Positions 1 to 64,000 of a DNA stretch of 64,000 bases are shown here, piece by piece. The position numbers and the translations under genes are program-made. Where the stretch lies: sequence record PQ724392.1; one strand, 5' to 3'. Every line of letters starts with the position of its first letter. Positions within the stretch are counted from its first letter, which is position 1. The notes below the pieces were generated by a model that saw only the letters and a program-made list of their open reading frames with translations, was not told the DNA's origin and made no database searches. The DNA is from a phage.

Positions 1-2025
1 AGTGGTAACCCAAAAGCTGTTTGTTATAAGATGGATGCAATTGATGGTGAAGTATTTGCATTAATCACGGGGGAAGTAAAAGAAGAGCGACAAGACCCGA
101 CTAAACCTGAAAACGTTGTCGATTCGTTATCTAAGGGCGTTTATAAATTAAATGCTGACACCGATACATGGACACGAGTTTTTGGTAACACAGAGGATGA
201 ACGTCGACGTATTGAACATGGTTACACAAGCATGTCAACCGACGGAATTGAACTTTTTATCAGTTCAAGTAACTTCCGTTATTCCGTAGAGCCGGATACT
301 GAACTCCCTGCTAAGTATCCTGAAGAAGTTAACGAAGCAGTCAAATATGTGTATGACGAACAATGGATACATGACAAGCATTATTTGATGATGAGTTTTA
401 GGTCGAATAAAGATTCAGGTTGGGAAGAGTTTAAACCTGGCCGTATGTCATATTACGCTGAACCGTTCTTTAACTGGTCTCGTCGTGATGATACTCGTTG
501 TTGGATTACTACGTCAGACAGAGCTCTGGTTGTATATAATGACATGCTATATCAAAAGATTATCGATACCTTTGGTGGTTCATCCCCTGAACGTATTGTA
601 CACGAATACTGGAATAAAGGTCAAGTAAAAGTTACTTCTCCTAACATCGAATTCAATGGCTTTAAAAAATACGCCTCGGGTATTATGTTACACAAAAATA
701 CTGGAGAGCTTATTGGTTATTTTGAATTTGACTATCGTAAACGTGATGAAGTTAGATTAATCTGGAAACCGAAAGAAGTTATGTTCACTGCAGAATTACA
801 GAACCAGGAACATGATATTCCATGGACCCCAGATAATGACGAACAAGAGAAAGACCCAGACTTGCGTCCTCTTTTAACAAAGATGGTTCCGGATAGTTAT
901 TTGCTCCAGGATAGCAACTTCGAAAAATTCTGTGAATATTATTTGCAGTTTATCAGTGATGGCTCTGGTACCTATTATAACAACCTTTTGAACTTGATTC
1001 GCAACCAGTACCCGCGCGAGGAAGATGCATGGGAATACCTTTGGAGCGAAATGTACAAAAGAAACATATATTTGTCAAAGACCAAGCGCGACGAAGTAGT
1101 TCGTTTCTTTGAAGCAAGACAGTCTGATTTTTGGGCAACTAAGGGGACTGAAGCATCCTATAAATTTTTGTTCAAATTGTTATATAATGAAGACGTTGAA
1201 ATCGATATTGAATCCAAGAACGGAACCGAGTATGACATAATCGTCGAATCTGATAACATCAGCGAAGATATTGTTGGACAAACAATTTACACACCAACTG
1301 GTCGCAGTAACGTTACCTATATGGAACGTGACTACAAACAGGGTAAATTGAGATGGCGTATCACGATTCATAACTTACTTGGTCGCTTTATTGTTGGGCA
1401 AGAAATTAAATCCGAAAGGACTTCCTTTGAAGGCATGATTGTTCAGGGTGTTCGTGGGAAAGAATTACTTAGCAACAACATCGATTATATCAACCGAAAT
1501 CGTTCTTACTATGTAATGACCATTAAATCAAGTCTCCCAACATCTCGTTATCGTAATGACGTATTGCGATTTGTTCATCCGGTTGGATTTGGATTCGTTG
1601 GAATTACATTATTGACAATGTTTGTTAATGCAGGTCTGTCATTAAAACATACAGAAACCATTATCAATAAACTGAACAACTATCGTTGGTCGTCAGGTAT
1701 TCCGTCAGAATGGTGCGACCGTATCGCAGTTATTGGGGCCGATGGAAACATTGAGCATAGTCCTGTTACAGGTGAAGCAGTATATAATATTGCTCCTAAT
1801 GCAGGTTTACCATTCCCATTACCAGCAGATTATGATGCCGAAAACGATTTTTCGGATTTTCATGGGACTCTCCCGTCTGAACGTCGTAAAAAATACAGTC
1901 CATTGTTTGACCAGTCTGCCGTGACTTTTGCTAACTGGCGCAATTTGGTTAATCAACGTCTTAAGGATGATATTGGTAATCCACGCGACCCGAAAGAACC
2001 CACACAGGTAAAGGTAAATGAATAA
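1..2025 (+). CDS. 7: Baseplate wedge protein gp7, C-terminal ~670 codons; the frame is open to the window edge, so the gene is 5'-truncated
   Basis: Frame-1 ORF with no stop from base 1; lies directly upstream of gp8-gp12 in T4 order; T4 gp7 is ~1032 aa. Confidence 0.75.
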   Translation, partial: SGNPKAVCYKMDAIDGEVFALITGEVKEERQDPTKPENVVDSLSKGVYKLNADTDTWTRVFGNTEDERRRIEHGYTSMSTDGIELFISSSNFRYSVEPDTELPAKYPEEVNEAVKYVYDEQWIHDKHYLMMSFRSNKDSGWEEFKPGRMSYYAEPFFNWSRRDDTRCWITTSDRALVVYNDMLYQKIIDTFGGSSPERIVHEYWNKGQVKVTSPNIEFNGFKKYASGIMLHKNTGELIGYFEFDYRKRDEVRLIWKPKEVMFTAELQNQEHDIPWTPDNDEQEKDPDLRPLLTKMVPDSYLLQDSNFEKFCEYYLQFISDGSGTYYNNLLNLIRNQYPREEDAWEYLWSEMYKRNIYLSKTKRDEVVRFFEARQSDFWATKGTEASYKFLFKLLYNEDVEIDIESKNGTEYDIIVESDNISEDIVGQTIYTPTGRSNVTYMERDYKQGKLRWRITIHNLLGRFIVGQEIKSERTSFEGMIVQGVRGKELLSNNIDYINRNRSYYVMTIKSSLPTSRYRNDVLRFVHPVGFGFVGITLLTMFVNAGLSLKHTETIINKLNNYRWSSGIPSEWCDRIAVIGADGNIEHSPVTGEAVYNIAPNAGLPFPLPADYDAENDFSDFHGTLPSERRKKYSPLFDQSAVTFANWRNLVNQRLKDDIGNPRDPKEPTQVKVNE

Positions 2026-3022
2026 TTCATCTGTAGTTTATCGTTCGATAATTACCTCGAAATTTCGAACTGAAAAAATGTATAACTTTTATAAAATGAT
2101 TGGTAACGAGCCCGACCAGAATACGATGTATGTAACATTCGGTCGTGCTGAACCCTGGGCTTCGAATGAGAATGACCCGGGGTTCGCCCCTCCTTATCCG
2201 GTTGATACAGCACAAGGTGTTGAAGATACTTGGACCAATATGATGGGGGCAGTCAAAGTTTATAAATCAATGCTTGATTGTGTTGTCCCACGTAAAGACT
2301 GGGGCGATATCAGATATCCTAATCCGCTTAACTTCCAGGTAGGGGAAATTGTTGTAGCTAACAGTGCTCCATATAACCGAACTGATGTTGGTAAAGGTTG
2401 GATGGTTTATCGTTGTGTAGATGTTCCTGATGTTGGGACTTGCTCCATTTATTCCATTATCAATAAAGAAGAGTGCTTAAAACTCGGTGGTAAATGGACG
2501 GCAGAATATAACTCGACGAGAGCTCCGGCAGGGACTGGCGACACTGAAGGACGAGTTGATATGGGCGATGGTTATCTATGGGAATATTTGTATGAGATTC
2601 CGCCTGATGTATCCATCAACCGTTGTACTAACGAATATATTGTTGTTCCATGGCCTGAAGAAATCGAAGAAGACCCGTCACGTTGGGGTTACAAAGACAA
2701 TATCAGCTGGCAACAAGATGATTTCGGTTTAATATATAGAATCAAAGGATATACAATCAGATTTAAAGCATTTATGGATTCCATTTACTTCCCAGAATTC
2801 AGTCTCCCGGGAAACAAAGGCTTCCGACAGCTGTCGATTATATCCAACCCACTTGAAGTTAAAGTACATCCTAATGACCCAAATATCAAAGCAATCAAAG
2901 AATACTACGATGCAATTGATTTGGACCGTCATTCTGGGGAAATGATTTATATGGAAAACCGCCCACCAATTATTCGTGCAATGGACCAGACAGAAGAAGT
3001 TAACATTATTTTTGAATTCTAA
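2018..3022 (+). CDS. 8: Baseplate wedge protein gp8
   Basis: 334 aa, same length as T4 gp8; ATGAATAA overlap with the gp7 stop; position in the wedge cluster. Confidence 0.8.
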   Translation: MNNSSVVYRSIITSKFRTEKMYNFYKMIGNEPDQNTMYVTFGRAEPWASNENDPGFAPPYPVDTAQGVEDTWTNMMGAVKVYKSMLDCVVPRKDWGDIRYPNPLNFQVGEIVVANSAPYNRTDVGKGWMVYRCVDVPDVGTCSIYSIINKEECLKLGGKWTAEYNSTRAPAGTGDTEGRVDMGDGYLWEYLYEIPPDVSINRCTNEYIVVPWPEEIEEDPSRWGYKDNISWQQDDFGLIYRIKGYTIRFKAFMDSIYFPEFSLPGNKGFRQLSIISNPLEVKVHPNDPNIKAIKEYYDAIDLDRHSGEMIYMENRPPIIRAMDQTEEVNIIFEF

Positions 3023-3025
3023 CTA

Positions 3026-3048
3026 GGGACCTTCGGGTCCCTTTTTTA
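3026..3048 (+). terminator. Rho-independent terminator after gp8
   Basis: GGGACCTTCGGGTCCC hairpin followed by a T-run. Confidence 0.7.
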
Positions 3049-3051
3049 TTC

Positions 3052-3059
3052 TATAAATA
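3052..3059 (+). promoter_or_regulatory. T4-type late promoter (TATAAATA) for gp9 and downstream wedge genes
   Basis: Exact TATAAATA about 28 nt upstream of the gp9 ATG, just after a terminator. Confidence 0.6.
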
Positions 3060-3086
3060 TAGCTATATCAATAACGAGGCTTACCT

Positions 3087-3956
3087 ATGATTAATCAAAC
3101 CCCAAAATTATTAGTAGACATCGGCGAGATTGGTAACGCCAGCACCGGTGATATTCTATATGAAGGCGGTCGTAAACTGAACGTGGATTTAGACAGTTTG
3201 TATAATACATTTGGCGACCAGCGTCTGTACTCTGTGAACAATGGAGAAAACACCCAGGTCCTTCATGCGACTGGGTACTATCAAAAAGCTACAAATATCA
3301 TCGAATGGAACTCAACTGTTGCTCTCGGTTCTATGCGTGATGTCAATACTGCCGAAGGTGTTATCACTGCAAGAATTGCAAAAGGTAAAGCAGGTGAAGG
3401 TGTTATCTTTATTAACTCCAATGGTTCATTATCTACCTCGATGCCTCTGGAAGTTGAACTACAAGGCACGGATTCATTCCTGACCGCTGCAACGAACAAA
3501 ATGAAATTTACTCAGCCTTATACAAAAATTACATTGTGGTGTATTGACGATGCTAACGGCGTAGGGACCTGGGACTACAAAATTGAAAGTATGTTTGGTA
3601 ACCAATCTGTATTGCTCGACAAAACATACAATATGAGCTCGGTTGTTCGTGATATTCCAATCGCTTACCGCGCAGATTATAAAACTATCAAATTGATGCT
3701 TACGGCTATTTCAACAGACGAAACTAAATACAAAGCATCAGAAATGTTACTTTACATCGACCTTAAGGACCGCAAGGTATATAGCACAGAATACGCTGTA
3801 ATCAGACGTGGACAAGCTAACGACGATGATGAGATATATGCTATCGATTTTAGAATTGATAACCAGGATATCATACAGGCGGCTATAAGCTCACCCACTG
3901 CCATGAAGCTCGCTATTAAAGTAATTTCCGCCCAAACAATCGGAGTACCGGTATAA
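3087..3956 (+). CDS. 9: Baseplate wedge / long tail fiber socket protein gp9
   Basis: 289 aa (T4 gp9 288 aa); preceded by a terminator and a TATAAATA late promoter; Shine-Dalgarno upstream. Confidence 0.8.
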   Translation: MINQTPKLLVDIGEIGNASTGDILYEGGRKLNVDLDSLYNTFGDQRLYSVNNGENTQVLHATGYYQKATNIIEWNSTVALGSMRDVNTAEGVITARIAKGKAGEGVIFINSNGSLSTSMPLEVELQGTDSFLTAATNKMKFTQPYTKITLWCIDDANGVGTWDYKIESMFGNQSVLLDKTYNMSSVVRDIPIAYRADYKTIKLMLTAISTDETKYKASEMLLYIDLKDRKVYSTEYAVIRRGQANDDDEIYAIDFRIDNQDIIQAAISSPTAMKLAIKVISAQTIGVPV

Positions 3957-5767
3957 TGAAACAGAATTTAAAAATTGGCAATATGGTTGATGATGGTACT
4001 GGTGATTACCTTCGTCTCGGCGGTCAAAAAATAAATAATAACTTTGATGACCTTTATTATCAGCTAGGGGACGGTGAAAATCCCCATGCAGCTGGTGCAT
4101 GGAAAACTTGGACTACGCAAGAAGGCACCGAGTTGTCCGCTGTTATGGGTCGAAGCTATACCATCGATACATCAGCCGGTGCAGTTCGAGTTATCCTTCC
4201 AAAAGGAACAACTCAAGAATACAATTATGTAATTCGCTTGCGTGATGTGTTTGCTACCTGGCAAATCAACCCGGTGACAATTGTTCCTGCAGTTGGGGAT
4301 ACGATTAAAGGCTCACCGAATCCAGTAGAAATTAAACGCAACTTAGCCGACCTTGAACTTGTATATTGTTCACCCGGTCGTTGGGAATATATCGATAATA
4401 AACAAGTCGATAAAATTTCAAATAACGACGTTGCCACAGTTGCATCCCAACAGTTTATTGCCACCGAAGGACAAACTGACTTTATCAATGTGTTTGGTGC
4501 TATTCCATATAGCGTATCGAACTTAGAAGTCAAACATCGTGGTAACGACCTGTTTTATGGTAAAGATGATATTTTCGACCCGGTGAATGCTGAATTTGGT
4601 TCCCCTGGTGCAAACCCTGGTGAAATCGTTGCGCTTGATGGTAAAAGCATCCGTCTGAAAATGCCATGTGCTGAAGGTGATACTGTTATCATCCGAACAT
4701 TTAATGATGGTATTGCTCAATGGCGTAGTTCGTATAATCGTCGTGATATACTTGTTCGTAGTCAAGACAGGACCAAAGAAACAACAATTAATGGTTCTTT
4801 GATTGTTACAGATTTGACAACCAAACACACCTTTACAATTGAAGAACTTGGTATTTCTCCGGGTAGCCCAATTAACCCAAACGCATGTCAGGTATTCATT
4901 AACAGTATTTTGCAACATCAAGCTGGTACTGCGGGAACTCCAGTATTTTATTGTGAAGGTGCACAAGGTTCTACTGCTGCAGAATGTAGTGCAAATGGTG
5001 GTAGCTGGTCTGAATCAAACCAGGATTATTTGCTGCAATTTGATGATGATAACCGTATCGAAGGCATTAGCATTTACCGTGAATTTGAAGACGGTGATAT
5101 TCTGTCAGTCATTTGGTACAATAACGATATCGGCACAACTATGACCATGGATGAAATCCGTGATGAGACTGATACTCTTTATGTTTCTCAGGGAAATACG
5201 TTGAGCCTAACCGGTCGTGTGCGTATTACAGATTTTGATAATCCGTTTGCACCAAACGTTGAACCAGTCGGTCTTCAGGAAGTTGTTCCATCTTCTGTTG
5301 GCGCTATCTTTGAATTATTCTATCCGGTCGGTACAATTTACGAAAATACGGTTAACCCAAATAACCCGGTTACTTATATGGGATTTGGTTCATGGAAACG
5401 TTTGAAAGAACGTGTAATTGTTGCCTGGTCAGACGACCCTGCCTCAAACTTCCATACAAACAATAATGACCTGGATTCTGGTGGTAACCCACAAGCGACA
5501 GCAGGTGGTACAGGTGGTAGCGTTGAAGTTCATATTAAAGATATAAACGTACCTAAACTTGAAACTGATGAGAAGGTTTTAGTTGTTGATGATAATGGTC
5601 CGATTGTTGTCGGTGGTTGTCAGGTAGACCCAGATGCACAAGGTCCAGCCTATACCAAATACAGAGAAGACAAAGCCACCATTAATCAGGCGCAAGACCC
5701 TCAAGCTCAACCGGTTTATACAATGCCTCCATATTTGATTGCTCATCGCTGGGTAAGGATTGCTTAA
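3956..5767 (+). CDS. 10: Baseplate wedge protein gp10
   Basis: 603 aa (T4 gp10 602 aa); TAATG overlap with the gp9 stop. Confidence 0.8.
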   Translation: MKQNLKIGNMVDDGTGDYLRLGGQKINNNFDDLYYQLGDGENPHAAGAWKTWTTQEGTELSAVMGRSYTIDTSAGAVRVILPKGTTQEYNYVIRLRDVFATWQINPVTIVPAVGDTIKGSPNPVEIKRNLADLELVYCSPGRWEYIDNKQVDKISNNDVATVASQQFIATEGQTDFINVFGAIPYSVSNLEVKHRGNDLFYGKDDIFDPVNAEFGSPGANPGEIVALDGKSIRLKMPCAEGDTVIIRTFNDGIAQWRSSYNRRDILVRSQDRTKETTINGSLIVTDLTTKHTFTIEELGISPGSPINPNACQVFINSILQHQAGTAGTPVFYCEGAQGSTAAECSANGGSWSESNQDYLLQFDDDNRIEGISIYREFEDGDILSVIWYNNDIGTTMTMDEIRDETDTLYVSQGNTLSLTGRVRITDFDNPFAPNVEPVGLQEVVPSSVGAIFELFYPVGTIYENTVNPNNPVTYMGFGSWKRLKERVIVAWSDDPASNFHTNNNDLDSGGNPQATAGGTGGSVEVHIKDINVPKLETDEKVLVVDDNGPIVVGGCQVDPDAQGPAYTKYREDKATINQAQDPQAQPVYTMPPYLIAHRWVRIA

Positions 5768-6432
5768 TGAAAACATTAACGAATAAAAAGGCTGGAGTAA
5801 TTTCCCGCCTTGCTAGTTGCTTAGAATTTCAAAATACATCAAAAAATATTACGGCTGTCATGGGTCAACGAGCAATCGGCGGCCCATCCGCAACACAAAC
5901 AACCGAGGGTATTTTTTATCCAACAGTTCAGAGCGCAATAGATGATATTGCGTTTCGATATGAGCTTCCGGTTGGCAGTGTAATTACTAATACGAATAAC
6001 CTTTCTCCTGCGGCAATCAGTCAGTCGGATAAAATTAAATTTACCGGGTCTATTTCTGGTGCTGGAGTTGGTGATACTGTTTTATTTTTCATTTTTGGTA
6101 TTCCAGTTGAGGTTATTGTCGGGGATTCGGCTGTATTAGTTGCTTCCAAGGTTAACGATGCTTTGCTGGCGGCTGTTGCTGATAGTTTAATTGTGTCAAG
6201 CTCTGCAATTGATAGTGTAGACCAGTCTATATTAAATATTACATATAACGACTATCAAAACCATAATTTTGCACCCTTTACTCAATATGGTTGTACGCTT
6301 AGCCAGACTATTATACAGCAACCGCGCGGTGGTTATGGTTCCTGGGAATATCTTGGAACTTCAACCCAGACATTATCAGGTGGCACAGCAGATGGCGCAA
6401 TTTCACTTTACCATTATAAGCGAGTATCGTAA
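5767..6432 (+). CDS. 11: Baseplate wedge / short tail fiber attachment protein gp11
   Basis: 221 aa (T4 gp11 219 aa); TAATG coupling with gp10. Confidence 0.8.
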   Translation: MKTLTNKKAGVISRLASCLEFQNTSKNITAVMGQRAIGGPSATQTTEGIFYPTVQSAIDDIAFRYELPVGSVITNTNNLSPAAISQSDKIKFTGSISGAGVGDTVLFFIFGIPVEVIVGDSAVLVASKVNDALLAAVADSLIVSSSAIDSVDQSILNITYNDYQNHNFAPFTQYGCTLSQTIIQQPRGGYGSWEYLGTSTQTLSGGTADGAISLYHYKRVS

Positions 6433-7982
6433 TGACAACGACTAACACGCTAAAACACATTAGCGATAAATCCGAATATAAAACATTCGACCCGACGGGA
6501 ACAGCTTTCCCGTCGACTGTTACCAACGTACAAGAGGCTTTAGGGTCTCTTAATAAAATTGCGTTAGATGGTTATATCCCAGCCTCATCCGAAACGACCG
6601 CAGGACTCATCAGGCTAGCCACCACACAAGAAGTTATTGATGGTATTAGTCCAGACTCTGCTGTCACCCCAGCGACCTTAAAAGCTCGTTTAGACATTCC
6701 TACGCAAGCTACAGAAACTTATGTAGGTATTACCCGTTATGCAACCAATGCCGAAGCAATTGCCGGGACAGTAACCGATGCAGCTATTGTTCCATCTTCA
6801 TTAAAAGCAACAATTGATAATGTTTTTACTGTTCGTGTTGGTACTGAAAATAACCTGGGTGTTCTTCGTATTAGTACCGAGGATGCAGCTTTAGCTGGCA
6901 CAGATGACACAACCGCTATGTCTCCGTTGAAAGTTGCTCTGGCAATTGGCAAAGCAACAGCAGCGCTTCCAACTTATTCAACTGCCACACAAACTGTTTC
7001 TGGTTTAGTACGAATTGCTACAAATGCTGAAGTGCAAGCAGGAACCCTGGGTGACGGTGTAGCAATTTCTCCAGCAGGTTTAAATGCTCGTACAGCAACA
7101 CAAGACCGCGCTGGGATTATTCGTCTTGGTAATCAGTCAGAGATTAATAACAGTGCTGATGGTGTTGCGGTAACTGGCGCAACTCTTAATGGTCGTGGAG
7201 CCACAACCGATAATCGCGGCGTCGTTAGATTAACTACTCAGGCTGGGGTTGCTCCTGGTGGTGATGGTGCCGGTGCACTGGCTTGGAATGCTGATGTAAT
7301 CAACACTCGCGGTGGTCAACGAATTAATGGAAGTCTTTCTTTAGATTATATTTCCACCGGCAATTTTGATTCCAATACAGCTCATATGGGCGGTCAATTA
7401 CTTTCTACACAGCGTTATGCTTCTGAACGGGTTCCGGTTGGAACGGTGATGATGTTCGCAGGTGATAGTGCTCCTCCTGGCTGGATTATGTGTCACGGCG
7501 GCACCGTTAATGGTGACCAATTCCCTGACTATCGAAATACTGTTGGAACTCGTTTCGGTGGCGATTGGACCAACGTCGGTATTCCTGATATGCGTGGTTT
7601 GTTTGTTCGTGGTGCTGGTACCGGTGGACATATTCTGAATAACCGTGGTCAAGATGGTTATGGCAAAGACCGTTTGGGTGTTGGTTGTGATGGTTCATGG
7701 GTCGGTGGTGTACAAGCTCAGCAAATGTCATATCATAAACACGCGGGTGGTTGGGGTGAATACCAACGTAACGAAGCTCCATTTGGTGCATCAGTTTATC
7801 AAGGTTATCTGGGTACAAGAAAATATGCAGACTGGGATAACGCTTCATATTTTACTAACGATGGATTTGAACTCGGTGGCGGCAGAGATGCTTTAGGTAC
7901 GTTAAACCGTGAAGGTCTTATTGGTTATGAAACTCGCCCATGGAATATGTCTTTAAACTATATTATCAAAATTCATTACTAA
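6432..7982 (+). CDS. 12: Short tail fiber protein gp12
   Basis: 516 aa (T4 ~527 aa); N-terminal repeated G-x-(I/V)-R-(L/I)-(A/S)-T motifs and Gly-rich C-terminal domain; TAATG coupling with gp11. Confidence 0.8.
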   Translation: MTTTNTLKHISDKSEYKTFDPTGTAFPSTVTNVQEALGSLNKIALDGYIPASSETTAGLIRLATTQEVIDGISPDSAVTPATLKARLDIPTQATETYVGITRYATNAEAIAGTVTDAAIVPSSLKATIDNVFTVRVGTENNLGVLRISTEDAALAGTDDTTAMSPLKVALAIGKATAALPTYSTATQTVSGLVRIATNAEVQAGTLGDGVAISPAGLNARTATQDRAGIIRLGNQSEINNSADGVAVTGATLNGRGATTDNRGVVRLTTQAGVAPGGDGAGALAWNADVINTRGGQRINGSLSLDYISTGNFDSNTAHMGGQLLSTQRYASERVPVGTVMMFAGDSAPPGWIMCHGGTVNGDQFPDYRNTVGTRFGGDWTNVGIPDMRGLFVRGAGTGGHILNNRGQDGYGKDRLGVGCDGSWVGGVQAQQMSYHKHAGGWGEYQRNEAPFGASVYQGYLGTRKYADWDNASYFTNDGFELGGGRDALGTLNREGLIGYETRPWNMSLNYIIKIHY

Positions 7983-7990
7983 GGACCAAA

Positions 7991-9616
7991 ATGATTAATA
8001 AACTCAGTCTCAAAGAACTGCCGTATAGCATCGGTATTCCAGACGAAGGTCAACAGAGAATTCGTTGGATACAAAACGGCGATTGTATGACTGCGGCCAG
8101 TACCAAATATGGTCATGATGGTAATTTGAACGCCGCTGCAGTTGGCGTTCAAACAAACGTAGATACACTCGACGACAACTCAAATGCATCTAAAGAAAAA
8201 ATAAACGAAATTATTGATAACGTCAATAATATTCAGGAAGCTTTGAATATAACAACTAACACGGAAGTTGTTAAACAAATTGAAAAAAACCGTACGGATA
8301 TTCTTGACCTTGATGAACGTCAATTTAATACCGAATTGTTATCAAGCGAAACATCTGAAGACCTTAAAAAGTTAAAAGAAGATGTTGGTGTTTATGACCC
8401 GTTAACCGATTCATATTATCGCACAGTTCGTAATGACCTCGTATGGATTAAAAATGAATTAGGCCAGTATGTTGACCAAGATATAAATGGTCTCCAGGTT
8501 ATCGGCAATCCGTCAAAAGGCATGAAACGCCGCATCATCGATAACAGTTCGGCTATTGTTGCCCATGGAGTTCGTATTAAGACTCTTGAAGATAACTATC
8601 ATGATTCTGATGTTGGTTCTCTTAACGTAAAAGTAATTAAAATTCGTGAAGAATTAGGTGAGTCTACTTTAGCAACAGGTAAACCGGCTGTATTTGTTCG
8701 ACTGAATACTCTTGATGGTAAAGCAGTTGAAATTGACGAAGATATTGCCAACATTCAAGAAGCTATTGGTTTTGGTACCGGACTTGCAATTACAACTCGC
8801 GTTGAAAATCTTGGTGGACGTGTTTCGGTCAATGAAACAGATATTGCGAATATCAAACCAAGACTTGCTAAGGTTGAAGCTGATATCGGCACCGCTCTGG
8901 AACCGTTAACAATTAATGGTCGAATCAGTGCTTTGCGCTCGGATGTTAATGGCTTACAGGTTGTTGTTGGTCAGGATTCAAGCTCTGGTTTACGCGGAAC
9001 CACTGCATGGCTTTCTCAGAGAATCGGTACAGAGCAATCTCCGGAGCCAAACACTATCACGTATAAGTTGAATGCGACCACTACACTGGCTAACGAAACT
9101 GCATCAGGCCTTCAGGATGTACAGGCCGAAATCGGTACAAATAACACTGGTATGAAAGGCTCTATTTTGACTTTAACTAGCCAGATGAATGGTACAAACC
9201 CTAACGGTGCTACTGTGGCTGAACGTGGTGTTCTTCCGGTTGTAATTAACTTGGATATGCTGATGGCGTCCAAGCTGAACGACGCACCATTGGACAATAA
9301 GTTATATGGTCGCAAGCAAGGAAACTGGACTGAAATTATCGATACCAGAACCGAGATTGATGCAATTAAACTCGATACTGCAAAAATTGCACCATTAACC
9401 ACTCGCGTGACAACCCTTGAAGGTACAGTAACTCCGCTCCCTGGTCGCCTGGATGCGGCCGAGGCGAAGATAACTACTTTAGAAGGTAAAGTATCAGCCT
9501 TAGAAACAGAGCTCGCCAAAAGGCCTCCTGTCGCTCCTGCAGCTGATGGTCTCCCTTATGTGCTCGTTGATAATGCATGGGTTCTTTTGTCTACATTCGT
9601 GACTGTTGGACCATAA
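7991..9616 (+). CDS. wac: Fibritin (whisker antigen control) with C-terminal foldon-like motif
   Basis: Start moved to the internal ATG at 7991 (AAGGA Shine-Dalgarno; the track start at 7940 lies inside gp12). N-terminus matches T4 fibritin; C-terminus GLPYVLVDNAWVLLSTF resembles the T4 foldon; terminator follows. Confidence 0.8.
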   Translation: MINKLSLKELPYSIGIPDEGQQRIRWIQNGDCMTAASTKYGHDGNLNAAAVGVQTNVDTLDDNSNASKEKINEIIDNVNNIQEALNITTNTEVVKQIEKNRTDILDLDERQFNTELLSSETSEDLKKLKEDVGVYDPLTDSYYRTVRNDLVWIKNELGQYVDQDINGLQVIGNPSKGMKRRIIDNSSAIVAHGVRIKTLEDNYHDSDVGSLNVKVIKIREELGESTLATGKPAVFVRLNTLDGKAVEIDEDIANIQEAIGFGTGLAITTRVENLGGRVSVNETDIANIKPRLAKVEADIGTALEPLTINGRISALRSDVNGLQVVVGQDSSSGLRGTTAWLSQRIGTEQSPEPNTITYKLNATTTLANETASGLQDVQAEIGTNNTGMKGSILTLTSQMNGTNPNGATVAERGVLPVVINLDMLMASKLNDAPLDNKLYGRKQGNWTEIIDTRTEIDAIKLDTAKIAPLTTRVTTLEGTVTPLPGRLDAAEAKITTLEGKVSALETELAKRPPVAPAADGLPYVLVDNAWVLLSTFVTVGP

Positions 9617-9621
9617 CAAAA

Positions 9622-9639
9622 GGGCTTCGGCCCTTTTTT
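9622..9639 (+). terminator. Rho-independent terminator after fibritin
   Basis: GGGCTTCGGCCC hairpin (UUCG loop) followed by TTTTTT. Confidence 0.7.
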
Positions 9640-9641
9640 CG

Positions 9642-9649
9642 TATAAATA
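9642..9649 (+). promoter_or_regulatory. T4-type late promoter for gp13
   Basis: Exact TATAAATA 19 nt upstream of the gp13 ATG. Confidence 0.6.
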
Positions 9650-9667
9650 CAGTAAAGAGGAAAACAT

Positions 9668-10606
9668 ATGGCAACTGAATCATACAACCCGAAACAATTA
9701 AAAGATGCAATCCTTCGACGTCTTGGTGCTCCAATTACGAATATCGAAGTTACGACCGAACAGGTCTATGATTGCATCCAGCGTGCATTAGAATTATATG
9801 GCGAATATCATTATAATGGTTATAACAAAGGTTATCAGGCTTTTTATATCGGTCATGATGATGTTTCACAACAGAAATTTCGCGATGGTGTTTTCGATTT
9901 AAAAGGCCGTAATATTTTTGCAGTAACGCAGATTATTCGTACTAACGTCGGTTCATTAACTTCGATGGATGGTCAAGCTACATATCCATGGTTCACAGAT
10001 TTTGTTCTGGGACTGGCCGGGATTAACGGTGGAATGGGTAGCTCATGTAACAGCTTTGGTCCAAATGCTTTTGGTGCAGACCTTGGTTATTTTACACAGC
10101 TTATGCAATATCGTTCAATGATGCAAGACCTGATGGTTCCGCTTCCGGATTACTGGTATAATGACGATACTGAACAACTTAAAATTATGGGCAACTTCCG
10201 TCAGGGAGATGTGATTGTAATTGAAGTTTATACCAAATCGTATAACGGCGTGGATTCAATGGTAGGTAATACAGCTGGATATGGTTTTGCTTCGGCCGAT
10301 TGTGATAATCCGTGGAATGCTGGCGCACAGTGGGATAACCCAGCGCGCAGAATAAGCGGTATGAGAGCCGGTGAGGACCTTGGGCTTCAAGATGGTGCAT
10401 ACAACAACCGTTGGGTGAAAGACTATGCCACAGCGCTCGTTAAGGAAGTTAACGGCAACGTATTGGCTAAACACCAGGGGATGATGATGCCAGGTGGTAC
10501 CACGGTTGATGGTGTTCGTTTAATTGAAGAAGCTCGTATGGAAAAAGAACGTCTCCGCGAAGAACTTGACCTGCTGGATGCACCGACTCCTATATTGGTG
10601 GGCTAA
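9668..10606 (+). CDS. 13: Neck protein gp13
   Basis: 312 aa (T4 309 aa); late promoter and AAAGAGGAAAA Shine-Dalgarno upstream. Confidence 0.75.
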
Positions 10607-11391
10607 TGGCTACTTATGACGCAAGATTATTCGCCCGGCTCGAAGACGGGACCGGGTATGACAATACCAATGCTACAGAGATATTGAACCCTTATGTAAA
10701 CTTTATGCATCATGAAAATACCCAGACTTTAGCCGATGCTATTGTTGCTGAAAGTATTCAGATGCGCGGGATGTCTCTCTATTATATCCCAAGACAATTC
10801 GTTAAACCAGATTTGTTATTTGGTGAAGACCTCCAGAGTAAATTTGATAAAGCATGGAAATTTGCTGGATATCTGGATACGTTCGATGCATATCAGGGTG
10901 ATGGTTCTATCTTTAGTAAATTCGGTATGACTGTGAACGATGAAATTACAATATCCATTAACCCTAATCTGTTTAAACACCAATGCAATGGAACTGAACC
11001 TATTGCCGGGGATTTGATTTATTTCCCTCTTGATAACAGCCTGTTCGAAATTACATGGGTGCAACCTTATGACCCATTCTATCAGGTAGGTCAAAATGCT
11101 ATCCGTAAAATCACCGCGAGCAAATACATTTACTCTGGAGAAGAGCTTAAACCCGAATTGCAACGAAATGAAGGTATTAATATTCCAGAATTCAGTGAGC
11201 TCGATTTACAACCAATCCACAATATCGACGGTCTTACAGATATCAGCGATATCCCTTATGCTGAATCCAATGAGATTAACACAGAAGCAGCTGAATATGT
11301 TAAACCATATTTTGTGCAGAATGGTCGTGGACTTGAGGCTCCACCTAAGGCAAAACAGGATAGCTTTGACGATAGTTTCTTTGATGAATAA
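10606..11391 (+). CDS. 14: Neck protein gp14
   Basis: 261 aa (T4 256 aa); TAATG coupling with gp13. Confidence 0.75.
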
Positions 11392-11434
11392 ATACATTTA
11401 TTAATGCGCCCGAACTGGGCGCCTGGAGGTTACT

Positions 11435-12306
11435 TTGTTTGGGCATTTTTATAATTCGTCTCTGCGTCGCTATATCGTTTTAATGGGCGATTTATTTTCC
11501 CATGTACAAGTGGCCAGAACCAGAGAAGACACTGGACTTAAATATATTAAGGTCCCTATTTCTTATGCTTCAAAAGAAAAATTCATGATGCAGCTTGGAA
11601 AATGGACCGCTATTCAGAATACACCGACTCCTGACATGTCACCACAAGAACGTGCTGCTCAGAAGGCTAAAATCGAGACCGTATTGCCCCGTATGAACCT
11701 ACATATGGTTGACTTGATGTATAACGGGCAATATAAAACGGCTCTCCAGAATCACACACAGGCGCGATTTGCTAATAACGACCCTCGCAAGCAGATATCT
11801 CAATATTCTCCTGTGCCGGTCAAAATGATTTTCGAGCTTGGAATATATACAAGGCATCAAGATGATATGTTCCAGATTATCGAACAAATCATGCCTTACT
11901 TCCAACCACATTTTAATACAACTATCACCGAACTTTACACGAATGAAATTACATTCGAACGTGATATAAGAATCGTATTGCAGTCAATTGCTATGGATGA
12001 GCAAATTGAAGGTGATGCAATGACTCGTCGTAGACTCGAATGGTCCATTATGTTCGAAGTTAACGGTTGGTTATATCCACCGGTCAAGGAAGTAGCCGGG
12101 GAAATCCGTACTATCTATCTTGACTTCTTTGCAAATTCCAGAGAGCTTGCACCGGAGGGCAATTTCGAATCTGTTGACTCGGAAGCTGTTCCACGAGACG
12201 TCGACCAAGAAGACTGGCAAGGTGAATCTGTTCAAACATATTCGCAGGATATTCCTGTACCGGTTGACCCAGCACCGCCAGCCCCAAGAAAAAATAGGGT
12301 ACCACT

Positions 12307-12310
<4 letters not shown>
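11435..12310 (+). CDS. 15: Tail sheath stabilizer / tail completion protein gp15; apparent TTG start
   Basis: N-terminus [13 protein letters not shown]...MGDLFS matches T4 gp15; first codon at 11435 is TTG, 5 nt after a GGAGG Shine-Dalgarno. Confidence 0.75.
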
Positions 12311-14617
<2,307 letters not shown>

Positions 14618-14646
14618 AAGTAAAGCAAACTATTAGAGGACTCAAA

Positions 14647-16626
14647 ATGGCTTTATTATCCCCGGGCATTGAGCTCAAAGAAACAACGGTACAAAGCACT
14701 GTTGTTCGTAACGCGACGGGTCGTGCGGCGCTGGTTGGTAAATTCCAGTGGGGCCCAGCTTTCCAGGTAACTCAAATTACAAACGAAGTTGAACTTGTTG
14801 ATTTGTTTGGTGGTCCGAATAATGAAACAGCAGATTACTTTATGAGTGGGATGAACTTCCTGCAATATGGTAACGACCTCCGTACTGTACGTGTTGTTAA
14901 CCGTGACGAAGCTAAAAACGCATCCCCTATTGCTGGCAATATTGAAACTACCATCGTAACTGCTGGTACAAACTATGCTGTCGGTGATGTTATTCAGGTT
15001 AAACACAACCAGACTGTTGTTGAACCGGCTGGCCGTGTGACCAAGGTCGATGTTGATGGTAAAATTCAGGCAATCTTTATTCCTACCGATAAGATTATTG
15101 CATTTGCCAAAACTATTAACCAGTATCCTAATTTAGGTAGTGCATGGACTGCGGAAGTTACAACCACTTCTTCTGGCGTATCTGGTACCATCACCGTTGG
15201 GAAAATTGTTACCGATTCTGGAATTCTGTTGACTGAAGCAGAAAATAGTGAAGAAGCAATTACTTCTCTGGAATTCCAGGCATCATTAGCAAAATATGCA
15301 ATGCCAGGTGTTGTTGCTCTTTATCCAGGTGAAATCGGTTCGACTCTGGAAGTTGAAATCGTATCTAAAGCTGAATTTGAAAAAGGCGCAGCTGCAAATC
15401 TGAATATTTTCCCGGGCGGCGGAACGCGTGCTTCTGTGGCTCGTGCCGTGTTTAACTATGGCCCTCAGTCTGAAAACCAATATGCAATTATCGTTCGCCG
15501 CGATGGTGCAATCGTCGAAAACGTTGTTTTGTCTACCAAGCAGGGCGAAAAAGATGTTTACGGTAATAACATTTATCTGGATGACTACTTTGCAAAAGGT
15601 ACTTCCAACTACATCTATGCAACATCTCGCAACTGGCCTGTAGGCTTCAGTGGTATCATCAATCTGTCTGGTGGTATTTCTGCAAACGATAAGATTACCG
15701 CTGGTGATTTGATGCAAGGTTGGGACCTGTTTGCTGACCGTGAAGCACTGCATATTAACCTGCTTATCGCTGGTGCAGTAGCTGGTGAAGGTGATGCAAC
15801 CGCTTCCACTGTTCAGAAACACGTGGTTTCTATTGCTGACGAACGTCAGGATTGTCTGGCATTTATTTCCCCACCGAAAGGTCTGTTGGTTAACGTTCCT
15901 CTGACCCGTGCAGTGGATAACCTGATTGACTGGCGTACAGGTGCTGGCGCATTTGATACTGATAACATGAATATCAGCACGACTTATGCAGCGATTGATG
16001 GCAACTATAAATATCAGTATGATAAATATAATGACGTTAACCGTTGGGTTCCTCTGGCAGCTGATATGGCTGGTCTGTGTGCTCGTACTGATGATGTTTC
16101 TCAGCCTTGGATGTCTCCGGCTGGTTATAACCGCGGTCAGATTCTGAACGTTCTGAAATTGGCTGTTGAACCACGTCAGACCCAACGTGACCGCATGTAT
16201 CAAGAAGCTATCAACCCGGTTGTTGGTTTCGCAGGTGGTGATGGTTTTGTTCTGTATGGTGATAAGACTGCAACTAAAGTTCCATCTCCGATGGACCATA
16301 TTAACGTTCGTCGTCTTACGAATATGCTGAAGAAAAATATCGGTGATGCATCCAAATATAAACTGTTTGAGCTTAACGATAACTTCACTCGTGCATCATT
16401 CCGTATGGAAACTTCTCAATACTTGGATGGTATTCGTGCACTTGGTGGCATTTATGAAGGTCGTGTAGTTTGTGATACTACTAACAACACCCCGTCGGTC
16501 ATAGACCGAAATGAGTTTGTTGCTAGCATTTATTTTAAACCTGCGCGCAGCATCAACTACATCACTCTTAATTTCGTAGCCACTAGCACTGGTGCTGATT
16601 TTGATGAGCTGATTGGGCCACAATAA
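14647..16626 (+). CDS. 18: Tail sheath protein gp18
   Basis: 659 aa, same as T4 gp18; late promoter at 14610-14617. Confidence 0.9.
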   Translation: MALLSPGIELKETTVQSTVVRNATGRAALVGKFQWGPAFQVTQITNEVELVDLFGGPNNETADYFMSGMNFLQYGNDLRTVRVVNRDEAKNASPIAGNIETTIVTAGTNYAVGDVIQVKHNQTVVEPAGRVTKVDVDGKIQAIFIPTDKIIAFAKTINQYPNLGSAWTAEVTTTSSGVSGTITVGKIVTDSGILLTEAENSEEAITSLEFQASLAKYAMPGVVALYPGEIGSTLEVEIVSKAEFEKGAAANLNIFPGGGTRASVARAVFNYGPQSENQYAIIVRRDGAIVENVVLSTKQGEKDVYGNNIYLDDYFAKGTSNYIYATSRNWPVGFSGIINLSGGISANDKITAGDLMQGWDLFADREALHINLLIAGAVAGEGDATASTVQKHVVSIADERQDCLAFISPPKGLLVNVPLTRAVDNLIDWRTGAGAFDTDNMNISTTYAAIDGNYKYQYDKYNDVNRWVPLAADMAGLCARTDDVSQPWMSPAGYNRGQILNVLKLAVEPRQTQRDRMYQEAINPVVGFAGGDGFVLYGDKTATKVPSPMDHINVRRLTNMLKKNIGDASKYKLFELNDNFTRASFRMETSQYLDGIRALGGIYEGRVVCDTTNNTPSVIDRNEFVASIYFKPARSINYITLNFVATSTGADFDELIGPQ

Positions 16627-16770
16627 TTATCATCGCTTAGAATGAATTAATCAGTTAGAAACCGTAGAACCATTATACAGTGGTATAAATAAAAGCATAA
16701 TCGGTTCTACGGGCTCCTGTGGTTGATTCTGGGAAGCCATTATCTTGAGATGATGAATCATATTACCTAG

Positions 16771-16778
16771 TATAAATA
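16771..16778 (+). promoter_or_regulatory. T4-type late promoter for gp19
   Basis: Exact TATAAATA about 53 nt upstream of the gp19 ATG; a second TATAAATA lies at 16684-16691. Confidence 0.55.
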
Positions 16779-16830
16779 CATGCATCAGGGACGCGTTCGC
16801 GCGACCTGTGTCTATAAAGAGGATTCCTTA

Positions 16831-17322
16831 ATGGAGTTGACCGATATCACACGCGCTTTCGAATCCGGCGACTTTGCTCGCCCTAACCTGTTCGAAGTCG
16901 AAATCCCATTCCTGGGTAAAAACTTTGCTTTCCATTGTAAAGCAGCCCCGATGCCAGCAGGCATTGTAGAAAAAGTTCCTGTCGGTTACATGAACCGTAA
17001 AATCAACGTTGCGGGCGACCGTACATTTGATGACTGGACTATTACGATTTATAACGACGATGCTCATAAAGTTCGTCAAGCAATTGTTGATTGGCAAAAC
17101 CTGTGTCACGGTATGACTAACGAAATCACCGGTGCAGCTCCTGCTGATTATAAGAAAACCGCTACTGTCCGCCAGTTCCATCGTGATGGCAAGACCGTTA
17201 CGAAAGAAGTTGTTATTACCGGCATGTGGCCAACCAACGTTGGGGAAGTCCAGATGGATTGGGACAGTAACAACGAAATTGAAACGTTCGAAGCAACGTT
17301 CGCAATTGACTGGTGGGAATAA
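16831..17322 (+). CDS. 19: Tail tube protein gp19
   Basis: Start moved to the internal ATG at 16831 (AAAGAGGA Shine-Dalgarno), giving 163 aa, same as T4; sequence closely matches T4 gp19 (TRAFESGDFARPNLF...). Confidence 0.9.
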   Translation: MELTDITRAFESGDFARPNLFEVEIPFLGKNFAFHCKAAPMPAGIVEKVPVGYMNRKINVAGDRTFDDWTITIYNDDAHKVRQAIVDWQNLCHGMTNEITGAAPADYKKTATVRQFHRDGKTVTKEVVITGMWPTNVGEVQMDWDSNNEIETFEATFAIDWWE

Positions 17323-17323
17323 G

Positions 17324-17331
17324 TATAAATA
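17324..17331 (+). promoter_or_regulatory. T4-type late promoter for gp20
   Basis: Exact TATAAATA about 50 nt upstream of the gp20 ATG. Confidence 0.55.
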
Positions 17332-17379
17332 AAGTTATTATGAGGCTTCGGCCTCATTTCCCAAACTTCGGAGACTCTA

Positions 17380-18954
17380 ATGGCAGGTTTTAACACAATA
17401 CTAAATTTTCTTAAGCCTTGGGCTAAAGAAGATGAACAAGAATATAAGCAACAAGAAAAAAATAATTTAGAGTCAATGACCGGGCCGAAGTTTGACGATG
17501 GGGCTCGCGAAATTGAGTCACAAGAACAAAACGTCCCGTATAATGCATTGATGCAACAGATGTTCGGGAGTAATGAACCTGAAGTAAAAAATACCAGGGA
17601 ATTAATTGACACATACCGCAACTTACTAAATAATTATGAAGTTGATAACGCGGTGCAAGAAATTGTGTCTGATGCTATCGTTTTTGAAGACGGTAAAGAT
17701 GTTGTAGCTCTTAACCTTGATGCTACCGAATTTAGTCAGAAAATTAAAGACCGAATCCTCGAAGAATTCACGGAAGTTAATAACCTCCTTAATTTCGAGC
17801 GCAAAGGTTCTGACCACTTTAAACGTTGGTATGTGGATTCTCGAATTTTCTTCCACAAAATTATCAACCCAGCAAAACTTAAAGATGGGGTCCAAGAACT
17901 TCGTCGCCTTGACCCAAGACAAATCCAGTTCATCCGTGAAATCGTTACACGCATGGAAAATGGTACAAAAATTGTCGACGGTTACAGAGAATATTTTGTA
18001 TACGATACTGGCCATGAAAGTTATTGTGCCGATGGTCGTATATATGAAGCAGGTACTAAAATAAAAATTCCTCGTGCGGCGATTGTATATGCGCATTCTG
18101 GATTACTCGATTGTTGTGGCAAGAATATCATCGGATACTTGCAACGAGCAATTAAACCTGCAAACCAATTAAAACTATTAGAAGATGCTTTAGTCATTTA
18201 TCGTATAACTCGTGCACCAGACCGCCGAGTCTTTTATATCGATACCGGGAATATGCCGTCTCGTAAAGCAGCAGCACATATGCAACATATTATGAATACG
18301 ATGAAAAACCGTGTCGTATATGATGCAACCACGGGTAAAATCAAAAACCAACAGCACAACATGTCTATGACAGAAGACTATTGGTTGCAACGCCGTGATG
18401 GTAAAGCTGTCACCGAAGTTGACACTCTCCCGGGTGCGCAAGGCATGTCGGATATGGACGATGTTCGCTGGTTTAAGAACAACCTATATCAGGCTCTCCG
18501 AATTCCATTATCTCGTATCCCTAATGACCAAAACAGCGGCGTTATGTTTGATGCGGGCGCGACAATTACTCGCGATGAATTGAATTTCTCTAAATGGATT
18601 AGGCAGCTACAGAATAAATTTGAAGAAGTTTTCCTCGACCCGCTTAAAACCAACCTTATCCTGAAAAAAATTATTTCAGAAGAGGAATGGGAAAAGGAAC
18701 TAAATAATATTAAAGTTACGTTCAACCGTGATAGCTATTTCACCGAAATGAAAGACGCAGAAATCATGGAACGCAGAATCAATATGCTAACGATGGCTGA
18801 ACCGTTTATCGGTAAATATATTTCGCATCAAACGGCTATGAAGGACTTCCTCCAGATGTCTGATGAAGAAATTAATCAAGAAGCTAAGCAAATTGAATTG
18901 GAGTCCAAAGAGGCTCGTTTCCAAAACCCTGAAGAAGAAGAAGAGGATTTCTAA
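17380..18954 (+). CDS. 20: Portal vertex protein gp20
   Basis: 524 aa, same as T4 gp20; late promoter at 17324-17331; acidic C-terminus. Confidence 0.9.
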
Positions 18955-19205
18955 TGGATGATTTATTTGAAGCCATTAAATCAAACGACCTCGTAGCCGT
19001 TCGCAAATATTTTGCTGAAAACATTGGCCCAGTATGCGGTAGTTTGATTGAAGAACGTAAGATTGAAATTGCACGTTCCATCATGATTGAAGGCGAAGAG
19101 CCTAAAGAAGATGATGAAGACGGTAAAGCAGAAAAGAAAGACAAAAAAGAATCTGATGACGCTGACGAAGGCGACGATGATGAAGATGATGAGGACGATG
19201 AATAA
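18954..19205 (+). CDS. 67: Prohead core protein gp67
   Basis: 83 aa with a poly-acidic C-terminal tail; position between portal and gp68; TAATG coupling. Confidence 0.65.
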
Positions 19206-19633
19206 TGTTTATTATCCCTGATGATTACGAATTAACTCTTGAAAACATTGAAAGTGTTTCCGAAGAAGCTCAGGGACAATTTGATTCATTATCTGAAGCC
19301 TTAGAAAAAGACGATATAAATATTATTGTAGAAAACATGTTTGCAGCCGGTGAATATGAAAAAGCAACGGTTATCGGTGCGCTGAATGAAGGTGTTCAGC
19401 TTAACGAATTTATCGTTAAACATGTATCGTCTCGCGGTGAGTTAACCCGCACAAAAGACCTAGCTACTCGTAAGCGTAATGCTTTCCAAACAACTGGTCT
19501 TTCTAAAGCTAAACGTCGTCAAATTGCCCGTCTGGCTACTAAAACAAAAAGAGCAAACCCATCTACGCAAATCAGAGCAGAGCGCAAGCGCAAAAAAGCT
19601 CGAGCTAAGCGTAAAGCATTCGGACTTGATTAA
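19205..19633 (+). CDS. 68: Prohead core protein gp68
   Basis: 142 aa (T4 141 aa); basic C-terminus; position before the prohead protease. Confidence 0.65.
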
Positions 19634-20271
19634 TGGAACAGAAACCAGAGTTACTAATCGAACACTGGGGTCAACCGGGCGAAATTAAAGATGGCGTACC
19701 GATGTTGGAATCTCATGATGGTTCCAGCACCGGTTTAAAGCCAGGACTTTATATTGAAGGTATTTTCCTACAAGCTGAAGTTGTTAACCGTAATAAACGA
19801 CTTTATCCTAAACATATTTTGGAAAAAGCCGTTGCTGATTATATGACAGAACAGGTTGCTACTAAACAAGCTTTAGGAGAATTAAATCATCCGCCCCGTG
19901 CTAACGTCGACCCTATGCAAGCCGCTATTATTATTGAAGATATGTGGTGGAAAGGTAATGATGTATATGGCCGCGCACGTATTATCGAAGGCGACCATGG
20001 CCCAGGTGATAAACTTGCTGCAAATATAAGAGCAGGTTGGATTCCAGGTGTATCTAGTCGTGGACTTGGTTCCTTGACTAAATCAGCAAAAGGTTATAGC
20101 ATCGTTAATGAAGGTTTTAAATTGACGGTTGGAGTAGACGCAGTATGGGGGCCAAGTGCTCCGGACGCTTGGGTCAAACCAAAGCAGATTACAGAATCAC
20201 AAACGGCAGTTGCCGATACCAGTGCCGATGACGCCTTTATGGCTCTCGCAGAGGCTTTAAAGACGTTATAA
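19633..20271 (+). CDS. 21: Prohead core protease gp21
   Basis: 212 aa, same as T4 gp21; position between gp68 and gp22. Confidence 0.85.
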   Translation: MEQKPELLIEHWGQPGEIKDGVPMLESHDGSSTGLKPGLYIEGIFLQAEVVNRNKRLYPKHILEKAVADYMTEQVATKQALGELNHPPRANVDPMQAAIIIEDMWWKGNDVYGRARIIEGDHGPGDKLAANIRAGWIPGVSSRGLGSLTKSAKGYSIVNEGFKLTVGVDAVWGPSAPDAWVKPKQITESQTAVADTSADDAFMALAEALKTL

Positions 20272-20274
20272 ATA
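20267..20274 (+). promoter_or_regulatory. T4-type late promoter for gp22/gp23
   Basis: Exact TATAAATA overlapping the gp21 stop, 30 nt upstream of gp22. Confidence 0.6.
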
Positions 20275-20303
20275 AATGTATATCTTAACAACAGGACTAC
20301 AAA

Positions 20304-21122
20304 ATGCTTAAAGAACAACTCATTTCTGAAGCTCAGAATATCGATGCTTCCGTTGCTCTCGATAGTATTTTCGAATCAGTTAATTTGTCCCCGGAAGCGA
20401 AAGCTACCTTCGGCACTGTATTCGAAGCTACTGTCAAGCAACACGCCATCAAACTGGCAGAATCTCACATTCACGCCATCGCTGAAAAAGCTGAAGAAGA
20501 AGTCGAAAAGAATAAAGAAGAAGCCGACGAAAAAGCAGAGAAAAAACTGAAAGAATCTGCAGCTAAATTCCTGGACCACGTTGCTAAAGAATGGCTCGCT
20601 GAAAATAAACTGGCTGTCGACCGTGGCATTAAAGCTGACCTGTTCGAATCCATGTTCACCGGCATGAAAGAACTGTTCGTTGAGCACAACGTTGTTGTTC
20701 CAGAAGAATCTGTCGATGTTGTTGCAGAAATGCAGGAAGAACTGGCTGAACAGAAAGAAGAAACCGCTAATCTGTTCGAAGAAGTTGCTAAGCGTGATGC
20801 TTATATCAATTATGTCCAACGTGAAGTTGCGTTGACTGAAGCGACTAAAGACCTGACTGAATCTCAAAAAGAAAAAGTTGGTTCTCTGGTAGAAGGCATG
20901 GAATACTCTGATGCATTCGGTACCAAAATTGGCGCTATCGTTGAAATGGTTAAAGGTCAGGTAGAAGCCACCAACAAACCAATCACCGAAGCCGCTATAA
21001 ATAAAAATGTAGACGATGCTGCGGCACTGAATTACATTTCAGAAGCAGTTGAAGAAAAAGGCACCAAGCCTACCCTGTCCTTTGCGGACTTGTCTGCTCT
21101 CGCAGCATCACGAATTTCTTAA
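20304..21122 (+). CDS. 22: Prohead core scaffold protein gp22
   Basis: 272 aa (T4 269 aa); highly charged K/E-rich helical composition; late promoter at 20267-20274. Confidence 0.85.
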   Translation: MLKEQLISEAQNIDASVALDSIFESVNLSPEAKATFGTVFEATVKQHAIKLAESHIHAIAEKAEEEVEKNKEEADEKAEKKLKESAAKFLDHVAKEWLAENKLAVDRGIKADLFESMFTGMKELFVEHNVVVPEESVDVVAEMQEELAEQKEETANLFEEVAKRDAYINYVQREVALTEATKDLTESQKEKVGSLVEGMEYSDAFGTKIGAIVEMVKGQVEATNKPITEAAINKNVDDAAALNYISEAVEEKGTKPTLSFADLSALAASRIS

Positions 21123-21143
21123 TTTAATAAGGTTATACAACAC

Positions 21144-22703
21144 ATGAAAAAGAATGCATTAGTTCAAAAATGGTCCGCTCTGTTGGAAAACGAAGCTCTT
21201 CCGGAAATCGTTGGTGCTTCCAAACAAGCTATCATCGCTAAAATCTTTGAAAACCAGGAACAAGATATTCTGACCGCTCCTGAATACCGTGACGAAAAAA
21301 TCTCCGAAGCATTTGGTTCTTTCCTGACCGAAGCTGAAATCGGTGGTGACCATGGTTATGATGCTACCAATATCGCTGCTGGCCAGACCTCTGGTGCAGT
21401 AACTCAGATTGGGCCGGCAGTTATGGGCATGGTTCGTCGTGCTATCCCGCATCTGATTGCGTTTGATATTTGTGGCGTACAGCCTCTGAACAACCCGACT
21501 GGCCAGGTATTTGCCCTGCGTGCAGTTTACGGTAAAGACCCTGTAGCTGCAGGTGCTAAAGAAGCTTTCCATCCGATGTATGCTCCGAACGCTATGTTCT
21601 CTGGTCAGGGCGCTGCTCAGACTTTTGAAGCACTGGCTGCAGGTAAAGTTCTGGAAGTTGGTAAAATTTATTCTCACTTCTTCGAAGCAACTGGTTCCGC
21701 ACACTTCCAGGCTGTTGAAGCTGTAACCGTTGATGCTGGCGCTACTGATGCTGCTAAACTGGATGCTGAAGTTACCAAACTGCTCGAAGCTGGTCAGCTG
21801 GCTGAACTGGCTGAAGGTATGGCTACCTCCATCGCCGAACTGCAAGAAGGTTTTAACGGTTCCTCTGATAACCCGTGGAACGAAATGGGCTTCCGTATTG
21901 ACAAACAAGTTATCGAAGCTAAATCTCGTCAGCTGAAAGCAAGCTACTCTATCGAACTGGCACAGGACCTGCGCGCTGTTCATGGTATGGATGCTGATGC
22001 CGAATTGAGTGGTATTCTGGCTACCGAAATTATGCTGGAAATCAACCGCGAAGTTATTGATTGGATTAACTACTCCGCACAGGTTGGTAAATCTGGTATG
22101 ACCAACACCGTTGGCGCTAAAGCTGGTGTGTTTGACTTCCAGGACCCGATTGATATCCGTGGTGCTCGTTGGGCTGGTGAAAGCTTCAAAGCTTTACTGT
22201 TCCAGATTGATAAAGAAGCCGCTGAAATCGCTCGTCAGACCGGTCGTGGTGCAGGTAACTTCATCATCGCTTCCCGTAACGTAGTTAACGTACTGGCTGC
22301 TGTTGATACTTCTGTTAGTTATGCTGCTCAGGGTCTGGGTAAAGGTTTCAACGTTGACACCACTAAAGCTGTGTTCGCTGGTGTTCTGGGTGGCAAATAC
22401 CGTGTCTATATCGACCAGTATGCTCGTGCAGATTACTTCACCATCGGTTACAAAGGCGCTAACGAAATGGATGCTGGTATCTACTACGCACCATATGTTG
22501 CACTGACCCCGCTGCGTGGCTCTGACCCGAAAAACTTCCAGCCGGTTATGGGCTTCAAAACCCGTTACGGTATCGGTATCAACCCGTTTGCTGACCCTGC
22601 TGCTCAGGCTCCGACCAAGCGCATTCAGAACGGCATGCCGGATATCGTTAACAGCCTTGGCTTGAACGGTTACTTCCGCCGCGTATATGTTAAAGGAATT
22701 TAA
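21144..22703 (+). CDS. 23: Major capsid protein gp23
   Basis: 519 aa (T4 521 aa); codon usage typical of a highly expressed gene; strong terminator follows. Confidence 0.95.
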   Translation: MKKNALVQKWSALLENEALPEIVGASKQAIIAKIFENQEQDILTAPEYRDEKISEAFGSFLTEAEIGGDHGYDATNIAAGQTSGAVTQIGPAVMGMVRRAIPHLIAFDICGVQPLNNPTGQVFALRAVYGKDPVAAGAKEAFHPMYAPNAMFSGQGAAQTFEALAAGKVLEVGKIYSHFFEATGSAHFQAVEAVTVDAGATDAAKLDAEVTKLLEAGQLAELAEGMATSIAELQEGFNGSSDNPWNEMGFRIDKQVIEAKSRQLKASYSIELAQDLRAVHGMDADAELSGILATEIMLEINREVIDWINYSAQVGKSGMTNTVGAKAGVFDFQDPIDIRGARWAGESFKALLFQIDKEAAEIARQTGRGAGNFIIASRNVVNVLAAVDTSVSYAAQGLGKGFNVDTTKAVFAGVLGGKYRVYIDQYARADYFTIGYKGANEMDAGIYYAPYVALTPLRGSDPKNFQPVMGFKTRYGIGINPFADPAAQAPTKRIQNGMPDIVNSLGLNGYFRRVYVKGI

Positions 22704-22726
22704 TCCTAGATTAAGTTAAATAAAAA

Positions 22727-22754
22727 GGGACCCTTGAGGTCCCTTTCTTGTTTT
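22727..22754. terminator. Bidirectional terminator between gp23 and the convergent 93-aa ORF
   Basis: GGGACCCTTGAGGTCCC hairpin flanked by an A-run upstream and a T-run downstream. Confidence 0.7.
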
Positions 22755-23035
22755 CATACCATACCATTTAAATGAACTTCTACCCGGCGCTTGATGAGGT
22801 CTCTGAAGTTAACATTGTTTTCTTGAAGTTTCAACCAGTTACCATTTTTATCTTTAGTGTGAGTAGAATAATTACCATTCCACCAGAAATCAGTGTCATA
22901 TGCTAAGTTTTCATATTTTTTAACTAGTTTGTTCAGAGCATTGCCATTAACACCATTTGGGTATTTGTTGACCAATGCAATAACTTCAATTTCCAATTTT
23001 TTAAAGGTATTCAGAAGGAAAGTTGCTTTGTTCAT
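22754..23035 (-). CDS. Hypothetical protein (93 aa) inserted between gp23 and gp24; cargo of a PeSL-like early-promoter cassette
   Basis: ORF with ATG start, preceded by the conserved TGTACA-N17-CATAAT promoter and the CCATACTGAGTTAACA...GGAG leader; ends at the bidirectional gp23 terminator. Confidence 0.5.
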   Translation of the reverse strand: MNKATFLLNTFKKLEIEVIALVNKYPNGVNGNALNKLVKKYENLAYDTDFWWNGNYSTHTKDKNGNWLKLQENNVNFRDLIKRRVEVHLNGMV

Positions 23036-23075
23036 TTTAGACTCCAGGTTTTGTTTGTTAACTCAGTATGGAATC

Positions 23076-23104
23076 ATTATGTCTTATCTTAATCTGGTTG
23101 TAAA
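23076..23104 (-). promoter_or_regulatory. PeSL-like early promoter (sigma70-type) upstream of ORF 22754-23035
   Basis: On the - strand: TTTACA-N17-CATAAT followed by the conserved leader GATTCCATACTGAGTTAACA...GGAG. Confidence 0.55.
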
Positions 23105-23111
23105 CAACTTT

Positions 23112-23119
23112 TATAAATA
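23112..23119 (+). promoter_or_regulatory. T4-type late promoter for gp24
   Basis: Exact TATAAATA 27 nt upstream of the gp24 ATG. Confidence 0.6.
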
Positions 23120-23145
23120 AAGTATATCACAAAAGGAAAGCGCAA

Positions 23146-24426
23146 ATGGCAAAGATTAACAAATTACTGCGCGAGTCAACTATTACTACCAGCAACTCCT
23201 TGGGCCGCCCGAATCTTGTTGCTTTGACCCGCGCTACGACTAAATTGATTTACCGCGATATCATCGCTGAACAACGTACTAACCAGCCTGTTGCTGCACT
23301 GTATGGTGTTAAATATCTTACTCCTGATAACGAATTCAGTTTCCAGACGGGCGCTACTTATGGAGGTGAAGTCGGTTCTAAAGACCGTACAACTATTCCA
23401 GAGTTAGCTACAGCCACTCAACCTGTGGCTAAAGGCGAATATGTAAAATACCAAAATATCGTTTATAAAGCTCTGGTTGATAATCCATTTGCATCGACCA
23501 CAGAAACAGTGTTATCTGATGTTCTGCAAGAAGGTCTTATTGCATCGACTATTCGTTTAGTTCCTGATGCGGCACACACCGAGAAATTCGAAGCTGGTGA
23601 TGTTGAAATTAGCAATGCTGTATTCCAGGTTAACAAATGGAATGCCCCGGTTAAAACACGTAAATTGAAAACTGCATTAACTGTTGAACTTGCTCAGGAT
23701 ATGGAAGCAAATGGTTTTAACGCTCCTGCATTCTTGGAAGACCTGCTTGCCACTATTATGGCAGATGAAATTAACAAAGATGTTCTTCAGTCTCTTATTA
23801 CCGTTTCCAAGCGTTATAAAGTAACTGGCGTTTCTGACAATGGCACCATCGATTTAACATACGATGCAGCCCCAGAAGGTGCACGTAAACTGTACGAACT
23901 GGTTTGCGAAATGAACTCCGAAATTCAGAAAACTACATCTTATTCCGGTACCTTTGTTGTTGCCTCTAGCCGTGTTGCTGCTATGTTGGCCGGTTCTGGT
24001 TGGTTGAAACACAGGCCAGAAGATGAGCAATGGCTCCCCGAAACAGCGTACGGTTATTTGATTAATGGCCTCCCTGTATTCTGTGATGTTAACAGTCCAT
24101 TGGATTATGTAACTGTTGGTGTTAAAGAAAATTACGGCGGAAACGAAGTCGTAGGCTCAATTTTCTATGCTCCTTATACCGAAGGCCTGGACTTGGATGA
24201 TGAAGAGCACGTTGGTGCGTTTAAGGTCATTGTGGACCCAGACAGCTTGCAGCCATCTATCTCTCTGATGGTTCGTTACGCACTTTCAGCTAACCCGTAC
24301 ACCGTTGCTAAAGACGATAAAGAAGCTCGTATTATCGATGCAACCAATATGGATTTAATGGCCGGTCAGAGCAATATGTCTTATCTGCTCGGTGTTAAAC
24401 TTCCGCCAATCATTTATGAGGCGTAA
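23146..24426 (+). CDS. 24: Head vertex protein gp24 (copy 1)
   Basis: 426 aa (T4 427 aa); late promoter at 23112-23119; AAGGAAA Shine-Dalgarno. Confidence 0.85.
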   Translation: MAKINKLLRESTITTSNSLGRPNLVALTRATTKLIYRDIIAEQRTNQPVAALYGVKYLTPDNEFSFQTGATYGGEVGSKDRTTIPELATATQPVAKGEYVKYQNIVYKALVDNPFASTTETVLSDVLQEGLIASTIRLVPDAAHTEKFEAGDVEISNAVFQVNKWNAPVKTRKLKTALTVELAQDMEANGFNAPAFLEDLLATIMADEINKDVLQSLITVSKRYKVTGVSDNGTIDLTYDAAPEGARKLYELVCEMNSEIQKTTSYSGTFVVASSRVAAMLAGSGWLKHRPEDEQWLPETAYGYLINGLPVFCDVNSPLDYVTVGVKENYGGNEVVGSIFYAPYTEGLDLDDEEHVGAFKVIVDPDSLQPSISLMVRYALSANPYTVAKDDKEARIIDATNMDLMAGQSNMSYLLGVKLPPIIYEA

Positions 24427-25710
24427 ATGCAAAAGATTAATGCACTAATTCACGAATCAACATTAACGGCGGCCAACCAGGTCGCCCGTCCTAATTTGCT
24501 TTCTTATACTCAGGCTACGAATAAACGAATTTTTAAAGCACTCGTGGCCGAACAGAAAACTACCCAGCCTGTTGCAGCCCTGTATGGTGTTCGTGTTCTG
24601 AACCCAGATGATAAAATGACTTATCTCGGTGGAGCAACATTTGCAGGTCAGATTGGTATGTTCGAGCGTAAGAATATTCCAGAATTTACAAACAAAGACG
24701 AAGCTTATGCAGTCGGCGATATGTTCCAGTTTGAAAGTGTTGTGTTCAAAGTTTTGGAAGCATCCCCATTCGCCGGTACACTCGAAACTGATTTAGGTGA
24801 AGTTATTTCTGAAGCCATTGCTGCTGGGCATATAAGAATGATGTCAGATGCTGCTTTCACTGATAAATTTGAAAAGGGGCATCCTGAAATTGCTGAAGCT
24901 GGTTTTCGTATCGATAAATGGCAGACTGAAGTTAAATCCAGAAAGTTGAAAACTTCTTTAACTGTCGAGCTTGCCCAGGACCTGGAAGCAAACGGTTTTG
25001 ATGCAACAGACTTCATCGATAATATTCTCGGCATTCAAATGGCAGAGGAAATTAATAAGGATGTACTGCAATCTCTTATTACTGTTAGTTCCCGTTTCAA
25101 GGTGCAAGGTGTTTCTGAAAAAGGTGTATTGAATCTTACTGACCCGAAATATGATAACGCACAGGACCGCGCACGAACCCTGTATTATTATATGTGTGAA
25201 ATGAATTCTGCAGTTCAACGTCAGACTTCGTTTGCTGGTACATATGCAGTTGCTTCTTCCCGTTGTGCAGCTATTTTAGCCGCTTCTGGCTGGGTTGAGA
25301 AAAAGGAAGACCAGGATGAATTGGCCTATGGTGTTCTGAAGAACGGTTTGCCTCTTTACGCTGATATGAATAGTCCATGTGATTATGTTATTGTTGGTGT
25401 AAATGCAGATATGGGTGAAGGTCAGACGGTCGCATCTTTATATTATGCGCCTTATACGGAAGGACTTAGCGAAGTTGATGATGAGGGTGATACCTCGGTT
25501 GGGGAATTCAAGGTTATTGTTGACCCTGAAAGCTTACAGCCTACGGTTGCACTGTTAGCTCGTTATGCTTTGACTGCAAACCCTTACACCGTTGCTAAAG
25601 ATGATAAAGAAGCTCGCCTTATTGATGGAGCTGATATGGATAAGATGGCCAACCAAAGCCAATTGAGTTCTTATCTTGGCGTTAAACTTCCACCGCTGGA
25701 AAAAGAATAA
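24427..25710 (+). CDS. Head vertex protein gp24 paralog (copy 2)
   Basis: 427 aa; roughly 50% identical to the preceding gp24 along its length (e.g. shared QPVAALYGV, ARPNL, YAPYTEGL, ANPYTVAKDDKEAR motifs); starts 1 nt after the copy-1 stop. Confidence 0.8.
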   Translation: MQKINALIHESTLTAANQVARPNLLSYTQATNKRIFKALVAEQKTTQPVAALYGVRVLNPDDKMTYLGGATFAGQIGMFERKNIPEFTNKDEAYAVGDMFQFESVVFKVLEASPFAGTLETDLGEVISEAIAAGHIRMMSDAAFTDKFEKGHPEIAEAGFRIDKWQTEVKSRKLKTSLTVELAQDLEANGFDATDFIDNILGIQMAEEINKDVLQSLITVSSRFKVQGVSEKGVLNLTDPKYDNAQDRARTLYYYMCEMNSAVQRQTSFAGTYAVASSRCAAILAASGWVEKKEDQDELAYGVLKNGLPLYADMNSPCDYVIVGVNADMGEGQTVASLYYAPYTEGLSEVDDEGDTSVGEFKVIVDPESLQPTVALLARYALTANPYTVAKDDKEARLIDGADMDKMANQSQLSSYLGVKLPPLEKE

Positions 25711-25730
25711 GGGCCTTGCGGCCCTTTTTT
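25711..25730. terminator. Bidirectional terminator between the gp24 paralog and convergent rnlB
   Basis: GGGCCTTGCGGCCC hairpin followed by TTTTTT; an A-run on the other side overlaps the rnlB stop. Confidence 0.7.
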
Positions 25731-26736
25731 ATTCACTAATTAATGCAATCCATACATGTCTTAATGTTTCTTTTACATTTGCGATAAGTTGCTTTTTAAC
25801 TTCAACAGGATTTTCTGTCTGGGTTAATTCAAGTCCTTCACGACCCGCTTCTTCCAGGATATCCTGGACAGTCAAACCCATTACCTTTCCAAAATCCTTA
25901 GGTGTTACTTCCCCAATCTTACTGATAACATTATTGATACGGTTGACAGTCACATAATCAGTAAACTTCCATAAAACATCCAGGTCTTCCTGTGACAACA
26001 CAACTGCAGCTTTAATAGGCTTATCAGACTTTTTCTTTTCACTGAATTTAGAGTTCTTGCATTTAATCGCTACGCGCTCGCCGTTATATAACCAGGCAGG
26101 AACATCAGGTTTTAATACAAATCCTTCAGCAGTGAATACTTTACCTTCCACCTTTGCATCAAAATCAGTGGTATTTGCTGTAGTCAATCCTGCGTTATCC
26201 ACTGTAAAATTGTAATCAGGGACCACAGAATCCAGGTCATTAGGGAGCTTAATCAAGTCTTCAAAACTACCTGTGGCCAGGCGTGGAGCAACTTTAAACT
26301 TATGAATAATACAAAAGGCTTCCATAAGTGTGTCAGTCAGGACGGATTCAGAGCCATCTTCCTTAGTAACGCGGATATCAAACACATAGAAATCTTTATC
26401 GCCGTAATCCACATTCTTCTGAATACCTGTACCAGCAAACTCACCATAAATCTGGTAAGCCTGGTAATTAATATCCTGTAAAAGTTTCTGCACAGATTTA
26501 ATAGAATCTGCGTAGTTCTTTAATACAATTTCATAACCATAGAAATCTTCTGCAGGTAAGATAGGTCCAGTGCGTTTCGCGCATGTCACATTGTCTTGTT
26601 CAATAATTAATGAAAAATTGGTACCATGAATCTTTTCACGCGCTACCCATTCACCGCTGGTGAAGCCTTGCAGGCGAATCTTTTCAATGAACTTGTTGTT
26701 ATAGTGATTTTCAAGGCTGTTGTATTTCTTAAACAT
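25729..26736 (-). CDS. rnlB: RNA ligase 2
   Basis: 335 aa; near-collinear match to T4 Rnl2 (MFKKY.SLENHYN.KFIEK...[12 protein letters not shown]...KRTGPI). Confidence 0.9.
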
Positions 26737-26833
26737 AATCTCTCACTTTTGATGTTATAAATATCATTATAAATTAGACCCACTATACTTTCTTTCTCTG
26801 AAAGGAATTAATAGTTGCAAAGGGTCTAGAACC

Positions 26834-26859
26834 ATTATACCGCATTTTTATTTGAAGCA
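26834..26859 (-). promoter_or_regulatory. MotA-type middle promoter upstream of rnlB
   Basis: On the - strand: TTTGCTTCA, 13 nt, TATAAT, then GGTTCTAGACCC, the same downstream block as the uvsY promoter. Confidence 0.5.
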
Positions 26860-26866
26860 AAAAGGG

Positions 26867-27130
26867 TCAGAATTTTACATACAGCATTGGCTTGGATTCT
26901 TGCCAATCATAATTCCAGGTAAAAGATGTAAATTTTTCTGCTCGCAGAAATTCAGATATCTTTGCGCGGTTTCCTTCTTCATACTCTTTTTCAGAAACTG
27001 CCATATTAACAGCATCTTTGCCGTTCTCGGCGGCGGCAATAGCCACTTTGCGAAATATAGAAATAAAGTCATTTGCAACTTTATCTTGTGACTCTTTGGC
27101 TATTTGACGTAGTTCTTCTGCGAATGTCAT
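26867..27130 (-). CDS. Hypothetical protein (87 aa)
   Basis: ORF in the rnlB-hoc interval, coupled to the upstream ORF (ATGA overlap). Confidence 0.4.
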   Translation of the reverse strand: MTFAEELRQIAKESQDKVANDFISIFRKVAIAAAENGKDAVNMAVSEKEYEEGNRAKISEFLRAEKFTSFTWNYDWQESKPMLYVKF

Positions 27131-27330
27131 TTCTTCACCTTTTTGTTATTCAAACGTTTACGATAAACAATCTTTTCTTTCGCTTTAAATTTAGCTTTGG
27201 CTTGTTCTACATCAACCCAGGCCTTTGCCATCTCTTTAGCAGTCCCGCCTAATACCTTGGCGATTTCAATAAATGTCATGCCAGATTCATGCAGAAAATG
27301 TACTTTAACCTTATCCATAATGATTCTCAT
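27127..27330 (-). CDS. Small basic protein (67 aa) with a putative helix-turn-helix
   Basis: Helix-turn-helix-like segment (MTFIEIAKVLGGTAKEMAKAW) followed by a K/R-rich tail. Confidence 0.4.
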   Translation of the reverse strand: MRIIMDKVKVHFLHESGMTFIEIAKVLGGTAKEMAKAWVDVEQAKAKFKAKEKIVYRKRLNNKKVKK

Positions 27331-27474
27331 GTTGAGTTAGTGAAGCTATCTTAACATGGAATTTTTAACTTGTAAACATGATTTTTATGCCAGATGGACC
27401 AATTGTATGGTATGGCCACAAAGACTTACCGGAGAAGGGGCCAGGCAACGTTTGCTCAGTACCATAAAAATAAA

Positions 27475-27495
27475 GGGACCCGAAGGTCCCTTTTT
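27475..27495. terminator. Terminator downstream of hoc
   Basis: GGGACCCGAAGGTCCC hairpin with a T-run on the + side and A-rich flank on the other. Confidence 0.6.
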
Positions 27496-27497
27496 AA

Positions 27498-28631
27498 TTA
27501 ATAAACGTAATCGTATATAATACCAGTTTCTAAAGCGGTGCGATGAATAACTCGACCATTACGAGATTCTTGTACATCAACCTCTGGATAGTCGGTAATC
27601 ATTTTTTGAAGTGTGTATCGGTGCAAATAATACGGGCTATCTGGGTCATCAGTTTTCCAGTCTTGCCCAGCAAGAGTCATTTTCTGAATTTCATCCATAA
27701 CCCACCAACCACACCAGATATAAGCTGAATTACGTACTGGCAATGGGTGAATATATGGTAATTCGCCATCTGGAACTGGTGCGACTTTAGCCGTGACTGT
27801 TACATTACCAGTTTTGGTAACGGTTACAGGGTTATAATCTGTAGCAGATACAACAACAGAAACTTCAATTAACTGGGAACCTTCGGCGCTTGTATCGATT
27901 GCCAAAGTATCCGTGGTGCCAACTACAGGAGAACCGTCTTTCTTCCAAGAATAGGCAAAAGTAGCACCAGCAGGCGCACCGGCTACAGTAGCTTTAAAAG
28001 AAGCCGGAGTTCCTTCAGGAACATTAATAGAGGTCGGTGCTAAAGTAACAGAAACACCCGACATAGTTTTCTTAACAAAAGTTACCGCAGCTCCTTTAGA
28101 TGCGGTGCCATTATTATAATCGGGTGCAGAAACAGTAACTTCACAGTTCAATGTATAATTTGCTTCTGCTGATTCGGTGACGGTAATAGTTTTATCAGTT
28201 TGACCTGCGATTACGCTAGTGTTACGTTTCCAAACGTAAGCGATTGTTGCACCAGAAGGAGCGCCTGTCACGTTAGCAGTAACAACTTGAGATTGCCCCA
28301 CTTCTTTAGTAACAGAGGCAGGGTCTAAAGTCAATGTAATAGCAGGCATTGTTTTATTCTGGATAGTTAAAGTTGTTTCGGCTTCAGCTGTTTCTGGTTC
28401 GCCGTCCGCTGGTGTAGTTGTTGCAACAACTTTAATAGTCTTACTGCCTGCTGGACCAACAGCAACATAATCCATTGCAGCAGTCACAGAAGATTGAGGA
28501 ACGCCATCAACGGTCCAGACAAATGATTCGGTACCTTCAACTGCAGCACCGGAACCGGTCGCAGTGAAATTGGTTGTTGCTCCAATAACGGCCGTAGCCG
28601 CCAAAGGAGCAATAGCTACGGTATAAGCCAT
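27498..28631 (-). CDS. hoc: Highly immunogenic outer capsid protein Hoc (Ig-like repeats)
   Basis: 377 aa (T4 376 aa); internally repeated Ig-like modules (e.g. V(T/A)GAPxGAT(I/F)AY.WK); position between rnlB and inh. Confidence 0.7.
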   Translation of the reverse strand: MAYTVAIAPLAATAVIGATTNFTATGSGAAVEGTESFVWTVDGVPQSSVTAAMDYVAVGPAGSKTIKVVATTTPADGEPETAEAETTLTIQNKTMPAITLTLDPASVTKEVGQSQVVTANVTGAPSGATIAYVWKRNTSVIAGQTDKTITVTESAEANYTLNCEVTVSAPDYNNGTASKGAAVTFVKKTMSGVSVTLAPTSINVPEGTPASFKATVAGAPAGATFAYSWKKDGSPVVGTTDTLAIDTSAEGSQLIEVSVVVSATDYNPVTVTKTGNVTVTAKVAPVPDGELPYIHPLPVRNSAYIWCGWWVMDEIQKMTLAGQDWKTDDPDSPYYLHRYTLQKMITDYPEVDVQESRNGRVIHRTALETGIIYDYVY

Positions 28632-28640
28632 AATAAACCC

Positions 28641-29306
28641 TTATTTTAAAGTGACAAAAGATGAGTTACGAGTTTCTCGTACTAGAACAGACCCATTACG
28701 ATTGATGTAATAAATCAAACTGAATAGGGTTTGATGCGCGGTGGGATGTGGGAAAGCAGTTGGACGTTCTTTCCAATCCGGAGTCTCGGCAATCCACTGA
28801 TAAATCCACCATGGAACAGTACAGAATCCAGGGTTCTTGCCAATAAGCATAAGATTTGGACTAAAGTTTTTTGGTAGAGCAAATACAGGTTTTTCAGATT
28901 CGATAACCTTAGCAACAGCTGCTTCGAACTTTTCTTCGATAAAAGGAACATCTTCTTCGACCAAAACAACTGGTTCTTCGATTTCAACAACTTCAACCTT
29001 TGCTTCGGTTGGAGCATCAAATAAGAGTTTAGCTTCTTCTTTAGCTGACTCATCGCCATCAAATTTAGCACCTGACAATTCATCGTCGGCATCGATAAGG
29101 TCAGTGATGCTCAGGCCTTCATTATCATCAGGCATAGGCATGTCAGCAAATGCTTTAAGTCCTGCTTCCAGGTCAGCCAACATATTATCAAAGGTTTTTG
29201 TTTTCTTAACATCAACGCCAAGTGATGCTGCGTATTCGGCTAATTTTTCTTTGGCTTCTTTTTTCTCGAGGACACGAATTTCCTCAATGTAGTTCTTGTC
29301 AATCAT
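28641..29306 (-). CDS. inh: Inhibitor of prohead protease (Inh)
   Basis: 221 aa (T4 226 aa); position between hoc and uvsW; acidic central region. Confidence 0.6.
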   Translation of the reverse strand: MIDKNYIEEIRVLEKKEAKEKLAEYAASLGVDVKKTKTFDNMLADLEAGLKAFADMPMPDDNEGLSITDLIDADDELSGAKFDGDESAKEEAKLLFDAPTEAKVEVVEIEEPVVLVEEDVPFIEEKFEAAVAKVIESEKPVFALPKNFSPNLMLIGKNPGFCTVPWWIYQWIAETPDWKERPTAFPHPTAHQTLFSLIYYINRNGSVLVRETRNSSFVTLK

Positions 29307-29324
29307 GATGAACCTCGGTTAGTG

Positions 29325-29332
29325 TATAAATA
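29325..29332 (+). promoter_or_regulatory. T4-type late promoter for uvsW
   Basis: Exact TATAAATA 29 nt upstream of the uvsW ATG at 29361. Confidence 0.6.
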
Positions 29333-29360
29333 TAGATATATTTATTACCTTGGAATCATC

Positions 29361-30860
29361 ATGGATATTAAAATCAACTTTCTAAATTTTAGTCACGTGC
29401 ATGTTGAATGTGAAGATGGAATCTTCTACGAACTCCGTGATTACTTCAGCTTCGAAGCTGAAAACTATCGCTTCAATCCAAAATTCAAGCAGGGAGTTTG
29501 GGACGGACGAATCCGCCTCCTGGATTACAATCGTAAATTACCATACGGTTTGGTTAATCAAATTAAAAAGTTCGCTGACCAGTTTGGCTATTCATTCTGG
29601 ATTGACCCACAAATCACAGAGAAAGAAGAAATCTCTCGCGAAGAATTCGACAAATGGGTCGAGTCAAAAGAAATCTATTCAGGCAATACTAAGATAACGC
29701 CCCATTGGTATCAATCTGACGCCGTATATGATGGTCTGGTCAACAGAAGAAAGATTCTGAACTTACCTACGTCTGCAGGTAAAAGTCTCATCCAGGCGCT
29801 TCTGGCGCGATATTATCTCGAGAACTATGAAGGCAAGGTGCTTATCCTTGTTCCTACAACCGCGCTTGTTGACCAGATGATTAATGACTTTGTTGATTAT
29901 CGTCTGTTCCCTCGTGAAGCTTGTCTGGGTATTCGTTCCGGGACTAAACGTGATTCTGATGCGATGATTTATGTATCGACTTATCAGACGGCTGTAAAAC
30001 AACCTAAAGAATGGTTTGAACAGTTTGGCCAGTTTATGAATGACGAATGTCACATGGCTACAGGTAAATCAATTTCGACGGTTATCGAAGGCCTTACGAA
30101 TTGCATGTTTAAATTTGGTTTGTCAGGCTCACTCCGTGACGGCAAAGCCAACCTTATGCAATATATGGGTCTGTTTGGTGATATCTTTAAACCGGTATCA
30201 ACATCTAAATTGATGGAAGATGGTCAGGTCACTGACCTTAAAATAAATAGTATTTTCCTTCGTTACCCTGATGAATTTACCGTTAAAATGAAAGGTAAAA
30301 CTTATCAGGATGAAATTAAGGTAATTACAAAAGCTACACGCCGAAATAAATGGGTAACAAATCTTGCTCTCAAGCTTGCTAAAAAAGATGAAAACGTCTT
30401 TTTGATGTTTAAGAATATCGAGCACGGTAAATCGATGTTTGAAATGCTTAAGGAAGCTGGTCATGAGAAAGTGTATTATGTTTCCGGGGAAGTTGATACC
30501 GAAACTCGTAATGCATTAAAGGTCATGGCAGAGAATGGAAAAGGAATTATTGTTGTAGCTTCATACGGTGTATTCTCGACGGGTATTTCCGTTAAAAACC
30601 TCCATCATATTATTTTCGCTCACCCGGTCAAATCAAAGGTAATTGTACTCCAGACAATTGGCCGCGTGCTTCGAAAACATGAATCCAAATCGACCGCAAA
30701 CGTGTGGGACATCGTGGATGATATGGGGGTCAAACCCAAATCAGCAAACGCTAAAAAGAAATATGTTCATATTAACTTTGCGCTTAAACATGCACTAGAA
30801 CGTATTCAACGGTATGCAGACGAAAAATTCAATTATGTAATTAAACAGGTGGAAATATAA
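29361..30860 (+). CDS. uvsW: UvsW DNA helicase (SF2, recombination/repair)
   Basis: Near-collinear match to T4 UvsW (MDIK..F..FSHV...E...F.ELRD.FSFEA..YRFNP...G.WDGRIRLLDYNR); the track ORF begins at GTG 29322, so the start is moved to the ATG at 29361; late promoter at 29325-29332. Confidence 0.9.
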   Translation: MDIKINFLNFSHVHVECEDGIFYELRDYFSFEAENYRFNPKFKQGVWDGRIRLLDYNRKLPYGLVNQIKKFADQFGYSFWIDPQITEKEEISREEFDKWVESKEIYSGNTKITPHWYQSDAVYDGLVNRRKILNLPTSAGKSLIQALLARYYLENYEGKVLILVPTTALVDQMINDFVDYRLFPREACLGIRSGTKRDSDAMIYVSTYQTAVKQPKEWFEQFGQFMNDECHMATGKSISTVIEGLTNCMFKFGLSGSLRDGKANLMQYMGLFGDIFKPVSTSKLMEDGQVTDLKINSIFLRYPDEFTVKMKGKTYQDEIKVITKATRRNKWVTNLALKLAKKDENVFLMFKNIEHGKSMFEMLKEAGHEKVYYVSGEVDTETRNALKVMAENGKGIIVVASYGVFSTGISVKNLHHIIFAHPVKSKVIVLQTIGRVLRKHESKSTANVWDIVDDMGVKPKSANAKKKYVHINFALKHALERIQRYADEKFNYVIKQVEI

Positions 30861-31087
30861 TGAAATCCTTTGAAGAAATTATGTACGAAGCATCAATTGA
30901 AGGCTTTATGGCTAAGATTGGTTCCTGCCAGACCATAGACGGTCTGAAGGAGTTGGAAAGCTATTATAAAAAACGCAGTAAAGAAGCTGAACTAAAAGAT
31001 TCCGATGATATCAGTGTTCGTGATGCTCTTGCCGGTAAACGCGCCGAGCTTGAGGATATGGACGATGATGAAGACGAAGATTTCTAA
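30860..31087 (+). CDS. uvsW.1: UvsW.1-like small protein with acidic C-terminal tail
   Basis: 75 aa, TAATG-coupled to uvsW; size and position match T4 UvsW.1; C-terminus DMDDDEDEDF. Confidence 0.65.
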   Translation: MKSFEEIMYEASIEGFMAKIGSCQTIDGLKELESYYKKRSKEAELKDSDDISVRDALAGKRAELEDMDDDEDEDF

Positions 31088-31094
31088 ATAAAAA

Positions 31095-31117
31095 GGCCCC
31101 AACCAAAAGGAAGGGGC
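31095..31117 (-). terminator. Terminator of the leftward uvsY operon, after uvsY.-2
   Basis: GCCCC...GGGGC stem; on the - strand it is followed by CTTTTTATTT. Confidence 0.5.
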
Positions 31118-31144
31118 AAAACCAAAAATGGTTAACAACACTAG

Positions 31145-31312
31145 CTAAATTAAAAGTTGGGTCTCGTTCAGTTGCTCTTCTGTATTTTCCGTAACTGGCA
31201 AACTCTGAACATAATTATAACAGGCGCCCGGATGCACCGGACCTTGGTCTGTATCCACAACCAATGCAGAATCGATTGGAGTTTTACAGACAACACAAAT
31301 CTTATCTGACAT
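31145..31312 (-). CDS. uvsY.-2: UvsY.-2-like small Cys-rich protein (55 aa), not in the ORF track because it is under 60 aa
   Basis: Manual translation gives MSDKICVVCKTPIDSALVVDTDQGPVHPGACYNYVQSLPVTENTEEQLNETQLLI; GAGGAGA Shine-Dalgarno; terminator downstream; matches the T4 UvsY.-2 pattern as recalled. Confidence 0.6.
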   Translation of the reverse strand: MSDKICVVCKTPIDSALVVDTDQGPVHPGACYNYVQSLPVTENTEEQLNETQLLI

Positions 31313-31451
31313 GATTGTCTCCTCAGTTAAACTTACATATCTATTTAGTGCTCTTCATAATAGCAGCACGAGCTTTCATCTCATTAACAATTTCAGTTAT
31401 TCGGTTTGCAGAGATAACCATCTCGTCGAGAATCTTACTAATATTTTTCAT

Positions 31452-31685
31452 TTAATTTTCCTTAAAGTATCTCATACCAGTATCTATCCCCATATTGTGA
31501 GAATAGAACGCATCATCGATGTATCCTGCAAATTTACCTTTAACATAGATAACATCTTCACCGCAGGGGTGGTCAGCGCAGATACGAATATCTGCACGAT
31601 TCAATTTCCATTCCTTCATCATATACTTAATTTCTTCTTCGAACTCTTCGTCTTGGTTAAACGCATCGTCGATAGAATATCGCAT
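31452..31685 (-). CDS. uvsY.-1: UvsY.-1-like protein (77 aa)
   Basis: Immediately downstream of uvsY with start/stop overlap; size and position match T4 uvsY.-1. Confidence 0.55.
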   Translation of the reverse strand: MRYSIDDAFNQDEEFEEEIKYMMKEWKLNRADIRICADHPCGEDVIYVKGKFAGYIDDAFYSHNMGIDTGMRYFKEN

Positions 31686-32119
31686 TATTTGCCTGCCTCG
31701 AATTGTCTTATTTCTAACATATGTTTAAGTGCGAAACTTCGCGACTTAACACCATCTAATGCAGCGCTACAGAAGTCCTGGAGTAGTGCCCAATACTGAA
31801 TTGAAGTATCAATCTTCAGTATGTTTGAATCTGCTGCCATGACTGTTTTCAATTCTGACTTCTCGTATACATCCATGCATACTTCTTCCCCAGGGTCACC
31901 TCTTCCCGTATAATGGTCTAGTCGTTTTTTCAGTGCAGTTTTCTTCTGAATCTCAAGACGCATTATTTCTTTCTTGCAGTTGGTATACAATCTCAACCAT
32001 TTGCTATGCAACAAAACGTTGTTTTGTGTTTCATATTGAAGTTGCGTACCATCAATTTTTAAATCTGCATCTAACTCATCCTGAAAGACTTCTAACTTAT
32101 ATTCAATCTCTGTTTTCAT
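31685..32119 (-). CDS. uvsY: UvsY recombination mediator protein
   Basis: C-terminal two-thirds collinear with T4 UvsY (...LQYE..NNV.L.SKWL......KKE.LR.E.QKK.ALK.RLD.Y.GRGD...); start moved to the internal ATG at 32119; MotA-type middle promoter upstream. Confidence 0.85.
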   Translation of the reverse strand: MKTEIEYKLEVFQDELDADLKIDGTQLQYETQNNVLLHSKWLRLYTNCKKEIMRLEIQKKTALKKRLDHYTGRGDPGEEVCMDVYEKSELKTVMAADSNILKIDTSIQYWALLQDFCSAALDGVKSRSFALKHMLEIRQFEAGK

Positions 32120-32147
32120 AATGTATCCAATGTAAGGGTCTAGAACC

Positions 32148-32172
32148 ATTATACAGCCATAAAATTAAAGCA
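32148..32172 (-). promoter_or_regulatory. MotA-dependent middle promoter for uvsY
   Basis: On the - strand: TAATGCTTTAA (MotA box TGCTTTA), 12 nt, TATAAT, then conserved GGTTCTAGACCC; about 30 nt upstream of the uvsY ATG. Confidence 0.6.
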
Positions 32173-32562
32173 TTAACCGTTTTGACTTAGCTGAATCCTG
32201 ATTTGTTCGAGGGTGTCAGGGTCATCAACAATGCTGAACTGAACCGTTACGATAATGGAGTTATCATCATACATAGGGACAACTGCAACCTGTAGATTGC
32301 TTATTCTTGGTTCGAAGTTCCGCACCGCGGAGACGATGTTGCGTTTAATGGTATCTGTAATTAACGGTGTGATATTCTCAAAAAGCTGATTACTTATATC
32401 ACATCCAAATTCAGGCATAAAAGGCCGTGACCCTTTTCTTGTGGTGATTATTCCCAGAAGACTGTTCTTAACAGACCTTGCACCAGTTACTTTAGCAACG
32501 TCTTTATCCCAACTTGTAGATAAGTCGGGAGATACATCGCTATACATTTTGTTTATATTCAT
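32173..32562 (-). CDS. 25: Baseplate wedge protein gp25
   Basis: 129 aa; collinear with T4 gp25 (..INK.YSD..P......W.KDV...LG.RS.KNSLLGIITTRKGSRPF.PEFGCD); TAAATG coupling with gp26. Confidence 0.85.
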   Translation of the reverse strand: MNINKMYSDVSPDLSTSWDKDVAKVTGARSVKNSLLGIITTRKGSRPFMPEFGCDISNQLFENITPLITDTIKRNIVSAVRNFEPRISNLQVAVVPMYDDNSIIVTVQFSIVDDPDTLEQIRIQLSQNG

Positions 32563-33186
32563 TTACATAAACTTAAAGAATTCTTTAAGCCCCTTAATTA
32601 CATGGACAGAATGCGCTCCGCACTCGCAAGAGATAGGAATAGCCATTTGGACCTGTGGCTTGAGAAGTTCTTCGGTTAGTGCATTTATATCATCGAGGGT
32701 AATTGCGTTGTATAGGTCCTCGATTTCGGCTTCATTTAAGTCATCAACAACGATGCGCTCGCCACCTTCCGTGATAATATATTCGATACAACAAGCAATC
32801 ATTTTACCTTTATCGCCGTCTTCAAACAACCCAGGATAACGGAATTTAATTTTAAATGCCCCGAAATCACGAATAACTTCAGACTCATCCACGATGCTTG
32901 CACGACTTATAGTCACAGGAATATCTTGTTCCTTTCCACATTCGCATACCCATGTATGTTCGACATTAACAACCCCAAGACTATTTGCCCAGAGATTAAT
33001 AAGAAGCAGCTCGGCTTCCTGTTTGTTTAACCCTTTAGCATCAGTGCATTTATTAAGCAGTTCAATTATTGCAGGTTCCATACGCTTTTCTAATTTTGCC
33101 TGAAGCAAATCTTTGTATTCGCGCAATGTAAAAGCCCTACAATTTATAGTTTTATTTTTAATTTGGACAATAAATTCATAAGTCAT
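32563..33186 (-). CDS. 26: Baseplate hub subunit gp26
   Basis: Track ORF begins at TTG 33219; the internal ATG at 33186 has an AAGGAG Shine-Dalgarno and gives 207 aa (T4 gp26 208 aa). Confidence 0.75.
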   Translation of the reverse strand: MTYEFIVQIKNKTINCRAFTLREYKDLLQAKLEKRMEPAIIELLNKCTDAKGLNKQEAELLLINLWANSLGVVNVEHTWVCECGKEQDIPVTISRASIVDESEVIRDFGAFKIKFRYPGLFEDGDKGKMIACCIEYIITEGGERIVVDDLNEAEIEDLYNAITLDDINALTEELLKPQVQMAIPISCECGAHSVHVIKGLKEFFKFM

Positions 33187-33203
33187 AATTTGCTCCTTTA
33201 CTG

Positions 33204-33215
33204 TATTTATAAATA
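33204..33215. promoter_or_regulatory. Bidirectional palindromic late promoter (TATTTATAAATA) serving divergent gp26 and gp51
   Basis: TATAAATA reads on the + strand (33208-33215, 25 nt upstream of gp51) and on the - strand (33204-33211, 18 nt upstream of the gp26 ATG at 33186). Confidence 0.55.
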
Positions 33216-33239
33216 TCAATAAAGATAAAAGGGGATTCT

Positions 33240-33992
33240 ATGGCCAATATCGTAAGATGTGAAATGCCAGACGGAGTTCATCGTTTCAAACCGTTTACAG
33301 TCGCTGATTACCGTGATTTACTGCTTGTGCGAAACGACATGAACAACAAACCCGTCGAAGAACAAAAACAATTATTAGACGAACTGTTGGAAGATTATTT
33401 TGGAGAGTATCCAAAAGCATGGAGGCCTTACATATTCCTGAAGGTATTCACTTCCTCTATCGGTAAGACAAAAGTCCCGGTAGCGTTCGAATGTCAAAAA
33501 TGTAAAAAGACAAAGCAGACTTTGTTTAATATGAGCCAAGGTCCATTGACAAATCCAACAATGGAAACCGCGGGGATAAAAATACAATTTAAGTTCCCTG
33601 AAGTAGAATATAAAGATAAGTCGGAGCTTGTTCTAAACACCATCCAGACTGTCGAAGACTCAGAACAAAAATACAATTGGGAAGACCTTCCTGAAGAAAC
33701 GAAGATGCAGGTTATTGATGCAATTGATATAGAGAGTCTCGAAGAGCTCCTTAAGAAAATGCATTCAGTTTATATTCCATTTACATATGGTTGCTGCGAA
33801 AAACACAAAACCGAATATACAGACTTGATTGATGTCTTTAAGCTTATCCTTAACCCGGATGAAGTCTTTGTATTTTATCAAATTAACCACTTACTGGTAA
33901 AGAATCAATATACACTGGATAGCATCATGCACATGATTCCTATCGAACGAGGTATTGCTTTATCGTTAGTTGAGAAGGACTTGAAGAAATGA
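33240..33992 (+). CDS. 51: Baseplate hub assembly catalyst gp51
   Basis: 250 aa (T4 249 aa); divergent from gp26 with a shared palindromic late promoter; ATGA overlap with gp27. Confidence 0.75.
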
Positions 33993-35158
33993 CAGCTAAA
34001 TCTATGCAGCGTGAAGGCTTTCCTAATATCAGTATACGCCTTTACGAAGATTATGATGCCTGGCTCGAACACCGTTTTGTAGAACTGGCTGCGACATTTA
34101 CAACCATGACCATGCGTGATTCCCTTTACGGAAGAAACGAAGGTCTATTGCAATTCTACGACACAAAGAACTTACATACAAAAATGAACGGTGAACAAAT
34201 TATACAAGTCTCCGTTAAGAATGCCAACTCAGACCGAACCCAATCCAGAATATATGGAAGCAAACACTTTGCAGTTTCTGTGGATTCAAAAGGCGATAAT
34301 ATAATTACAATTCAGCTGGCTCCTATTCACGAAATTGAAGACCTGAAATTTAGTCGTATGTTTTACCCGAGTGTACAGGAAACATTAGTCGAAATGACCG
34401 GGGTAATTTATCAGGATAGACCGTTGCTTTCTCCACCAATAAACGGCATAAACGTTTATGCTCCTAACGTTCCATGGTGTGATTCGATGAACCGATATAT
34501 GGAATTCATAAGGGAAGTTGGTCTGGCAGTAGAAACTGATAAATTTGTTTTTGTATGGGAAGATATTGATGGAATAAGTATCCAGGATTATGAATGGTTA
34601 ACATCACAAGAGCCAATTAATTTCGTGGTGGGTGAACCTCGATTGGTTGGTCAGTTTGTACAAAACCTCGAGACTCCATTGGCCTTCGATTTTGAATGGT
34701 TAACAAAGGCGAACCAACACACAAGAAAACCATACGAAAACGCAACCGTGTATGCACATTCATTCCTTGACAAGAACGCAACCAGAATAACTTTTGGGGA
34801 AGGACAAAACAGCATTCTGGTATCTCGTTCAGGCGGCTATTCGGATTATACATACCGAAACGGTTTCGAAGAAGCGCAACGATTAATAACCATGTCTCAA
34901 TATGATGGTTACGCGCATTGCAAAACATACGGGAACTTTGAATTAACCCCGGGTGATAAGATAAATTTCTATGACCCGAAGAACCAATTCAAATATGATT
35001 TTTACGTAGACGAAGTTATTCATGAAGTGAGTAACAATACATCAATTACAAACCTCTATATGTTTACCAATGGTAAGCCTATTGAAGTTGAAGAGCCACC
35101 AAAGGTTAAAAATGAACTTAAAACTGATTCTGCCGACGAAGAAAATACAGCTGGGTGA
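33989..35158 (+). CDS. 27: Baseplate hub subunit gp27
   Basis: 389 aa (T4 391 aa); position in the hub cluster. Confidence 0.8.
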
Positions 35159-35630
35159 TAAAGAGATTCACATTCCTAAGCTGGGTCTTAAACATCACAA
35201 TCTGATTAAAAACGAACCTAACCCATACGCTGCATTAAAAAAGATTATGCAATCGATATTCCCTAATCTTACAGCAGCTGAATCCGACTTTGTATCTTTA
35301 CATCTTCTGGAATTTAATGGTAAGCTAAAAGACAAACGCGAGATTGATGGGTTTACATATAAGCTGGATGATGTTTATATCTGTCAGCGCCTTGAATTCT
35401 CTTATCAAGGAAAAACATTTAAATTCCGCTCTAATAAACCGTATGAAGAATTCGGACCAGTTGACAATCTTCTGGAGACTCTTTATCTCGGGGAAGACGT
35501 TCCAGACTTTCTGGATATGCCTGCTTTTGTTGCTAAGTGGGCAGACGATATCACAAGCACATTAGCAATCCCGGGACCGAATGGTCCTGTTAAGGGGTTA
35601 CTGAAAATAATGGAACTCCTAAATGAATAA
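35112..35630 (+). CDS. 28: Baseplate hub distal subunit gp28
   Basis: Start moved to the internal ATG at 35112 (AAGG Shine-Dalgarno), giving 172 aa (T4 177 aa); overlaps the gp27 3' end. Confidence 0.65.
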
Positions 35631-37368
35631 GAACTCCGAACAAACGAGCTTCAGACGCGGTGGACCGAATAAAAAGCTTATTGAAGAATTAGCACCACAA
35701 AGGAGGGCGGAAGCCCTCTCTGCCGAACAGAATGACGAACTATCGAATCTGAATACAACTCTTACAAATACTCAGGCCGCAACCGAACTTGTGTCGGAAG
35801 CTATTGAGGATAAGGGTAATCAGATTATCGAGAATATCCAAACCAATAATGGAGTCCTCCAGGATATCAGTGCTGGGGTCGAACTGACGGCCGAAGCCAC
35901 CGAGAAGACTCAACAAGGGATTAAAAACCTCACGGATATTCTCTCGGATAAACTCGACAAACTCAGTGCAATGATAAGTGGTAAACTAGGTGTCACGTCT
36001 CCTGTGGCTGGTTCTGAAAGCCTTAAACCTGTGGAGGATGCATTACCAGAGCCTGAAGAGAATAAGCCCACAGCGAGCGTTCCAGAGCTCATACCACCTG
36101 AAGAACAAAAGCCAGACGCAGACTTCATTCCAGAACCAGAACAACCAAAAAACGATGCAGAAGGCAAAGAGACTAATACCTGGTCACTTGGCGATAAGCT
36201 TGACACCCTTTCGAAGATAACCGAAAAAGGATTTAAGGCATCGATTTCTGTTGCTGACCGAATCTCCGGGATGTTGTTCAAATACACAATTACGGCCGCT
36301 GCTGAAGCAGCCAAGCTTATTGGTGGATTATTGCTGTTGGTATTTGGTATCGATGCGATACGAGTTTATTTTCAATATTTCATGAAGCAATTCGAAAAAG
36401 GATGGGCCGAATTTAATGACAAGTTCAAAGAATGGGGACCGTTACTCGAAGGACTAATGACTTGGGCTAAGAATGCTGAAGCGATGTTTAGTGAAAGGAA
36501 CTGGTTGGGATTAGCTGAAGCTATTATCCGTGGGATGGTTAACTTAACGAAGAACATGGCTCAACTTCTTATGCTTGGGATTTCGAAACTGATTTCAGCT
36601 ATCTTAAGCAAAATCCCTGGGATGGGCGATTTAGCGGATAATGTGGAAGCTTCGGCTTTGATGTCTTATCAGCAAAATACAGGGGCAACTCTGGATGATG
36701 AAGACCAAACCAAGATAGCAAAATATCATGACAAACGTTCGGCTGAAGCAATGAAAGCTGCAGAGAAGATGAATAAGAAGTATAAGGATAAACCTGAACT
36801 AATTAATCAAGCCGAAAAATATGGTAACCTTACCAAGGAACAAGCTGACCAACTTCGCGCGGGTGGTATTGACACAAGCTTCAGAGACCTTCCAGAAGAA
36901 GAACGTCTGGACTATTTCAAGAAGCGTGACAAAGCACAGGCTGATATTATTCGTTTGACCCAAACTGCTGACAACCTAATGAAGCCGGATGCGACCGATA
37001 AAAAGAATGCGCTGGAAATGAGAGCTAACATTGAAAAACAATTAGCTGACCCTGCTATGGCAAAAGGTGGAGCTCCGAAAGACTTGAATATGCGTGCTCT
37101 CCTGGAAAAACTTGATAAGTCTCTTGAGAAGTTCAAAGATGAACCGAAGGTTAAACCACCAGACATTAAGACTTCTCCAGATGCACAACAAGCTGCGAAG
37201 GTCGATGAAGGCATGAAGGCCAAAGAAAATAAATACAAGGATGCGCCGGCTCAGGCTCAAATTAACACGGTCAATAATATTCAGAAGACTTCCAGGACGC
37301 AATACAATATGCCTCCCCAAAGTTCAACCCCTGCCCCTGGCATGAGACAGGCTACGAGAATTAACTAA
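35623..37368 (+). CDS. 29: Baseplate hub subunit / tail length determinator gp29
   Basis: 581 aa (T4 590 aa); ATGAATAA overlap with gp28; P/E-rich linker and coiled-coil-rich composition. Confidence 0.8.
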   Translation: MNKNSEQTSFRRGGPNKKLIEELAPQRRAEALSAEQNDELSNLNTTLTNTQAATELVSEAIEDKGNQIIENIQTNNGVLQDISAGVELTAEATEKTQQGIKNLTDILSDKLDKLSAMISGKLGVTSPVAGSESLKPVEDALPEPEENKPTASVPELIPPEEQKPDADFIPEPEQPKNDAEGKETNTWSLGDKLDTLSKITEKGFKASISVADRISGMLFKYTITAAAEAAKLIGGLLLLVFGIDAIRVYFQYFMKQFEKGWAEFNDKFKEWGPLLEGLMTWAKNAEAMFSERNWLGLAEAIIRGMVNLTKNMAQLLMLGISKLISAILSKIPGMGDLADNVEASALMSYQQNTGATLDDEDQTKIAKYHDKRSAEAMKAAEKMNKKYKDKPELINQAEKYGNLTKEQADQLRAGGIDTSFRDLPEEERLDYFKKRDKAQADIIRLTQTADNLMKPDATDKKNALEMRANIEKQLADPAMAKGGAPKDLNMRALLEKLDKSLEKFKDEPKVKPPDIKTSPDAQQAAKVDEGMKAKENKYKDAPAQAQINTVNNIQKTSRTQYNMPPQSSTPAPGMRQATRIN

Positions 37369-37376
37369 GGAATAAT

Positions 37377-38471
37377 ATGAAAGTAAAAGAACTCGATATT
37401 GATATTGCGGGTTTGTTTAACGGAGGTTCTAAGACCTCCGCGGGGCAGTCAAAAGCTGCCCCGACTCAAGCTACTATTGTGGCGCAATATCCAGCAGAAC
37501 GAGCTTCCGGTAATGATTCTTCAGATGATATGCGAGTTAATGACCTTTATAAAAATGGTCTGTTATTCACGGCATACAATTTCAGTTCAAGAACATCTCC
37601 GGAATTACGCTCAGATAGGTCAAGCCAATTGACTTCATTAAAGAACGTTTCAAATGGTGCTTCATTTAACCCGGTTAAAAGTTTAACATCTTTTGCTAAA
37701 TCGAAATTAACCGGGGCTGGCTCAACAGGTAAAAGTTTTGATTCAAATGCTGTTGCAAATATCCTGTTGCCTCGTTCGAAGTCGGATGTAGAATCCGTGT
37801 CGCATCGATTCAATGATGTTGGTGAATCTCTTATTACGAAAGGGGGTGGCTCAGCCACCGGTATTCTTAGTAACATTGCATCGACTGCAGTTTTCGGCGC
37901 ACTCGAATCAGTTACAAACGGTGTAATGGCCGACCACGGTGAACAGATTTACACAACCGCACGAAGCATGTATGCTGGTCCGGATAACAGGACAAAAGTT
38001 TATACCTGGGAAATGACTCCACGTTCGGCCCAGGACTTAATCCAGATAGTGAAGATATACGAGATTTTTAACTATTACTCCTATGGGGAAACTGGTAAAA
38101 GTTCGTTTGCTTCCGAGCTGAAAGAAAAAATCGATACATGGTATAAATCCACCTTCAAAAAGGAAGCAATCGATAACTTTGACGGCAAGTTGCTCGGTGA
38201 AGAGATAACAAGCTTCCTAACGAACGTTCTGGTGGTCTCTAACCCTACTATCTGGTATATCCGCAACTTCGGTGATACAAGCTCGTACGATGGTCGTGGG
38301 GAGCTATTTGGGCCATGTCAGATTCAGAGCATAAGATTTGATAAATCTCCGGATGGTCATTTCGGCGGATTAGCTATTGCTCCTAACCTGCCATCGACTT
38401 TTGTACTTGAAATCACTTTCCGTGAAATCATTACGCTTAACCGCGGCTCGTTATATGCGGAGGGTTTCTAA
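37377..38471 (+). CDS. 48: Baseplate tail tube cap gp48
   Basis: 364 aa, same as T4 gp48. Confidence 0.8.
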   Translation: MKVKELDIDIAGLFNGGSKTSAGQSKAAPTQATIVAQYPAERASGNDSSDDMRVNDLYKNGLLFTAYNFSSRTSPELRSDRSSQLTSLKNVSNGASFNPVKSLTSFAKSKLTGAGSTGKSFDSNAVANILLPRSKSDVESVSHRFNDVGESLITKGGGSATGILSNIASTAVFGALESVTNGVMADHGEQIYTTARSMYAGPDNRTKVYTWEMTPRSAQDLIQIVKIYEIFNYYSYGETGKSSFASELKEKIDTWYKSTFKKEAIDNFDGKLLGEEITSFLTNVLVVSNPTIWYIRNFGDTSSYDGRGELFGPCQIQSIRFDKSPDGHFGGLAIAPNLPSTFVLEITFREIITLNRGSLYAEGF

Positions 38472-39430
38472 TGTTTACTTTACAAGAATTCCAAACGCAG
38501 GCGATTAATATCGACTTACAAAGGAATAACCTTTTTAGTGTGGTCTTCGCGACCACACCTTCCTCCAAATCTCAGAATCTTCTGGACCAGTTTGGCGGCG
38601 CATTATTCAGCAACCTTCCTGTTAACTCAGATTGGTTTGGTTTAACGCAAGGCGACTTAACTCAAGGGATAACAACTCTTGTTACTGCTGGGACACAAAA
38701 GCTTATTCGCAAATCAGGGATAAGCAAATATCTTATCGGGGCAATGAGTAACCGTGTTGTGCAATCATTATTGGGGGAATTCGAGGTTGGTACTTACCTG
38801 CTTGATTTCTTTAATATGGCCTATCCAACGGCTGGTCTATTGGTCCACTCTGTTAAGCTTCCGGATAACACGTTGAACTACGAAATGGACCTCAACCATA
38901 ACGCACCAAATATCAAGATAACAGGAAGAGAATATTCTCCATTGGTATTGAGCTTTAGAATGGATTCAGAGGCAGGGAACTACAGAGCATTTAACGATTG
39001 GGTTAACTCTGTGCAAGACCCAGTTACCCAGCTAAGGGCCTTGCCTGAAGACGTTGAAGCTGATATTCAGGTTAACCTTCACTCACGTAATGGATTGCCA
39101 CATACGGTTGTTATGCTAACTGGTTGTGTTCCTGTAAGTGTATCAGCGCCTGAATTGAGTTATGAAGGGGATAATCAGATAGCTACATTTGATGTTACTT
39201 TTGCTTATCGCGTTATGTCAACTGGTGCGGTGGGAAGAGCTGCTGCATTGGAATGGTTGGAAGATAAGGTCATTAAGGGTGTATCTGGTATTAGTTCAGA
39301 TAACAACTTGAACGCAGAAGTTGCCAAATTGAGTCGCTTGTCTGGTGCTCAATCTGGATTAACAAGTCTATACAATACGTTCACTGGTTCTGGGAGAACA
39401 ATCTCCGGTGGAAGTCAACGTATATTATAA
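38471..39430 (+). CDS. 54: Baseplate tail tube initiator gp54
   Basis: 319 aa (T4 320 aa); TAATG coupling with gp48; strong terminator follows. Confidence 0.8.
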   Translation: MFTLQEFQTQAINIDLQRNNLFSVVFATTPSSKSQNLLDQFGGALFSNLPVNSDWFGLTQGDLTQGITTLVTAGTQKLIRKSGISKYLIGAMSNRVVQSLLGEFEVGTYLLDFFNMAYPTAGLLVHSVKLPDNTLNYEMDLNHNAPNIKITGREYSPLVLSFRMDSEAGNYRAFNDWVNSVQDPVTQLRALPEDVEADIQVNLHSRNGLPHTVVMLTGCVPVSVSAPELSYEGDNQIATFDVTFAYRVMSTGAVGRAAALEWLEDKVIKGVSGISSDNNLNAEVAKLSRLSGAQSGLTSLYNTFTGSGRTISGGSQRIL

Positions 39431-39437
39431 AAAGAAA

Positions 39438-39459
39438 GGGACCCGAAGGTCCCTTTTTT
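39438..39459. terminator. Bidirectional terminator between gp54 and the convergent alt-downstream ORF
   Basis: GGGACCCGAAGGTCCC hairpin followed by TTTTTT, with an A-run upstream. Confidence 0.7.
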
Positions 39460-39748
39460 ATTTGCGGAATGAAATGAAACCTGCTGCAGTCATTACAGCT
39501 TCTTTCTTAGCAAAGACTGTAATTGCAATTGGCGCTTCAGATTCAAGCTGACCAGTTACTACACCATTAAAAATATTTTCTGTTTGTTCAGAATTTACAA
39601 AGTTCTCAACAGGGCGAAGGTCAAACTTCTTATCTTCACCAAATACACGGCGTAATTCATTACCCACTGCGCTGTCAAACTCTTCTGAAGCCGGGATAAC
39701 ATTCTCAACTACCAGTTCCTGACCGTTAAAGCGAAAAGATGATTTCAT
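39458..39748 (-). CDS. Hypothetical protein downstream of alt (96 aa)
   Basis: Internal ATG at 39748 has a GAGGAAA Shine-Dalgarno; position corresponds to the T4 alt.-1 region. Confidence 0.5.
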   Translation of the reverse strand: MKSSFRFNGQELVVENVIPASEEFDSAVGNELRRVFGEDKKFDLRPVENFVNSEQTENIFNGVVTGQLESEAPIAITVFAKKEAVMTAAGFISFRK

Positions 39749-39811
39749 TTTGTTTTCCTCATGTGCAATTGATATGAACATTGTATCGCACTTCCTTGTG
39801 CTTGTAAACCC

Positions 39812-41872
39812 CTATGAAAGGAATTTAGGAGGAATAGCTTCCAAATTAATACAATTAGCAAGAATACCAAGACCTTGATTGACTTTCTTCGTTACCCCAG
39901 AGGATGCAAACGATGCAAAGTCAACAGATTCTACTGGCTCTTCTGTTTCCTCGCCCTGATAAACGACAAGCTCACCAGTTTCCATCAACACATCACCATC
40001 ATAGATAACTGCATTTTCATCCAGTTGGTCCGTAGTCTGGATATCAGCTTCCAGCATTTTGACGTTCGCGTTTCCTTGATACGAAGCATCAGTAATTTTG
40101 GTAATCTTAACTACAGTCCCACGAGGAAGAATAACTTCCTGCTCGGATGGGTTGCCTGACAATTCCCCAGGAACAATTACGTTAATTAAGTCCGCTCCAG
40201 AAATTTTCCAACCAACATGCATCATTACGTGTTCGCGGCGTGCTTCCGGCATATCTGGTAAAACAATTTCGTCATCAGCCTGGAAAGATGTCCCATCACG
40301 ATAGTCCTGATGAACTGCAGCCATAGCAACGTTCGCCACCCAGCCACCAAAGATAATCGGTTTAAACGACGTTGATACATAGTTCCTGAAATAAAATAAT
40401 TTAGATTTCTTAATTTTATCAAATGTAGGAACGTTTAAATATTGACCACGCCAAAGAGTTGTATTAGGTGGCAACTTATGTCCAATTTCAAAGGCCGAAT
40501 CCAATTCCTTAATTGTTTCGACAACTCTGTCTAGATTTAGGAATTCAGCTTCTTCTTCATAATATTTGCCCATCAAATAATTATTAATATCGGCATAGTT
40601 TGCTCCACAATAATCTGCAATTGCTTCTCGCTGACCATAATGGAAACGGTTGTCAGTATACCCTGCTGTGAAATTAAGAGTATTTTCTGATGCTTCTTCA
40701 GCAAAGTCTTTAACTGCAACACGAATGGCGCTTGTGTATTCTTTTTCCCAGAGCGAGGCTGCATAAGTGGCTGCATCCACGTTAGGAGGAGCATCATTCA
40801 TTTTTCTTTCAATAAATGCGGCTTTGCGAAGGTTAAGAATCTCTGCGCATGATTCGGCAAAAATCTGCATCTGCTTCATACTACCAACTGGAGCACGTTT
40901 AAGTTCGCGATGCATACGGTTAAAAATTGGGTCAGAGTCTTCAACACGAATTTCTTCTTTCCAAACACCATTTGCTCGCATAGCCGTATCTGCTGCGCGC
41001 ATACGAGCCATAGTATTCGTTTCGGAAGGTCGAACAAAAATTTCCAGTTCTTCATAATCATCGATAAGTTCTGCCGTAGCCGGTCGACTAAACTTAGCAG
41101 CTTCTGCATCGATTTCGTCCCAACCTTCTGGCACGGAATCACTTGGAGCATACTGGGCTTGTGCAATAGCTCGGCGACTGATTTTAGTTTTCTGGGCAAC
41201 AGCAGCATCGGTCTTTTTGTTTGCTGCGTCAATCAGAATCTCGGCTGCAATTTCTTGTTTGGATACTTGTGCACCATTATCTTTATTGGTGAATACATCA
41301 CCAACTTTAGTTTCGACTTTTTTATATTTCTCAGGGACTGGTGGCATACCATCGACTGAAAGCAGGTCAACACCCCTTTTGTACATAATTACATAAGCGT
41401 TCTTTTTACCAAGGCCAGAAGCATTCGGAAGAACATGATAACGTCCGCTGGTTTTCATTTGAATCAGTCGATTCATAATACGAATAATAGCTTGGTCTTG
41501 TCCTTTCATCTTTTTGGATGGGAAACGGAACAAGACTACATCAGGTTTGCCTAGTTTAATGCTTTCCCAGACTGTAGTAAAAATCAAGTTAATTGCATCA
41601 AGAGGTTTTTCACCTAAACCACCCTTCAGAGGAACAGCATGGCCATGTGAAGTCCCGGATAACAGAAATACCTCGGCAATTGCATCACCGCGTTTATATT
41701 GTTTAACTGTTTCTTTGCCCGTGAATTGCATCAAACGGGCCATAAGAGAATTGGTCCCAGGAACACCGAATTGCCAAACCTGTGGGACCTTGTATTTTGG
41801 ATTCATATTAATGACAGGATAACCGAAGGTTTCGATATATTTGTCAAAGAGTTCATTTAATTGTTCAGACAT
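39812..41872 (-). CDS. alt: Alt-like ADP-ribosyltransferase (packaged RNA polymerase-modifying enzyme)
   Basis: 686 aa (T4 Alt 682 aa); position next to gp54 on the opposite strand as in T4; central segment ...KISRRAIAQAQ... recalls T4 Alt. Confidence 0.75.
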   Translation of the reverse strand: MSEQLNELFDKYIETFGYPVINMNPKYKVPQVWQFGVPGTNSLMARLMQFTGKETVKQYKRGDAIAEVFLLSGTSHGHAVPLKGGLGEKPLDAINLIFTTVWESIKLGKPDVVLFRFPSKKMKGQDQAIIRIMNRLIQMKTSGRYHVLPNASGLGKKNAYVIMYKRGVDLLSVDGMPPVPEKYKKVETKVGDVFTNKDNGAQVSKQEIAAEILIDAANKKTDAAVAQKTKISRRAIAQAQYAPSDSVPEGWDEIDAEAAKFSRPATAELIDDYEELEIFVRPSETNTMARMRAADTAMRANGVWKEEIRVEDSDPIFNRMHRELKRAPVGSMKQMQIFAESCAEILNLRKAAFIERKMNDAPPNVDAATYAASLWEKEYTSAIRVAVKDFAEEASENTLNFTAGYTDNRFHYGQREAIADYCGANYADINNYLMGKYYEEEAEFLNLDRVVETIKELDSAFEIGHKLPPNTTLWRGQYLNVPTFDKIKKSKLFYFRNYVSTSFKPIIFGGWVANVAMAAVHQDYRDGTSFQADDEIVLPDMPEARREHVMMHVGWKISGADLINVIVPGELSGNPSEQEVILPRGTVVKITKITDASYQGNANVKMLEADIQTTDQLDENAVIYDGDVLMETGELVVYQGEETEEPVESVDFASFASSGVTKKVNQGLGILANCINLEAIPPKFLS

Positions 41873-41906
41873 AATAGGTTCCTTATAAAATATGATGTAT
41901 TTATAC

Positions 41907-41929
41907 TAAAAAAGGGCCGAAGCCCTTTT
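41907..41929 (-). terminator. Terminator between alt and gp30
   Basis: GGGCCGAAGCCC hairpin flanked by A- and T-runs. Confidence 0.6.
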
Positions 41930-41930
41930 G

Positions 41931-43463
41931 TTATTTTAACCCGGTCTTTGACCAGTCGCCAAATACATCTTCGAATGTGTCTGCATGGTCTTTATCGAAA
42001 CGGAACCCTTTAATAATCGGCAGGAACAATGCAACCGTATTATCTTTACGAGTCTCGGAAGTCAACCAACCATTACATTCACAGTCGGCAATCATTCCAA
42101 CCAATTCACCTTTACGTGCTTTAACCATCAAGGCTTCACGGTCCATTTCATGACGCTCCTCAATCGGAATAGTAACCCATTTTTTGGTTTTCTTATCTTT
42201 GACTTGAGTTGTGTCTTTAAAACCAGAACCACAGTTATTTGTAATCTTACCACAAGAAGAACGAAGCACCACACCGCCAATCTTATTCGGGTCTTTATCG
42301 TGCTCGTAATATCCAATGATTTCCATTGCAATGTCAATTACTTCTTTGAACTTATACAGGTTCTTTGAGCGCTTGTTTTCCCAAATCGATGCCATGTTCT
42401 TAAGGATAATACCTTCAAGGCCTTCATCCACGTATTTCTTATAGATAACTTTCGCTTCATCAAGATTGTTAACAACATGGTTTTCAATCAGAATCATGCG
42501 GTCAAAACCATGCAGCACCACGTTATCTGCAATCATTTTTTCCAGAACAGCAAAACGCACATCGTATTTCAACGGATTGAGAATCTTAACATCAGAATAG
42601 ACTTCAATCAGCGGAACATAATCCCAAACCTGGAATTTCATACAAGAAGCTTCTGCTGCAGAAATAGTTCCTTTCAATGATTTGTTTGCCATACCATTTG
42701 AAAAGGTTCTTGATTCAGCAGTTTCTTTTGCAGGAGCAATCTCATCTGAATCGTCAAAAAGGAAGCCCAAACCGTCATTCTGGGGAGCTATTTTCTGTTC
42801 ATGGTATACTAACTCGCCATCAATTAAAACGCCCTCAGGATGTCTCTCACGCGCTTCACGGGTGGCTTCAATCAATTCCTTTTTAAGGAGGTCAAGCTTG
42901 AGGTACTCATTTCCGGCTCGGGATAACAATCGAACATCATCCAACTCATCGCCGCGAACTTCTGCAAAACACCGAGCGCCATCGGCTTTCAATTGTGCAA
43001 AGGCCGGGAACTTAATGTTCTTAGCAATACCAGCTTCATCATAAGAAGAAGCGAGCATCTGCGGTTGTTCAGGAATTAAACCTTTCCAAACCTTATTCGC
43101 AATCGATACAGATGCGCCACATTCCAGGTCACGCATCATCACACGCCGCAAGACTTCAACATCGGCCTTTTTACCATCTGCAATATAACCAGATAATTCC
43201 TCGATTGCCGCATTACCTGTTAATTTGCGAGAGGCTAATGTGAATTCGATAAAGTCAAGCATATCATCGATATTCAACATACCAAAGCTTTGAGTCGTTG
43301 CCCCAGGTTTTGGCCATTTCTTTATATAGAACTGGATGCCTTTGGAATATGTCAAACGATACACGCGTTTAAGGGTTTCATTATCAGAATACGATTCCAA
43401 GATAGCTTGTTTCTCTTTAGTAGAATCGGTTGCAGCAATTTCATTTAAAATATCTAAAATCAT
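41931..43463 (-). CDS. 30: ATP-dependent DNA ligase gp30
   Basis: 510 aa; near-collinear match to T4 DNA ligase, including the KADGARCF adenylation-site motif. Confidence 0.9.
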   Translation of the reverse strand: MILDILNEIAATDSTKEKQAILESYSDNETLKRVYRLTYSKGIQFYIKKWPKPGATTQSFGMLNIDDMLDFIEFTLASRKLTGNAAIEELSGYIADGKKADVEVLRRVMMRDLECGASVSIANKVWKGLIPEQPQMLASSYDEAGIAKNIKFPAFAQLKADGARCFAEVRGDELDDVRLLSRAGNEYLKLDLLKKELIEATREARERHPEGVLIDGELVYHEQKIAPQNDGLGFLFDDSDEIAPAKETAESRTFSNGMANKSLKGTISAAEASCMKFQVWDYVPLIEVYSDVKILNPLKYDVRFAVLEKMIADNVVLHGFDRMILIENHVVNNLDEAKVIYKKYVDEGLEGIILKNMASIWENKRSKNLYKFKEVIDIAMEIIGYYEHDKDPNKIGGVVLRSSCGKITNNCGSGFKDTTQVKDKKTKKWVTIPIEERHEMDREALMVKARKGELVGMIADCECNGWLTSETRKDNTVALFLPIIKGFRFDKDHADTFEDVFGDWSKTGLK

Positions 43464-43473
43464 TAATCACCTC

Positions 43474-43752
43474 TTAGTCGTTGACTCTATTATATGCCAC
43501 GTCTTCCAAAAGCAAATCCAGCCGCTTATGATAAGTGAACACAAATTTAGTTGCCCCGTCTGGTTTCATTTTGGTCATGAAGTGAATATAGATAAATCCT
43601 TGCTCAACGCATTCACGCCAAACGGGGTTATCTTTAGCCGGATTAATATCAAACGAGTAATTATGATTCACATGACGAATAAACTGATTAACATGACCGT
43701 AATCCATCGTGGTAGTTGGACCACGGTCAGAAATAGTATGAACGACAAACAT
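43474..43752 (-). CDS. Hypothetical protein (92 aa)
   Basis: Track ORF begins at TTG 43755; the ATG at 43752 overlaps the upstream stop (TGATG coupling). Confidence 0.45.
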   Translation of the reverse strand: MFVVHTISDRGPTTTMDYGHVNQFIRHVNHNYSFDINPAKDNPVWRECVEQGFIYIHFMTKMKPDGATKFVFTYHKRLDLLLEDVAYNRVND

Positions 43753-44576
43753 CAATTACCCCCTTGGCCACCGGTCGGTTGATTGTACCAGTATTCAATA
43801 CCAGTACCTACACGCTGGCCATATTGATATGGATATGCTGGATTATATCCAGGAGTCCACGGTTGACCAGGCTGCCAGCCTTGCTGCATTTGTTGTTGAA
43901 GGCGTCGAGTTTCACGAAACAGCTCTTCCAGTTTACGGAGTTCATCTGGAGTGAATTCTGGTTTGACCGGTTCATCTTTGTGTTTCAGTTTAAGCTGTCC
44001 AGCAACATCGTCCCAATTAAAAACTTTGGAAGCTGTTTTAGGAATAGCATCACGTTCGCCGCGGGCCATCCAATAAACCGGAACCTCAAGAATTTCACTC
44101 GCATGGTCGCAATGGTGTGCAAGGTCATCAATATAACAAATGACATTATATTTGTCTTTTGCCTTCTGAAACAAATCCTCTTTAGAGGCTGTATGACCAC
44201 ACATCATCACTTCTTTAAACGCCCCAGGGAACAAAGCATTCAGGTTGAATTGACGATTCAGGCGAGCATCAATAGAATCACCCAGGGCTGTAACAGCCAC
44301 AAAATCATATTGCTCTTTGAGGTTATTGATAACCCTTAATGCATCCGCATAAGGAGACAAATAGCGAATAAAGTCTGAACAGTTATATTTTTCAATTAAC
44401 TGCGCGCCTAACTCTTCATCACAATTGAAAAGTTTACCAGGGGTCACAAATTTTTCATCCTGAATCATCTTAAGGATATGTTCCAGGGGTAAATTATATT
44501 TTTGGGCGAAATAAGGTAAGCCAGACTGCCATGACAAACATACGCCATCAATATCTGTTAAAATAACGGGTTTCAT
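43752..44576 (-). CDS. HAD-superfamily hydrolase-like protein with Q/P/Y/G-rich low-complexity C-terminal tail
   Basis: N-terminal HAD motif I (VILTDIDGV) and a DD motif (YIDDLAHH); C-terminal ~50 aa rich in Q, P, G, Y, W; ATGA-coupled to the upstream NADAR-like gene. Confidence 0.55.
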   Translation of the reverse strand: MKPVILTDIDGVCLSWQSGLPYFAQKYNLPLEHILKMIQDEKFVTPGKLFNCDEELGAQLIEKYNCSDFIRYLSPYADALRVINNLKEQYDFVAVTALGDSIDARLNRQFNLNALFPGAFKEVMMCGHTASKEDLFQKAKDKYNVICYIDDLAHHCDHASEILEVPVYWMARGERDAIPKTASKVFNWDDVAGQLKLKHKDEPVKPEFTPDELRKLEELFRETRRLQQQMQQGWQPGQPWTPGYNPAYPYQYGQRVGTGIEYWYNQPTGGQGGN

Positions 44577-45031
44577 AATGCATCTCTCAATTGGTTAAGT
44601 ATGTCAATAAATTCTTGTTCAGTCAATATTGTATCATGAACAGTAAGGTGGCTCGCCATCGAATGCTTTAAAACTTTGCCTTTTGTGGATTGTAACGCGT
44701 CGCGAAACCCCCTGTTTTGGAGCGCTGCTTCAAAATATGCATTTGTATACAACTCTTTCCATGCTGCAGAGTATCTTGAAAAGGGAATTCCAAGCCAGAA
44801 AAGCGTCCCACGGTCCGCAGCTCTTGCATAAGCTCTTCCACTTTGCTGGGCGGCCAATCCGGACATCCCAAATATACGTTTTTGTTGTTCAACATTTCTC
44901 ACCTTGCACCCTTGTAGGAAGCCTTCAAGACCTCCAAACTGGATACCCTCCATAACAAAAGGCCATTTGGCAAAGTTACTTAATGCGCATGATGGCCACG
45001 GAAAATTGCTTCTTATTTCTAACTCAGACAT
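44573..45031 (-). CDS. NADAR/YbiA-like (DUF1768) domain protein, candidate ADP-ribose-processing hydrolase
   Basis: Motifs collinear with E. coli YbiA: LSNFAKWP (YbiA FSNFAAWP), GLEGFLQGCK (SEHYFQAQK), ...FRDALQSTKGKVLKHS (LRALLLATAPAKLVEH). Start placed at the internal ATG 45031 (8-nt overlap with the upstream ORF); an alternative start at 45106 would add a hydrophobic N-terminus. Confidence 0.55.
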   Translation of the reverse strand: MSELEIRSNFPWPSCALSNFAKWPFVMEGIQFGGLEGFLQGCKVRNVEQQKRIFGMSGLAAQQSGRAYARAADRGTLFWLGIPFSRYSAAWKELYTNAYFEAALQNRGFRDALQSTKGKVLKHSMASHLTVHDTILTEQEFIDILNQLRDAL

Positions 45032-45236
45032 CTTTGACACTGATAATATCCACATCAGCCCAATGACCATAACCAGGTAGACGGTCTTTAATAGATAATC
45101 CGCCATCAGATTTCAGCATTTTAATTGTTTTAGTATATGGTTCAATATTTCGGGCCCATGGACTTACATCAGTCACGCGATAAGTAACTTCGACCATTTC
45201 TGTTCCCAAAATTTTCTGAATCAGTTTCTTAAACAT
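45024..45236 (-). CDS. Hypothetical protein (70 aa)
   Basis: ORF in the coupled operon downstream of gp30. Confidence 0.4.
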   Translation of the reverse strand: MFKKLIQKILGTEMVEVTYRVTDVSPWARNIEPYTKTIKMLKSDGGLSIKDRLPGYGHWADVDIISVKDV

Positions 45237-45237
45237 A

Positions 45238-45432
45238 TTATCCTCGCTTTAAACATTTGATTACAGACAACTCACCACCCATGCGAACGTCTTCAGTTCC
45301 ATCAACCCACAAGACTGCATATGCTTCTTTAATTTGGGTATTGCCTAATTTAAACGCAGGCAGGACCTTTGAAATCATTCCAGGAATACCCACACCTTTT
45401 AACTGAACAGTTTGTGATAAGAATAATTTCAT
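45238..45432 (-). CDS. Hypothetical protein (64 aa)
   Basis: ORF with TAATG coupling to the upstream gene. Confidence 0.4.
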   Translation of the reverse strand: MKLFLSQTVQLKGVGIPGMISKVLPAFKLGNTQIKEAYAVLWVDGTEDVRMGGELSVIKCLKRG

Positions 45433-45719
45433 TAGAACCTCATCTGGAAACCGTGTGATTTAACATTACCGCCATTAATATCAGATGAATTAATTTCATG
45501 TGCTGCAATTGGGTCAATATCAATGTCGCGTCTAAGCTTGGTGATTGCCAGAGTATCGCGTCCATTAACAGTCCTGAATTCTAGTGGACAAACTACATCA
45601 ACATAGTTCTTAATGGAATCGCGTGTTGGTTCACGCCCAGCAGGAACATTAGGTCCTTTTTTAGAGAAAACAACTTCACAGAAATTTTTACGTGTATCAA
45701 AGTAAGTAGTCATAAACAT
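45432..45719 (-). CDS. Hypothetical protein (~95 aa)
   Basis: Internal ATG at 45719 is preceded by a GAGGAAAA Shine-Dalgarno and a GGGGCGAAAGCCCC hairpin; the track start at 45749 lies in the hairpin. Confidence 0.45.
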   Translation of the reverse strand: MFMTTYFDTRKNFCEVVFSKKGPNVPAGREPTRDSIKNYVDVVCPLEFRTVNGRDTLAITKLRRDIDIDPIAAHEINSSDINGGNVKSHGFQMRF

Positions 45720-45755
45720 AGTATTTTCCTCAAGGGGCTTTCGCCCCATTTAAGA

Positions 45756-46121
45756 TTAGATATCAAATTCATTAAGAACTACATCAAAGATTGCTTCCAG
45801 GTGTTCAGGTTTTGCTTTGTTGCTCAGGATGTGACGAATCCAAGTTTTAACCAGAAGCTTGCGATTAACACCATTCCAGCAAGGATGAGTCCCTAAATCA
45901 CGTTCACGGAAATCATCATCTAACGCGATTTTGAATACCGAACCTTCCATCGTGATTGAAAGAGTAATACCATTTTCAAATCGCATATAAACGTAGTTAG
46001 GGGTCATATATTGTTCAATTTCACACACTGAACCGTTTTGATGTTTCCACAAGCAAATAACTTCAGAAGAACCTGGGATGCAGTTAGAAACATATTTGCG
46101 TTCAAAGTTGATGTAGTTCAT
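45756..46121 (-). CDS. Hypothetical protein (121 aa)
   Basis: ORF preceded by ACTGGAGAATAAAATG leader and a hairpin/promoter-like element at 46150-46185. Confidence 0.45.
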   Translation of the reverse strand: MNYINFERKYVSNCIPGSSEVICLWKHQNGSVCEIEQYMTPNYVYMRFENGITLSITMEGSVFKIALDDDFRERDLGTHPCWNGVNRKLLVKTWIRHILSNKAKPEHLEAIFDVVLNEFDI

Positions 46122-46192
46122 TTTATTCTCCAGTTGTTTTCATTTGTTGGTACAGGTCTATAATATCATAACCTGTACCAAAGTAAACTGTT

Positions 46193-46561
46193 TTATGCGA
46201 CTTTACTCCAATTATCTAAATTTAATTCACCCTTAGCTTTCATTTTTTCAATCAGAAGGTCTGCAGTGGTGCGACCATTTTGATACCATGTAACATCTTC
46301 AGAATAACCAGTTTCTTCATCTTCATAGGTCTTACAACAAATCTTACCCAAAATCAAAGTTTTCAGTTCGTAGGTATCACCAGTAAAAAAGTTTGTTACC
46401 ATAATTTTCCAAGAGAAGTCATCAGAAGGACCTTCAGGAGTCATGCAACCAACAAATTCAAACTGTTCTTTATACAAGTGCCATTGCATCTCTTTAGTTT
46501 CAATGGCTTTGTAACCGTCGTGGTCTTTACCTTTGATGTATGAGTTAAGATTGATTTTCAT
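46193..46561 (-). CDS. Hypothetical protein (122 aa); cargo of a PeSL-like early-promoter cassette
   Basis: Preceded by TGTACA-N17-CATAAT and the conserved leader ...CCATACTGAGTTACACAATAAAACACTGGAGCATAAAATG. Confidence 0.5.
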   Translation of the reverse strand: MKINLNSYIKGKDHDGYKAIETKEMQWHLYKEQFEFVGCMTPEGPSDDFSWKIMVTNFFTGDTYELKTLILGKICCKTYEDEETGYSEDVTWYQNGRTTADLLIEKMKAKGELNLDNWSKVA

Positions 46562-46602
46562 TTTATGCTCCAGTGTTTTATTGTGTAACTCAGTATGGAA
46601 TC

Positions 46603-46631
46603 ATTATGCACTGGTCAAATCCTGTTGTACA
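46603..46631 (-). promoter_or_regulatory. PeSL-like early promoter upstream of ORF 46193-46561
   Basis: On the - strand: TGTACA-N17-CATAAT plus the conserved leader; a terminator lies immediately upstream. Confidence 0.55.
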
Positions 46632-46643
46632 CCCTTTTATGAA

Positions 46644-46670
46644 AATAAAAAAGGGACTCCGAAGAGTCCC
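46644..46670 (-). terminator. Terminator after the 53-aa ORF, upstream of a PeSL promoter
   Basis: GGGACTC-CGAA-GAGTCCC hairpin with a T-run on the - strand. Confidence 0.6.
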
Positions 46671-46675
46671 TGAAC

Positions 46676-46837
46676 TTATGCTTTCGGCTTACCAAAGCAA
46701 GCTGCATCGGCGCGCAATACCGCACGAGCACGAGCCTGAAGTTTATCAGTCACCTGATTGATTCGCTTGTTGGACGCACGCTTGTAACCAGCGCGTTTGG
46801 AGGAGCCATCAACAACTTTAACTTCTTTCTTAGCCAT
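46676..46837 (-). CDS. Small basic protein (53 aa), manually found
   Basis: Manual translation gives MAKKEVKVVDGSSKRAGYKRASNKRINQVTDKLQARARAVLRADAACFGKPKA; followed by a rho-independent terminator on the - strand; not in the ORF track (under 60 aa). Confidence 0.35.
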   Translation of the reverse strand: MAKKEVKVVDGSSKRAGYKRASNKRINQVTDKLQARARAVLRADAACFGKPKA

Positions 46838-47234
46838 ATTAAATTCTCTTTAAAAATAGAATGCAGGACTTATTGGCATTGCCTGCGCAAGCCCTCGAAG
46901 GGAACATTAGGTTTCGGATATTTAACGACAGGATAACCATAAACCTCGTCATCATACCTTATAGCTCTTATCTGTTGCACACCGTTAGCTTAAAGGTTCC
47001 GGGTTCGATTTCTCGAGGATAAGATATATACTGATGGATATATAGGCCTTGAGGCGTACTCCCGATTGGCCATCACCTCGGGGTAGCATGCACTTGCCGC
47101 TATAAGAATAACATTCAAGAGGTACACCGTAAAACTGCCGGGTCTTAAAACTATAATGATTCGCAAATCATTAATCAGACGGTTCGACGGCTCCTCGATT
47201 TTAGCTCACACTAAGGCAGTGAATCTCCAATAAA

Positions 47235-47489
47235 TTACTTCAGGGTTACGACAAAATGACGAACCGCTTTACGGGCAGCAGATGCCAGCGGCTTAGCAAA
47301 TTTCAGTTCATCTTTTGCTTCGAGCACTGCGCGAAGGTCGGTTTGAACCGGGTTAAGATGTTTGAAATACTGCAGAATTTCCAGTGCTTCGGCTTCAACA
47401 TCAATAGATGCGCCGTAGTTTTCGTGACCGTTATTCCATGCAGTGCGTTGCAGTTCAAGAGCGTGTTGTAATTGTTTGTTTAAAGACAT
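47235..47489 (-). CDS. rIII: rIII lysis inhibition accessory protein
   Basis: Start moved to the internal ATG (MSLNKQLQHALELQRTAWNNGHENYGASIDVEAEALEIL...), closely matching T4 rIII over 84 aa. Confidence 0.8.
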   Translation of the reverse strand: MSLNKQLQHALELQRTAWNNGHENYGASIDVEAEALEILQYFKHLNPVQTDLRAVLEAKDELKFAKPLASAARKAVRHFVVTLK

Positions 47490-47660
47490 TTTAGAAGCCT
47501 CAATACGAGGTGAATATTTGGTGGACACGTTCTTCTGAATTTCACTTCCTTTCGGCAAGTCTCTCAGTTGTAGTCCACCGTTTAGGATTGGCTAACCCCA
47601 TACACCAGCAAAGCTCTGTATGACATCAACCAATCCATATTATTATTTATAACGCTAATT

Positions 47661-48008
47661 TTACTTATAAAGACAAGGAACAGCTTTATAATGACAGGTC
47701 ACAAATTTCTGCTTAACTTCTTTAGCCTGCTTAAGTCCCAGTGCAACCAGAGGATGTGGAACGTTTGCAATCTTGCCAACCGGAAGAGGAGTCAAATCAC
47801 CTACTTCGCAGAATCCTTCAGGAACATCCGGACCAACCGAAAATACTTCACACATCTCCGGGATTTCACCCTGATGGAGTTTTCCGATAACGATACCTGA
47901 TGCCGTAGTTTCTTCATCACCAGCTTGCTTTGGCTCAGAAACCAAAATAATATATTCACCTACTGCTTTAATTGGTAATTCCATATTTAATCCATGTTGT
48001 TTGGTCAT
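47661..48008 (-). CDS. 31: Co-chaperonin gp31 (GroES-like, required for gp23 folding)
   Basis: Collinear with T4 gp31 (LPI.AVGEY.ILVSEP.QAGDEE...[20 protein letters not shown]...[29 protein letters not shown]); the start could instead be the internal ATG at 47984. Confidence 0.85.
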
Positions 48009-48039
48009 GTATTAATAATAGCATGCATTGTTTGAAGCA

Positions 48040-48339
48040 TTAAAGAACGAGCAGAGTCTCGGTCTGCAGTCCATTCACGGAAATCAATTTATTGAAACAG
48101 AATGAACGCCATTCATTAAGCTTGGTATCAAATACCCGGATATAGCTAACTGGTTCTTTATTGACTTCTGGCCCAGGGGCCTGGATTTCTTTATACGGAA
48201 GCAGGTCCAGGTCGCGAGTACAAGTCATACGACGGATACTACCATCTGCTTTTTCAAACAGAACTTCGTGAAAGCCAACAGACAAAATAGTCTTGACTTT
48301 TTCACGGAGGCGAATTGTTTCTTGTTCAGTTAAAATCAT
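48040..48339 (-). CDS. Hypothetical protein (99 aa)
   Basis: ORF between gp31 and cd; position corresponds to the T4 31.1 region. Confidence 0.45.
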   Translation of the reverse strand: MILTEQETIRLREKVKTILSVGFHEVLFEKADGSIRRMTCTRDLDLLPYKEIQAPGPEVNKEPVSYIRVFDTKLNEWRSFCFNKLISVNGLQTETLLVL

Positions 48340-48341
48340 AA

Positions 48342-48575
48342 TTATTCCAAAACAGTTTTAATAGTGGTTGCATTACGCTCTTTTAAAGCGCTCAGCAGGG
48401 ATTTGCATTTTTCAAAAACCGGGTCCGTTTTATACCGGATGCTTTCGTCAATCCATTCAGATTTATAGTAAGACTTCCAGCGAGAGAAGAAATACTTTTT
48501 GTATTCCACCGAAAAAGCGATTATACCCGTCCCCCGAGGACTAAGACTGGTTATTTTAACCATACGAAATTTCAT
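48342..48575 (-). CDS. Hypothetical protein (77 aa)
   Basis: ORF; position corresponds to the T4 31.2 region; stop/start coupling with cd. Confidence 0.4.
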   Translation of the reverse strand: MKFRMVKITSLSPRGTGIIAFSVEYKKYFFSRWKSYYKSEWIDESIRYKTDPVFEKCKSLLSALKERNATTIKTVLE

Positions 48576-49156
48576 TATTCACCACAAAATTCGTTAATGT
48601 TTTCCCAGTTCAATTTGTCTAAACTACGCTTAGGCACATTGAACACCTCAATTCCTGCATTCTTCAGGATATCATCCCAACCAGGAATATTCTTGTCATA
48701 CGTTTCGCAGTAAACCAATTTCTTGATTCCCGATTGAGAAATTGCCTTTGCGCAATCAGGACAAGGGGAAAGCGTCACATACATAGTAGCGCCTTCAATT
48801 GACGAACCCATTCTTGCTGCAAACAGAATTGCATTAAGCTCAGCATGGATTTCGTTGTTCTTTGACCATGCAGAATGGGCTTCGCGATGGGCTTTCGCCA
48901 ATACAAAACGGTCAACCTTACTGAATCTCACACATTCTGGCTTGTGACCGGGGACGAGAACAGGTTTAGGTTTATTCAGTAACCAACCTTGCTCTTCCGC
49001 ATGCTCGCAACAGTTGACCCCACCTGCAGGGGAACCATTATACCCTGTAGAAATAATGCGCCCATTCTTTTCAATAACAGCTCCCACTTTCCAGGAGCAA
49101 CATTTGGATTCTTGAGATACAAGGTATGCGATTTGCAGAACAGTAGTTGGTTTCAT
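48575..49156 (-). CDS. cd: dCMP deaminase
   Basis: 193 aa; near-identical over long stretches to T4 Cd (SKCCSWKVGAVIEKNGRIISTGYNGSPAGGVNCC...HAELNAILFAAR...TLSPCPDCAKAI). Confidence 0.9.
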   Translation of the reverse strand: MKPTTVLQIAYLVSQESKCCSWKVGAVIEKNGRIISTGYNGSPAGGVNCCEHAEEQGWLLNKPKPVLVPGHKPECVRFSKVDRFVLAKAHREAHSAWSKNNEIHAELNAILFAARMGSSIEGATMYVTLSPCPDCAKAISQSGIKKLVYCETYDKNIPGWDDILKNAGIEVFNVPKRSLDKLNWENINEFCGE

Positions 49157-49492
49157 TTACATCACCACGAGATAATTGGTTTTAATAGTTTCAACACGAT
49201 ATAATTCATGTCGCAATTTAGTAATGCTCTTAACATGTGTTGTAATTATACTATCACCGTCGCTGAAGCGTTTTTTCTTATCGTCAAAAATCACCCCAAA
49301 CATTCGCTCACCAATTTCTACAGGAGCTTCTGTGATAACAACCGCATCATAATTACTTGGGTGAATACTTTTAAACAGAGCATCATTCGCAAGCGTTACT
49401 TTGATAAATGCAGTTGTTTCTGGGTCCAACTTACGATGGTCACCTAAATCATTTTTAAGTGATTCTTTGAAAATATCCATTAAATTCATCAT
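49157..49492 (-). CDS. Hypothetical protein (111 aa)
   Basis: ORF immediately upstream of cd; ATGA-type coupling. Confidence 0.45.
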   Translation of the reverse strand: MMNLMDIFKESLKNDLGDHRKLDPETTAFIKVTLANDALFKSIHPSNYDAVVITEAPVEIGERMFGVIFDDKKKRFSDGDSIITTHVKSITKLRHELYRVETIKTNYLVVM

Positions 49493-49734
49493 TGAATATA
49501 CACTCGCTGCGCTTCAACCAGACCATCAGAACCCAATTTCAGTTGGGTAAACTGGTCACCACCTTTTAGAGTAATTTTCGGATTAATGACAATCATAAAA
49601 CTGCGTGCAGATTCCTGAATAACTTGCAAAGTCGCAGCAGGGAATCGCTGTGATACGCGGTTAATCATCTCTTGAGCAAATTCCTTCACTTTTTCGTGAA
49701 ACTCTTCAACAGTAATTGGGGTTTCGCTAAGCAT
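49489..49734 (-). CDS. Hypothetical protein (81 aa)
   Basis: ORF with coupled stop/start. Confidence 0.4.
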   Translation of the reverse strand: MLSETPITVEEFHEKVKEFAQEMINRVSQRFPAATLQVIQESARSFMIVINPKITLKGGDQFTQLKLGSDGLVEAQRVYIQ

Positions 49735-50276
49735 CAGATTGCCTCCTGTTTAACTTGTTTAACGATAGAAACTTTTGTGATATCACCTTTGATAATATAG
49801 CAATCTTCTGCAGTACCACGGTTTAACAGGCGTTCTGCTTCGTCTTCCGCATATTCTTTTGACACATGACGAGAGTTAATCTCAATCTTGCCATTTTTAA
49901 CCACAAGCAATTTCCAAACTGATGCAAGTTTTACTGGCACAGGTTCAACTTCTGGCTTAACACCAACTTCCGCCTGGATGAAATATTTGAATTCATCTGA
50001 TAATGGACCAACAGAAACAAACATTGCCCCACGATGCCTGTTCTGCTCGTCAGATATTTTTACCAAATCCACAAAATCATTTTCATCAATCAGACGAATC
50101 TCACAAACTTTTTTACCGCCGCTAACATTATCAGGTAAAATCTTAACTTCAAACGGAGTCATACCGATGTATCCAGCAATTTGGTAATTAGATGCCCATC
50201 CACCAGAGACAAACTGTTTTTTGGCATTTTCAGATACAAATTTGTAAAACTTACCTTCTTCAAAGAAATCGCTCAT
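49734..50276 (-). CDS. Hypothetical protein (180 aa)
   Basis: ORF with ATG start; no recognizable motif. Confidence 0.45.
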   Translation of the reverse strand: MSDFFEEGKFYKFVSENAKKQFVSGGWASNYQIAGYIGMTPFEVKILPDNVSGGKKVCEIRLIDENDFVDLVKISDEQNRHRGAMFVSVGPLSDEFKYFIQAEVGVKPEVEPVPVKLASVWKLLVVKNGKIEINSRHVSKEYAEDEAERLLNRGTAEDCYIIKGDITKVSIVKQVKQEAI

Positions 50277-50336
50277 TTTGTTTTCCTCATGTGTTGATGA
50301 AATTCATTATACACCATCCATGGTGAAAGTAAACAC

Positions 50337-50615
50337 TTAAATTGCTTCGACAACTACCGTTTGTTTCTGGAAGTCCATTTTGCATGAAATAGCCAAAATG
50401 TGGTTATCAATTTTAAATGGAACAATTGCAAATGCTGCACCAGGCGTGAGTTGAACAGTGATTGCATCAACTGCATCCGGGAACATGATTTCCAGAATAG
50501 CAGACAAACGACCGTGCACTTTTAGTTCAGTCGACACGTCGACGCTTTCGTATAGATAATCAGATACAATCTGACTAAAAAGTACTTTAACAATTTCAGA
50601 ATATGTAGGAAACAT
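50337..50615 (-). CDS. Hypothetical protein (92 aa)
   Basis: ORF preceded by a MotA-type middle-promoter-like element at 50663-50687. Confidence 0.4.
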   Translation of the reverse strand: MFPTYSEIVKVLFSQIVSDYLYESVDVSTELKVHGRLSAILEIMFPDAVDAITVQLTPGAAFAIVPFKIDNHILAISCKMDFQKQTVVVEAI

Positions 50616-50662
50616 TTCTTTTCTCGCTTAGTTATTGGGGCTATCCAAAGGACCTAGACCCC

Positions 50663-50687
50663 ATTATACCATAAAATTTTTAAAGCG
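50663..50687 (-). promoter_or_regulatory. MotA-type middle promoter-like element upstream of ORF 50337-50615
   Basis: On the - strand: AACGCTTTA, 12 nt, TATAAT, then GGGGTCTAGGTCC. Confidence 0.4.
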
Positions 50688-50903
50688 TTAATGGACGGTA
50701 TGCACCTTGACATTAACGATAAATCGGTCAATGACTTCAGTCAGCGGAACGAATTCAACATAATATTCGCCCTTGTACCGTTCGTTGATGTCATTACGCA
50801 GTGCAGCCAGGTTATTGATAAGAGCAGGAGACATATTCTGACCTACCAGTTTCTGAAGCTCTTTATAAGCTTCTTCTTCAACTTCATGGTGTTTGTTATA
50901 CAT
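50688..50903 (-). CDS. Hypothetical protein (~71 aa)
   Basis: Start moved to the internal ATG at 50903, which overlaps the upstream ORF stop (ATGTATAA). Confidence 0.35.
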   Translation of the reverse strand: MYNKHHEVEEEAYKELQKLVGQNMSPALINNLAALRNDINERYKGEYYVEFVPLTEVIDRFIVNVKVHTVH

Positions 50904-51092
50904 AATGTTCTTCCAAGAAGGCCAAGAGTTCTGGAGCGGATTTAAAGATACCGCCATCGACCTTGTCTTCATCTTTATAGTCCATTACATCCAGGCCAAT
51001 ACGTCCATCAGTTAAAGGCCATACGCTGAAAAAGTATTCGTAACGTTTTTCAATTTCTTCGATTGTACGAAAAATCTTTTCGATATTATTCA

Positions 51093-51093
<1 letters not shown>
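50896..51093 (-). CDS. Hypothetical protein (~65 aa)
   Basis: Start moved to the internal ATG at 51093, which overlaps the pseT stop (TAATG). Confidence 0.35.
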
Positions 51094-52311
<1,218 letters not shown>

Positions 52312-52315
<4 letters not shown>

Positions 52316-52800
52316 ACGCCAAGCTCCTTATAAAGTTCTTCGCGACAAGTTTTAAGGATTTTACCAGTTTCATAAGCTGCGCTTTCAGAAACATCACCAA
52401 GTGTAGCGGCAGCTTGCATTTGTCCATGACGTTTAGCCGCGTATTCAAAACTTTTTACTAGCTCACGAATACGTTCTTTTTCATTGTATTCTTCAATGAA
52501 TTCTGGGTATTCCCAAACAGGTCGCATCATACGATACCAATGCTGAATAGTAATATAATTACTTCCATCCAGATTAATAATTTGTGAAGGCTTAATAGCA
52601 CCCGGAGCATAAAAAGTTACCTGTCTTACTACATCAATACCGTCCACCATAGCCCAAGCAAAATCAAAAGTTGCCTTCTTTTCAATTGGTGTACTTGCAC
52701 AGGACCCTAATTTTAAGAGCTTTTGTAATGCAGGGGATTTAACACCTGAAATGTATTCAGGATTAGCTACAAAAGAATTGTCACGTAAAGTCATAGTCAT
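52312..52800 (-). CDS. Hypothetical protein (162 aa); PeSL-cassette cargo inserted between the spanin genes and the pseT.1-like gene
   Basis: Internal ATG at 52800 with a GAGGAA Shine-Dalgarno; directly preceded by TGTACA-N17-TATAAT with the conserved AAAGTAGTGTACA upstream block. Confidence 0.45.
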
Positions 52801-52828
52801 TTCCTCAAATTTTATAATCCGTAGGAGC

Positions 52829-52857
52829 ATTATACTCTGCTCCCATGAGTTTGTACA
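52829..52857 (-). promoter_or_regulatory. PeSL-like early promoter upstream of ORF 52312-52800
   Basis: On the - strand: AAAGTAGTGTACA-N17-TATAAT; the -10 sits in a GGAGCA...TGCTCC hairpin. Confidence 0.5.
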
Positions 52858-52961
52858 CTACTTTCCAAAAAGACCTTGAACACATAAAGTGGCCGCAATT
52901 CCAAAACAAAAACAGAATGCGCCAAATCTAACAATATCCCAACCAAGGCTACATGTCTCTA

Positions 52962-53252
52962 TCATTTGCAACGTTCCTCTTTTAGTTCAGAACGATAATA
53001 ACATAACATACCTTTTTGGTCATGTACATACCTTTTTACATCATTCATCCAAATCCGGAATTCTTGCGATGCTTCAAAAGGCATACCAACCCAGGCTTGA
53101 CCATCAATTACCTTAACTTCCCATTTCTGTTTGTAATCAGCCAATGCAACAGGCCAATTAGGATGAACTTGGATTGTGGGCTCCACAACGGGCTTCTGGG
53201 CACATGAAACGAGTCCAATAGCCAAACATACTGCCATGATAGATTTCATCAT
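52962..53252 (-). CDS. Outer-membrane spanin lipoprotein (o-spanin, PseT.2-like)
   Basis: N-terminal lipoprotein signal with lipobox (MMKSIMAVCLAIGLVSC); about 96 aa; directly downstream of the i-spanin with overlapping stop/start. Confidence 0.7.
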   Translation of the reverse strand: MMKSIMAVCLAIGLVSCAQKPVVEPTIQVHPNWPVALADYKQKWEVKVIDGQAWVGMPFEASQEFRIWMNDVKRYVHDQKGMLCYYRSELKEERCK

Positions 53253-53602
53253 TTGGTGAGCTCCTGGAAGTCCTGGGCGAACTTATCAAAAGACTGATTA
53301 ATCTGTTTTTCAACTAATTTAGGCTTCGCTACCACAACCTTAGTACGTTTTGCATCTGCACGGAGTTTATCATTTTCCTTCTGTAGGAGTTCAACATATT
53401 CCTGACGCTCCTGGTCAAGGAGATTAATTTGATTAATCTGGTCTTTTACTGATTGCAGATTTTTCGCGTTATCTTCTGCAACTTTGGTGACTTCCGCCAC
53501 CGCCGTCTTGAGATTATCTACTTTTGCTTTTAGATAGAAACCACTACCAGCAGTTACTACCAGGGCGAGCATAAGCCCTGCAGTGAGATTACTTATTTGC
53601 AT
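53249..53602 (-). CDS. Inner-membrane spanin (i-spanin, PseT.3-like)
   Basis: 117 aa; N-terminal transmembrane helix followed by charged coiled-coil sequence; paired with the o-spanin as in T4. Confidence 0.7.
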   Translation of the reverse strand: MQISNLTAGLMLALVVTAGSGFYLKAKVDNLKTAVAEVTKVAEDNAKNLQSVKDQINQINLLDQERQEYVELLQKENDKLRADAKRTKVVVAKPKLVEKQINQSFDKFAQDFQELTK

Positions 53603-54096
53603 AACTTGATGATTACCTCAACAATATCATCCTGGGATAAACCATTCAGGAGGATGTGATTTGTACTGTCAGATGCTGAAATGCGGAACTGATTACCAAC
53701 TTCATCCGCCATATCATCCTGGGTTAACACTGGGTGTTTAATCCCCAGGCGGTGTTGAAGTGTCAGGGGTTCAACCACAACATAACAAACACATCCATTG
53801 ATATGTACATTAGGTTGGGTCTGGTTAATGAACACTTCTGCATCATATTTAACCAAATGGTTCTTTAAGAAGTCAACCATTTCAGGAACAGATTCATGCA
53901 GTGCTTCTTTCCGCTCTTCTGATTTTTTATCACGATATTCTTTTTGTTTCGCCTTCAACTTTTTATTGGAGGCGAGTTTTTTCCGCAGGTCAGTCATGAG
54001 ACCAATTTTCTTGGTCCCTTTATAGACATAAATTCCGTCATGACGGTCACCATATTCATTGACAATCATTTCGTTTGAAATCAGTTGCATATCCAT
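53593..54096 (-). CDS. alc: Alc-like protein (candidate host transcription-elongation inhibitor), assigned by synteny and size
   Basis: Internal ATG at 54096 (GAGGAAA Shine-Dalgarno) gives 167 aa, the length of T4 Alc; located between rnlA and the spanins as alc is in T4. Confidence 0.5.
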   Translation of the reverse strand: MDMQLISNEMIVNEYGDRHDGIYVYKGTKKIGLMTDLRKKLASNKKLKAKQKEYRDKKSEERKEALHESVPEMVDFLKNHLVKYDAEVFINQTQPNVHINGCVCYVVVEPLTLQHRLGIKHPVLTQDDMADEVGNQFRISASDSTNHILLNGLSQDDIVEVIIKLCK

Positions 54097-54109
54097 AATA
54101 TTTTCCTCA

Positions 54110-54343
54110 TTAGTAGCGGTTGTAACCTCTAGGGCCAAAAGAGTTGGCACCCAGGCGTTCATCTTTCTTTTTGGCTCTTGCTCTAAACCCAGAATCACTT
54201 GTTTGAGCTTTCAATTCTTTTAACAATTTGGCCTTCAGGTCAGTAATGAAACCAATCCGGCGGTCTCCCTTGTAGACATAGATTCCATCATTTCTGTCAC
54301 CATATGCCTGTGTAACTCTGTCATTTGTAATTAAGTTTAACAT
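54110..54343 (-). CDS. Truncated paralog of the Alc-like N-terminal region (77 aa); PeSL-cassette cargo
   Basis: Shares YGDR(N/H)DGIYVYKG.(R/K).IG(F/L)(I/M)TDL(K/R)(A/K)KL with the N-terminus of the adjacent alc-like gene; internal ATG at 54343 with GAGGA Shine-Dalgarno; preceded by TGTACA-N17-CATAAT. Confidence 0.45.
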   Translation of the reverse strand: MLNLITNDRVTQAYGDRNDGIYVYKGDRRIGFITDLKAKLLKELKAQTSDSGFRARAKKKDERLGANSFGPRGYNRY

Positions 54344-54374
54344 GTTTTGGTCCTCATCAGTAGTTGATGGAACC

Positions 54375-54403
54375 ATTATGTATAGAAAGAAGGGGCTTGT
54401 ACA
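54375..54403 (-). promoter_or_regulatory. PeSL-like early promoter upstream of the Alc-fragment ORF
   Basis: On the - strand: GGGGTGTACAAGCCCC (the -35 TGTACA inside a short GGGG/CCCC stem), N17, CATAAT. Confidence 0.5.
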
Positions 54404-54413
54404 CCCCTTTTTA

Positions 54414-55550
54414 TTATTCAGGAAGGATTACTTCCGCTTGGTAGTCCAACGGAATGTAAAGTTTATGATTTTTAAGGAAAACTTTATTGATTTGAGCAAT
54501 CGTTTGTTCAGTTTCCTGTGGGCGTTGATAGGTGTTCATTAATACGGAGAACAATCCCGGGTACGGTTTACACAACTCTTGACCTTTAATCGCAAACTCG
54601 CGACGGTCTTTTCCTGCCAATTGTTTCTGAGCATCAAGCAACAGTCCAAGAGTGTTGGACAGATAATCCAGATGTGTTGCAGTAAAGGCAGTAACTTTTT
54701 CGCGGGCATAAGTATCACCAGTAAACATGGCAATAACATCATCTGCACCGCCAGCAACAACAACTTCAAACAGTCGCTCATTATTATTAATGGAGTCTTT
54801 GGTATGATGCAGGGCACAATACCATTCTGTTTTCATCTTGAACTTCTGACCACTCGCCAGCTCATAGACGAAACCTTCAATCTCTTTCATATCACGAACA
54901 TTCTCAATGCTCGCCGGGTCATATGCTTCAACCAGGAATGGACGGAGTGCAGCATCTTTGAACAGCTCCTGATAAGGAATATATTCACCAGTTTCATTAT
55001 GGCGAACGTTCAACAAAATCAAGTCACGTTCCTGGTAAGGAAGAACAATGCGATTTGTTGGTGCAACATATTCCATATTGCAAGTATATCCAGCTTCAGT
55101 GATTTCAGTCACACGGGCTCTGAACGCTTCACGATGAGGTTGTTTAAACACCTGCAGAGCTTCAGCAGCTTGTGAGCTTTTGATTGACCCTTTGGATTTA
55201 AACGCGATATTAGTCTGGTCCATATAAGTGGAAACCAAACTACCATCAGCTTTTGCAGTAACCAGGACAACTTCATCAAGGTTAAGACCAATAGTCATTG
55301 GGTTCTCACCCAGATTAAAGAATTTTTCCATTGGACGGGCCGCAATGCGAACTGGACCATTGTCATCCATTTCAAACATAATGCCACGGCACTCCAGCGC
55401 ATCATCAAGGAGCCAATCACTATAGGAAGCATAGTTATAGCTAAAGATGCGGAACTTAGTTTCAAATGGAGAAACAAAATCCGTATAGAAAAACTTACCT
55501 TTATCAGATTCGGCGCAAAGCTTCATTAAGTTATCATATAATTCAATCAT
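54414..55550 (-). CDS. rnlA: RNA ligase 1
   Basis: 378 aa; near-collinear with T4 Rnl1 (FFY.D.VS......RIFSYNYASYSDWLL.DALECRGIMFEMD...PVRIA.RPMEKFFNL). Confidence 0.9.
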   Translation of the reverse strand: MIELYDNLMKLCAESDKGKFFYTDFVSPFETKFRIFSYNYASYSDWLLDDALECRGIMFEMDDNGPVRIAARPMEKFFNLGENPMTIGLNLDEVVLVTAKADGSLVSTYMDQTNIAFKSKGSIKSSQAAEALQVFKQPHREAFRARVTEITEAGYTCNMEYVAPTNRIVLPYQERDLILLNVRHNETGEYIPYQELFKDAALRPFLVEAYDPASIENVRDMKEIEGFVYELASGQKFKMKTEWYCALHHTKDSINNNERLFEVVVAGGADDVIAMFTGDTYAREKVTAFTATHLDYLSNTLGLLLDAQKQLAGKDRREFAIKGQELCKPYPGLFSVLMNTYQRPQETEQTIAQINKVFLKNHKLYIPLDYQAEVILPE

Positions 55551-55957
55551 TTCTTCACCTTATGTTGGTAATTCCACGGGGGATTAAAAAGCTTGATGAA
55601 CATCGGCTCTTCCAGTGACATAGTTTCGACTGACATTGTGCCAAGTTCATTGGTCATTGACAGATTGAAACACTGTCGAGCATAGAATACCACCTTTTTA
55701 CCTTCTTGTAAAGCTTCATGTATCATCCGGGATTTGTTTGAATCACTCGTCTGGTCAATTCGGTTAATTGCAGTCCGGTAATAGTTGATACGCTTCTTAA
55801 GGTTGTTCGTCTTACCAATATACACTAGTTCATCATCAACTGAAATAGCATAGATAACATTTTTCTTGTTCGCGAGAGTAAGGGTAGGGATTGTACCATC
55901 GACTAACTCCAACTCCGCGTATTTTATAAAACTATATTCGTCAGCGATTTGTTTCAT
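55547..55957 (-). CDS. denA: Endonuclease II (GIY-YIG-like)
   Basis: Start at the internal ATG 55957 (the track ORF begins at TTG) gives 136 aa; near-collinear with T4 DenA (EYSFIKY.ELEL...NVIYAI...DELVYIGKT.NL.KRINYYRTAINR). Confidence 0.85.
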   Translation of the reverse strand: MKQIADEYSFIKYAELELVDGTIPTLTLANKKNVIYAISVDDELVYIGKTNNLKKRINYYRTAINRIDQTSDSNKSRMIHEALQEGKKVVFYARQCFNLSMTNELGTMSVETMSLEEPMFIKLFNPPWNYQHKVKK

Positions 55958-55961
55958 AGAC

Positions 55962-55978
55962 AAAAAGGGCCGAAGCCC
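55962..55978 (-). terminator. Terminator between nrdB and denA
   Basis: GGGCCGAAGCCC hairpin with a T-run on the - strand, directly after the nrdB stop. Confidence 0.55.
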
Positions 55979-55983
55979 TTTCC

Positions 55984-57162
55984 TTATAGATATTTACGGA
56001 AACCAGCAAGAACGCTCTCATCAACGTCATTGTCAATCTGGGCTACCAGGTAAGCGGACAACTCGACTTCTTGTGGTGCTGATTGCACGTTATCAGAGTT
56101 AAGATATTCGCGAATCCATGGAATCGGGTGCTTAGTAGATTCTAACACGATTTCACAAGGGAGGCCGCATTGCTTCATACGAGAAACCGTCAGATAATCG
56201 ATGAACCGGTTAAGAATCTCGACGCTCAGACCAGGGAGTCCACCATCTTTAAACAGATGCACGGCCCATTCTTTTTCCTGGCGATTAACTTCCATGAAAA
56301 TGGCTGCGGCTTCTGCTTCACATTCGTGAGCGATTTTAACCCATTCGTCACCGTCAACACCAGTCTGCAGCTGACGAAGAATATATTGGGTCCCCTTAAG
56401 GTGGAGCTGTTCATCACGGGCGATGAACTTCATTATCTTCGCATTGCCTTCCATGATTTCCATGTTCTTATGGAAGTTGAAAGTACAAGCAAAAGATACA
56501 TAAAAACGAATGGCTTCCAGGGCATTAATGACATGCAGGCAGAGATAAAGAGACTTCATCAATGCTCGTTTGGCAATAGCTTCTTGTTTGATAGCCCGTT
56601 CCAAACGTTCATCTGCTTCCGGAGTTTCTTTAGCCAGTTCAACAAAAGCAATCTGGTTTTGCCATTGACGAGTTTTATTCAGAACATCATCATAGTAATG
56701 ACCGATGGATTCTGCGCGCTTCATGATTGCATCATCTAACAGGATTTCGTCGAATACCTTCGCCGGGTCCGTATAGAGATTTCGCATTATGTGCGTATAA
56801 GAACGAGAGTGAATTGTCTCGCTGAATGTCCAAGTCTGAATCCAGGTATCAAGACTCGGGTCAGAAACTAATGCGGCTAATGCTGCTGCAGGAGCACGAC
56901 CCTGGATACTATCCAGAAGCGACTGGTATTTCAGGTTGTTGGTAAAAATATTTTGTTGATGTTCAGGAAGCTTATTAAATTGGGCTCCGTCCATCATCAG
57001 GTTTACTTCCTCTGGACGCCAGAAGAATGATAATTGCTTTTCTGTTAATTCTTCGAAAACTTTATGACGCTGGATATCATAACGGGCAATCCCCAATCCT
57101 GAACCGAAGAACATTGGCTCGGCTAAAACATCCACCGGAGTGGTATTAAAAACTGTACTCAT
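55984..57162 (-). CDS. nrdB: Ribonucleotide reductase small subunit NrdB, uninterrupted (no intron)
   Basis: 392 aa continuous ORF (T4 NrdB 388 aa); position between denA and nrdA. Confidence 0.9.
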   Translation of the reverse strand: MSTVFNTTPVDVLAEPMFFGSGLGIARYDIQRHKVFEELTEKQLSFFWRPEEVNLMMDGAQFNKLPEHQQNIFTNNLKYQSLLDSIQGRAPAAALAALVSDPSLDTWIQTWTFSETIHSRSYTHIMRNLYTDPAKVFDEILLDDAIMKRAESIGHYYDDVLNKTRQWQNQIAFVELAKETPEADERLERAIKQEAIAKRALMKSLYLCLHVINALEAIRFYVSFACTFNFHKNMEIMEGNAKIMKFIARDEQLHLKGTQYILRQLQTGVDGDEWVKIAHECEAEAAAIFMEVNRQEKEWAVHLFKDGGLPGLSVEILNRFIDYLTVSRMKQCGLPCEIVLESTKHPIPWIREYLNSDNVQSAPQEVELSAYLVAQIDNDVDESVLAGFRKYL

Positions 57163-57200
57163 TTTATTTCCTCAATAGCTCATCCATGAGCATAATTATA

Positions 57201-59456
57201 TCAAAGTTTACAGGCAGAGCAGTCTTCTGCTTTAGGAGCTTCGATTTCGTAATCGTCTGTACCAGAACCATCTCTAGTGTTATGATAATAAAGGTTTTTA
57301 CCGCCAAAATACCAGAAGTACATCAAGTCGTCAAGCATAACTGACATCGGAACTTTTCCTTTCGGATAATTCTGCGGGTCGTAATAGGTATTGGCTGATG
57401 CTGACTGGCAAATCCATTTCAACATAATCGCGACTTGGGTCAGATAAGGTTTGTTACCTTGCTTAGCTAATACCCATGCGTAATCGTACAATCCTTTATT
57501 GTGCTCGATATTTGGAACAACTTGATTAAAGGAACCTTCTTTAGATTCTTTAATACTTACCGGACCACGCGGAGGTTCGATACCGTTTGTAGAGTTGGAA
57601 ACTTGACTGCTCGACTCGCAAGGCATGAGCGCAGATAAGGTGCTATTACGGATGCCGTGTGCAACCAGGTCTTCCCGCAGCAGCGCCCAGTCACAAACGT
57701 AGTTTGGAGCTGCGATTTGGTCAATCTTTTTATTGTACCAGTCGATAGGTAATTCGCCTCGAGCCCAACGAGTGTCTGAATAATATTCGCAAGGTCCTTT
57801 TTCTTTGGCGAGCTTAATTGATGCACGGATAAGGCCATATTGTAATCTCTCAAACAGTTCATGCGTTAAATCGTTTGCATCGGCATAGGAAGCGAAATTG
57901 CTTGCCAACCATGCAGCATAGTTAGTAACCCCGACACCCAGGTTGCGCCGTTTTTTGGCTTTCAGAGCTTCTTTAACCGGATAACCCTGGTAGTCCAACA
58001 GATTATCAAGAGCACGAACTTGTACTTCGGCCAGCTCGTTAATTTTATCTTGGTCCTGCCAGTCAAAACTATCCAGAACAAATGCAGACAATGTGCACAA
58101 TCCGATTTCAGCATCTTCGCTGTTTACATCAGCGGTCGGGATTGCAATTTCGCAGCAAAGGTTTGATTGACGAATTGGAGCCTTATCACGGATGAACGGG
58201 GTGTAGTCATTCACGTTATCAACGAACTGTGGATAAACCCTGGCTGTCCCGGAACGTTCGGTCATGAATAATTCAAATAAATCTTTTGCTTTGATGCGCT
58301 TCTTACGAACCGTCGGGTCTTTTTCCAAGGCTTCGTATAACTCACGGAATTTATCCGGGTTATCAAAATATGAATAATATAATTCACCACCGGCTTCGTG
58401 TGGACTAAACAGAGTGATGTAATCATTCTTGGCCAGTCGTTCCATCATCAGGTTATTCAGCTGGACGCCATAGTCCATATGTCTGATGCGGTTTTCTTCA
58501 ACACCCTTGTTGTTCTTCAGAACGAGTAAATTTTCAACTTCCAAATGCCAAATAGGATAATAAGCAGTAGCAGCGCCGCCACGGATTCCACCTTGTGAAC
58601 ATGATTTAACAGCCGTTTGGAAATGCTTCCAGAACGGAATAACACCAGTATGCTTGACTTCGCCCATACCGATTTTCGAACCTTCGGCACGAATCATGCC
58701 AACGTTGATGCCGATACCTGCACGCTTACTGATATATTCGATGATTGAGTTAGCAGTCTTATTGATTGACTTCAGGGAGTCAGCAGCTTCGATAACCACA
58801 CACGAACTGAACTGCCGGGTAGGTGTTCTGGCACCCGCCATGATAGGTGTGGGCAACGAAACCTGTTGCGTGGATACTGCATCATAAAAACGGCAAACAT
58901 GCTTCAGGCGGTCCGTTGGTTCATCCTGGTGCAGTGCCATGCCGATAGCCATGATGGCGAACTGTGGAGTCTCATAGATTTTCCCAGTGGTTTTATCTTT
59001 AACCAGGTATTTCTCTTTAAGCTGCATCGCGCCTGCATAAGTCAGGTCAAAATCGCGTTCGTGCTTAATACGAGATTCCAGGTAAGTAATCTCTTCAGCT
59101 GAGTAGCTTGACAACAGCTCTGGGTCATATTTACCTTCATTAACACAATAAGAAATCTGGTCAATAAAAGAACGTGGCTCAAACTGGCCATAAACATCTT
59201 TACGCAGAGCAAACATCGTAGCTTTGGCTGCAACATATTGGTAATCTGGTTCTTCAACCGAAATAAGCCCAGCAGATACTTTGATGATAACCGTCTGAAT
59301 ATCGCGAGTAGTCATACCATCGCGCAGATGTGGTTTGATTGTTTCGTATAATTCATACGGGTCGATATTAGTTCCTTCGCATGACCAGGAAAGAACTTTA
59401 ATAATTTTCTGGCCATCAAAATCTTGAGATACACCACTACTTTTTTGTACTTGCAT
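57201..59456 (-). CDS. nrdA: Ribonucleotide reductase large subunit NrdA
   Basis: 751 aa (T4 NrdA 754 aa); class Ia RNR large-subunit organization including the C-terminal CxxC tail (...EDCSACKL). Confidence 0.95.
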   Translation of the reverse strand: MQVQKSSGVSQDFDGQKIIKVLSWSCEGTNIDPYELYETIKPHLRDGMTTRDIQTVIIKVSAGLISVEEPDYQYVAAKATMFALRKDVYGQFEPRSFIDQISYCVNEGKYDPELLSSYSAEEITYLESRIKHERDFDLTYAGAMQLKEKYLVKDKTTGKIYETPQFAIMAIGMALHQDEPTDRLKHVCRFYDAVSTQQVSLPTPIMAGARTPTRQFSSCVVIEAADSLKSINKTANSIIEYISKRAGIGINVGMIRAEGSKIGMGEVKHTGVIPFWKHFQTAVKSCSQGGIRGGAATAYYPIWHLEVENLLVLKNNKGVEENRIRHMDYGVQLNNLMMERLAKNDYITLFSPHEAGGELYYSYFDNPDKFRELYEALEKDPTVRKKRIKAKDLFELFMTERSGTARVYPQFVDNVNDYTPFIRDKAPIRQSNLCCEIAIPTADVNSEDAEIGLCTLSAFVLDSFDWQDQDKINELAEVQVRALDNLLDYQGYPVKEALKAKKRRNLGVGVTNYAAWLASNFASYADANDLTHELFERLQYGLIRASIKLAKEKGPCEYYSDTRWARGELPIDWYNKKIDQIAAPNYVCDWALLREDLVAHGIRNSTLSALMPCESSSQVSNSTNGIEPPRGPVSIKESKEGSFNQVVPNIEHNKGLYDYAWVLAKQGNKPYLTQVAIMLKWICQSASANTYYDPQNYPKGKVPMSVMLDDLMYFWYFGGKNLYYHNTRDGSGTDDYEIEAPKAEDCSACKL

Positions 59457-59489
59457 GTTTTCCTCTATAGTTCAAAAGGGTTGGGAACC

Positions 59490-59735
59490 TTAAATTGTCT
59501 CTGGTAGTTCCGAAGTCATTTCATCATTATATTCTTCTTCTGACTGGACAGTGATGTCAAAATATGACTGGACATCACCGGCTGAATCATGACAGTAGAC
59601 ACGTTCATGTCGTTTGGCCAGAAATTTGATTCCGTCAATAGTGATATAAGAATTTGGTGCAGGTAAATCCTGTTCGGTAAATTGTGGCATTTCAAAAATG
59701 ACTTCGCCTGATTGGCGTTTAAATCGTAAATTCAT
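59490..59735 (-). CDS. Hypothetical protein (81 aa)
   Basis: ORF between td and nrdA; position corresponds to the T4 nrdA.1/nrdA.2 region. Confidence 0.4.
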   Translation of the reverse strand: MNLRFKRQSGEVIFEMPQFTEQDLPAPNSYITIDGIKFLAKRHERVYCHDSAGDVQSYFDITVQSEEEYNDEMTSELPETI

Positions 59736-59794
59736 AATTTCCTCTCATTAAATTTTAAATAATTATATCACGGTGTCCTGAAGCGGAATCGTAT

Positions 59795-60094
59795 TTATGT
59801 ACCCAAATCCTCGAGCGAAAAGGTATCTTTGAAAAGTTTATTAACGACCAGAGCGATAACATCACCATGGCATGCTTTCGGTTTGCATGTACAAGCTAAT
59901 CGCATTCCGCGAAGGGTTTCAAGGTGTTCTCTTTTGATTTCACCCGATTTAATCTTTGATATGAAATATTCTTTAAAGTTCTTTATATTTTCTTCTCGGG
60001 TACCATCTTTGTATGGGTTTCCCCACATGGTACCCCGTTGAATATTCACATCAAAGTCGGATTGATATTTGTTAACAACCCGACAGGCTTTCAT
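59795..60094 (-). CDS. DUF4326-like small protein (99 aa)
   Basis: Motifs WGNPY, GTREE and LRG..L.C.C.PK.CHGDV match the DUF4326 family pattern as recalled; preceded by a sigma70-like promoter around 60100-60150. Confidence 0.5.
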   Translation of the reverse strand: MKACRVVNKYQSDFDVNIQRGTMWGNPYKDGTREENIKNFKEYFISKIKSGEIKREHLETLRGMRLACTCKPKACHGDVIALVVNKLFKDTFSLEDLGT

Positions 60095-60155
60095 AGTAGG
60101 AAGTTAAGTCCGACCATTATGGCCAGAAATAAAATACCGGCAATTTGAATTTTCA

Positions 60156-60352
60156 TTAGACCTCGACAATAAACCAGATAGACCGATTGAAATCATCGTA
60201 TTCATACGATTTAATCACACGCATAACATAAAGTTCTTTGTTCTGGACAAAAATCGTTGTTTTCTCTTTAGGCAGTTCATCGAGACTTATATTCATTTTT
60301 TCAAACAGCACCTCATTGGTGCCGTATCTATTGTTTACTATACGAATATTCA

Positions 60353-60353
<1 letters not shown>
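60156..60353 (-). CDS. Hypothetical protein (65 aa)
   Basis: ORF with its start immediately downstream of the td stop. Confidence 0.35.
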
Positions 60354-62129
<1,776 letters not shown>

Positions 62130-62139
62130 TATATTTTCC

Positions 62140-62379
62140 TCACGCTTTCTTGGCAACTTTCCAGTCAGCTTTAAATTGGTCAACGTCAGAGTGGTAAATC
62201 CAGAAACCGGATGAGCTACCATCTTCATAAAGAGGACAACCATCACACTCATCTTTCCAACCCATTTCACACAAAGCTTGTTCAGCTTTTTCCAGAGCTT
62301 CTGGATTGTTACCTTGGATTGTGAAGTACCATTTGCCTTTAACTTCTGAATCTTTGATGCTCTCACGTTGTAATTTCAT
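62140..62379 (-). CDS. Hypothetical protein (79 aa) with a CxxC motif; PeSL-cassette cargo
   Basis: Preceded by TGTACA-N17-CATAAT and the conserved leader CCATACTGAGTTAACAACTAAAACACTGGAGAATAAAATG; contains ECDGCP. Confidence 0.45.
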   Translation of the reverse strand: MKLQRESIKDSEVKGKWYFTIQGNNPEALEKAEQALCEMGWKDECDGCPLYEDGSSSGFWIYHSDVDQFKADWKVAKKA

Positions 62380-62420
62380 TTTATTCTCCAGTGTTTTAGT
62401 TGTTAACTCAGTATGGGACC

Positions 62421-62449
62421 ATTATGTCATAGCCCCATTTGGTTGTACA
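62421..62449 (-). promoter_or_regulatory. PeSL-like early promoter upstream of ORF 62140-62379
   Basis: On the - strand: AAAAAAGTAGTGTACA-N17-CATAAT plus the conserved leader. Confidence 0.55.
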
Positions 62450-62457
62450 CTACTTTT

Positions 62458-62712
62458 TTAAATTTTATCAAGCCATTTGCCAAGTTTAATCATTTCCTTG
62501 TTGGCTTTTTCCATACTTCTGAACTTAACTAATAAAGGATATGTATCTACACCCATAACAAGATTGGTTGCAAGACTGTGCTCACCCACAAGCCATAATG
62601 AGTAGGTTTGAACATCCAGACCATAATTTCTGTCTTTATGCAAACGCACACCCATCACTTCAAATTGTTCACTGGCTTTTTCCACTGCATCCAGGAAATC
62701 ATCTTTAGTCAT
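62458..62712 (-). CDS. Hypothetical protein (~84 aa)
   Basis: Track ORF begins at TTG; start moved to the internal ATG at 62712, directly downstream of the preceding stop. Confidence 0.4.
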   Translation of the reverse strand: MTKDDFLDAVEKASEQFEVMGVRLHKDRNYGLDVQTYSLWLVGEHSLATNLVMGVDTYPLLVKFRSMEKANKEMIKLGKWLDKI

Positions 62713-62713
62713 G

Positions 62714-63079
62714 TTAAATTCCAAAGGTAGCTTTAATCAAGGCAACAACTTCTGCCGCATTTTTGTGATTTACCTGTACATGAATGGTTTGGGTATCAAC
62801 AGCAGGAGCATCACCATCAACTTCCATGAAATGTTGGAATTCCCATTCACCAAGTTCAAAGTACTCATCAGCATCACCCATACTATTCAGGATGGTGCCA
62901 TCTTTCATTTCAACTTTTTCAACAAAATAATCACCTTCAATATAACACATATCCAGGACTTTGAAGGAATTACCATGTTGTTCCATCAACTTGACCATAC
63001 ACGAATTATCATCAGGACTACCAGCGATGAATTGTTTTTTGGCAGCGGGGTCTAATACGTAAAATTTACCAGTTTCCAT
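62714..63079 (-). CDS. Hypothetical acidic protein (121 aa), paralog A of the 63429-63791 gene
   Basis: Shares ME.GK.Y, DDYFEL/DEYFEL and a C-terminal (I/V)..L.KA(F) pattern with the 120-aa ORF about 700 bp upstream. Confidence 0.45.
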   Translation of the reverse strand: METGKFYVLDPAAKKQFIAGSPDDNSCMVKLMEQHGNSFKVLDMCYIEGDYFVEKVEMKDGTILNSMGDADEYFELGEWEFQHFMEVDGDAPAVDTQTIHVQVNHKNAAEVVALIKATFGI

Positions 63080-63138
63080 TTTAATTTCCTCATATTCAAT
63101 TGAGGGAACATATTATCATGTTCCCGTTTGTTTGTATA

Positions 63139-63366
63139 CTAAGCTTCAATCAAATTCATATAAAATTTAGTGTCTTCAGGGTACATACCATCACAATATT
63201 CATTTTGCATAAAGCGGGTAATGTCTTCAAGAGGACCTTGGACTTCAATTTGAATACCAAAGACTTCAGTATCTTTAATGTAAGTCATACACAAAGAAGG
63301 ATAACGATTGCGGATAACTTCGTAAGTGTATTCAAAATCAACGATATCAATATTAACCTTAGCCAT
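63139..63366 (-). CDS. Hypothetical protein (75 aa)
   Basis: ORF preceded by a GAGGAAAATAAAATG leader and a hairpin/promoter-like element at 63385-63425. Confidence 0.4.
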
Positions 63367-63428
63367 TTTATTTTCCTCATGTAGTTGATAGGTCTATAAT
63401 ATCTCAACCATAGACCCGTTGTAAACTG

Positions 63429-63791
63429 CTATTTGAAAGCTTTTTGTAGAAGTTCAATGATTTGGTCGACGTTATTAGCATCCACAACACAATTAATAGA
63501 AACCGCCCCAGAAGGTGTTTTTGCACAATTAGAGTATTCGCGGAAGCAATAAAACTCTTCTTCGCTAAGTTCAAAATAATCATCACCCATGCCATCATCA
63601 TTATAGATTGCACCATTAGCACAAATGATTTCGGTTACATAATCATAGCCGTCTGCACTTGATATTGATTTAACTTCAAACCAACCGCCATTTTCTTGGA
63701 TGATGTCGACCATACTGGCATTCGATGAACTAATATCAATGAAAGATTTAATACGGTGTGGATTGAACTCATATTTTTTGCCGATTTCCAT
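63429..63791 (-). CDS. Hypothetical acidic protein (120 aa), paralog B; PeSL-cassette cargo
   Basis: Preceded by TGTACA-N17-CATAAT and a GAGGAAATAAAAATG leader; paralogous to 62714-63079. Confidence 0.45.
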   Translation of the reverse strand: MEIGKKYEFNPHRIKSFIDISSSNASMVDIIQENGGWFEVKSISSADGYDYVTEIICANGAIYNDDGMGDDYFELSEEEFYCFREYSNCAKTPSGAVSINCVVDANNVDQIIELLQKAFK

Positions 63792-63829
63792 TTTTATTTC
63801 CTCAGTTGTTATCAGTAGTTGATGGAATC

Positions 63830-63858
63830 ATTATGCCTTAGCTCAAAGGACTTGTACA
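63830..63858 (-). promoter_or_regulatory. PeSL-like early promoter upstream of ORF 63429-63791
   Basis: On the - strand: AAAAAGTAGTGTACA-N17-CATAAT; terminator hairpin immediately upstream at 63880-63895. Confidence 0.55.
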
Positions 63859-63870
63859 CTACTTTTTGAA

Positions 63871-63895
63871 AATAAAAAAGGGACCCGAAGGTCCC
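63871..63895 (-). terminator. Terminator immediately upstream of the 63830-63858 PeSL promoter
   Basis: GGGACCCGAAGGTCCC hairpin, identical to those at 27475 and 39438, with a T-run on the - strand. Confidence 0.55.
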
Positions 63896-64000
63896 CTTAT
63901 ATTAAAGGCCAGCCAGAAGGTCATCAAGACCATCATCGGAAGGCTCTGGAGTGCTTGGAGCAGTCGCAGTGCGTTCAGACTTAGCAGGTTTGCTGGAAGT

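Follow-up and report, generated by a model that had tools for sequence, protein, structure and literature searches.

The sample analysed was a 64,000-nt stretch of phage DNA from record PQ724392.1 (hereafter the window), and the analysis was computational throughout. The plus strand of the window encodes the T4-type terminase (gp17), tail sheath (gp18), tail tube (gp19) and portal (gp20), and megablast placed the window in the genus Gaprivervirus (VR7, VR20, VR25, SP18 and others) with identity up to 99.8%. Between the tail sheath gene and the tail tube gene lies a structured spacer which matches Gaprivervirus only, at one place per record. The features of this spacer, its neighbouring genes and the gene that is inserted beside it in some relatives are presented in Table 1.

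Table 1. Features of the gene 18-gene 19 region; positions are those of the window, except for gene 19.1, which is given by locus in relatives
Feature	Position	Strand	Basis or remark
Gene 18 (tail sheath)	14647..16626	+	Open reading frame and annotation of relatives; stop codon directly 5' of the structured spacer
Composite RNA stem-loop	16627..16756	+	Outer helices 16627-16654 with 16719-16756; inverted repeat forms the apex (MFE folds)
5' arm CCGTAGAACC	16662..16671	+	Minus strand reads GGTTCTACGG, the discriminator/start region of the putative middle promoter
Putative MotA-dependent middle promoter	16665..16700	-	Motif match, consensus of PMC2988021
Hypervariable 6-nt gap	16678..16683		Between the minus-strand -10 and the plus-strand TATAAATA
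Distal gene 19 late promoter TATAAATA	16684..16691	+	Exact consensus; in the hairpin loop
3' arm GGTTCTACGG	16703..16712	+	Outside every promoter motif; about +7 to +16 of the predicted distal late transcript
Proximal gene 19 late promoter	16771..16778	+	Kept in all aligned window-type and VR7-type relatives
Second hairpin GCA.CAGG..CGCG/CGCG.CCUGUGU	16782..16811	+	Leader of the proximal late transcript, 5' of the gene 19 Shine-Dalgarno
Gene 19 (tail tube)	16832..17322	+	Open reading frame and annotation of relatives
Gene 19.1 (relatives)	L001 1795-2400 (VR7); L003 2266-2916 (DCP80); L002 2934-3617 (VR26); L038 664-1206 (UP19)		

The perfect 10-bp inverted repeat which had been predicted between gp18 and gp19 was confirmed in both its coordinates and its complementarity: the two arms are 100% complementary and lie 31 nt apart (41 bp from centre to centre), and the stem grows inward by five A-U pairs, ATTAT at 16672-16676 with ATAAT at 16697-16701, with C16702 bulged. 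Folded as RNA, the inverted repeat gave the expected hairpin, with an energy of -19.5 kcal/mol (z = -4.6). Five perfect 10-nt inverted repeats with a loop of 3-45 nt were found in the window in comparison to 4.15 expected from dinucleotide shuffles, so that a 10-nt repeat is by itself statistically unremarkable; the reality of the element is supported by conservation and context, and not by the repeat per se. This chance-level frequency was absent from the original prediction, as was the gene 19.1 insertion polymorphism which adjoins the element.

The loop of the hairpin contains the plus-strand late promoter TATAAATA that had been predicted there. In late promoters, TATAAATA is expected at about -13 to -6, and when the T4 late-promoter geometry was used to position the start, the distal late transcript would begin near A16697 and would thus be without the 5' arm. 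The site lies on the late strand upstream of the late gene 19, at a distance of 148 nt from its ATG, and by these features would be a promoter of the T4 late type. In the window as a whole TATAAATA is enriched, with 18 sites in comparison to 4.3 expected, 15 of which are on the plus strand. The proximal late promoter is absent from VR26, in which a variant of gene 19.1 sits at that position. The leader hairpin between the proximal promoter and gene 19 is conserved in the alignment of relatives. In the sister genus Dhakavirus a different hairpin, UUCCUGG...CCAGGAA, was noted at the gene 19 leader position (L038, about 1375-1400), the loop of which differs among isolates.

Structures around TATAAATA were also seen elsewhere in the window. 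At 29290-29365 on the plus strand, upstream of a uvsW-like open reading frame, a hairpin CAUGAUGA...UCAUCAUG encloses TATAAATA (29325-29332) and its 3' arm covers the AUG, so that read-through RNA would mask the start codon and RNA from the late promoter would not. At 33204-33215 the palindromic TATTTATAAATA forms back-to-back copies of TATAAATA on both strands between the divergent genes 32563-33219 (minus) and 33240-33992 (plus), and on the plus strand CUCCUUU at this site pairs with a downstream AAAGGGG Shine-Dalgarno region. A census of late promoters spanned by base pairs had no discriminating power, random positions reaching at least 8 spanning pairs 48% of the time.

Middle promoters carry a MotA box centred near -30, and on the minus strand the same loop was found to carry exactly the arrangement that had been predicted, including its spacing: TGCTTTT (16697 to 16691), 13 nt, a perfect TATAAT (16677 to 16672), the discriminator GGTTCT and then A, the sequence immediately past TATAAT reading GGTTCTACGG. 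A MotA-dependent promoter is defined by the box (a/t)(a/t)(a/t)TGCTTtA, followed after 12+/-1 bp by TAtaaT (PMC2988021). The box at this locus, TTATGCTTTT (16700 to 16691), matches the consensus at 9 of its 10 positions, its final base being T where the consensus has A, and the 13 bp which separate it from TATAAT fall within the defined range, so that by its sequence the putative promoter has every feature of the class. The T4 promoter PuvsY, with a mapped start at 115371 (Table 1 of PMC2988021), reads TGCTTCA-12 nt-GGTATAATGAATCT-A, and this start is the A seven bases past the -10; from the stretch TATAATGAATCT-A of PuvsY we infer by homology that the +1 of the putative middle promoter is A16665. 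Both motA and asiA are annotated in VR7, which belongs to the same genus as the window, the two genes lying outside the window itself. A strict form of the middle-promoter motif matched four times in the 64 kb, always on the minus (early/middle) strand, in comparison to 0.35 matches expected, which places it beyond chance; these four matches are the element at 16665-16700, the regions upstream of rnlB and of uvsY, and one site in the early region.

In its MotA box, its 13-bp spacer, its perfect TATAAT and its location on the early/middle strand the element resembles the T4 MotA/AsiA middle promoters PuvsY and PrnlB, both of which have been experimentally identified (PMC2988021). It differs from T4 middle promoters in that it lies antisense within the late structural cluster with no gene downstream of it, overlaps a late promoter of the opposite strand and is bracketed by an inverted repeat. 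On the minus strand downstream of it there is neither a gene nor a clear terminator, so that a minus-strand product would be without an evident job. A 44-aa minus-strand open reading frame at 16651-16785 was judged spurious, and reading of the VR7 sequence showed it to be interrupted after 12 codons in the VR7-type; it is annotated as 'hypothetical protein' in several GenBank relatives (among them pEC-M719-6WT.2, UPEC07 and vB_YenM_P8). A 75-aa minus-strand open reading frame at 16396-16623, antisense within gene 18, was also judged spurious.

The likeness to the uvsY and rnlB middle promoters near the -10, which had also been predicted, amounts to 14 identical nucleotides. This block, GTATAATGGTTCTA, recurs on the minus strand at 26824-26839, upstream of rnlB, and at 32138-32153, upstream of uvsY, so that, within one genome, the element and the homologues of the uvsY and rnlB promoters have the same discriminator and start block. 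For a given 14-mer, about 0.0005 extra occurrences in 128 kb would be expected by chance. The spacers from MotA box to -10 are unrelated among the three promoters, and the likeness is thus restricted to functional parts. When IMG/VR was scanned for TGCTT-N12-15-GTATAATGGTTCTA, each Gaprivervirus genome gave these three sites and no others, and the block was also seen behind consensus MotA boxes in other, unrelated T4-like contigs; for this reason GTATAATGGTTCTA looks like a favoured -10/discriminator/start module and not like a mobile copy. The suggestion that the element is a displaced or mobile promoter copy was not supported, since it occurs once per genome, always at the gp18-gp19 locus and in two genera, and the spacers of the other promoters differ; no second copy in any genome was found when the window, the phage collection, IMG/VR and JGI metagenomes were searched with exact and degenerate patterns. 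A genuinely repeated promoter module, unlike the gp18-gp19 element, appears to be present in the IMG/VR contig 2974608788_000001 (167,922 bp), which carries two nearly identical middle-promoter cassettes of about 60 nt, TGCTTTA..GGTATAATGGTTCTAccggttcaccgctctaattatatct (L021 3548-3581 and L022 8247-8280).

To describe conservation, 17 window-type sequences were used, including one metagenome contig, and the module was taken as the 53 nt at 16660-16712. The gp18-gp19 spacer was compared among relatives as originally proposed, and this module was found to be nearly invariant between diverging flanks in every Gaprivervirus genome sampled, with VR26 lacking the right arm. Variable columns numbered 2 of 53 in the module in comparison to 11 of 33 in the upstream flank, 8 of 58 in the downstream flank and 23 of 100 in the last 100 nt of gene 18 (Fisher p 0.006 for the module against the two flanks, 19/91, and p 0.002 against the end of gene 18). 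The two variable sites are 16683, which is G, T, C or A among window-type phages, and C16670T in the metagenome contig, which turns a C-G pair into U.G. The deeper lineages show further module changes only at 16679 (VR26), at 16680 (VR7-type) and as a 2-nt indel within 16698-16702. C16670T aside, the variation is restricted to the 6-nt gap that separates the minus-strand -10 from TATAAATA and to the stretch from the MotA box to the right arm; it spares the -10, the MotA box, TATAAATA and the arms, and this is the sequence pattern that would be expected if all of these were constrained. The 5' arm is unchanged in all sampled phage genomes which have both arms, the metagenome contig with C16670T being the exception, and the 3' arm is invariant across window-type and VR7-type genomes even though the adjacent 16713-16752 diverges or is unalignable. 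The left arm would be under a double constraint, from the discriminator/start region of the promoter and from the stem, and the right arm would be constrained by pairing alone. Whether a phage carries gene 19.1 makes no difference to how well the module is conserved.

The 3' arm is missing from both VR26 and Dhakavirus. VR26 shares just 36 nt with the window, CCATTATACCGTGTTATAAATAAAAGCATAAGG, and keeps in them the MotA box, the spacing, and the -10 followed by GGGTCTA. Dhakavirus has AACCTAAAACCATTATACCATG at the same locus, where the minus strand reads GGTATAATGGTTTTA and a degenerate MotA box, CGCTGTA, lies 13 nt upstream of it; there is no plus-strand TATAAATA at this position and no 10-bp right arm. 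ATTATA, the complement of the -10, together with CC is unchanged even in VR26 and Dhakavirus, the hairpin partners of which differ, so that the -10/discriminator of the minus strand is the most deeply conserved piece of the element. Judging from these sequences, neither the late promoter nor the Gaprivervirus stem would explain the depth of this conservation.

These comparisons bear on whether the minus-strand motif is active at all. It could be that the core is kept for the sake of the late promoter and the RNA structure, and that the promoter match is fortuitous or a silent relic, as may be suggested by the lack of a coding sequence downstream on the minus strand and by the degenerate MotA box of Dhakavirus. 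In T4, moreover, no middle promoter has been identified between 75,393 and 109,763, the late structural cluster, and some good-looking T4 middle-promoter sequences are inactive (PMC2988021 for both). Against this, the late promoter needs only TATAAATA, and ATTATA with CC is present in Dhakavirus, which has no TATAAATA there; 14 nt are identical to two homologues of mapped T4 promoters, which is hardly to be expected by chance; and all four strict matches fall on the early/middle strand. We consider an inactive motif unlikely on balance. Of the original suggestion of an antisense-RNA promoter, the sequence features, the presence of motA and asiA in VR7 and the retention of the -10 and discriminator in VR26 and Dhakavirus are established, and the promoter activity itself is predicted from them.

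The flanks form the outer helices of a larger RNA stem-loop, with the inverted repeat at its apex. In the window, UUAUCAUC, CUUAGAA and GAAUUAAUCAG pair with CUGUGGUUGAUUC, UUCUGGG and GAUGAUGA, and the duplex between the two flanks has an energy of -20.1 kcal/mol in comparison to a shuffle mean of -10.4 (p 0.002). In the VR7-type, despite unalignable flanks, the same apex is enclosed by pairing between CAGUAAAUGUA.AUU and AAU.UACAUUUAUUG (fold z = -4.2), and Dhakavirus builds a comparable 140-nt structure from other sequences (-39 kcal/mol, z = -3.9), so that in three lineages different flanks form a stem-loop of 130-150 nt directly past the stop of gene 18 or of the inserted gene 19.1. The cognate flank duplexes reached -20.1, -15.5 and -13.4 kcal/mol (p 0.002, 0.022 and 0.024; shuffle means -7.6 to -10.4), in comparison to only -7 to -10 kcal/mol for cross-type combinations of flanks. 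In the alignment of the 17 sequences 99.2% of cells are paired, and where the stem has a substitution a pair is mostly retained through G.U; in the covariation analysis of these sequences, among which there is little variation, no measure exceeded the shuffles (222-241 of 500 reached the observed value). The 10-bp arms never vary together and show no compensatory change. In the window-type the outer helices contain five G.U pairs, which favour the plus-strand RNA, and by folding energy the plus strand is favoured in most window-type spacers, with the minus strand as good or better in the VR7-type and VR25 spacers. The original suggestion of an RNA stability element for the gp18 message is thus plausible in that the larger stem-loop is kept in three lineages, but covariation added no significant support to it. 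A scan of 16300-17100 on both strands against Rfam gave no match up to E = 1.

The spacer of T4 between genes 18 and 19 provides a useful comparison, as there, too, two copies of TATAAATA precede gene 19 and a stem-loop follows directly on the gene 18 stop. The difference is that T4 has two small hairpins, each before its TATAAATA, whereas here the distal promoter is inside the loop and the stem-loop, at about 130 nt, is far longer. In VR26 the gene 18 stop is likewise followed by a small hairpin and then by TATAAATA. Taken with the T4 hairpins, this makes a stem-loop past gene 18, followed by late promoters, a shared theme. An intrinsic terminator, which is a compact G+C-rich hairpin with a U tract directly after it, was rejected as an identity for the repeat: the terminator scan did not call it, its loop is 20-31 nt, and its tail is GCUCCUGUGG. 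A terminator-like hairpin at 16707-16722 is weak, uses part of the 3' arm and is not conserved in VR7-type phages.

With the flanks in view, the simplest reading of the repeat can be weighed, namely that the promoters alone matter and that the 10-bp repeat arose neutrally alongside them, for example through a small palindromic duplication of the discriminator, and has no role as a hairpin. Its chance-level frequency, the lack of compensatory change between the arms and the retention of the promoter core without the right arm in VR26 and Dhakavirus all agree with this reading. It does not, however, account for a right arm which lies outside the promoter motifs and yet is invariant in the window-type and VR7-type, where the next 1-40 nt diverge or are replaced, nor for the pairing around the apex that is seen with the flanks of Dhakavirus and with those of two types that cannot be aligned, and the only arm substitution found, C16670T, retains a U.G pair. 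A neutral by-product appears rather improbable to us.

The other variable part of this region is gene 19.1. It lies between the gene 18 stop and the module in VR7, RZ, DK-13, TH57 and DCP80, corresponding to an insertion point at about 16627-16640 in the window, and an insertion lies downstream of the module in VR26 and in the Dhakavirus Bp7; Dhakavirus likewise shows a pattern of presence and absence of gene 19.1. From these sequences the module appears as a fixed landmark with alternative insertion sites on either side. The product, gp19.1, has about 200-230 aa and belongs to phrog_5104 (unknown function) with a marginal match to endonuclease VII (PHROGs); a Pfam search with gp19.1 gave no significant family, and by eye it has a zinc-finger-like CxxC pair and an HNH-like D-H-K...N...N stretch. 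Its homologues were found in 236 phage records, distributed sporadically across many T4-like genera, and in the VR7-type a GCGCGTAT/ATACGCGC hairpin encloses a late promoter that belongs to gene 19.1 itself. On this sequence evidence the gene, which is unannotated, behaves like a free-standing gene of the homing-endonuclease type.

A late promoter within a hairpin is a known form of control in T4, documented for homing endonucleases and late genes, among them I-TevI, segB, e and soc (PMC2988022). The module is like this class, which also includes I-TevII, mobE of Aeh1 and genes 25 and 26, in that read-through transcripts would fold and late transcripts would be without the 5' arm, and one may ask whether it is a relic or variant of such a hairpin, sequestering a ribosome-binding site and either left by or serving a mobile gene. 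The gene 19.1 insertion hot spot on either side of the module would fit this origin, as would VR26, where the core promoter precedes the 19.1 variant and the start codon of the variant pairs with upstream sequence in the fold, and classical examples are present elsewhere in the window. In contrast to the class, the 3' arm covers neither a ribosome-binding site nor a start codon and no open reading frame follows it, with no Shine-Dalgarno, start codon or open reading frame at 16703-16730, so that nothing would obviously be unmasked; the ribosome site of gene 19 (about 16820) lies some 110 nt past the 3' arm and is unpaired with the arms, and conservation of the module does not depend on the presence of 19.1. 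Such a relic is in our view distinctly unlikely.

As presence/absence polymorphisms adjoin the element precisely on either side, it might also be taken for a mobile or recombinogenic cassette, or for a DNA palindrome that a protein, for instance the 19.1 nuclease, would bind or cut. The PeSL/PmSL cassettes of T4-like phages similarly combine a stem-loop with a promoter, which in PmSL uses a Mot box, and lie at the edges of indels; they are defined by repeated copies in which the stem-loop is just upstream of the promoter and a Shine-Dalgarno and start codon lie downstream (PMC4122927). The element, by comparison, is present in a single copy per genome, always at the gp18-gp19 locus in a conserved structural region, its stem surrounds the promoter and does not precede it, and no Shine-Dalgarno or start codon comes after it, so that under the definition only the indel association is in common and this class was rejected. 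The arms are 41 bp apart from centre to centre, and the G.U pairs of the outer helices fit poorly with a DNA cruciform, which leaves the cassette and the palindrome very improbable.

The element was also considered as a possible oriF/oriG-type origin, in which, as in T4, an untranslated middle transcript forming an R-loop would serve as leading-strand primer for replication. The oriG promoter P34i, which by its name we take to be internal to late gene 34, would be a parallel to a middle promoter within late genes, and the -10/start block is common with the homologue of the uvsY (oriF) promoter, with a transcript that would be non-coding here also. P34i is listed in Table 1 of PMC2988021, and origins of this kind are defined by an A+T-rich DNA unwinding element directly downstream of the middle promoter (PMC3016281). 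The 50 bp downstream of the predicted start are 64% A+T and, with regard to melting ease, rank at the 82nd percentile for the window, and so are not notably easy to unwind, in comparison to the 97-98th percentile for the uvsY homologue, with T4 oriF comparable to uvsY; the rnlB promoter was at the 82nd percentile at offset 0 and reached the 99th when the offset from its start was 10-30 bp. The duplex-stability test was thus not supportive, although the criterion is a weak one because heterologous unwinding elements can substitute, and an oriF-type origin is unconvincing and scarcely probable.

The motifs, their conservation pattern and, in three lineages, the structural potential are observed, and the explanation which we put first, with about an even chance of being correct, is that the element is the apex of an RNA stem-loop of about 130 nt with two opposed, overlapping promoters of different timing in its loop. 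At late times, transcripts reading through gene 18 would carry both arms and fold into the long stem-loop, which begins directly past the stop of gene 18 or, in relatives, of the inserted gene 19.1, and which may act as a 3'-end barrier or processing structure that gives the messages of genes 18 and 19 separate fates. Late RNA polymerase would also start at the TATAAATA in the loop, near A16697, and gene 19 transcripts from this promoter would lack the 5' arm and could not fold into the structure. At middle times, the sigma-70 polymerase modified by AsiA and MotA is predicted to act on the minus-strand promoter, and RNA starting at A16665 would run antisense into the end of gene 18 or, in phages that carry it, into gene 19.1. 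In this scheme we are predicting where transcription starts, that both promoters are active and what the stem-loop does.

A further reading, which we hold to be quite unlikely, is that the minus-strand promoter is active in two genera and that its anti-late RNA has a real job, either as an oriG-like primer or through pairing with the 5' half of the gene 18 stem-loop. T4 transcription is a textbook system, and antisense 'anti-late' RNA of T4 was reportedly described decades ago, with source and purpose unclear; a search of the available literature for anti-late RNA or antisense transcripts of the T4 late region found nothing usable. If the reading is true, antisense pairing could time or process the messages for the tail sheath, the tail tube or the 19.1 nuclease, and under the pairing option the inverted repeat would link an antisense RNA made at middle times with an mRNA structure formed at late times.

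In general, the parts of the element are of known kinds, and it is their overlapping arrangement, together with a putative antisense middle promoter within a late-gene block, that is unusual; of all its parts, this promoter is of the greatest interest and lends itself best to testing. The location of the module beside the 19.1 hot spot bears on how mobile genes are fitted into essential operons. If the promoter is inactive, the region would be an ordinary structured late intergenic spacer; as it stands, the conserved, backward-facing middle promoter motif in the sheath/tube spacer offers a concrete site at which antisense control or origin function may be sought.

Follow-up and report, generated by a model that had tools for sequence, protein, structure and literature searches.

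The question raised by this locus was whether the promoter-like elements repeated along the minus strand of the window (the whole 64,000-nt stretch analysed, from a Gaprivervirus T4-like coliphage with 97.5% identity to UPEC07/TH22) represented mobile cassettes carrying lineage-specific genes or a general class of early promoters. The repeated elements were real, and they very probably represented, as judged from sequence, the general Gaprivervirus class of sigma70-dependent early promoters (Pe) arranged in a composite PeSL layout; packaging of this PeSL type, in which promoters come together with terminator hairpins and conserved leaders bearing the ribosome-binding site, had already been described, and most of these elements would drive familiar T4 genes, not new ones.

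The pattern T[GT]TACA-N17-[CT]A[TC]AATG had seven matches in the window, compared with 0.04 expected from shuffles. Six of them (-35 to -10 at 23076-23104, 46603-46631, 52829-52857, 54375-54403, 62421-62449, and 63830-63858, all on the minus strand) were exactly the copies proposed in an earlier note on this DNA, while the seventh (39780-39808) was absent from its list. Alignment of the seven sequences displayed invariant columns beyond the hexamers: (i) the A-tract, a G before -35, and ACAA after -35; (ii) G.T after -10; and (iii) GGA..A..ATG at the ribosome-binding site. Conservation was not confined to generic hexamers, and the alignment supported the proposal of putative sigma70-type early-promoter cassettes with common flanks and leaders. 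Divergent members with spacers of 16-18 nt were located upstream of 30.7, orf180, frd.3, and frd.2b. The cassettes and related elements were as follows:

63789..63903, minus strand: frd.2a cassette, upstream of frd.2a (63429-63791); terminator hairpin 63877-63898 plus T-run (terminator scan; fold z -2.98), A-tract AAAAAGTAG, -35 TGTACA 63853-63858, -10 CATAAT 63830-63835, type B leader (GATTCCATCAACTACTGAT), SD GAGG, ATG 63789-63791.
63367..63428, minus strand: frd.3 divergent member, upstream of frd.3 (63139-63366); TTTACA-N18-TATTAT, 11-bp hairpin around -10 (fold z -3.42), then leader B ATCAACTACATGAGGAAAATAAAATG.
63080..63138, minus strand: frd.2b degenerate member, upstream of frd.2b (62714-63079); TATACA-N17-TAATAT, 9-bp hairpin over -10 (fold z -2.51).
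62377..62457, minus strand: frd.1 cassette, upstream of frd.1 (62140-62379) and adjoining the stop codon of a gp254-like ORF; -35 TGTACA 62444-62449, -10 CATAAT 62421-62426, 10-bp hairpin ATGGGGCTAT/ATGGTCCCAT around -10 (fold z -2.83), type A leader, then GGAGAATAAAATG, which fits the strong RegB consensus perfectly, ATG 62377-62379.
54341..54413, minus strand: alcN cassette, upstream of alcN (54110-54343) and alc (53593-54096); hairpin AAGGGG-TGTACA-AGCCCCTT (z -2.5) with -35 54398-54403 in its loop, then a T-rich run, -10 CATAAT 54375-54380, type B leader, SD GAGG, ATG 54341-54343.
52792..52880, minus strand: orf160 cassette, upstream of orf160 (52312-52794); GGAAAGTAG, -35 TGTACA 52852-52857, -10 TATAAT 52829-52834, hairpin GGGAGCAG/TGCTCC around -10, its own leader, SD GAGG, ATG 52792-52794.
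50277..50336, minus strand: orf180 divergent member; TTTACT-N16-TATAAT, then leader ATCAACACATGAGGAAAACAAAATG.
46559..46675, minus strand: 30.8 cassette, upstream of gene 30.8 (46193-46561), a syntenic counterpart of the early promoter of T4 30.8; terminator hairpin 46652-46671 with T-run, -35 TGTACA 46626-46631, -10 CATAAT 46603-46608, type A leader, GGAGCATAAAATG, ATG 46559-46561.
46122..46192, minus strand: 30.7 divergent member, orthologous to the T4 30.7 promoter; TTTACT-N16-TATTAT, 12-bp hairpin over -10 (fold z -4.0), then GGAGAATAAAATG.
39746..39830, minus strand: Alt.-3 cassette (seventh copy), upstream of an Alt.-3-like ORF (39458-39748; DUF5498; annotated Alt.-3 in VR20); -35 TTTACA 39803-39808, -10 TACAAT 39780-39785, B-like leader ATCAATTGCACATGAGGAAAACAAAATG.
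39435-39456: terminator closing the Alt.-3 unit.
23033..23125, minus strand: orf93 cassette, upstream of orf93 (22754-23035), antisense between gp23 and gp24(1); AAAGTTGTTTACA with -35 23099-23104, -10 CATAAT 23076-23081, type A leader, GGAGTCTAAAATG.
22722-22748: bidirectional terminator closing the orf93 unit.

The conserved upstream block AAAGTAGTGTACA that the earlier note described was exact in three copies and present with two mismatches in two more of its listed copies; the 46.6k copy belonged to neither group. The leader said to be conserved in most copies was less widespread: the long form GATTCCATACTGAGTTA occurred in only three of the six (23k, 46.6k, and 62.4k), a different leader, G(A/G)TTCCATCAACTACTGAT, was common to the 54.4k and 63.8k copies, and the 52.8k copy had neither. 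There were two stereotyped 5′ leaders, A (ATACTGAGTTAC...) and B (ATCAACTAC...), and leader words were strictly strand-specific (CCATACTGAGTTA 11/0; GGAGAATAAAATG 11/0). Among window copies, spacers were unconserved (3-10/16) while leaders shared 15-18/20, a pattern more suggestive of functional constraint than of recent duplication; segments were also shared in mosaic fashion among these copies.

These elements closely resembled T4 early promoters, which have additional consensus regions beyond the UP/-35/TGn/-10 'uber' layout (Hinton 2010, PMC2988021). The window copies at 30.8, 30.7, alc, and frd occupied the same strand and positions as in T4, and the T4 promoters syntenic with those of 30.8, alc, and frd bore the same AAAGT(A/T)GTTTACA block along with an A/T-rich upstream region: AAAGTTGTTTACA at 30.8, the related AAGTTGTTTACA at alc, and AAAAAGTAGTTTACA...TACTAT..ATCAA upstream of frd.1. 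The window copies differed in having mostly G at the second base of -35 and C at the first base of -10, and in leaders far more uniform than those of the orthologous T4 promoters. TGTACA and CATAAT fit the sigma70 hexamers worse than TTTAC(A/T)/TATAAT of T4, and promoter strength would thus have to come from the flanking blocks. A profile search of the related phage VR20 yielded 27 matches scoring over 12 bits, where shuffles reached at most 10.3; every one lay on the early strand, and they preceded motB, modA, regB, ndd, denV, the motA operon, Alt.-3, 30.8, alc, and frd.1/frd.2; the idea of a special family marking lineage-specific cargo did not hold, as the same profile described these 27 VR20 early-strand promoters, including those of T4 immediate-early homologues.

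The downstream ORFs had been taken to lack T4 counterparts, which was incorrect for four of the six: 30.8 was PF06019, Frd.1 DUF5417, and Frd.2 PF03197 (FRD2), while the ORF adjoining alc encoded a 77-aa paralog of the Alc N-terminus. Only orf93 (gp23/gp24 gap; PHROG 6003) and orf160 (pseT interval) matched no Pfam or T4 family, and since both were conserved in Dhakavirus relatives, they were not recent cargo; orf93 was conserved in VR7 and JS98. The host-takeover or anti-defence roles suggested for the cargo in the earlier note are putative, and a single structure prediction gave no pointer to them. The orf160 promoter was kept in JS98, SP18, and P479, including where orf160 was deleted. Two apparent ORF starts lay within -10 (CATAATG), the real starts being 54343 and 52794.

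The proposed match to PeSL was borne out at the level of predicted architecture (Arbiol 2010, PMC2839356; Comeau 2014, PMC4122927): the elements were intergenic, about 60-115 bp long, and present in many copies per genome, they had the order stop codon, A/T-rich tract, sigma70-like -35/N17/-10, SD, and ATG, and they carried G/C-rich stem-loops upstream, over -35, or over -10, which were among the five published positions. Terminator hairpins claimed for several copies were recovered as predicted structures by terminator scan and folding; a hairpin was present in 5-6 of the 7 window copies, either as an upstream terminator or looping out -35 or -10, and folding gave none within the orf93 cassette (z 0.04). 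At alcN, the looped-out -35 and the T-rich run meant that terminator and promoter overlapped. The 27 VR20 promoter regions had a mean fold z of -1.68 (p 1.4e-5), and in-register pairing around -10 averaged 4.9/8 versus 2.3-3.3 when slid, with covarying arms. As with published PeSL, chimeric copies occurred in close relatives, where small ORFs beside the elements had been inserted, deleted, or replaced. PeSL were not restricted to RB49-like phages as the earlier note implied, having been reported before in T4/PST and nt-1/KVP40, and JS98 had been noted to contain PeSL-like sequences. The window family differed from known PeSL in its lineage consensus (TGTACA/CATAAT versus TTGACA/TATAAT in RB49 and TTTACW/TAYWAT in T4/PST) and in its 20-nt leaders A and B, which carried conservation as far as the start codon.

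In layout, an A/T-rich tract came first as a UP-like region, in many cases supplied by the T-run of a terminator hairpin lying upstream; the promoter core was then made up of AAAGT(A/G)G, -35 T(G/T)TACAA, 16 nt of free spacer, -10 (C/T)ATAAT, and G.T(T/C)CC; the predicted transcription start was the A about 7 nt past -10, followed by leader A or B and a closing SD-ATG block. We infer initiation, termination, and RegB cleavage at the cassettes: host RNA polymerase would fire these promoters directly after infection, hairpins would shield each unit against read-through, the unstructured A/U-rich leader would allow strong translation, and RegB endonuclease would later cut the SD where GGAGAATAAAA was present, shutting off the message. 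The strong RegB site is GGAGRAYARAA, cut as GG*AGRAYARAA (Uzan & Miller 2010, PMC3014915), and GGAGAATAAAA equalled it. Leader A ended 3′ in GGAGAATAAAA(TG), which agreed exactly with the consensus at frd.1 and 30.7, making it a candidate RegB site there, and departed from it by 1-2 mismatches at 30.8 and at orf93; leader B copies mostly used GAGG, which was not a RegB target. VR20 encoded regB, which was present in the genus.

That the elements were middle promoters dependent on MotA/AsiA, or sigma70-like matches arising by chance, was extremely improbable. A generic sigma70 scan of the region found 61 matches versus 50 expected from shuffles, no enrichment, so hexamers alone proved nothing; however, the extended pattern far exceeded its expectation, the 27 VR20 matches lay on a single strand, the -30 region was TGTACA rather than a MotA box (TGCTT), and true MotA-box promoters elsewhere in the window had a different layout. 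The possibility that the elements were dedicated mobile regulatory elements, with ferrying of lineage-specific cargo in and out via mini-circles as their main role, drew on modular shuffling in close relatives, which did show, as the earlier note expected, chimeric cassettes and insertion, deletion, or replacement of adjoining small ORFs: (i) frd.3 was flanked by the members at 63367..63428 and 63080..63138, its cassette was relocated or absent in relatives, it occupied three different positions across phages, and SP18 had lost it, the junction falling within the shared leader/TIR; (ii) VR25 and VR26 had chimeric promoters; (iii) 30.6A was inserted at the 30.8 terminator in SP18; and (iv) VR20 and VR26 carried different cargo behind an identical cassette. 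Mini-circles were also detected in RB49/phi1 (Arbiol 2010, PMC2839356). This reading was nonetheless unlikely: most copies were syntenic with T4 and JS98 promoters ahead of conserved genes, spacers were unconserved, and no terminal repeats, target duplications, or associated recombinase were found at cassettes. Indel junctions in the 20 kb examined were not significantly enriched at cassettes over other gene junctions (5/12 events versus about 23% expected; p ~0.12); orf160 was lost through a 5-nt TATGA microhomology rather than two cassettes, and other indels of this region mapped to homing endonucleases or to simple boundaries between genes.

The near-exact 20-nt leader modules were explained by no established promoter or RegB requirement, and leaders A and B could themselves be cis-acting regulatory sites rather than by-products of promoter/translation optimisation and recombination, either an operator for a phage protein shutting off early promoters or a 5′-UTR element to which a factor of the phage or the host would bind. 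In VR20, VR25, and VR26, 8-9 loci per genome had leader A unchanged across 22 nt ahead of unrelated genes, with adjacent spacers varying freely; the leader B core ATCAAC was also found in JS98 and ATCAA in T4; and the mechanism of T4 early-promoter shut-off is stated to be unknown (PMC2988021). Such a role was very doubtful, however, as the modules had no match in Rfam, the transcribed part was not predicted to fold stably, the modules combined freely with GGAG or GAGG ribosome-binding sites, and homogenisation by inter-copy recombination, which was directly visible, could suffice. Under the preferred reading as general early promoters, similarity among copies would be kept by selection plus occasional homologous exchange between them, which would at times also move, delete, or swap adjoining small genes. 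The mosaic sharing among window copies, the changes (i)-(iv) in relatives, and a promoter swap in Dhakavirus IME341 counted in favour of this reading.

Two self-contained promoter-ORF-terminator units embedded beside late genes, that of orf93 (23125 down to 22722; antisense to those genes) and that of Alt.-3 (39830 down to 39435), were in this respect like lambdoid morons; they differed from morons in that their promoters belonged to a genome-wide conserved family and both units were conserved across genera rather than sporadic.

By megablast, the 44-64 kb part of the window was 97.5% identical to Escherichia phages TH22, UPEC07, and TH55 over 100% of the query and 91-96% identical to VR20, VR25, VR26, and SP18, and the annotated relatives all belonged to Straboviridae, Tevenvirinae, genus Gaprivervirus. 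Late structural genes occupied the + strand at 1-39 kb, and the early/middle region, from alt to gene 32, occupied the - strand at 39-64 kb. The pattern T[GT]TACA-N17-[CT]A[TC]AATG had seven matches in the window, against 0.04 expected from dinucleotide shuffles: the six sigma70-like early-promoter elements on the - strand (here called cassettes or copies), each lying exactly where the earlier note had placed it, plus a seventh (39780-39808) absent from its list. The seven copies, the genes behind them (cargo), and their stem-loops were as follows.

23076-23104, - strand: cassette of orf93 (22754-23035), a cargo gene with no Pfam family; without hairpin
39780-39808, - strand: cassette of an Alt.-3-like gene (DUF5498; Alt.-3 in the VR20 annotation); weak spacer hairpin only
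46603-46631, - strand: cassette of 30.8 (gp30.8; PF06019); canonical terminator hairpin, whose T-run is the A/T-rich upstream region
52829-52857, - strand: cassette of orf160 (52312-52794), a cargo gene with no Pfam family; hairpin enclosing the -10
54375-54403, - strand: cassette of alcN (product of 77 aa, with a match to the N-terminal ~60 residues of the Alc family); hairpin looping out the -35, then a T-rich run
62421-62449, - strand: cassette of frd.1 (Frd.1; DUF5417); hairpin enclosing the -10
63830-63858, - strand: cassette of frd.2a (Frd.2; PF03197); canonical terminator hairpin, whose T-run is the A/T-rich upstream region

A position matrix derived from the seven copies scored them at 44-70 bits, with a shuffle maximum of 6.2, and the best-scoring match after them was a degenerate member upstream of frd.2b (9.8 bits); inspection of intergenic regions revealed more early-type promoters, with spacers of 16-18 nt, upstream of 30.7, orf180, frd.3, and frd.2b. 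The seven-copy alignment displayed invariant columns beyond the hexamers, namely an A-tract, G and ACAA on the upstream and downstream sides of the -35, respectively, G.T downstream of the -10, and GGA/A/ATG in the ribosome-binding site, so that conservation extended into the flanks and leader, as the earlier note had proposed, and was not that of generic hexamers alone. The long leader GATTCCATACTGAGTTA, which had been claimed there for most copies, was present in only three of the six, and the copies of alcN and frd.2a had in common a different leader, G(A/G)TTCCATCAACTACTGAT. The 25 nt upstream were 64-84% A+T in six of the seven copies and 56% at 39808 (59% in the window), and the whole element, running from the preceding stop codon through the A/T-rich tract, the promoter, and the SD to the start codon, fitted within intergenic gaps of 37-131 nt.

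The cassettes harbored the hexamers of T4-type early promoters (Pe), i.e., (G)T(T/G)TAC(A/T) and a TAnnAT-like -10 separated by 17 +/- 1 bp, along with a UP-like region rich in A/T and further conserved positions around the -35; T4 early promoters are known to have additional consensus regions besides UP/-35/TGn/-10 (Hinton 2010, PMC2988021). Identity as MotA-dependent middle promoters was rejected, since the -35 region was T(G/T)TACA in all copies, with no MotA box (a/t)(a/t)TGCTT(t/c)A around -30, and the genuine MotA-box promoters that the window contained at other sites differed in appearance from the cassettes. A generic sigma70/terminator scan was non-discriminating (61 promoter-like sites vs 50 expected, and 39 vs 50) and was set aside as evidence, and Rfam covariance models applied to the whole window at the gathering score gave no match.

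The VR20 genome, put together from five pieces, was scanned with a matrix reaching from -12 (counted from the -35) to +8 past the -10: 27 sites, every one on the early (-) strand, exceeded 12 bits, against at most 10.3 in shuffles. These sites preceded homologues of T4 immediate-early motB, modA, regB, denV, ndd, motA operon, 55.6, nrdC.8, mobD.5, Alt.-3, 30.8, alc, and frd.1/frd.2, as well as a number of hypothetical genes; the early-strand position before immediate-early genes, syntenic with T4 Pe, is that of Pe. BLAST located 10-13 places per Gaprivervirus genome. T4 itself displayed AAAGTTGTTTACA upstream of 30.8, the related AAGTTGTTTACA upstream of alc, and AAAAAGTAGTTTACA...TACTAT...ATCAA upstream of frd.1; these blocks identify the "conserved upstream block" of the earlier note as the extended -35 region of T-even early promoters, which on sequence grounds has undergone T->G in Gaprivervirus. 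The motif family is real, far beyond chance, and is predicted to be a lineage-specific form of T4-type early promoters in PeSL (promoter-early stem-loop cassette) format. New here are only the Gaprivervirus consensus (TGTACA/CATAAT), two stereotyped leaders, and some clear chimeric cassettes, with no new element type; the clean consensus is usable for annotating early transcription units and correcting start codons, which several ORF callers place at the ATG within CATAATG.

As defined in RB49 and phi1, PeSLs combine a sigma70-like promoter, an A/T-rich region upstream of it, and a stem-loop, for which there are five possible positions, and close with SD/ATG on the 3' side (Arbiol et al. 2010, PMC2839356); they were proposed as recombination sites, and PeSL-like sequences were noted in JS98 in the same work. 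PeSLs were also found in T4/PST (TTTACW-N17-TAYWAT) and nt-1/KVP40 (Comeau et al. 2014, PMC4122927). A stem-loop preceded the promoter, lay inside it, or overlapped it in five to six of the seven window copies, at positions belonging to the classes described for PeSLs, and the cassettes displayed every sequence-level PeSL character (composite layout, stem-loops, many copies, and chimeric copies), which bears out at that level the PeSL match drawn in the earlier note. The 27 VR20 promoters had a mean folding z-score of -1.68 (t-test p 1.4e-5), with 11 of them below -2; the stem that joins the spacer to the nucleotides directly following the -10 averaged 4.9 of 8 pairs in register vs 2.3-3.3 when slid by 1-3 nt, and the arms of this stem covaried (GGGGTC/GACCCC, GGGACC/GGTCCC, GGGAGC/GCTCCC, and GGAGTC/GATTCC). 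A literature search that did not take in the VR7 genome paper found no Gaprivervirus description of these cassettes.

Near-identical terminator hairpins (GGGACC-TTCG/CGAA-GGTCCC followed by a T-run), several of them bidirectional, formed a family in the window, with members at 3025-3050, 22722-22748, 27472-27499, 39435-39462, 46652-46671, and 63877-63904. One terminator-promoter unit of VR20, GGACCCTTCGGGGTCCTTTTTTATTTTAAAAAGTAGTGTACA, recurred at two loci, with close variants at three more.

Two near-invariant 20-nt leader modules lay between the -10 and the SD-ATG block: A (ATACTGAGTTAC) and B (ATCAACTAC). Counts in VR20 for the early vs the other strand were 11 vs 0 for CCATACTGAGTTA, 11 vs 0 for GGAGAATAAAATG, and 13 vs 2 for ATCAACTAC. 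The exact leader-A 22-mer ATAATG(A/G)T(C/T)CCATACTGAGTTA was present at 8-9 per genome in VR20, VR25, and VR26, upstream of at least nine unrelated ORFs, and occurred singly in one Dhakavirus and one 163-kb viral contig. At its 3' end, leader A read GGAGAATAAAA, an exact match to the consensus published for strong RegB/S1 cleavage sites, GG*AGRAYARAA (Uzan & Miller 2010, PMC3014915), and regB was encoded in VR20; leader-A messages are therefore proposed as RegB targets, which would be strongly translated and then inactivated by RegB. Leader B (ATCAAC...) was common to JS98, and its shorter form ATCAA was found in T4, so that leader B is old; leader identity at a fixed offset among T4, JS98, and the window was used only qualitatively, given false-positive pattern hits and register shifts. 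Folding gave the transcribed stretch of the leader no stable structure, and the hairpins drew on untranscribed spacer bases; the leader as a structured RNA was rejected. It is improbable that leaders A and B, together with the conserved G.TTCC discriminator, form a site recognized by some phage factor and are not a passive by-product, and a regulatory role behind the near-invariance of the 20-nt leaders is likewise doubtful at best. Were they such a site, the leaders might be the target of the activity switching off T4-type early promoters minutes post-infection or, alternatively, a 5'-UTR tag sorting early mRNAs into RegB-sensitive and RegB-resistant classes.

Recombination between copies was seen as chimeric elements and as excision or insertion of flanked ORFs. 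Similarity within the window was mosaic: the copy at 63858 shared 21 of 25 upstream bases with that at 46631 but 18 of 20 leader bases with that at 54403, and the 46631 leader was common to the copies at 23104 and 62449, with unrelated spacers. Flanked by two family members, frd.3 was located (i) between frd.2a and frd.2b in the window, VR20, UPEC07, RZ, and P479, (ii) between a gp254-like ORF and frd.1 in VR25, VR26, and JS98, and (iii) next to gene 32 in T4. SP18 had no frd.3, and its frd.3 promoter/leader was fused to frd.2b via a shared ATGAGGAAA.TAAAATG block, with the junction in the shared translation-initiation region (TIR). The VR25 frd.3 promoter was a chimera of a 5' half from the window frd.1-type cassette (TAAAAAAGTAGTGTACA) and a frd.3-type 3' half, and the VR26 frd.2 promoter was composed of the frd.2a cassette, leader A, and the frd.2b TIR/start. 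In SP18, 30.6A with its own terminator sat between the terminator and promoter of the 30.8 cassette, and VR20 and VR26 had an identical cassette and context with cargo of 88 aa vs 68 aa. Dhakavirus IME341 (MH051917 25857-28909) contained, at positions 1468-1553 of that segment, a Gaprivervirus-type TGTACA/leader-A promoter upstream of frd.1; this promoter region was 95% identical to window 62156-62458, while JS98 had TTTACC/TACTAT there, and the frd.1 coding part was equally close to JS98 and the window. The IME341 arrangement looks like promoter-module exchange between genera.

A strong reading of the cassettes as mobile elements is opposed by the indels between 44 and 64 kb: only five of about 12 events had a junction in a cassette vs ~23% of gene junctions carrying one (p ~0.12), so that junction enrichment at cassettes was not significant and is not claimed, and other indels in the region were homing-endonuclease insertions or plain gene-boundary events. 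The loss of orf160 in SP18 and P479 occurred via TATGA microhomology at two start codons, and cassette-cassette recombination was rejected for it. The chimeric promoters, the frd.3 relocation, and the Dhakavirus promoter swap add sequence-level examples, from another T4-like genus, of promoter/leader cassettes serving as recombination patches through which small early genes are moved or swapped.

The cargo had been described in the earlier note as small lineage-specific ORFs with no T4 counterpart, which proved largely incorrect: most were ordinary T4 early genes, and orf93 and orf160, the only ones without a Pfam family, were conserved outside the genus. Lying in the gap from gp23 to the first gp24 paralog (of two), orf93 had only four homolog clusters, which is too small a number for useful structure modelling, and was annotated in VR7 and JS98, and orf160 had an unannotated JS98 homolog behind the same promoter. 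The 77-aa alcN (54110-54343, - strand) was 48% identical over ~62 residues to the N-terminus of the Alc encoded immediately downstream (53593-54096, - strand), which was full length and shared 56% identity with T4 Alc across the entire 167 residues; a split or frameshifted alc was thus rejected, and alcN was recognized as an N-terminal paralog. Annotated as 'alcb' or 'inhibitor of host transcription', alcN was present in all Gapriverviruses examined and absent from JS98 and T4; such an N-terminal-domain-only paralog could modulate Alc. Most of the supposed novel cargo drops off the list of anti-defence candidates, which leaves orf93, orf160, and the N-terminal paralog of Alc as the sole lineage-restricted small early genes worth testing.

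The JS98 record (NC_010105) left a 625-nt gap unannotated, within which the orf160 homolog and its orthologous early promoter were located (10590-11110, - strand). An ATG inside the -10 (CATAATG/TATAATG) at 52830 and 54376 prolonged the downstream frames, giving mechanical calls of 172 and 88 aa vs 160 and 77 aa, and longer starts were present in some deposited annotations (172-178-aa orf160 homologs and a 267-nt alcN in phage RZ). The tandem gp24 (capsid vertex) paralogs on the + strand (23146-24426 and 24427-25710), named 24(1)/24(2) in VR7 and JS98, had a 197-nt stretch of 73% identity; the antisense orf93 unit lay just upstream of gp24(1), between gp23 and gp24(1), a position occupied by segD in T4.

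Variable spots without an early-promoter cassette were found at 46839-47166, where small ORFs between 30.9 and rIII were replaced in VR20/VR25, and at 59482-60343, where VR20, SP18, and VR25 lacked part or all of the nrdA.2/nrdA.1/orf65 block, which on one side adjoined a probable middle promoter at ~59777. A three-copy repeat, TAGAACCATTATAC... on the + strand, occurred at 16665-16706, 26827-26868, and 32141-32182 and displayed on the - strand the structure MotA box (TGCTTtA)-N12-TATAAT-GGTTCTAGAC; by this layout, the three repeats are predicted to be middle promoters of the T4 type that share a conserved downstream block of their own. The genes rnlB and uvsY lay behind two of them, and the third was located in the 204-nt gp18-gp19 gap, antisense into gp18 and overlapping the + strand late promoter TATAAATA.

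Follow-up and report, generated by a model that had tools for sequence, protein, structure and literature searches.

The window analysed here (the whole 64,000-nucleotide stretch of phage DNA in record PQ724392.1) appears to carry a late operon encoding two paralogous vertex proteins of the HK97 fold, 24.1 and 24.2, which we consider likely to assemble as separate homopentamers sharing the vertices of the head, as a subfunctionalised pair. The pair is real, ordinary for its phage group and already known. The window belongs to Gaprivervirus and is 99.3% identical to Escherichia phage ECML-359 over the pair region, and GenBank annotations of the pair exist under several names: 24a/24b in JS98, 24(1)/24(2) in VR7 and vertex protein I/II in others. 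Annotation of the pair goes back to the genome of JS98, whose publication is cited as 2007. A full-text search of the literature, with partial coverage, found nothing on the gp24 pair or its virion proteomics. The features of the locus, as read from the sequence, the ORF list and the searches described below, are as follows.

22722..22749, no strand: hairpin GGGACC-cttga-GGTCCC with A-run and T-run flanks, 3' of gene 23 (read from the sequence)
22754..23035, minus strand: 93-aa ORF, function not assigned, homologue of JS98 orf173c and VR7 ORF190c, outside the pair
23112..23119, plus strand: putative T4-type late promoter TATAAATA, 27 nt 5' of the 24.1 ATG (pattern search)
23133..23140, plus strand: putative Shine-Dalgarno AAGGAAAG of gene 24.1 (from the sequence, kept across relatives)
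23146..24426, plus strand: gene 24.1, 426 aa, ATG start, capsid vertex protein, T4 gp24 orthologue (69% identity)
23146..23175, plus strand: 24.1 codons 1-10, MAKINKLLRE|S, predicted propeptide (putative cleavage by the prohead protease gp21 behind Glu10)
24418..24421, plus strand: putative GAGG Shine-Dalgarno of gene 24.2, within the 3' end of the 24.1 coding sequence and 5 nt ahead of the 24.2 ATG
24427..25710, plus strand: gene 24.2, 427 aa, ATG start, second vertex paralogue (55% identity to 24.1, 55-56% to T4 gp24)
24427..24456, plus strand: 24.2 codons 1-10, MQKINALIHE|S, predicted propeptide cleaved by gp21
25711..25733, no strand: GC-rich hairpin GGGCC-ttgc-GGCCC then TTTTTTATT, putative terminator of the 24.1-24.2 transcript (from the sequence)
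25729-26736, minus strand: rnlB (ORF list, Pfam search)

The initial annotation had described two tandem ORFs of 426 and 427 aa at 23146-25710, homologous along their length with about 50% identity by eye and both resembling gp24. The ORF list contains both, the TAA of the former being followed directly by the ATG of the latter, and the BLASTP alignment raises the estimate to 235 identities over 428 positions (55%, with 75% positives and an E value of 1e-172), the two proteins being colinear throughout with gaps at 10 positions, a similarity well above chance. Both proteins are homologues of the T4-type head vertex protein gp24 and are closer to gp24 than to gp23. Indeed, they match the solved chain of T4 gp24 (1yue_A, residues 1-424) over its full length, with E values of 2.8e-193 (645.6 bits) for 24.1 and 4.3e-148 (497 bits) for 24.2, compared with weak matches to gp23 chains (about 1e-11, 44-51 bits) and 28-29% identity, over partial length, to the gp23 of the window itself. 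Their fold can be regarded as settled, because they share 55-69% identity with a solved structure. At the family level, both score almost equally against Pfam PF07068 (Gp23 family; 329 bits for 24.1 and 327 bits for 24.2) and both belong to phrog_138; NCBIfam contains no model matching either of them.

Both copies retain the N-terminal protease motif, as LLRE|S in 24.1 and as LIHE|S in 24.2, and so do all orthologues compared; the form (L/I)-x-E|S occurs at residues 8-11 in all eight 24.2 sequences examined. In 24.1 the motif stands in the identical register to that of T4 gp24, which loses 10 N-terminal residues (PMC9958956; PMC9546572), and the alignments with the mature chains 5vf3_a and 8gmo_A start at residue 11 of 24.1. 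Both products would accordingly be predicted substrates of gp21.

Gene spacing and signals suggest one late operon composed of a late promoter, 24.1, a coupled 24.2 and a terminator, a layout common to seven other lineages. Upstream, the hairpin at 22722..22749 looks like a bidirectional terminator closing both the transcript of gene 23, whose stop lies at 22701-22703 in the ORF list, and that of the reverse 93-aa ORF. This small ORF matches phrog_6003 ('unknown function', E 1.3e-45) and was without match in Pfam and NCBIfam. The late promoter pattern occurs 18 times in the window, where 4.3 occurrences would be expected, and is absent from 23120-25710, which leaves TATAAATA at 23112-23119 as the sole promoter for the pair, equally placed in eight relatives (VR7, JS98, IME281, LG358, P545, IT22, T4 and SP18); 24.2, having no promoter of its own, would be transcribed from that of 24.1. 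The TAA stop of 24.1 adjoins the ATG of 24.2 with a 0-nt gap, as in VR7, JS98 and IME281; elsewhere the junction is a 1-nt overlap (LG358), a 4-nt overlap (P545) or a 1-nt gap (IT22 and CIP9). GAGG or GAG is kept before 24.2 in VR7, JS98, IME281, LG358, P545, IT22 and a CIP9-like locus. Because the GAGG lies inside 24.1 and the two genes abut, this spacing suggests that translation of 24.2 is coupled to that of 24.1. The putative terminator at 25711..25733 shares nucleotides with the stop of rnlB, which is read in the convergent direction. Considering the whole head cluster, the gene order of the window is portal, 67, 68, 21, 22, 23, small ORF, 24.1, 24.2, rnlB, 24.2-like ORF, 24.3-like ORF, hoc, inh and uvsW, and VR7 and T4 share this head-cluster order. 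The 24.2-like ORF that follows rnlB is a homologue of the T4 ORF gp24.2 and is distinct from the vertex paralogue called 24.2 here.

A gene of the 24.2 clade (cut-off E<=1e-175) was found in 117 of approximately 1,417 gp24-bearing phage records, to be compared with 119 surplus gp24 places counted at E<=1e-40. The initial annotation had implied that the pair is unusual; this implication does not hold, since the arrangement, in 117 phage records and already annotated, is the norm of the group. The clade is distributed over six genera (Gaprivervirus, Dhakavirus, Gelderlandvirus, Marfavirus, Roskildevirus and Kanagawavirus), and within three genera the pair and the single state are polymorphic. 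Gene 24.1 lies directly upstream on the same strand in 16 of the 16 IMG/VR loci with 24.2, every 24.2 locus examined has 24.2 immediately downstream of 24.1, and no 24.2 without 24.1 was found among the examined records and loci. All 117 matches to 24.2 span at least 80% of the protein, and no truncated or decaying 24.2 was seen in these records. Two possible roles of the pair were also considered. The VR phages have been described as low-temperature phages; low-temperature adaptation was set aside, since the pair is also carried by Salmonella, Klebsiella, Enterobacter and Erwinia phages. A different capsid size is likewise unlikely, because the pair-bearing Escherichia and Yersinia genomes listed among the matches (169-172 kb) are close in size to that of T4 (168.9 kb).

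In neighbour-joining trees (200-300 bootstraps), all 24.2 genes form one clade with 100% bootstrap, whose internal order mirrors that of the 24.1 subtree; the window 24.2 pairs with VR7 24.2 (99%) and the window 24.1 with VR7 24.1 (100%). Gene 24.1 clusters, with 96-100% bootstrap, with the single gp24 found in T4, Mosigvirus, Karamvirus, Kanagawavirus and SP18. These trees show a single origin of all 24.2 genes and the co-descent of both copies: 24.1 is the T4 gp24 orthologue and 24.2 is an ancient sister lineage. The two paralogues differ at 45% of residues, their synonymous differences are near saturation (pS 0.65), and their identity is 53-57% in six lineages, so that there is no homogenisation between them. 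Both are under strong purifying selection, with dN/dS values for 24.1 and 24.2 of 0.056 and 0.018 between the window and JS98, and of 0.039 and 0.029 between the window and VR7. The old and retained duplication proposed in the initial annotation is thus borne out by the 100% bootstrap of the 24.2 clade, the mirrored subtrees and dN/dS values of 0.02-0.06 in both copies. An assembly duplication or a pseudogene is refuted by the same divergence (45% of residues, pS 0.65) and by the finding of both reading frames intact in over 100 independent genomes; nothing was found that supports an artefact or a decaying copy, and we regard the probability of either as negligible.

How the two genes came together is a question of origin and not of function. 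It is possible, although we hold it to be the less probable course, that 24.2 is not an in-place duplicate but a xenologue from a T4-like lineage with a Jiaodavirus-like gp24, and that recombination during co-infection later passed the two-gene cassette from phage to phage. The closest single-copy gp24 to 24.2 is indeed that of Jiaodavirus (64%, versus 55-56% to T4), which groups with the 24.2 clade in residues 161-340 (71% bootstrap); moreover, the pair-bearing genera are scattered over the gp23 tree, and exchange of the cassette can be seen where the flanks are nearly identical. However, the mirrored 24.1 and 24.2 subtrees fit a long co-inheritance, and the Jiaodavirus gene is mosaic, with 24.1-like N- and C-terminal parts, and could equally be a collapsed pair; the deep nodes of these trees, all neighbour-joining, have weak support (59-69% bootstrap).

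The substitutions specific to 24.2 cluster in the N-terminal arm and the I-domain linker 1, the limits of the linkers being taken from the T4 structure paper (PMC9546572). Nine of the 11 substitutions fixed in 24.2 fall in T4 residues 8-66 (Fisher p=5e-6). The initial annotation suggested that the vertices could be heteromeric or specialised; this is conjecture, although the changes specific to 24.2 do fall in contact elements. The residues that separate 24.1 from 24.2 include 34 (L/R), 57 (Y/V), 66 (F/Y), P at 243 in 24.1 versus Q at 246 in 24.2, and E at 334 versus Q at 333; among the changes derived in 24.2 are L34R and Y57V, L and Y being conserved in all outgroups. No covariation between residues 26 and 66 was found across outgroups, and we do not claim a compensatory change. 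In T4, gp24 residues 11-20 extend to a neighbouring gp23 hexamer, whereas the pairing partner of residues 26-29 is the I-domain linker of the next gp24 subunit; linker 1 covers about residues 60-81 (PMC9546572). Identity between the paralogues is lowest (33%) between the two I-domain linkers, at about residues 61-120, and is 50-77% in residues 161-427 (spine helix and core domains), where conservation within the 24.2 clade is 78-91%, at or above the level within 24.1. Across both copies and all single gp24 proteins of Tevenvirinae, 128 columns are invariant.

We therefore propose that 24.1 and 24.2 would both be made late at a coupled ratio, would both join the prohead and be trimmed by gp21 after Glu10, and would both occupy the 11 non-portal vertices as pentamers, separate homopentamers of each sharing these vertices. 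Separate homopentamers are favoured because the elements changed in 24.2 are those which in T4 contact the neighbouring gp24 and the adjacent gp23 hexamer, and because a five-membered ring cannot alternate two subunit types regularly; a fixed mixed 24.1/24.2 pentamer is also admissible. Two facts weigh against subfunctionalisation. The gp23 of SP18 and MX01 is 97-99% identical to that of pair-bearing relatives, yet these phages have a single gp24, so that one protein is enough to close the same shell. In addition, all 55 gp24* subunits of T4 are reported to be conformationally alike (PMC9546572), and a prolate lattice therefore has no obvious need for two vertex kinds. It would follow from a redundancy of the two proteins that either paralogue alone builds the 11 vertices, the second being a spare or an alternative allele, for instance for other hosts or conditions or for escape from a capsid-recognising host defence or antibody. 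The single gp24 of SP18 and MX01 agrees with such a redundancy, as do the polymorphism of the pair inside three genera, the location of the most divergent part between the I-domain linkers and the plasticity of vertex occupancy in T4, where bypass-24 mutations let gp23 fill the vertices (PMC9958956). A spare copy should, however, decay or be lost frequently, whereas both genes evolve under the constraint described above, 24.2 is neither truncated in any of the 117 records nor found without 24.1, gene order and coupling are maintained across six genera, and the fixed differences lie in contact elements and not merely on the exposed surface; we consequently judge redundancy improbable.

Still less probable, in our opinion, is that 24.2 has left the vertex, keeping the HK97 fold and acting as an assembly factor that triggers gp21 activation or as a minor component of the shell or the interior, in which case the pentamers would consist of 24.1 alone. 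The N-terminal 70 residues of 24.2 are its most derived part, the clade branching in a tree of residues 1-70 below even the gp24 of Acinetobacter and Proteus phages, and the derived L34R and Y57V belong to this part; a regulatory specialisation is conceivable, as the attachment of gp24 to the prohead vertices of T4 has been proposed to trigger the protease (PMC9958956). Against such a departure stand the 128 invariant columns and the conservation of residues 161-427, both between the paralogues and within the 24.2 clade, together with the unchanged length and cleavage motif of 24.2, and none of these features points to a new fold or partner. Within the preferred reading of separate homopentamers, a more specific version, which we find doubtful, would place two distinct pentamer kinds at defined positions of one head, for example at the six distal-cap versus the five portal-proximal vertices, or with the axial vertex alone set apart; a near 1:1 split of the former type would fit translational coupling. 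If this were true, the 11 vertices would not be equivalent, the shell proteins would show a third level of specialisation (gp23, then gp24, then 24.2), the prolate capsid would possess a built-in polarity marker, and the single-gene variants SP18 and MX01 would show how the pair can collapse again.

As a sequence feature, the pair is ordinary, being the standard gene 24 arrangement in a large group of T4-like phages. It nevertheless constitutes a natural evolutionary experiment on capsid protein specialisation, in which the vertex protein, itself probably derived in T4 from gp23 by specialisation of a copy, has undergone a further duplication with long retention of the two genes, while sister phages whose major capsid protein is almost identical have one gene in their place, and it raises the question whether the corners of the prolate head are all alike. 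Head stability may be a practical side-interest, because antibacterial or biocontrol use is being studied for several pair-bearing phages and gp24 has been linked, in work on T4, to resistance against acid and proteases (PMC10580926).

Compared with known systems, the locus resembles that of T4 in most respects. The T4 gp24 (PDB 1YUE, 5VF3, 7VS5) has 427 residues, against 426 and 427 here, with full-length homology to 24.1 (69%) and 24.2 (56%) and the same N-terminal (L/I)xE|S motif, and its gene likewise follows gene 23, precedes rnlB-hoc-inh and has the same late promoter. T4 has a single gene 24, as the initial annotation stated, in contrast to the two of the window; the T4 gene lies between segD and rnlB, the homing endonuclease gene segD separating 23 from 24 where the window has the small 93-aa ORF. 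The 24.2 protein also carries 11 fixed substitutions specific to its clade. The genes, their order and their spacing are also those of the annotated gp24 pairs in JS98/JS10/IME08 (24a, 24b), VR7 (24(1), 24(2)), VR20/25/26, CJ20 and CGG4-1 (vertex protein I, II), S16, Melville, Marfa, F48, Cronus and CIP9. Orthologue identities to the window (24.1/24.2) are 97/98% for VR7, 89/95% for JS98 and IME281, 84/84% for Gelderlandvirus, 83/82% for CIP9, 74/80% for Marfavirus and 64/68% for Roskildevirus. Nothing essential distinguishes the window from these pairs, of which it is one more member, apart from mosaic flanks; for example, its RnlB is 96% identical to that of SP18 but 71% to that of VR7.

The SP18-type single gp24 (SP18, MX01, AnYang, KIT01 and others, 19 records) is found at the same locus, flanked by a gp23 of 97-99% and an RnlB of 96-98% identity, and has the 24.1 state at the positions distinguishing 24.2; together with Kanagawavirus PEi26 it forms the sister group of the paired 24.1 clade. 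Unlike the pair it is one gene, 69% identical to 24.1 and 54% to 24.2. Blastn hinted at a 24.1/24.2 recombinant left by a tandem deletion, which sliding-window identity rejects: SP18 gp24 is 24.1-like throughout and does not exceed 68% identity to 24.2 in any window of the scan. Finally, gp24 itself probably arose from gp23 by tandem duplication and specialisation (PMC9958956; PMC10580926), and the 24.1/24.2 pair looks, by analogy, like a second round of the same type of duplication. In both cases a tandem copy of a capsid-shell gene would have specialised for another lattice position; gp23 and gp24, however, are about 20-29% identical and differ in length, in propeptide (65 versus 10 residues) and in oligomeric state (hexamer versus pentamer), whereas 24.1 and 24.2 are 55% identical and colinear.

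The window carries two back-to-back gp24-type vertex genes, 24.1 (upstream) and 24.2 (downstream), at the span proposed in the initial annotation, which had judged them about 50% identical by eye. Indeed, BLASTP shows that they are homologous and colinear over their full length (55% identity, 75% positives, E 1e-172). Both match Pfam PF07068 with about 328 bits each, and the solved T4 gp24 chain 1yue_A (residues 1-424) scores 646 bits with 24.1 and 497 bits with 24.2, compared with only 44-51 bits for gp23 chains; the gp23 of the window itself is 28-29% identical to them over part of the length. 24.1 agrees with T4 gp24 in every testable respect and 24.2 agrees in the same features of sequence, position and motif. 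As also claimed, gene 24 is single-copy in T4, according to the T4 record.

In the window, the head cluster runs in the order portal 20, 67, 68, protease 21, scaffold 22, major capsid 23, the pair, rnlB, hoc, inh and uvsW, with the following features around the pair.

Features around genes 24.1 and 24.2
22722-22749, no strand: hairpin flanked by an A run and a T run, after gene 23
22754-23035, minus strand: 93-aa ORF, phrog_6003 "unknown function", in the position of T4 segD
23112-23119, plus strand: T4-type late promoter TATAAATA, upstream of 24.1
23133-23140, plus strand: Shine-Dalgarno AAGGAAAG, between the late promoter and the 24.1 ATG
23146-24426, plus strand: 24.1, 426 aa (ORF list)
24418-24421, plus strand: GAGG, 5 nt ahead of the 24.2 ATG
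24427-25710, plus strand: 24.2, 427 aa (ORF list)
25711-25733, no strand: GC hairpin and T-run, after 24.2

The 24.2 ATG directly adjoins the 24.1 TAA, and a pattern search of the window found no TATAAATA motif within 23120-25710. A late promoter also precedes 24.1 in VR7, JS98, IME281, LG358, P545 and IT22; no promoter lies inside 24.1 in these six lineages or in three IMG/VR loci (L026, L032 and the CIP9-like L029), and in all nine the 24.2 start abuts, overlaps or sits 1 base from the 24.1 stop. This layout suggests that 24.1 and 24.2 would form one late transcript with translational coupling. Over the window, the motif has 18 matches (4.3 expected from shuffles), for example at 3052, 9642, 14111, 17324, 20267 and 23112; 14 of the 15 plus-strand copies lie within 1-30000, upstream of structural genes, and the sites show where the late units of transcription lie. 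The 93-aa ORF has no Pfam or NCBIfam match, and the EAWsc9 GenBank record shows a "glycosyl hydrolase family 25" feature in the matched region, presumably this ORF. Downstream, the adjoining rnlB (RNA ligase 2, 25729-26736, minus strand) is 96% identical to that of SP18 and 71% to that of VR7; for gp23 and the two gp24 copies, identity to VR7 is 97-98%, and a recombination boundary lies just downstream of 24.2. Where the window has only a short intergenic gap (27331-27497), VR7 carries two additional genes, placed between 24.3 and hoc (locus L001, 10756-12985): ORF196w encodes a collagen-repeat "tail fiber" protein, and the product of ORF197w is a second Hoc-like protein; the single hoc of the window encodes 377 aa (27498-28631, minus strand).

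The initial annotation implied that the pair is unusual, which does not hold: the arrangement is already annotated and is normal for its group, with 117 records. A megablast of 22700-25800 returned 91 phage records, with Escherichia phage ECML-359 as best match (99.3%) and VR7 (Gaprivervirus, Tevenvirinae, Straboviridae) at 92%. GenBank labels the genes 24(1) and 24(2) in VR7, 24a and 24b in JS98, JS10 and IME08, "Capsid vertex protein I/II" in VR20, VR25, VR26 and CJ20, "Head vertex protein I/II" in CGG4-1 and "head vertex protein II" in ZX14. Given these labels and the JS98 genome paper, dated 2007 in the reference list of another paper, the arrangement was therefore already known, and the window pair simply belongs to the annotated 24a/24b family. 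With 24.2 as tblastn query, E<=1e-40 gave 1,536 places in 1,417 records (a surplus of 119), and E<=1e-175, a threshold that leaves out every single-copy gp24, gave 117 records, in each of which the match spans at least 80% of the protein. Sorted by the first word of the organism name, these comprise Escherichia 55, Klebsiella 22, Salmonella 16, Enterobacter 9, Enterobacteria 5, Erwinia 3, Kosakonia 2 and a few others. The closeness of 117 to 119 means that essentially all phages with 24.2 have another gp24, and that few others have two. Consistently, in all 16 IMG/VR loci that hold a 24.2 (identity of 78% or more), 24.1 immediately precedes it on the same strand, and the 8 loci with more distant matches each have one gene. 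According to taxonomy lines, the pair occurs in six genera (Gaprivervirus, Dhakavirus, Gelderlandvirus, Marfavirus, Roskildevirus and Kanagawavirus cipnine); single-copy representatives come from Tequatrovirus, Mosigvirus, Karamvirus, Jiaodavirus, Kanagawavirus pei20, Ac42 (Twarogvirinae), Bragavirus, Biquartavirus, Pseudotevenvirus and Krischvirus. In Klebsiella phage KPV15 (NC_055715.1, 115654-116924) the gp24 match falls in two pieces with two "capsid vertex" CDS, probably a frameshift, sequencing error or interrupted gene and no true pair; in a few other records (vB_EkoM5VN, ATK47) a homing endonuclease is annotated under the gp24 match.

The suggestion that the pair is old and retained is borne out by its phylogeny and its low dN/dS. 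In neighbour-joining (distance) trees of 26-28 proteins with bootstrap, the 24.2 copies have a single origin, forming one clade (100% at full length, 95% for residues 1-70, 100% for residues 161-340), and the 24.1 copies group with the single gp24 of T4, Mosigvirus, Karamvirus, Kanagawavirus and SP18 (96-100%). The 24.2 clade branches as Roskildevirus, then Marfavirus with CIP9-like phages, Gelderlandvirus, and Dhakavirus with Gaprivervirus, an order repeated by the 24.1 clade. Orthologue identity to the window is about equal for both copies or higher for 24.2, so that, with the mirrored subtrees, the split predates the genera and both genes have been inherited together since; this single origin and mirrored descent is one addition made by computation. 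Within each of six pair-bearing lineages (window, L003-L006, L018, L044) the paralogues remain 53-57% identical, and there is therefore no sign of gene conversion or homogenisation between the tandem copies. The single gp24 of Jiaodavirus (Klebsiella phage FRZ284, locus L007, 3001-4281) looks mosaic, residues 1-70 and 341-427 grouping with the 24.1/T4 type and 161-340, at 71% bootstrap, with the 24.2 clade; collapse of a 24.1/24.2 pair, gene conversion or relatedness to the 24.2 donor could account for it.

Orthologue identity and dN/dS (Nei-Gojobori) relative to the window
Comparison; 24.1; 24.2
JS98, identity; 89%; 95%
Gelderlandvirus, identity; 84%; 84%
Marfavirus, identity; 74%; 80%
Roskildevirus, identity; 64%; 68%
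JS98, dN/dS; 0.056; 0.018
VR7, dN/dS; 0.039; 0.029
IME281, dN/dS; 0.059; 0.019

Both genes are under strong constraint, 24.2 if anything the stronger. Between the window copies, identity is lowest in residues 61-120 (33%) and highest in residues 211-240 (73%) and 365-394 (77%). Across both copies and seven single-copy Tevenvirinae, 128 columns are invariant; a further 11 have one fixed residue in the 14 sequences of 24.1 and single type and another fixed residue in the seven 24.2 sequences (T4 numbering: L8I, V25L, A26S, T32N, L34R, Y36F, K56R, Y57V, F66Y, P244Q, E335Q). The 24.2 state is derived at positions 34, 57 and 66, where the 24.1 state is seen in 5/5 outgroups, and at 244 and 335, where it is seen in 4/5. 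A second computed addition is that this signature is concentrated in the N-arm and linker, with 9/11 changes within residues 8-66 (Fisher p=5e-6). In T4, residues 11-20 of gp24* (gp24 after gp21 cleavage) reach onto the neighbouring gp23 hexamer after expansion, residues 26-29 make a parallel β interaction with the I-domain linker of the adjacent gp24*, and linker 1 (about residues 60-81) is stabilised by contacts within the pentamer (PMC9546572); the signature thus sits in the parts that hold the vertex subunit to its neighbours, and may alter partner preference. The first 10 residues of T4 gp24 are removed by gp21 (PMC9958956; PMC9546572). In alignments with 24.1 and with 24.2, the mature chains 5vf3_a and 8gmo_A begin at residue 11, and in every lineage both copies retain (L/I)-x-E and then S at positions 8-11, which is consistent with, but short of proof of, prohead entry of both.

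We consider it probable that a late bicistronic operon yields two genuine vertex proteins, each of which is incorporated and is required in the genomes that carry it; the co-expression ratio, gp21 processing and incorporation are inferred. A five-membered ring cannot alternate two subunit types and, because of this and the location of the changes, separate homopentamers would be preferred. An artefact can practically be dismissed given the 117 records, and a non-vertex role of 24.2 is improbable; 24.2 keeps the gp24 cleavage motif. That 24.2 was captured as a xenologue (a foreign gp24), instead of arising by duplication in place, is a tentative possibility: the deep nodes of the gp24 trees have 59-69% support, and pair-bearing and single-copy genera are interleaved on the gp23 tree, which needs several losses or cassette transfer.

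The pair itself is already known and, computed additions included, would not surprise a T4 specialist; its value rests on an easily testable question, whether all head corners are alike. In T4, all 55 gp24* subunits are reported to be conformationally alike (PMC9546572), which, with the single-gene relatives, argues against any need for specialised vertices. The third computed addition is that the pair/single state is polymorphic within three genera, Gaprivervirus, Dhakavirus and Kanagawavirus (CIP9 with the pair, L044, 219-2781; PEi26 with one gene, L010, 3001-4281). The SP18-type gp24, a single gene of different type in the gene 24 slot, occurs in 19 records and is sister to that of PEi26 (83% bootstrap); a 24.1/24.2 hybrid origin was tested and rejected. 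Its flanks are 97-99% (gp23) and 96-98% (RnlB) identical to those of pair-bearing relatives, and the slot acts as an exchangeable cassette. Either the pair or a single protein can therefore close nearly the same gp23 lattice, which argues that the lattice does not impose the pair. This is as compatible with redundancy of the two copies as with subfunctionalisation, in which two genes share the work of one; we regard redundancy as unlikely. Shigella phage SP18 (Gaprivervirus, L011, 3001-4281) is 98.8% (gp23) and 96.4% (RnlB) identical to the window, and its single gp24 matches 24.1 at 69% and 24.2 at 54% identity; likewise MX01 (Dhakavirus, L043, 3001-4281) is 96.9% (gp23) and 97.6% (RnlB) identical to JS98, with a single gp24 at 68.9% to JS98 24.1 and 53.9% to 24.2.

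Follow-up and report, generated by a model that had tools for sequence, protein, structure and literature searches.

A conserved block downstream of the -10 hexamer in a subset of MotA-type middle promoters of T4-like phages

Why should several middle promoters of a T4-like phage share, besides their MotA box and -10 hexamer, a block of sequence that runs across the predicted transcription start? The question is raised by a 64,000-nt stretch of DNA (PQ724392.1; 'the window' below means the whole of this stretch), which comes from a Gaprivervirus, a VR7/SP18-like T4-type coliphage. Both motA and asiA lie outside the window and are annotated in ECML-359, a relative that is 98% identical. The published T4 middle-promoter consensus, (a/t)(a/t)(a/t)TGCTTtA, 12 ± 1 bp and TAtaaT, ends at the -10 (PMC2988021, PMC1524935), and no prior account of a downstream block was found in the literature that could be searched, in which queries with the block sequence gave nothing relevant. 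The promoters at issue in the window are:

26819..26862, minus strand: middle promoter upstream of rnlB (site 1), with MotA box, TATAAT and block
32134..32175, minus strand: uvsY promoter (site 2), syntenic with T4 PuvsY / oriF, with MotA box, -10 and block
50647..50690, minus strand: promoter of a cd.3-like ORF (site 3), with MotA box, -10 and variant block
16661..16712, minus strand: orphan antisense promoter between gp18 and gp19 (site 4), with MotA-like box, -10 and partial block

At all four sites a (T/C)GCTT box stands 12-13 nt from a perfect TATAAT, which is the box and spacing of a middle promoter, and CGCTT variants are also present among mapped T4 middle promoters. Upstream of rnlB, the MotA box tttTGCTTCA (26862-26853) and TATAAT (26839-26834) are followed by the block GGTTCTAGACC (26833-26823) and then CTTT, with a predicted start at A 26827 and a leader of ~91 nt to the rnlB ATG at 26736. 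The uvsY promoter has the box taaTGCTTTA (32175-32166), overlapping the gp25 stop codon, a -10 at 32153-32148, the block at 32147-32137 and a predicted start at A 32141, with the uvsY ATG at 32119; its position between gp25 and uvsY is syntenic with T4 oriF, an origin of the type that includes a middle-mode promoter. Site 3 (box taaCGCTTTA, 50690-50681; -10, 50668-50663) carries the variant block GGGGTCTAGGTCC at 50662-50650, with a likely start at A 50655, a CAATAAC motif at 50637-50631 and a small cd.3-like ORF at 50615-50337. Site 4 (box ttaTGCTTTT, 16700-16691; -10, 16677-16672) carries the partial block GGTTCTACGGT at 16671-16661 and a predicted start at A 16665, 39 nt past the gp18 stop codon, and is antisense to its late-gene neighbours gp18 and gp19. 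The initial annotation was thus right that these promoters have MotA box and -10 in common. Its claim of a near-identical block at all four holds for the rnlB and uvsY promoters, which share an exact 17-mer, and in variant form for the copy at 50668 (GGGGTCTAGGTCC differs from TATAATGGTTCTAGACC by one extra G and two substitutions), but at 16677 the common part is GGTTCTA only, followed by CGGTTTC. Nor is the copy at 16672-16697 reversed, as had been stated; all four sites are on the minus strand.

The recurrence exceeds chance. The 17-mer TATAATGGTTCTAGACC occurs twice in the window, both times on the minus strand (26823-26839 at rnlB and 32137-32153 at uvsY), and a search for it with up to three mismatches is expected to give 0.15 matches. 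The core TATAATGGTT occurs five times against 0.26 expected, a count reached in 0 of 100 shuffles; the two extra copies lie in coding DNA, without a MotA box or the rest of the block. Wherever TATAAT is followed by G[GA]NT[CT]T[AG], GCT[TA] is found at the MotA-box position (4/4 in the window, 9/9 in ECML-359 and 5/5 in T4), so that in all 18 cases from three sequences the block comes with a perfect TATAAT and a correctly spaced MotA box, and never apart from them. In IMG/VR the exact 17-mer is confined to Gaprivervirus genomes, at three per genome, and four unrelated contexts that are consistent with chance. The block was found in 4 of ~11 plausible MotA-type promoters of the window and in ~8 promoters per Gaprivervirus genome. 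It had been presented as a trait of middle promoters, with its absence from most MotA-box promoters named as the adverse outcome of a survey; the block is real but is indeed missing from most of them, so that this presentation is an overstatement and the block marks a subclass.

Similarity is limited to the MotA box, the perfect TATAAT and positions -6 to ~+10, after which the leaders diverge. The resulting anatomy is a MotA box, an unconstrained spacer of 12-13 nt, TATAAT, G-G/A-N-T-Y-T and then A(+1)-R-G-N-C-C-Y-T-T. Among Gaprivervirus copies, mean pairwise identity reaches 0.69 within the block, compared with 0.35 for the spacer and 0.33-0.35 past +7. A common mobile origin in the sense of recent insertion, also proposed initially, is not supported by these values, as spacers and flanks are unrelated (0.35 vs 0.69), and the same uvsY, rnlB and 18/19 loci bear block promoters in other genera.

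In T4, 4-5 promoters carry the block, compared with 58 published middle promoters, most of which have A/T-rich discriminators. The carriers are PuvsY (oriF), PnrdC.7, weakly P34i (oriG), and two antisense promoters:

-10 at 11885, plus strand: T4 antisense block promoter after modA, not in the published promoter list
-10 at 75988, plus strand: T4 antisense block promoter between genes 3 and 2, not in the published promoter list

PuvsY and PnrdC.7 have been mapped by experiment as middle promoters (PMC2988021), each with its start at the A of TCTA, 7 nt past the -10; PuvsY reads TATAATGAATCTAAGTCC, with its start at 115371. In T4, a weight matrix built from Gaprivervirus copies ranks all five within its top six sites: PnrdC.7, P34i, PuvsY and the antisense promoters at gene 3/2 and modA. 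Conversely, a matrix built from T4 copies only retrieves all Gaprivervirus copies, with the ECML-359 copy of site 3 as its top match. The block is retained in most of ~25 distinct uvsY promoters of T4-like phages. Block promoters upstream of rnlB are also found in Dhakavirus (JS98) and other genera, though not in T4 or Karamvirus; antisense block promoters at the 18/19 locus occur in JS98-like and Mosig-like contigs and not in T4, and the gene 3/2 antisense promoter is kept at the orthologous locus in several genera. At these conserved loci, the 6 nt that follow the -10 have an information content of 1.0-1.3 bits per position, compared with 0.46 in the spacer. By sequence comparison, then, a subset of middle promoters that includes the one at T4 oriF has an extra conserved stretch after the -10, from ~-6 to +10. 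We propose, with a probability of about 0.45, that the block is an extended downstream element, and that the MotA/AsiA-dependent middle promoters which it defines form a conserved subclass across T4-like phages.

Such an element has precedents in what RNA polymerase contacts. These contacts span -6 to +2, where sigma region 1.2 reads the discriminator and the core recognition element covers -4 to +2; the lambda PR discriminator is GGTTGC, and TATAATGGGA-type downstream elements permit transcription without a -35 contact. After the -10, the early sigma70-type promoters of this phage have G-A-T-Y-C-C-A(+1)-T, and 24 of 29 begin this stretch with G. Because it coincides with these contacts and resembles the early-promoter stretch, the first half of the block is promoter-like in sequence. 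Sites 1 and 2 (GGTTCT-A-G) have the expected G at -6, -5 and +2; site 4 (GGTTCT-A-C) has C at +2 and keeps only the -6/-5 G, an extra G makes the discriminator of site 3 one base longer, and T4 variants depart at -5 or +2. In the proposed mechanism, AsiA remodels sigma region 4, so that block promoters would go without a -35 contact, and polymerase would instead read the non-template strand from -6 to +2 in the open complex: sigma70 region 1.2 would favour the G just 3' of the -10, and the core recognition element would read -4 to +2, including the G at +2. These extra contacts could make the open complex very stable and fix the start at the +1 A, while +3 to ~+10, which is C/T-rich, would form the initial transcribed sequence and may tune promoter escape or the RNA 5' end. 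Two observations speak against a pure polymerase-contact element. The contacts end at +2, leaving conservation from +3 to +10 over, and the variants differ between T4 and Gaprivervirus, although both use the same E. coli polymerase. The initial annotation held that generic promoter needs could not conserve the start region; this is only half right, being too strong up to +2. T4 early promoters have no G-A-T-Y-C-C-A-type consensus (a tentative contrast, as the regular expression caught only 11-14 of them), and this, with the differing variants, implies that some of the similarity belongs to the lineage and is not imposed by polymerase. Two further candidates were rejected: an NAD-capping promoter code, for which purines are preferred at -2 and -1, where the block has C and T, and a sigma-dependent pause or late-promoter overlap, as neither a -10-like nor a TATAAATA motif is found inside the block.

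The variants follow lineage. Karamvirus has TATAATGGTTTTGAGTTC at both its uvsY and gene 3/2 antisense promoters, T4 shares the PuvsY sequence with its modA antisense promoter, and T4 TCTAAGTCC differs from Gaprivervirus TCTAGACC, with A and not G at +2. Between uvsY and gene 3/2 promoters, edit distance is 5.4 within genomes and 6.3 between them (permutation p ~0.02, weakly significant, from 9 genomes that are not independent). Sequence variants common to copies within one genome point to homogenization or a co-evolving factor, and the latter would explain them equally well. The block may thus be the recognition site of a phage factor, protein or RNA, that co-regulates these promoters with their own timing or shut-off by reading the duplex around +1, the open-complex non-template strand or the transcript 5' end (AGACCC / AAGUCC / AGGUCC). 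We consider this unlikely. Variants shared by promoters tens of kb apart in Gaprivervirus, T4 and Karamvirus agree with such a factor, as do conservation to +10, past known polymerase contacts, and a near-palindrome around CTAG in Gaprivervirus and Dhakavirus. However, T4 TCTAAGTCC and Karamvirus TTTTGAGTTC lack the palindrome, which also led us to reject a dimeric operator; Moonvirus-like genomes carry unlike variants at their two promoters; and recombination between copies also yields within-genome likeness. We know of no candidate factor for the block. Short-patch recombination between promoter copies is probably the source of the likeness within genomes, and is proposed to account for the exact 17-mers of the window.

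Recombination could also be the whole explanation, the similarity being a by-product of promoter cassettes that spread without any function of the block itself. The models for this are PeSL and PmSL, composite terminator-promoter cassettes of T4-like phages reportedly described by Arbiol in 2010. Early promoter families D2-D4 of this phage are highly homogeneous through leader, ribosome-binding site and start codon; sites 1 and 2 have a second GACCCTT, a part of the block, on the upstream side of the promoter; at site 4 a perfect 10-nt inverted repeat (16662-16671 and 16703-16712) places an inverted block copy on the far side of the promoter core; and the presence of a block promoter at a locus varies by genus. 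However, a PeSL has an upstream stem-loop and a 3' ribosome-binding site and start codon, and lies beside variable ORFs in hyperplastic regions (Comeau 2014, PMC4122927). The defining stem-loop is missing here: at sites 1-3 upstream coding sequence or a stop codon abuts or overlaps the MotA box, and the inverted repeat of site 4 has the core inside it instead of standing ahead of the promoter. No ORF is served by the 18/19, gene 3/2 and modA copies, which are antisense, and two of the loci, uvsY and 18/19, belong to conserved core regions. The copies differ in spacer and flanks, so there was no recent copying of whole cassettes, and orthologous block promoters persist while their surroundings diverge, which argues for selection on the block itself. 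We therefore regard cassette spread without function as very unlikely.

The transcript offers another place for a function, and the initial annotation named a shared leader function as one of two options. A structured RNA leader for stability or translation control finds a foothold at rnlB, where the 5' AGACCC can pair with GGGUCU ~50 nt downstream, but this pairing is lost in VR7/VR26-type relatives. Folding 16 leaders predicted no common fold, Rfam had no match anywhere in the window, and several members, being antisense, have no downstream ORF. Transcription is predicted to begin within the block, so half of it would not enter the RNA. The structured-leader reading is largely refuted and its probability close to nil. 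A likeness to the tRNA T-arm (GGTTCNANNCC) was also dismissed, as it allows a 2-bp stem at most and the start site falls within the motif.

A job at the level of DNA is a further possibility. The block may mark promoters of R-loop replication-primer transcripts, as at T4 oriF and oriG, and aid RNA retention or primer processing. Site 2 is the syntenic counterpart of PuvsY, and PuvsY and P34i, the only T4 promoters known to drive plasmid origin replication (PMC3016281, PMC2988021), are both within the top six block-like T4 sites. Moreover, conserved antisense promoters (gene 3/2, 18/19 and P34i) lie in late-gene clusters with no gene to serve, and early T4 DNA synthesis is reported to begin mostly in late-gene regions (PMC3016281). 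However, of the 12 nt that follow the -10, P34i matches the block at only 7, and the other T4 block promoters are 3-6 kb from the annotated oriA and oriE and from the oriC marker gene rI.-1. Over the first 40 nt downstream, A+T content in T4 averages 0.68 at block promoters and 0.68 at other middle promoters, which does not set an A+T-rich unwinding element apart as a block trait. G-rich RNA usually favours R-loops, and the RNA here is C-rich and G-poor. Origin-plasmid work is reported to have isolated only oriF and oriG, the R-loop at oriF reportedly needs no specific downstream sequence, and T4 origins are stated to share no local motif (PMC3016281). We judge the R-loop reading unlikely. A broader form, in which the block would be the signature of a dedicated primer or non-coding class of middle promoters (PuvsY/oriF, P34i/oriG and the orphan antisense promoters at gene 3/2, 18/19 and modA) that commits nascent RNA to R-loop priming or late-transcription sliding-clamp loading, is also unlikely; if true, it would give T4 origins the common motif that, according to the literature, they lack.

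The preferred reading, an extended downstream element, would matter in its own right. Sigma appropriation has its textbook case in T4 middle promoters, and an element conserved from -6 to +10 in one subclass would bring a new determinant into that model, at the level of open-complex stability, promoter escape or regulation. The class also points to conserved T4 antisense promoters missing from the published list. With the oriF promoter as a member and the oriG promoter as a look-alike, the class offers a direct, testable handle on why some middle promoters, and not others, are origins.

Four known systems frame the block. Like PeSL/PmSL cassettes, of which PmSL are the Mot-box versions, it consists of dispersed, unusually alike promoter copies in T4-like genomes, and recombination between copies would explain homogenization within lineages; unlike them, its extra conserved part is downstream of the -10, without an upstream stem-loop, and several copies are antisense or in conserved core regions. 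T4 oriF and oriG each combine a middle promoter with a downstream unwinding element and are R-loop primed; both promoters score as block-like, and P34i of oriG is an antisense non-coding MotA promoter inside a late gene, like sites of the window, whereas DNA downstream of block promoters is not unusually A+T-rich. With the sigma 1.2 discriminator, core recognition element and lambda PR, the block shares G-G after TATAAT, a 6-nt discriminator, the +1 A and, in most lineages, G at +2; however, those elements end at +2, the block runs to ~+10 and T4 has A at -5 or +2. Compared with MotA/AsiA middle promoters at large, the subclass has the same MotA box, spacing and sigma70 -10, but its -10 is a perfect TATAAT, its discriminator is G-rich and its positions +1 to +10 are conserved.

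The 26-33 kb stretch of the window is 95-98% identical to the Gaprivervirus genomes TH40, UPEC07, ECML-359, SP18 and VR20, which are T4-type coliphages, and gene order in the window is T4-like (gp6 through gp18, gp19, gp23, gp24, rnlB, hoc, uvsW, uvsY, gp25, alt, gene 30, cd, pseT and nrdA). The initial annotation had described four middle promoters sharing a conserved block directly after the -10 hexamer. A MotA-type box, a 12-13-nt spacer and a perfect TATAAT were found at all four sites, each read on the minus strand:

26823-26839, minus strand: upstream of rnlB, exact match to TATAATGGTTCTAGACC
32137-32153, minus strand: upstream of uvsY, exact match to TATAATGGTTCTAGACC
-10 at 50668, minus strand: cd.3-like site, GGGGTCTAGGTCC
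-10 at 16677, minus strand: 18/19 site, GGTTCTACGGT

No other exact match to TATAATGGTTCTAGACC occurs in the window (0.15 matches expected by chance in a search allowing three mismatches), and the rnlB and uvsY sites do not differ from the -10 to +8. Transcription is predicted to start at 26827 (rnlB), 32141 (uvsY), about 50655 (cd.3-like site) and 16665 (18/19 site), in each case on the minus strand. TATAATGGTT occurs five times against 0.26 expected, and its two additional copies lie within coding DNA without a MotA box. Of about 11 plausible MotA-type promoters in the window, just 4 carry the block, which is the mark of a subclass rather than of middle promoters overall. The site at 16677, previously taken for a reversed copy, lies on the same strand as the other three and is antisense to gp18 and gp19.

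Several local features adjoin these sites. At the uvsY and cd.3-like promoters the start of the MotA box overlaps the preceding gene's stop codon (gp25, at 32173-32175, and an ORF ending at 50688, at about 50688-50690), leaving no intergenic space 5' of either promoter. One stretch of the block, GACCCTT, has a further copy 5' of the rnlB promoter (26861-26868 versus 26819-26826, 8/8 bases) and recurs as GACCCTGACA 83 nt upstream at uvsY (32214-32223 versus 32131-32140, 9/10 bases); these repeats may be chance or a relic of recombination between block copies. The core of the 18/19 antisense promoter sits inside a perfect 10-nt inverted repeat, CCGTAGAACC/GGTTCTACGG (16662-16712), whose 31-nt loop carries on the plus strand the late-promoter motif TATAAATA (16684-16691); a second TATAAATA precedes gene 19 (16771-16778).

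For a genome-wide survey, the complete ECML-359 genome was assembled from retrieved pieces. It contains three exact copies of the 11-mer GGTTCTAGACC, each immediately 3' of TATAAT; the third lies on the plus strand between genes 3 and 2 and is antisense to both. Weight-matrix scans identified four more, diverged copies: at the cd.3-like site, at the 18/19 site, 11 nt past the modA stop codon (plus strand) and downstream of nrdC.8. The copies agree better within the block (mean pairwise identity 0.69) than in the spacer (0.35) or beyond +7 (0.33-0.35). Apart from four unrelated contexts that are consistent with chance, IMG/VR has the exact 17-mer in Gaprivervirus genomes only, three times each.

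The same class is present in T4, whose genome was likewise assembled from retrieved pieces:

PuvsY (oriF), minus strand: TATAATGAATCTAAGTCC after the spacer
PnrdC.7, minus strand: TATAATGGTTCTAAGCCC after the spacer
-10 at 11885 (T4 stretch L020), plus strand: srd/modA intergenic promoter just past the modA stop codon, TATAATGAATCTAAGTCC after the spacer
-10 at 75988 (25988 in T4 stretch L019), plus strand: gene 3/2 intergenic promoter, TATAATGGGTCTAAGTCCC after the spacer
P34i (oriG): block-like sequence TATAATGGTCCCAGAGAG, from the Gaprivervirus-matrix scan

The modA and gene 3/2 plus-strand promoters are MotA-type, carry the block, are oriented against their neighbouring genes and have Gaprivervirus counterparts; both are missing from the 58 published T4 middle promoters (PMC2988021), whose discriminators are mostly A/T-rich, with the block in a handful only. 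Plus-strand starts of these two promoters are predicted near 11897 and 76000; a T4 dRNA-seq study is reported to list 22 antisense starts (bioRxiv 10.1101/2024.04.04.588121). For PuvsY and PnrdC.7 the published starts (115371 and 53325, respectively) both map to the A of TCTA, 7 nt past the -10, which places the block between -6 and about +6 to +10. With a matrix built from Gaprivervirus copies only, the top six T4 sites include PnrdC.7, the gene 3/2 antisense promoter, P34i, PuvsY and the modA antisense promoter, and the reverse scan with T4 copies recovered all Gaprivervirus copies. PnrdD (T4 46440) and ECML-359 40164, both on the minus strand, form an orthologous middle promoter with a half-match to the block (TATAATGAATCTGACACC), which may be a diverged class member.

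Across genera, TATAAT-GG(T/G)T(C/T)T(A)-(A/G)G-N-(T)CC-(C/T)TT is the predominant form of the uvsY promoter in a set from about 25 distinct T4-like contigs; the block is absent from three distant contigs in which no MotA box could be recognised. Just past the gene 2 stop codon, many genera retain the gene 3/2 antisense promoter with a block of this type, and the 18/19 antisense promoter is also found in JS98-like and Mosig-like contigs. Dhakavirus has the rnlB block promoter (JS98: GGGTCTAGGTCCTTCC), as do other groups, whereas it is missing in T4-like and Karamvirus genomes. Information content per position is 1.0-1.3 bits over the six bases that follow the -10 and 0.6-0.9 over the eight beyond them, compared with 0.46 in the spacer and 0.4-0.5 farther downstream. 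In this sequence comparison the block looks like a promoter element under selection and not like a piece of a segment copied recently; promoter cassettes spreading neutrally would be a less likely explanation.

We note two further features near block promoters. A hairpin just past the gene 2 stop codon is maintained by compensating changes across gene 3/2 loci L066-L129 (for example, L068, L069, L076, L083 and L087), with arms CTTCCATTC/GAATGGAAG in T4 and TTCTTCCGGA/TCCGGAAGAA in Karamvirus; in L068 the stem CCCGGCCAGT/ACTGGCCGGG surrounds the -10 and block. Several block promoters at different loci are followed, at about +14 to +27, by another short motif, CAATAAC (or CAATCAATAAC): at window 50631-50637 and in the T4 uvsY leader (twice), the ECML-359 gene 3/2 antisense leader and the Moonvirus uvsY and gene 3/2 leaders.

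Distant promoters of one genome tend towards a common block variant: TCTAGACC in Gaprivervirus, TCTAAGTCC in T4, GGTTTTGAGTTC in Karamvirus (uvsY and gene 3/2 alike) and GGTTTTAGGTC in one metagenome pair. Moonvirus-like genomes do not follow this pattern, and a permutation test gave p of about 0.02 over nine non-independent genomes, so that within-genome sharing is suggestive, not conclusive. Such sharing could result from recombination between copies or from a co-evolving factor, and a trans-acting factor that would define a co-regulated promoter set is a less likely reading of the block.

The repeat finder also recovered early sigma70 promoter families of the window phage, with the pattern GT(G/T)TACA-N17-(C/T)ATAAT-G(A/G)T(T/C)CC-A-T. 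Among 29 ECML-359 early promoters, G is first after the -10 in 24 and A is seventh in 21. Promoters that do not use MotA thus share the -6 to +1 half of the block (G-R-T-Y-C-Y-A), in keeping with a role in polymerase contact. No such consensus is seen in the few T4 early promoters that match the same pattern, and lineage-level homogenisation therefore probably also contributes. Window early promoters, with minus-strand -10 hexamers starting at 23081, 46608, 54380, 62426 and 63835 (also 52834, 50311 and 39785), fall into families of highly similar sequence; some of these families remain alike over the leader, the ribosome-binding site and the ATG, a trait also of PeSL cassettes. Repeated GC-rich hairpins (GGGACCCGAAGGTCCC, then a T run) at gene ends (3025-3050, 22727-22752, 27464-27499, 39427-39462 and 63869-63904) are near-identical at several loci and look like intrinsic terminators.

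Of the readings considered, an extended core-promoter element has the best support. The perfect -10, G-rich discriminator and fixed +1 A (followed by G in most lineages) match the contacts known on the non-template strand for sigma region 1.2 and the core recognition element; such contacts would matter most where AsiA removes the -35 contact. For +3 to +10, outside known contacts, we infer a role in initial transcription/promoter escape or at the RNA 5' end. An R-loop or origin signature is an attractive but less likely reading: oriF belongs to the class, oriG is similar, and the members include several non-coding antisense promoters conserved within late-gene clusters, but sequence specificity downstream of oriF is reported to be lacking (PMC3016281) and the other T4 copies match mapped origins poorly.

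Folding of 16 leaders predicted no common structure, and Rfam returned no match. The 5' stem of the window rnlB leader is lost in close relatives. Over the first 40 nt downstream, block promoters do not exceed other T4 middle promoters in A+T content, and their non-template strand is G-poor.

Block promoters differ from PeSL/PmSL cassettes (PMC4122927) in lacking the upstream stem-loop that defines them. The published middle-promoter consensus ends at the -10 (PMC2988021, PMC1524935), and a review of T4 replication describes origins without a common local motif (PMC3016281). A full-text search for block sequences returned nothing relevant, key older papers being outside its reach; within the literature searchable here, neither the block subclass nor either of the two T4 antisense promoters appears to have been described.
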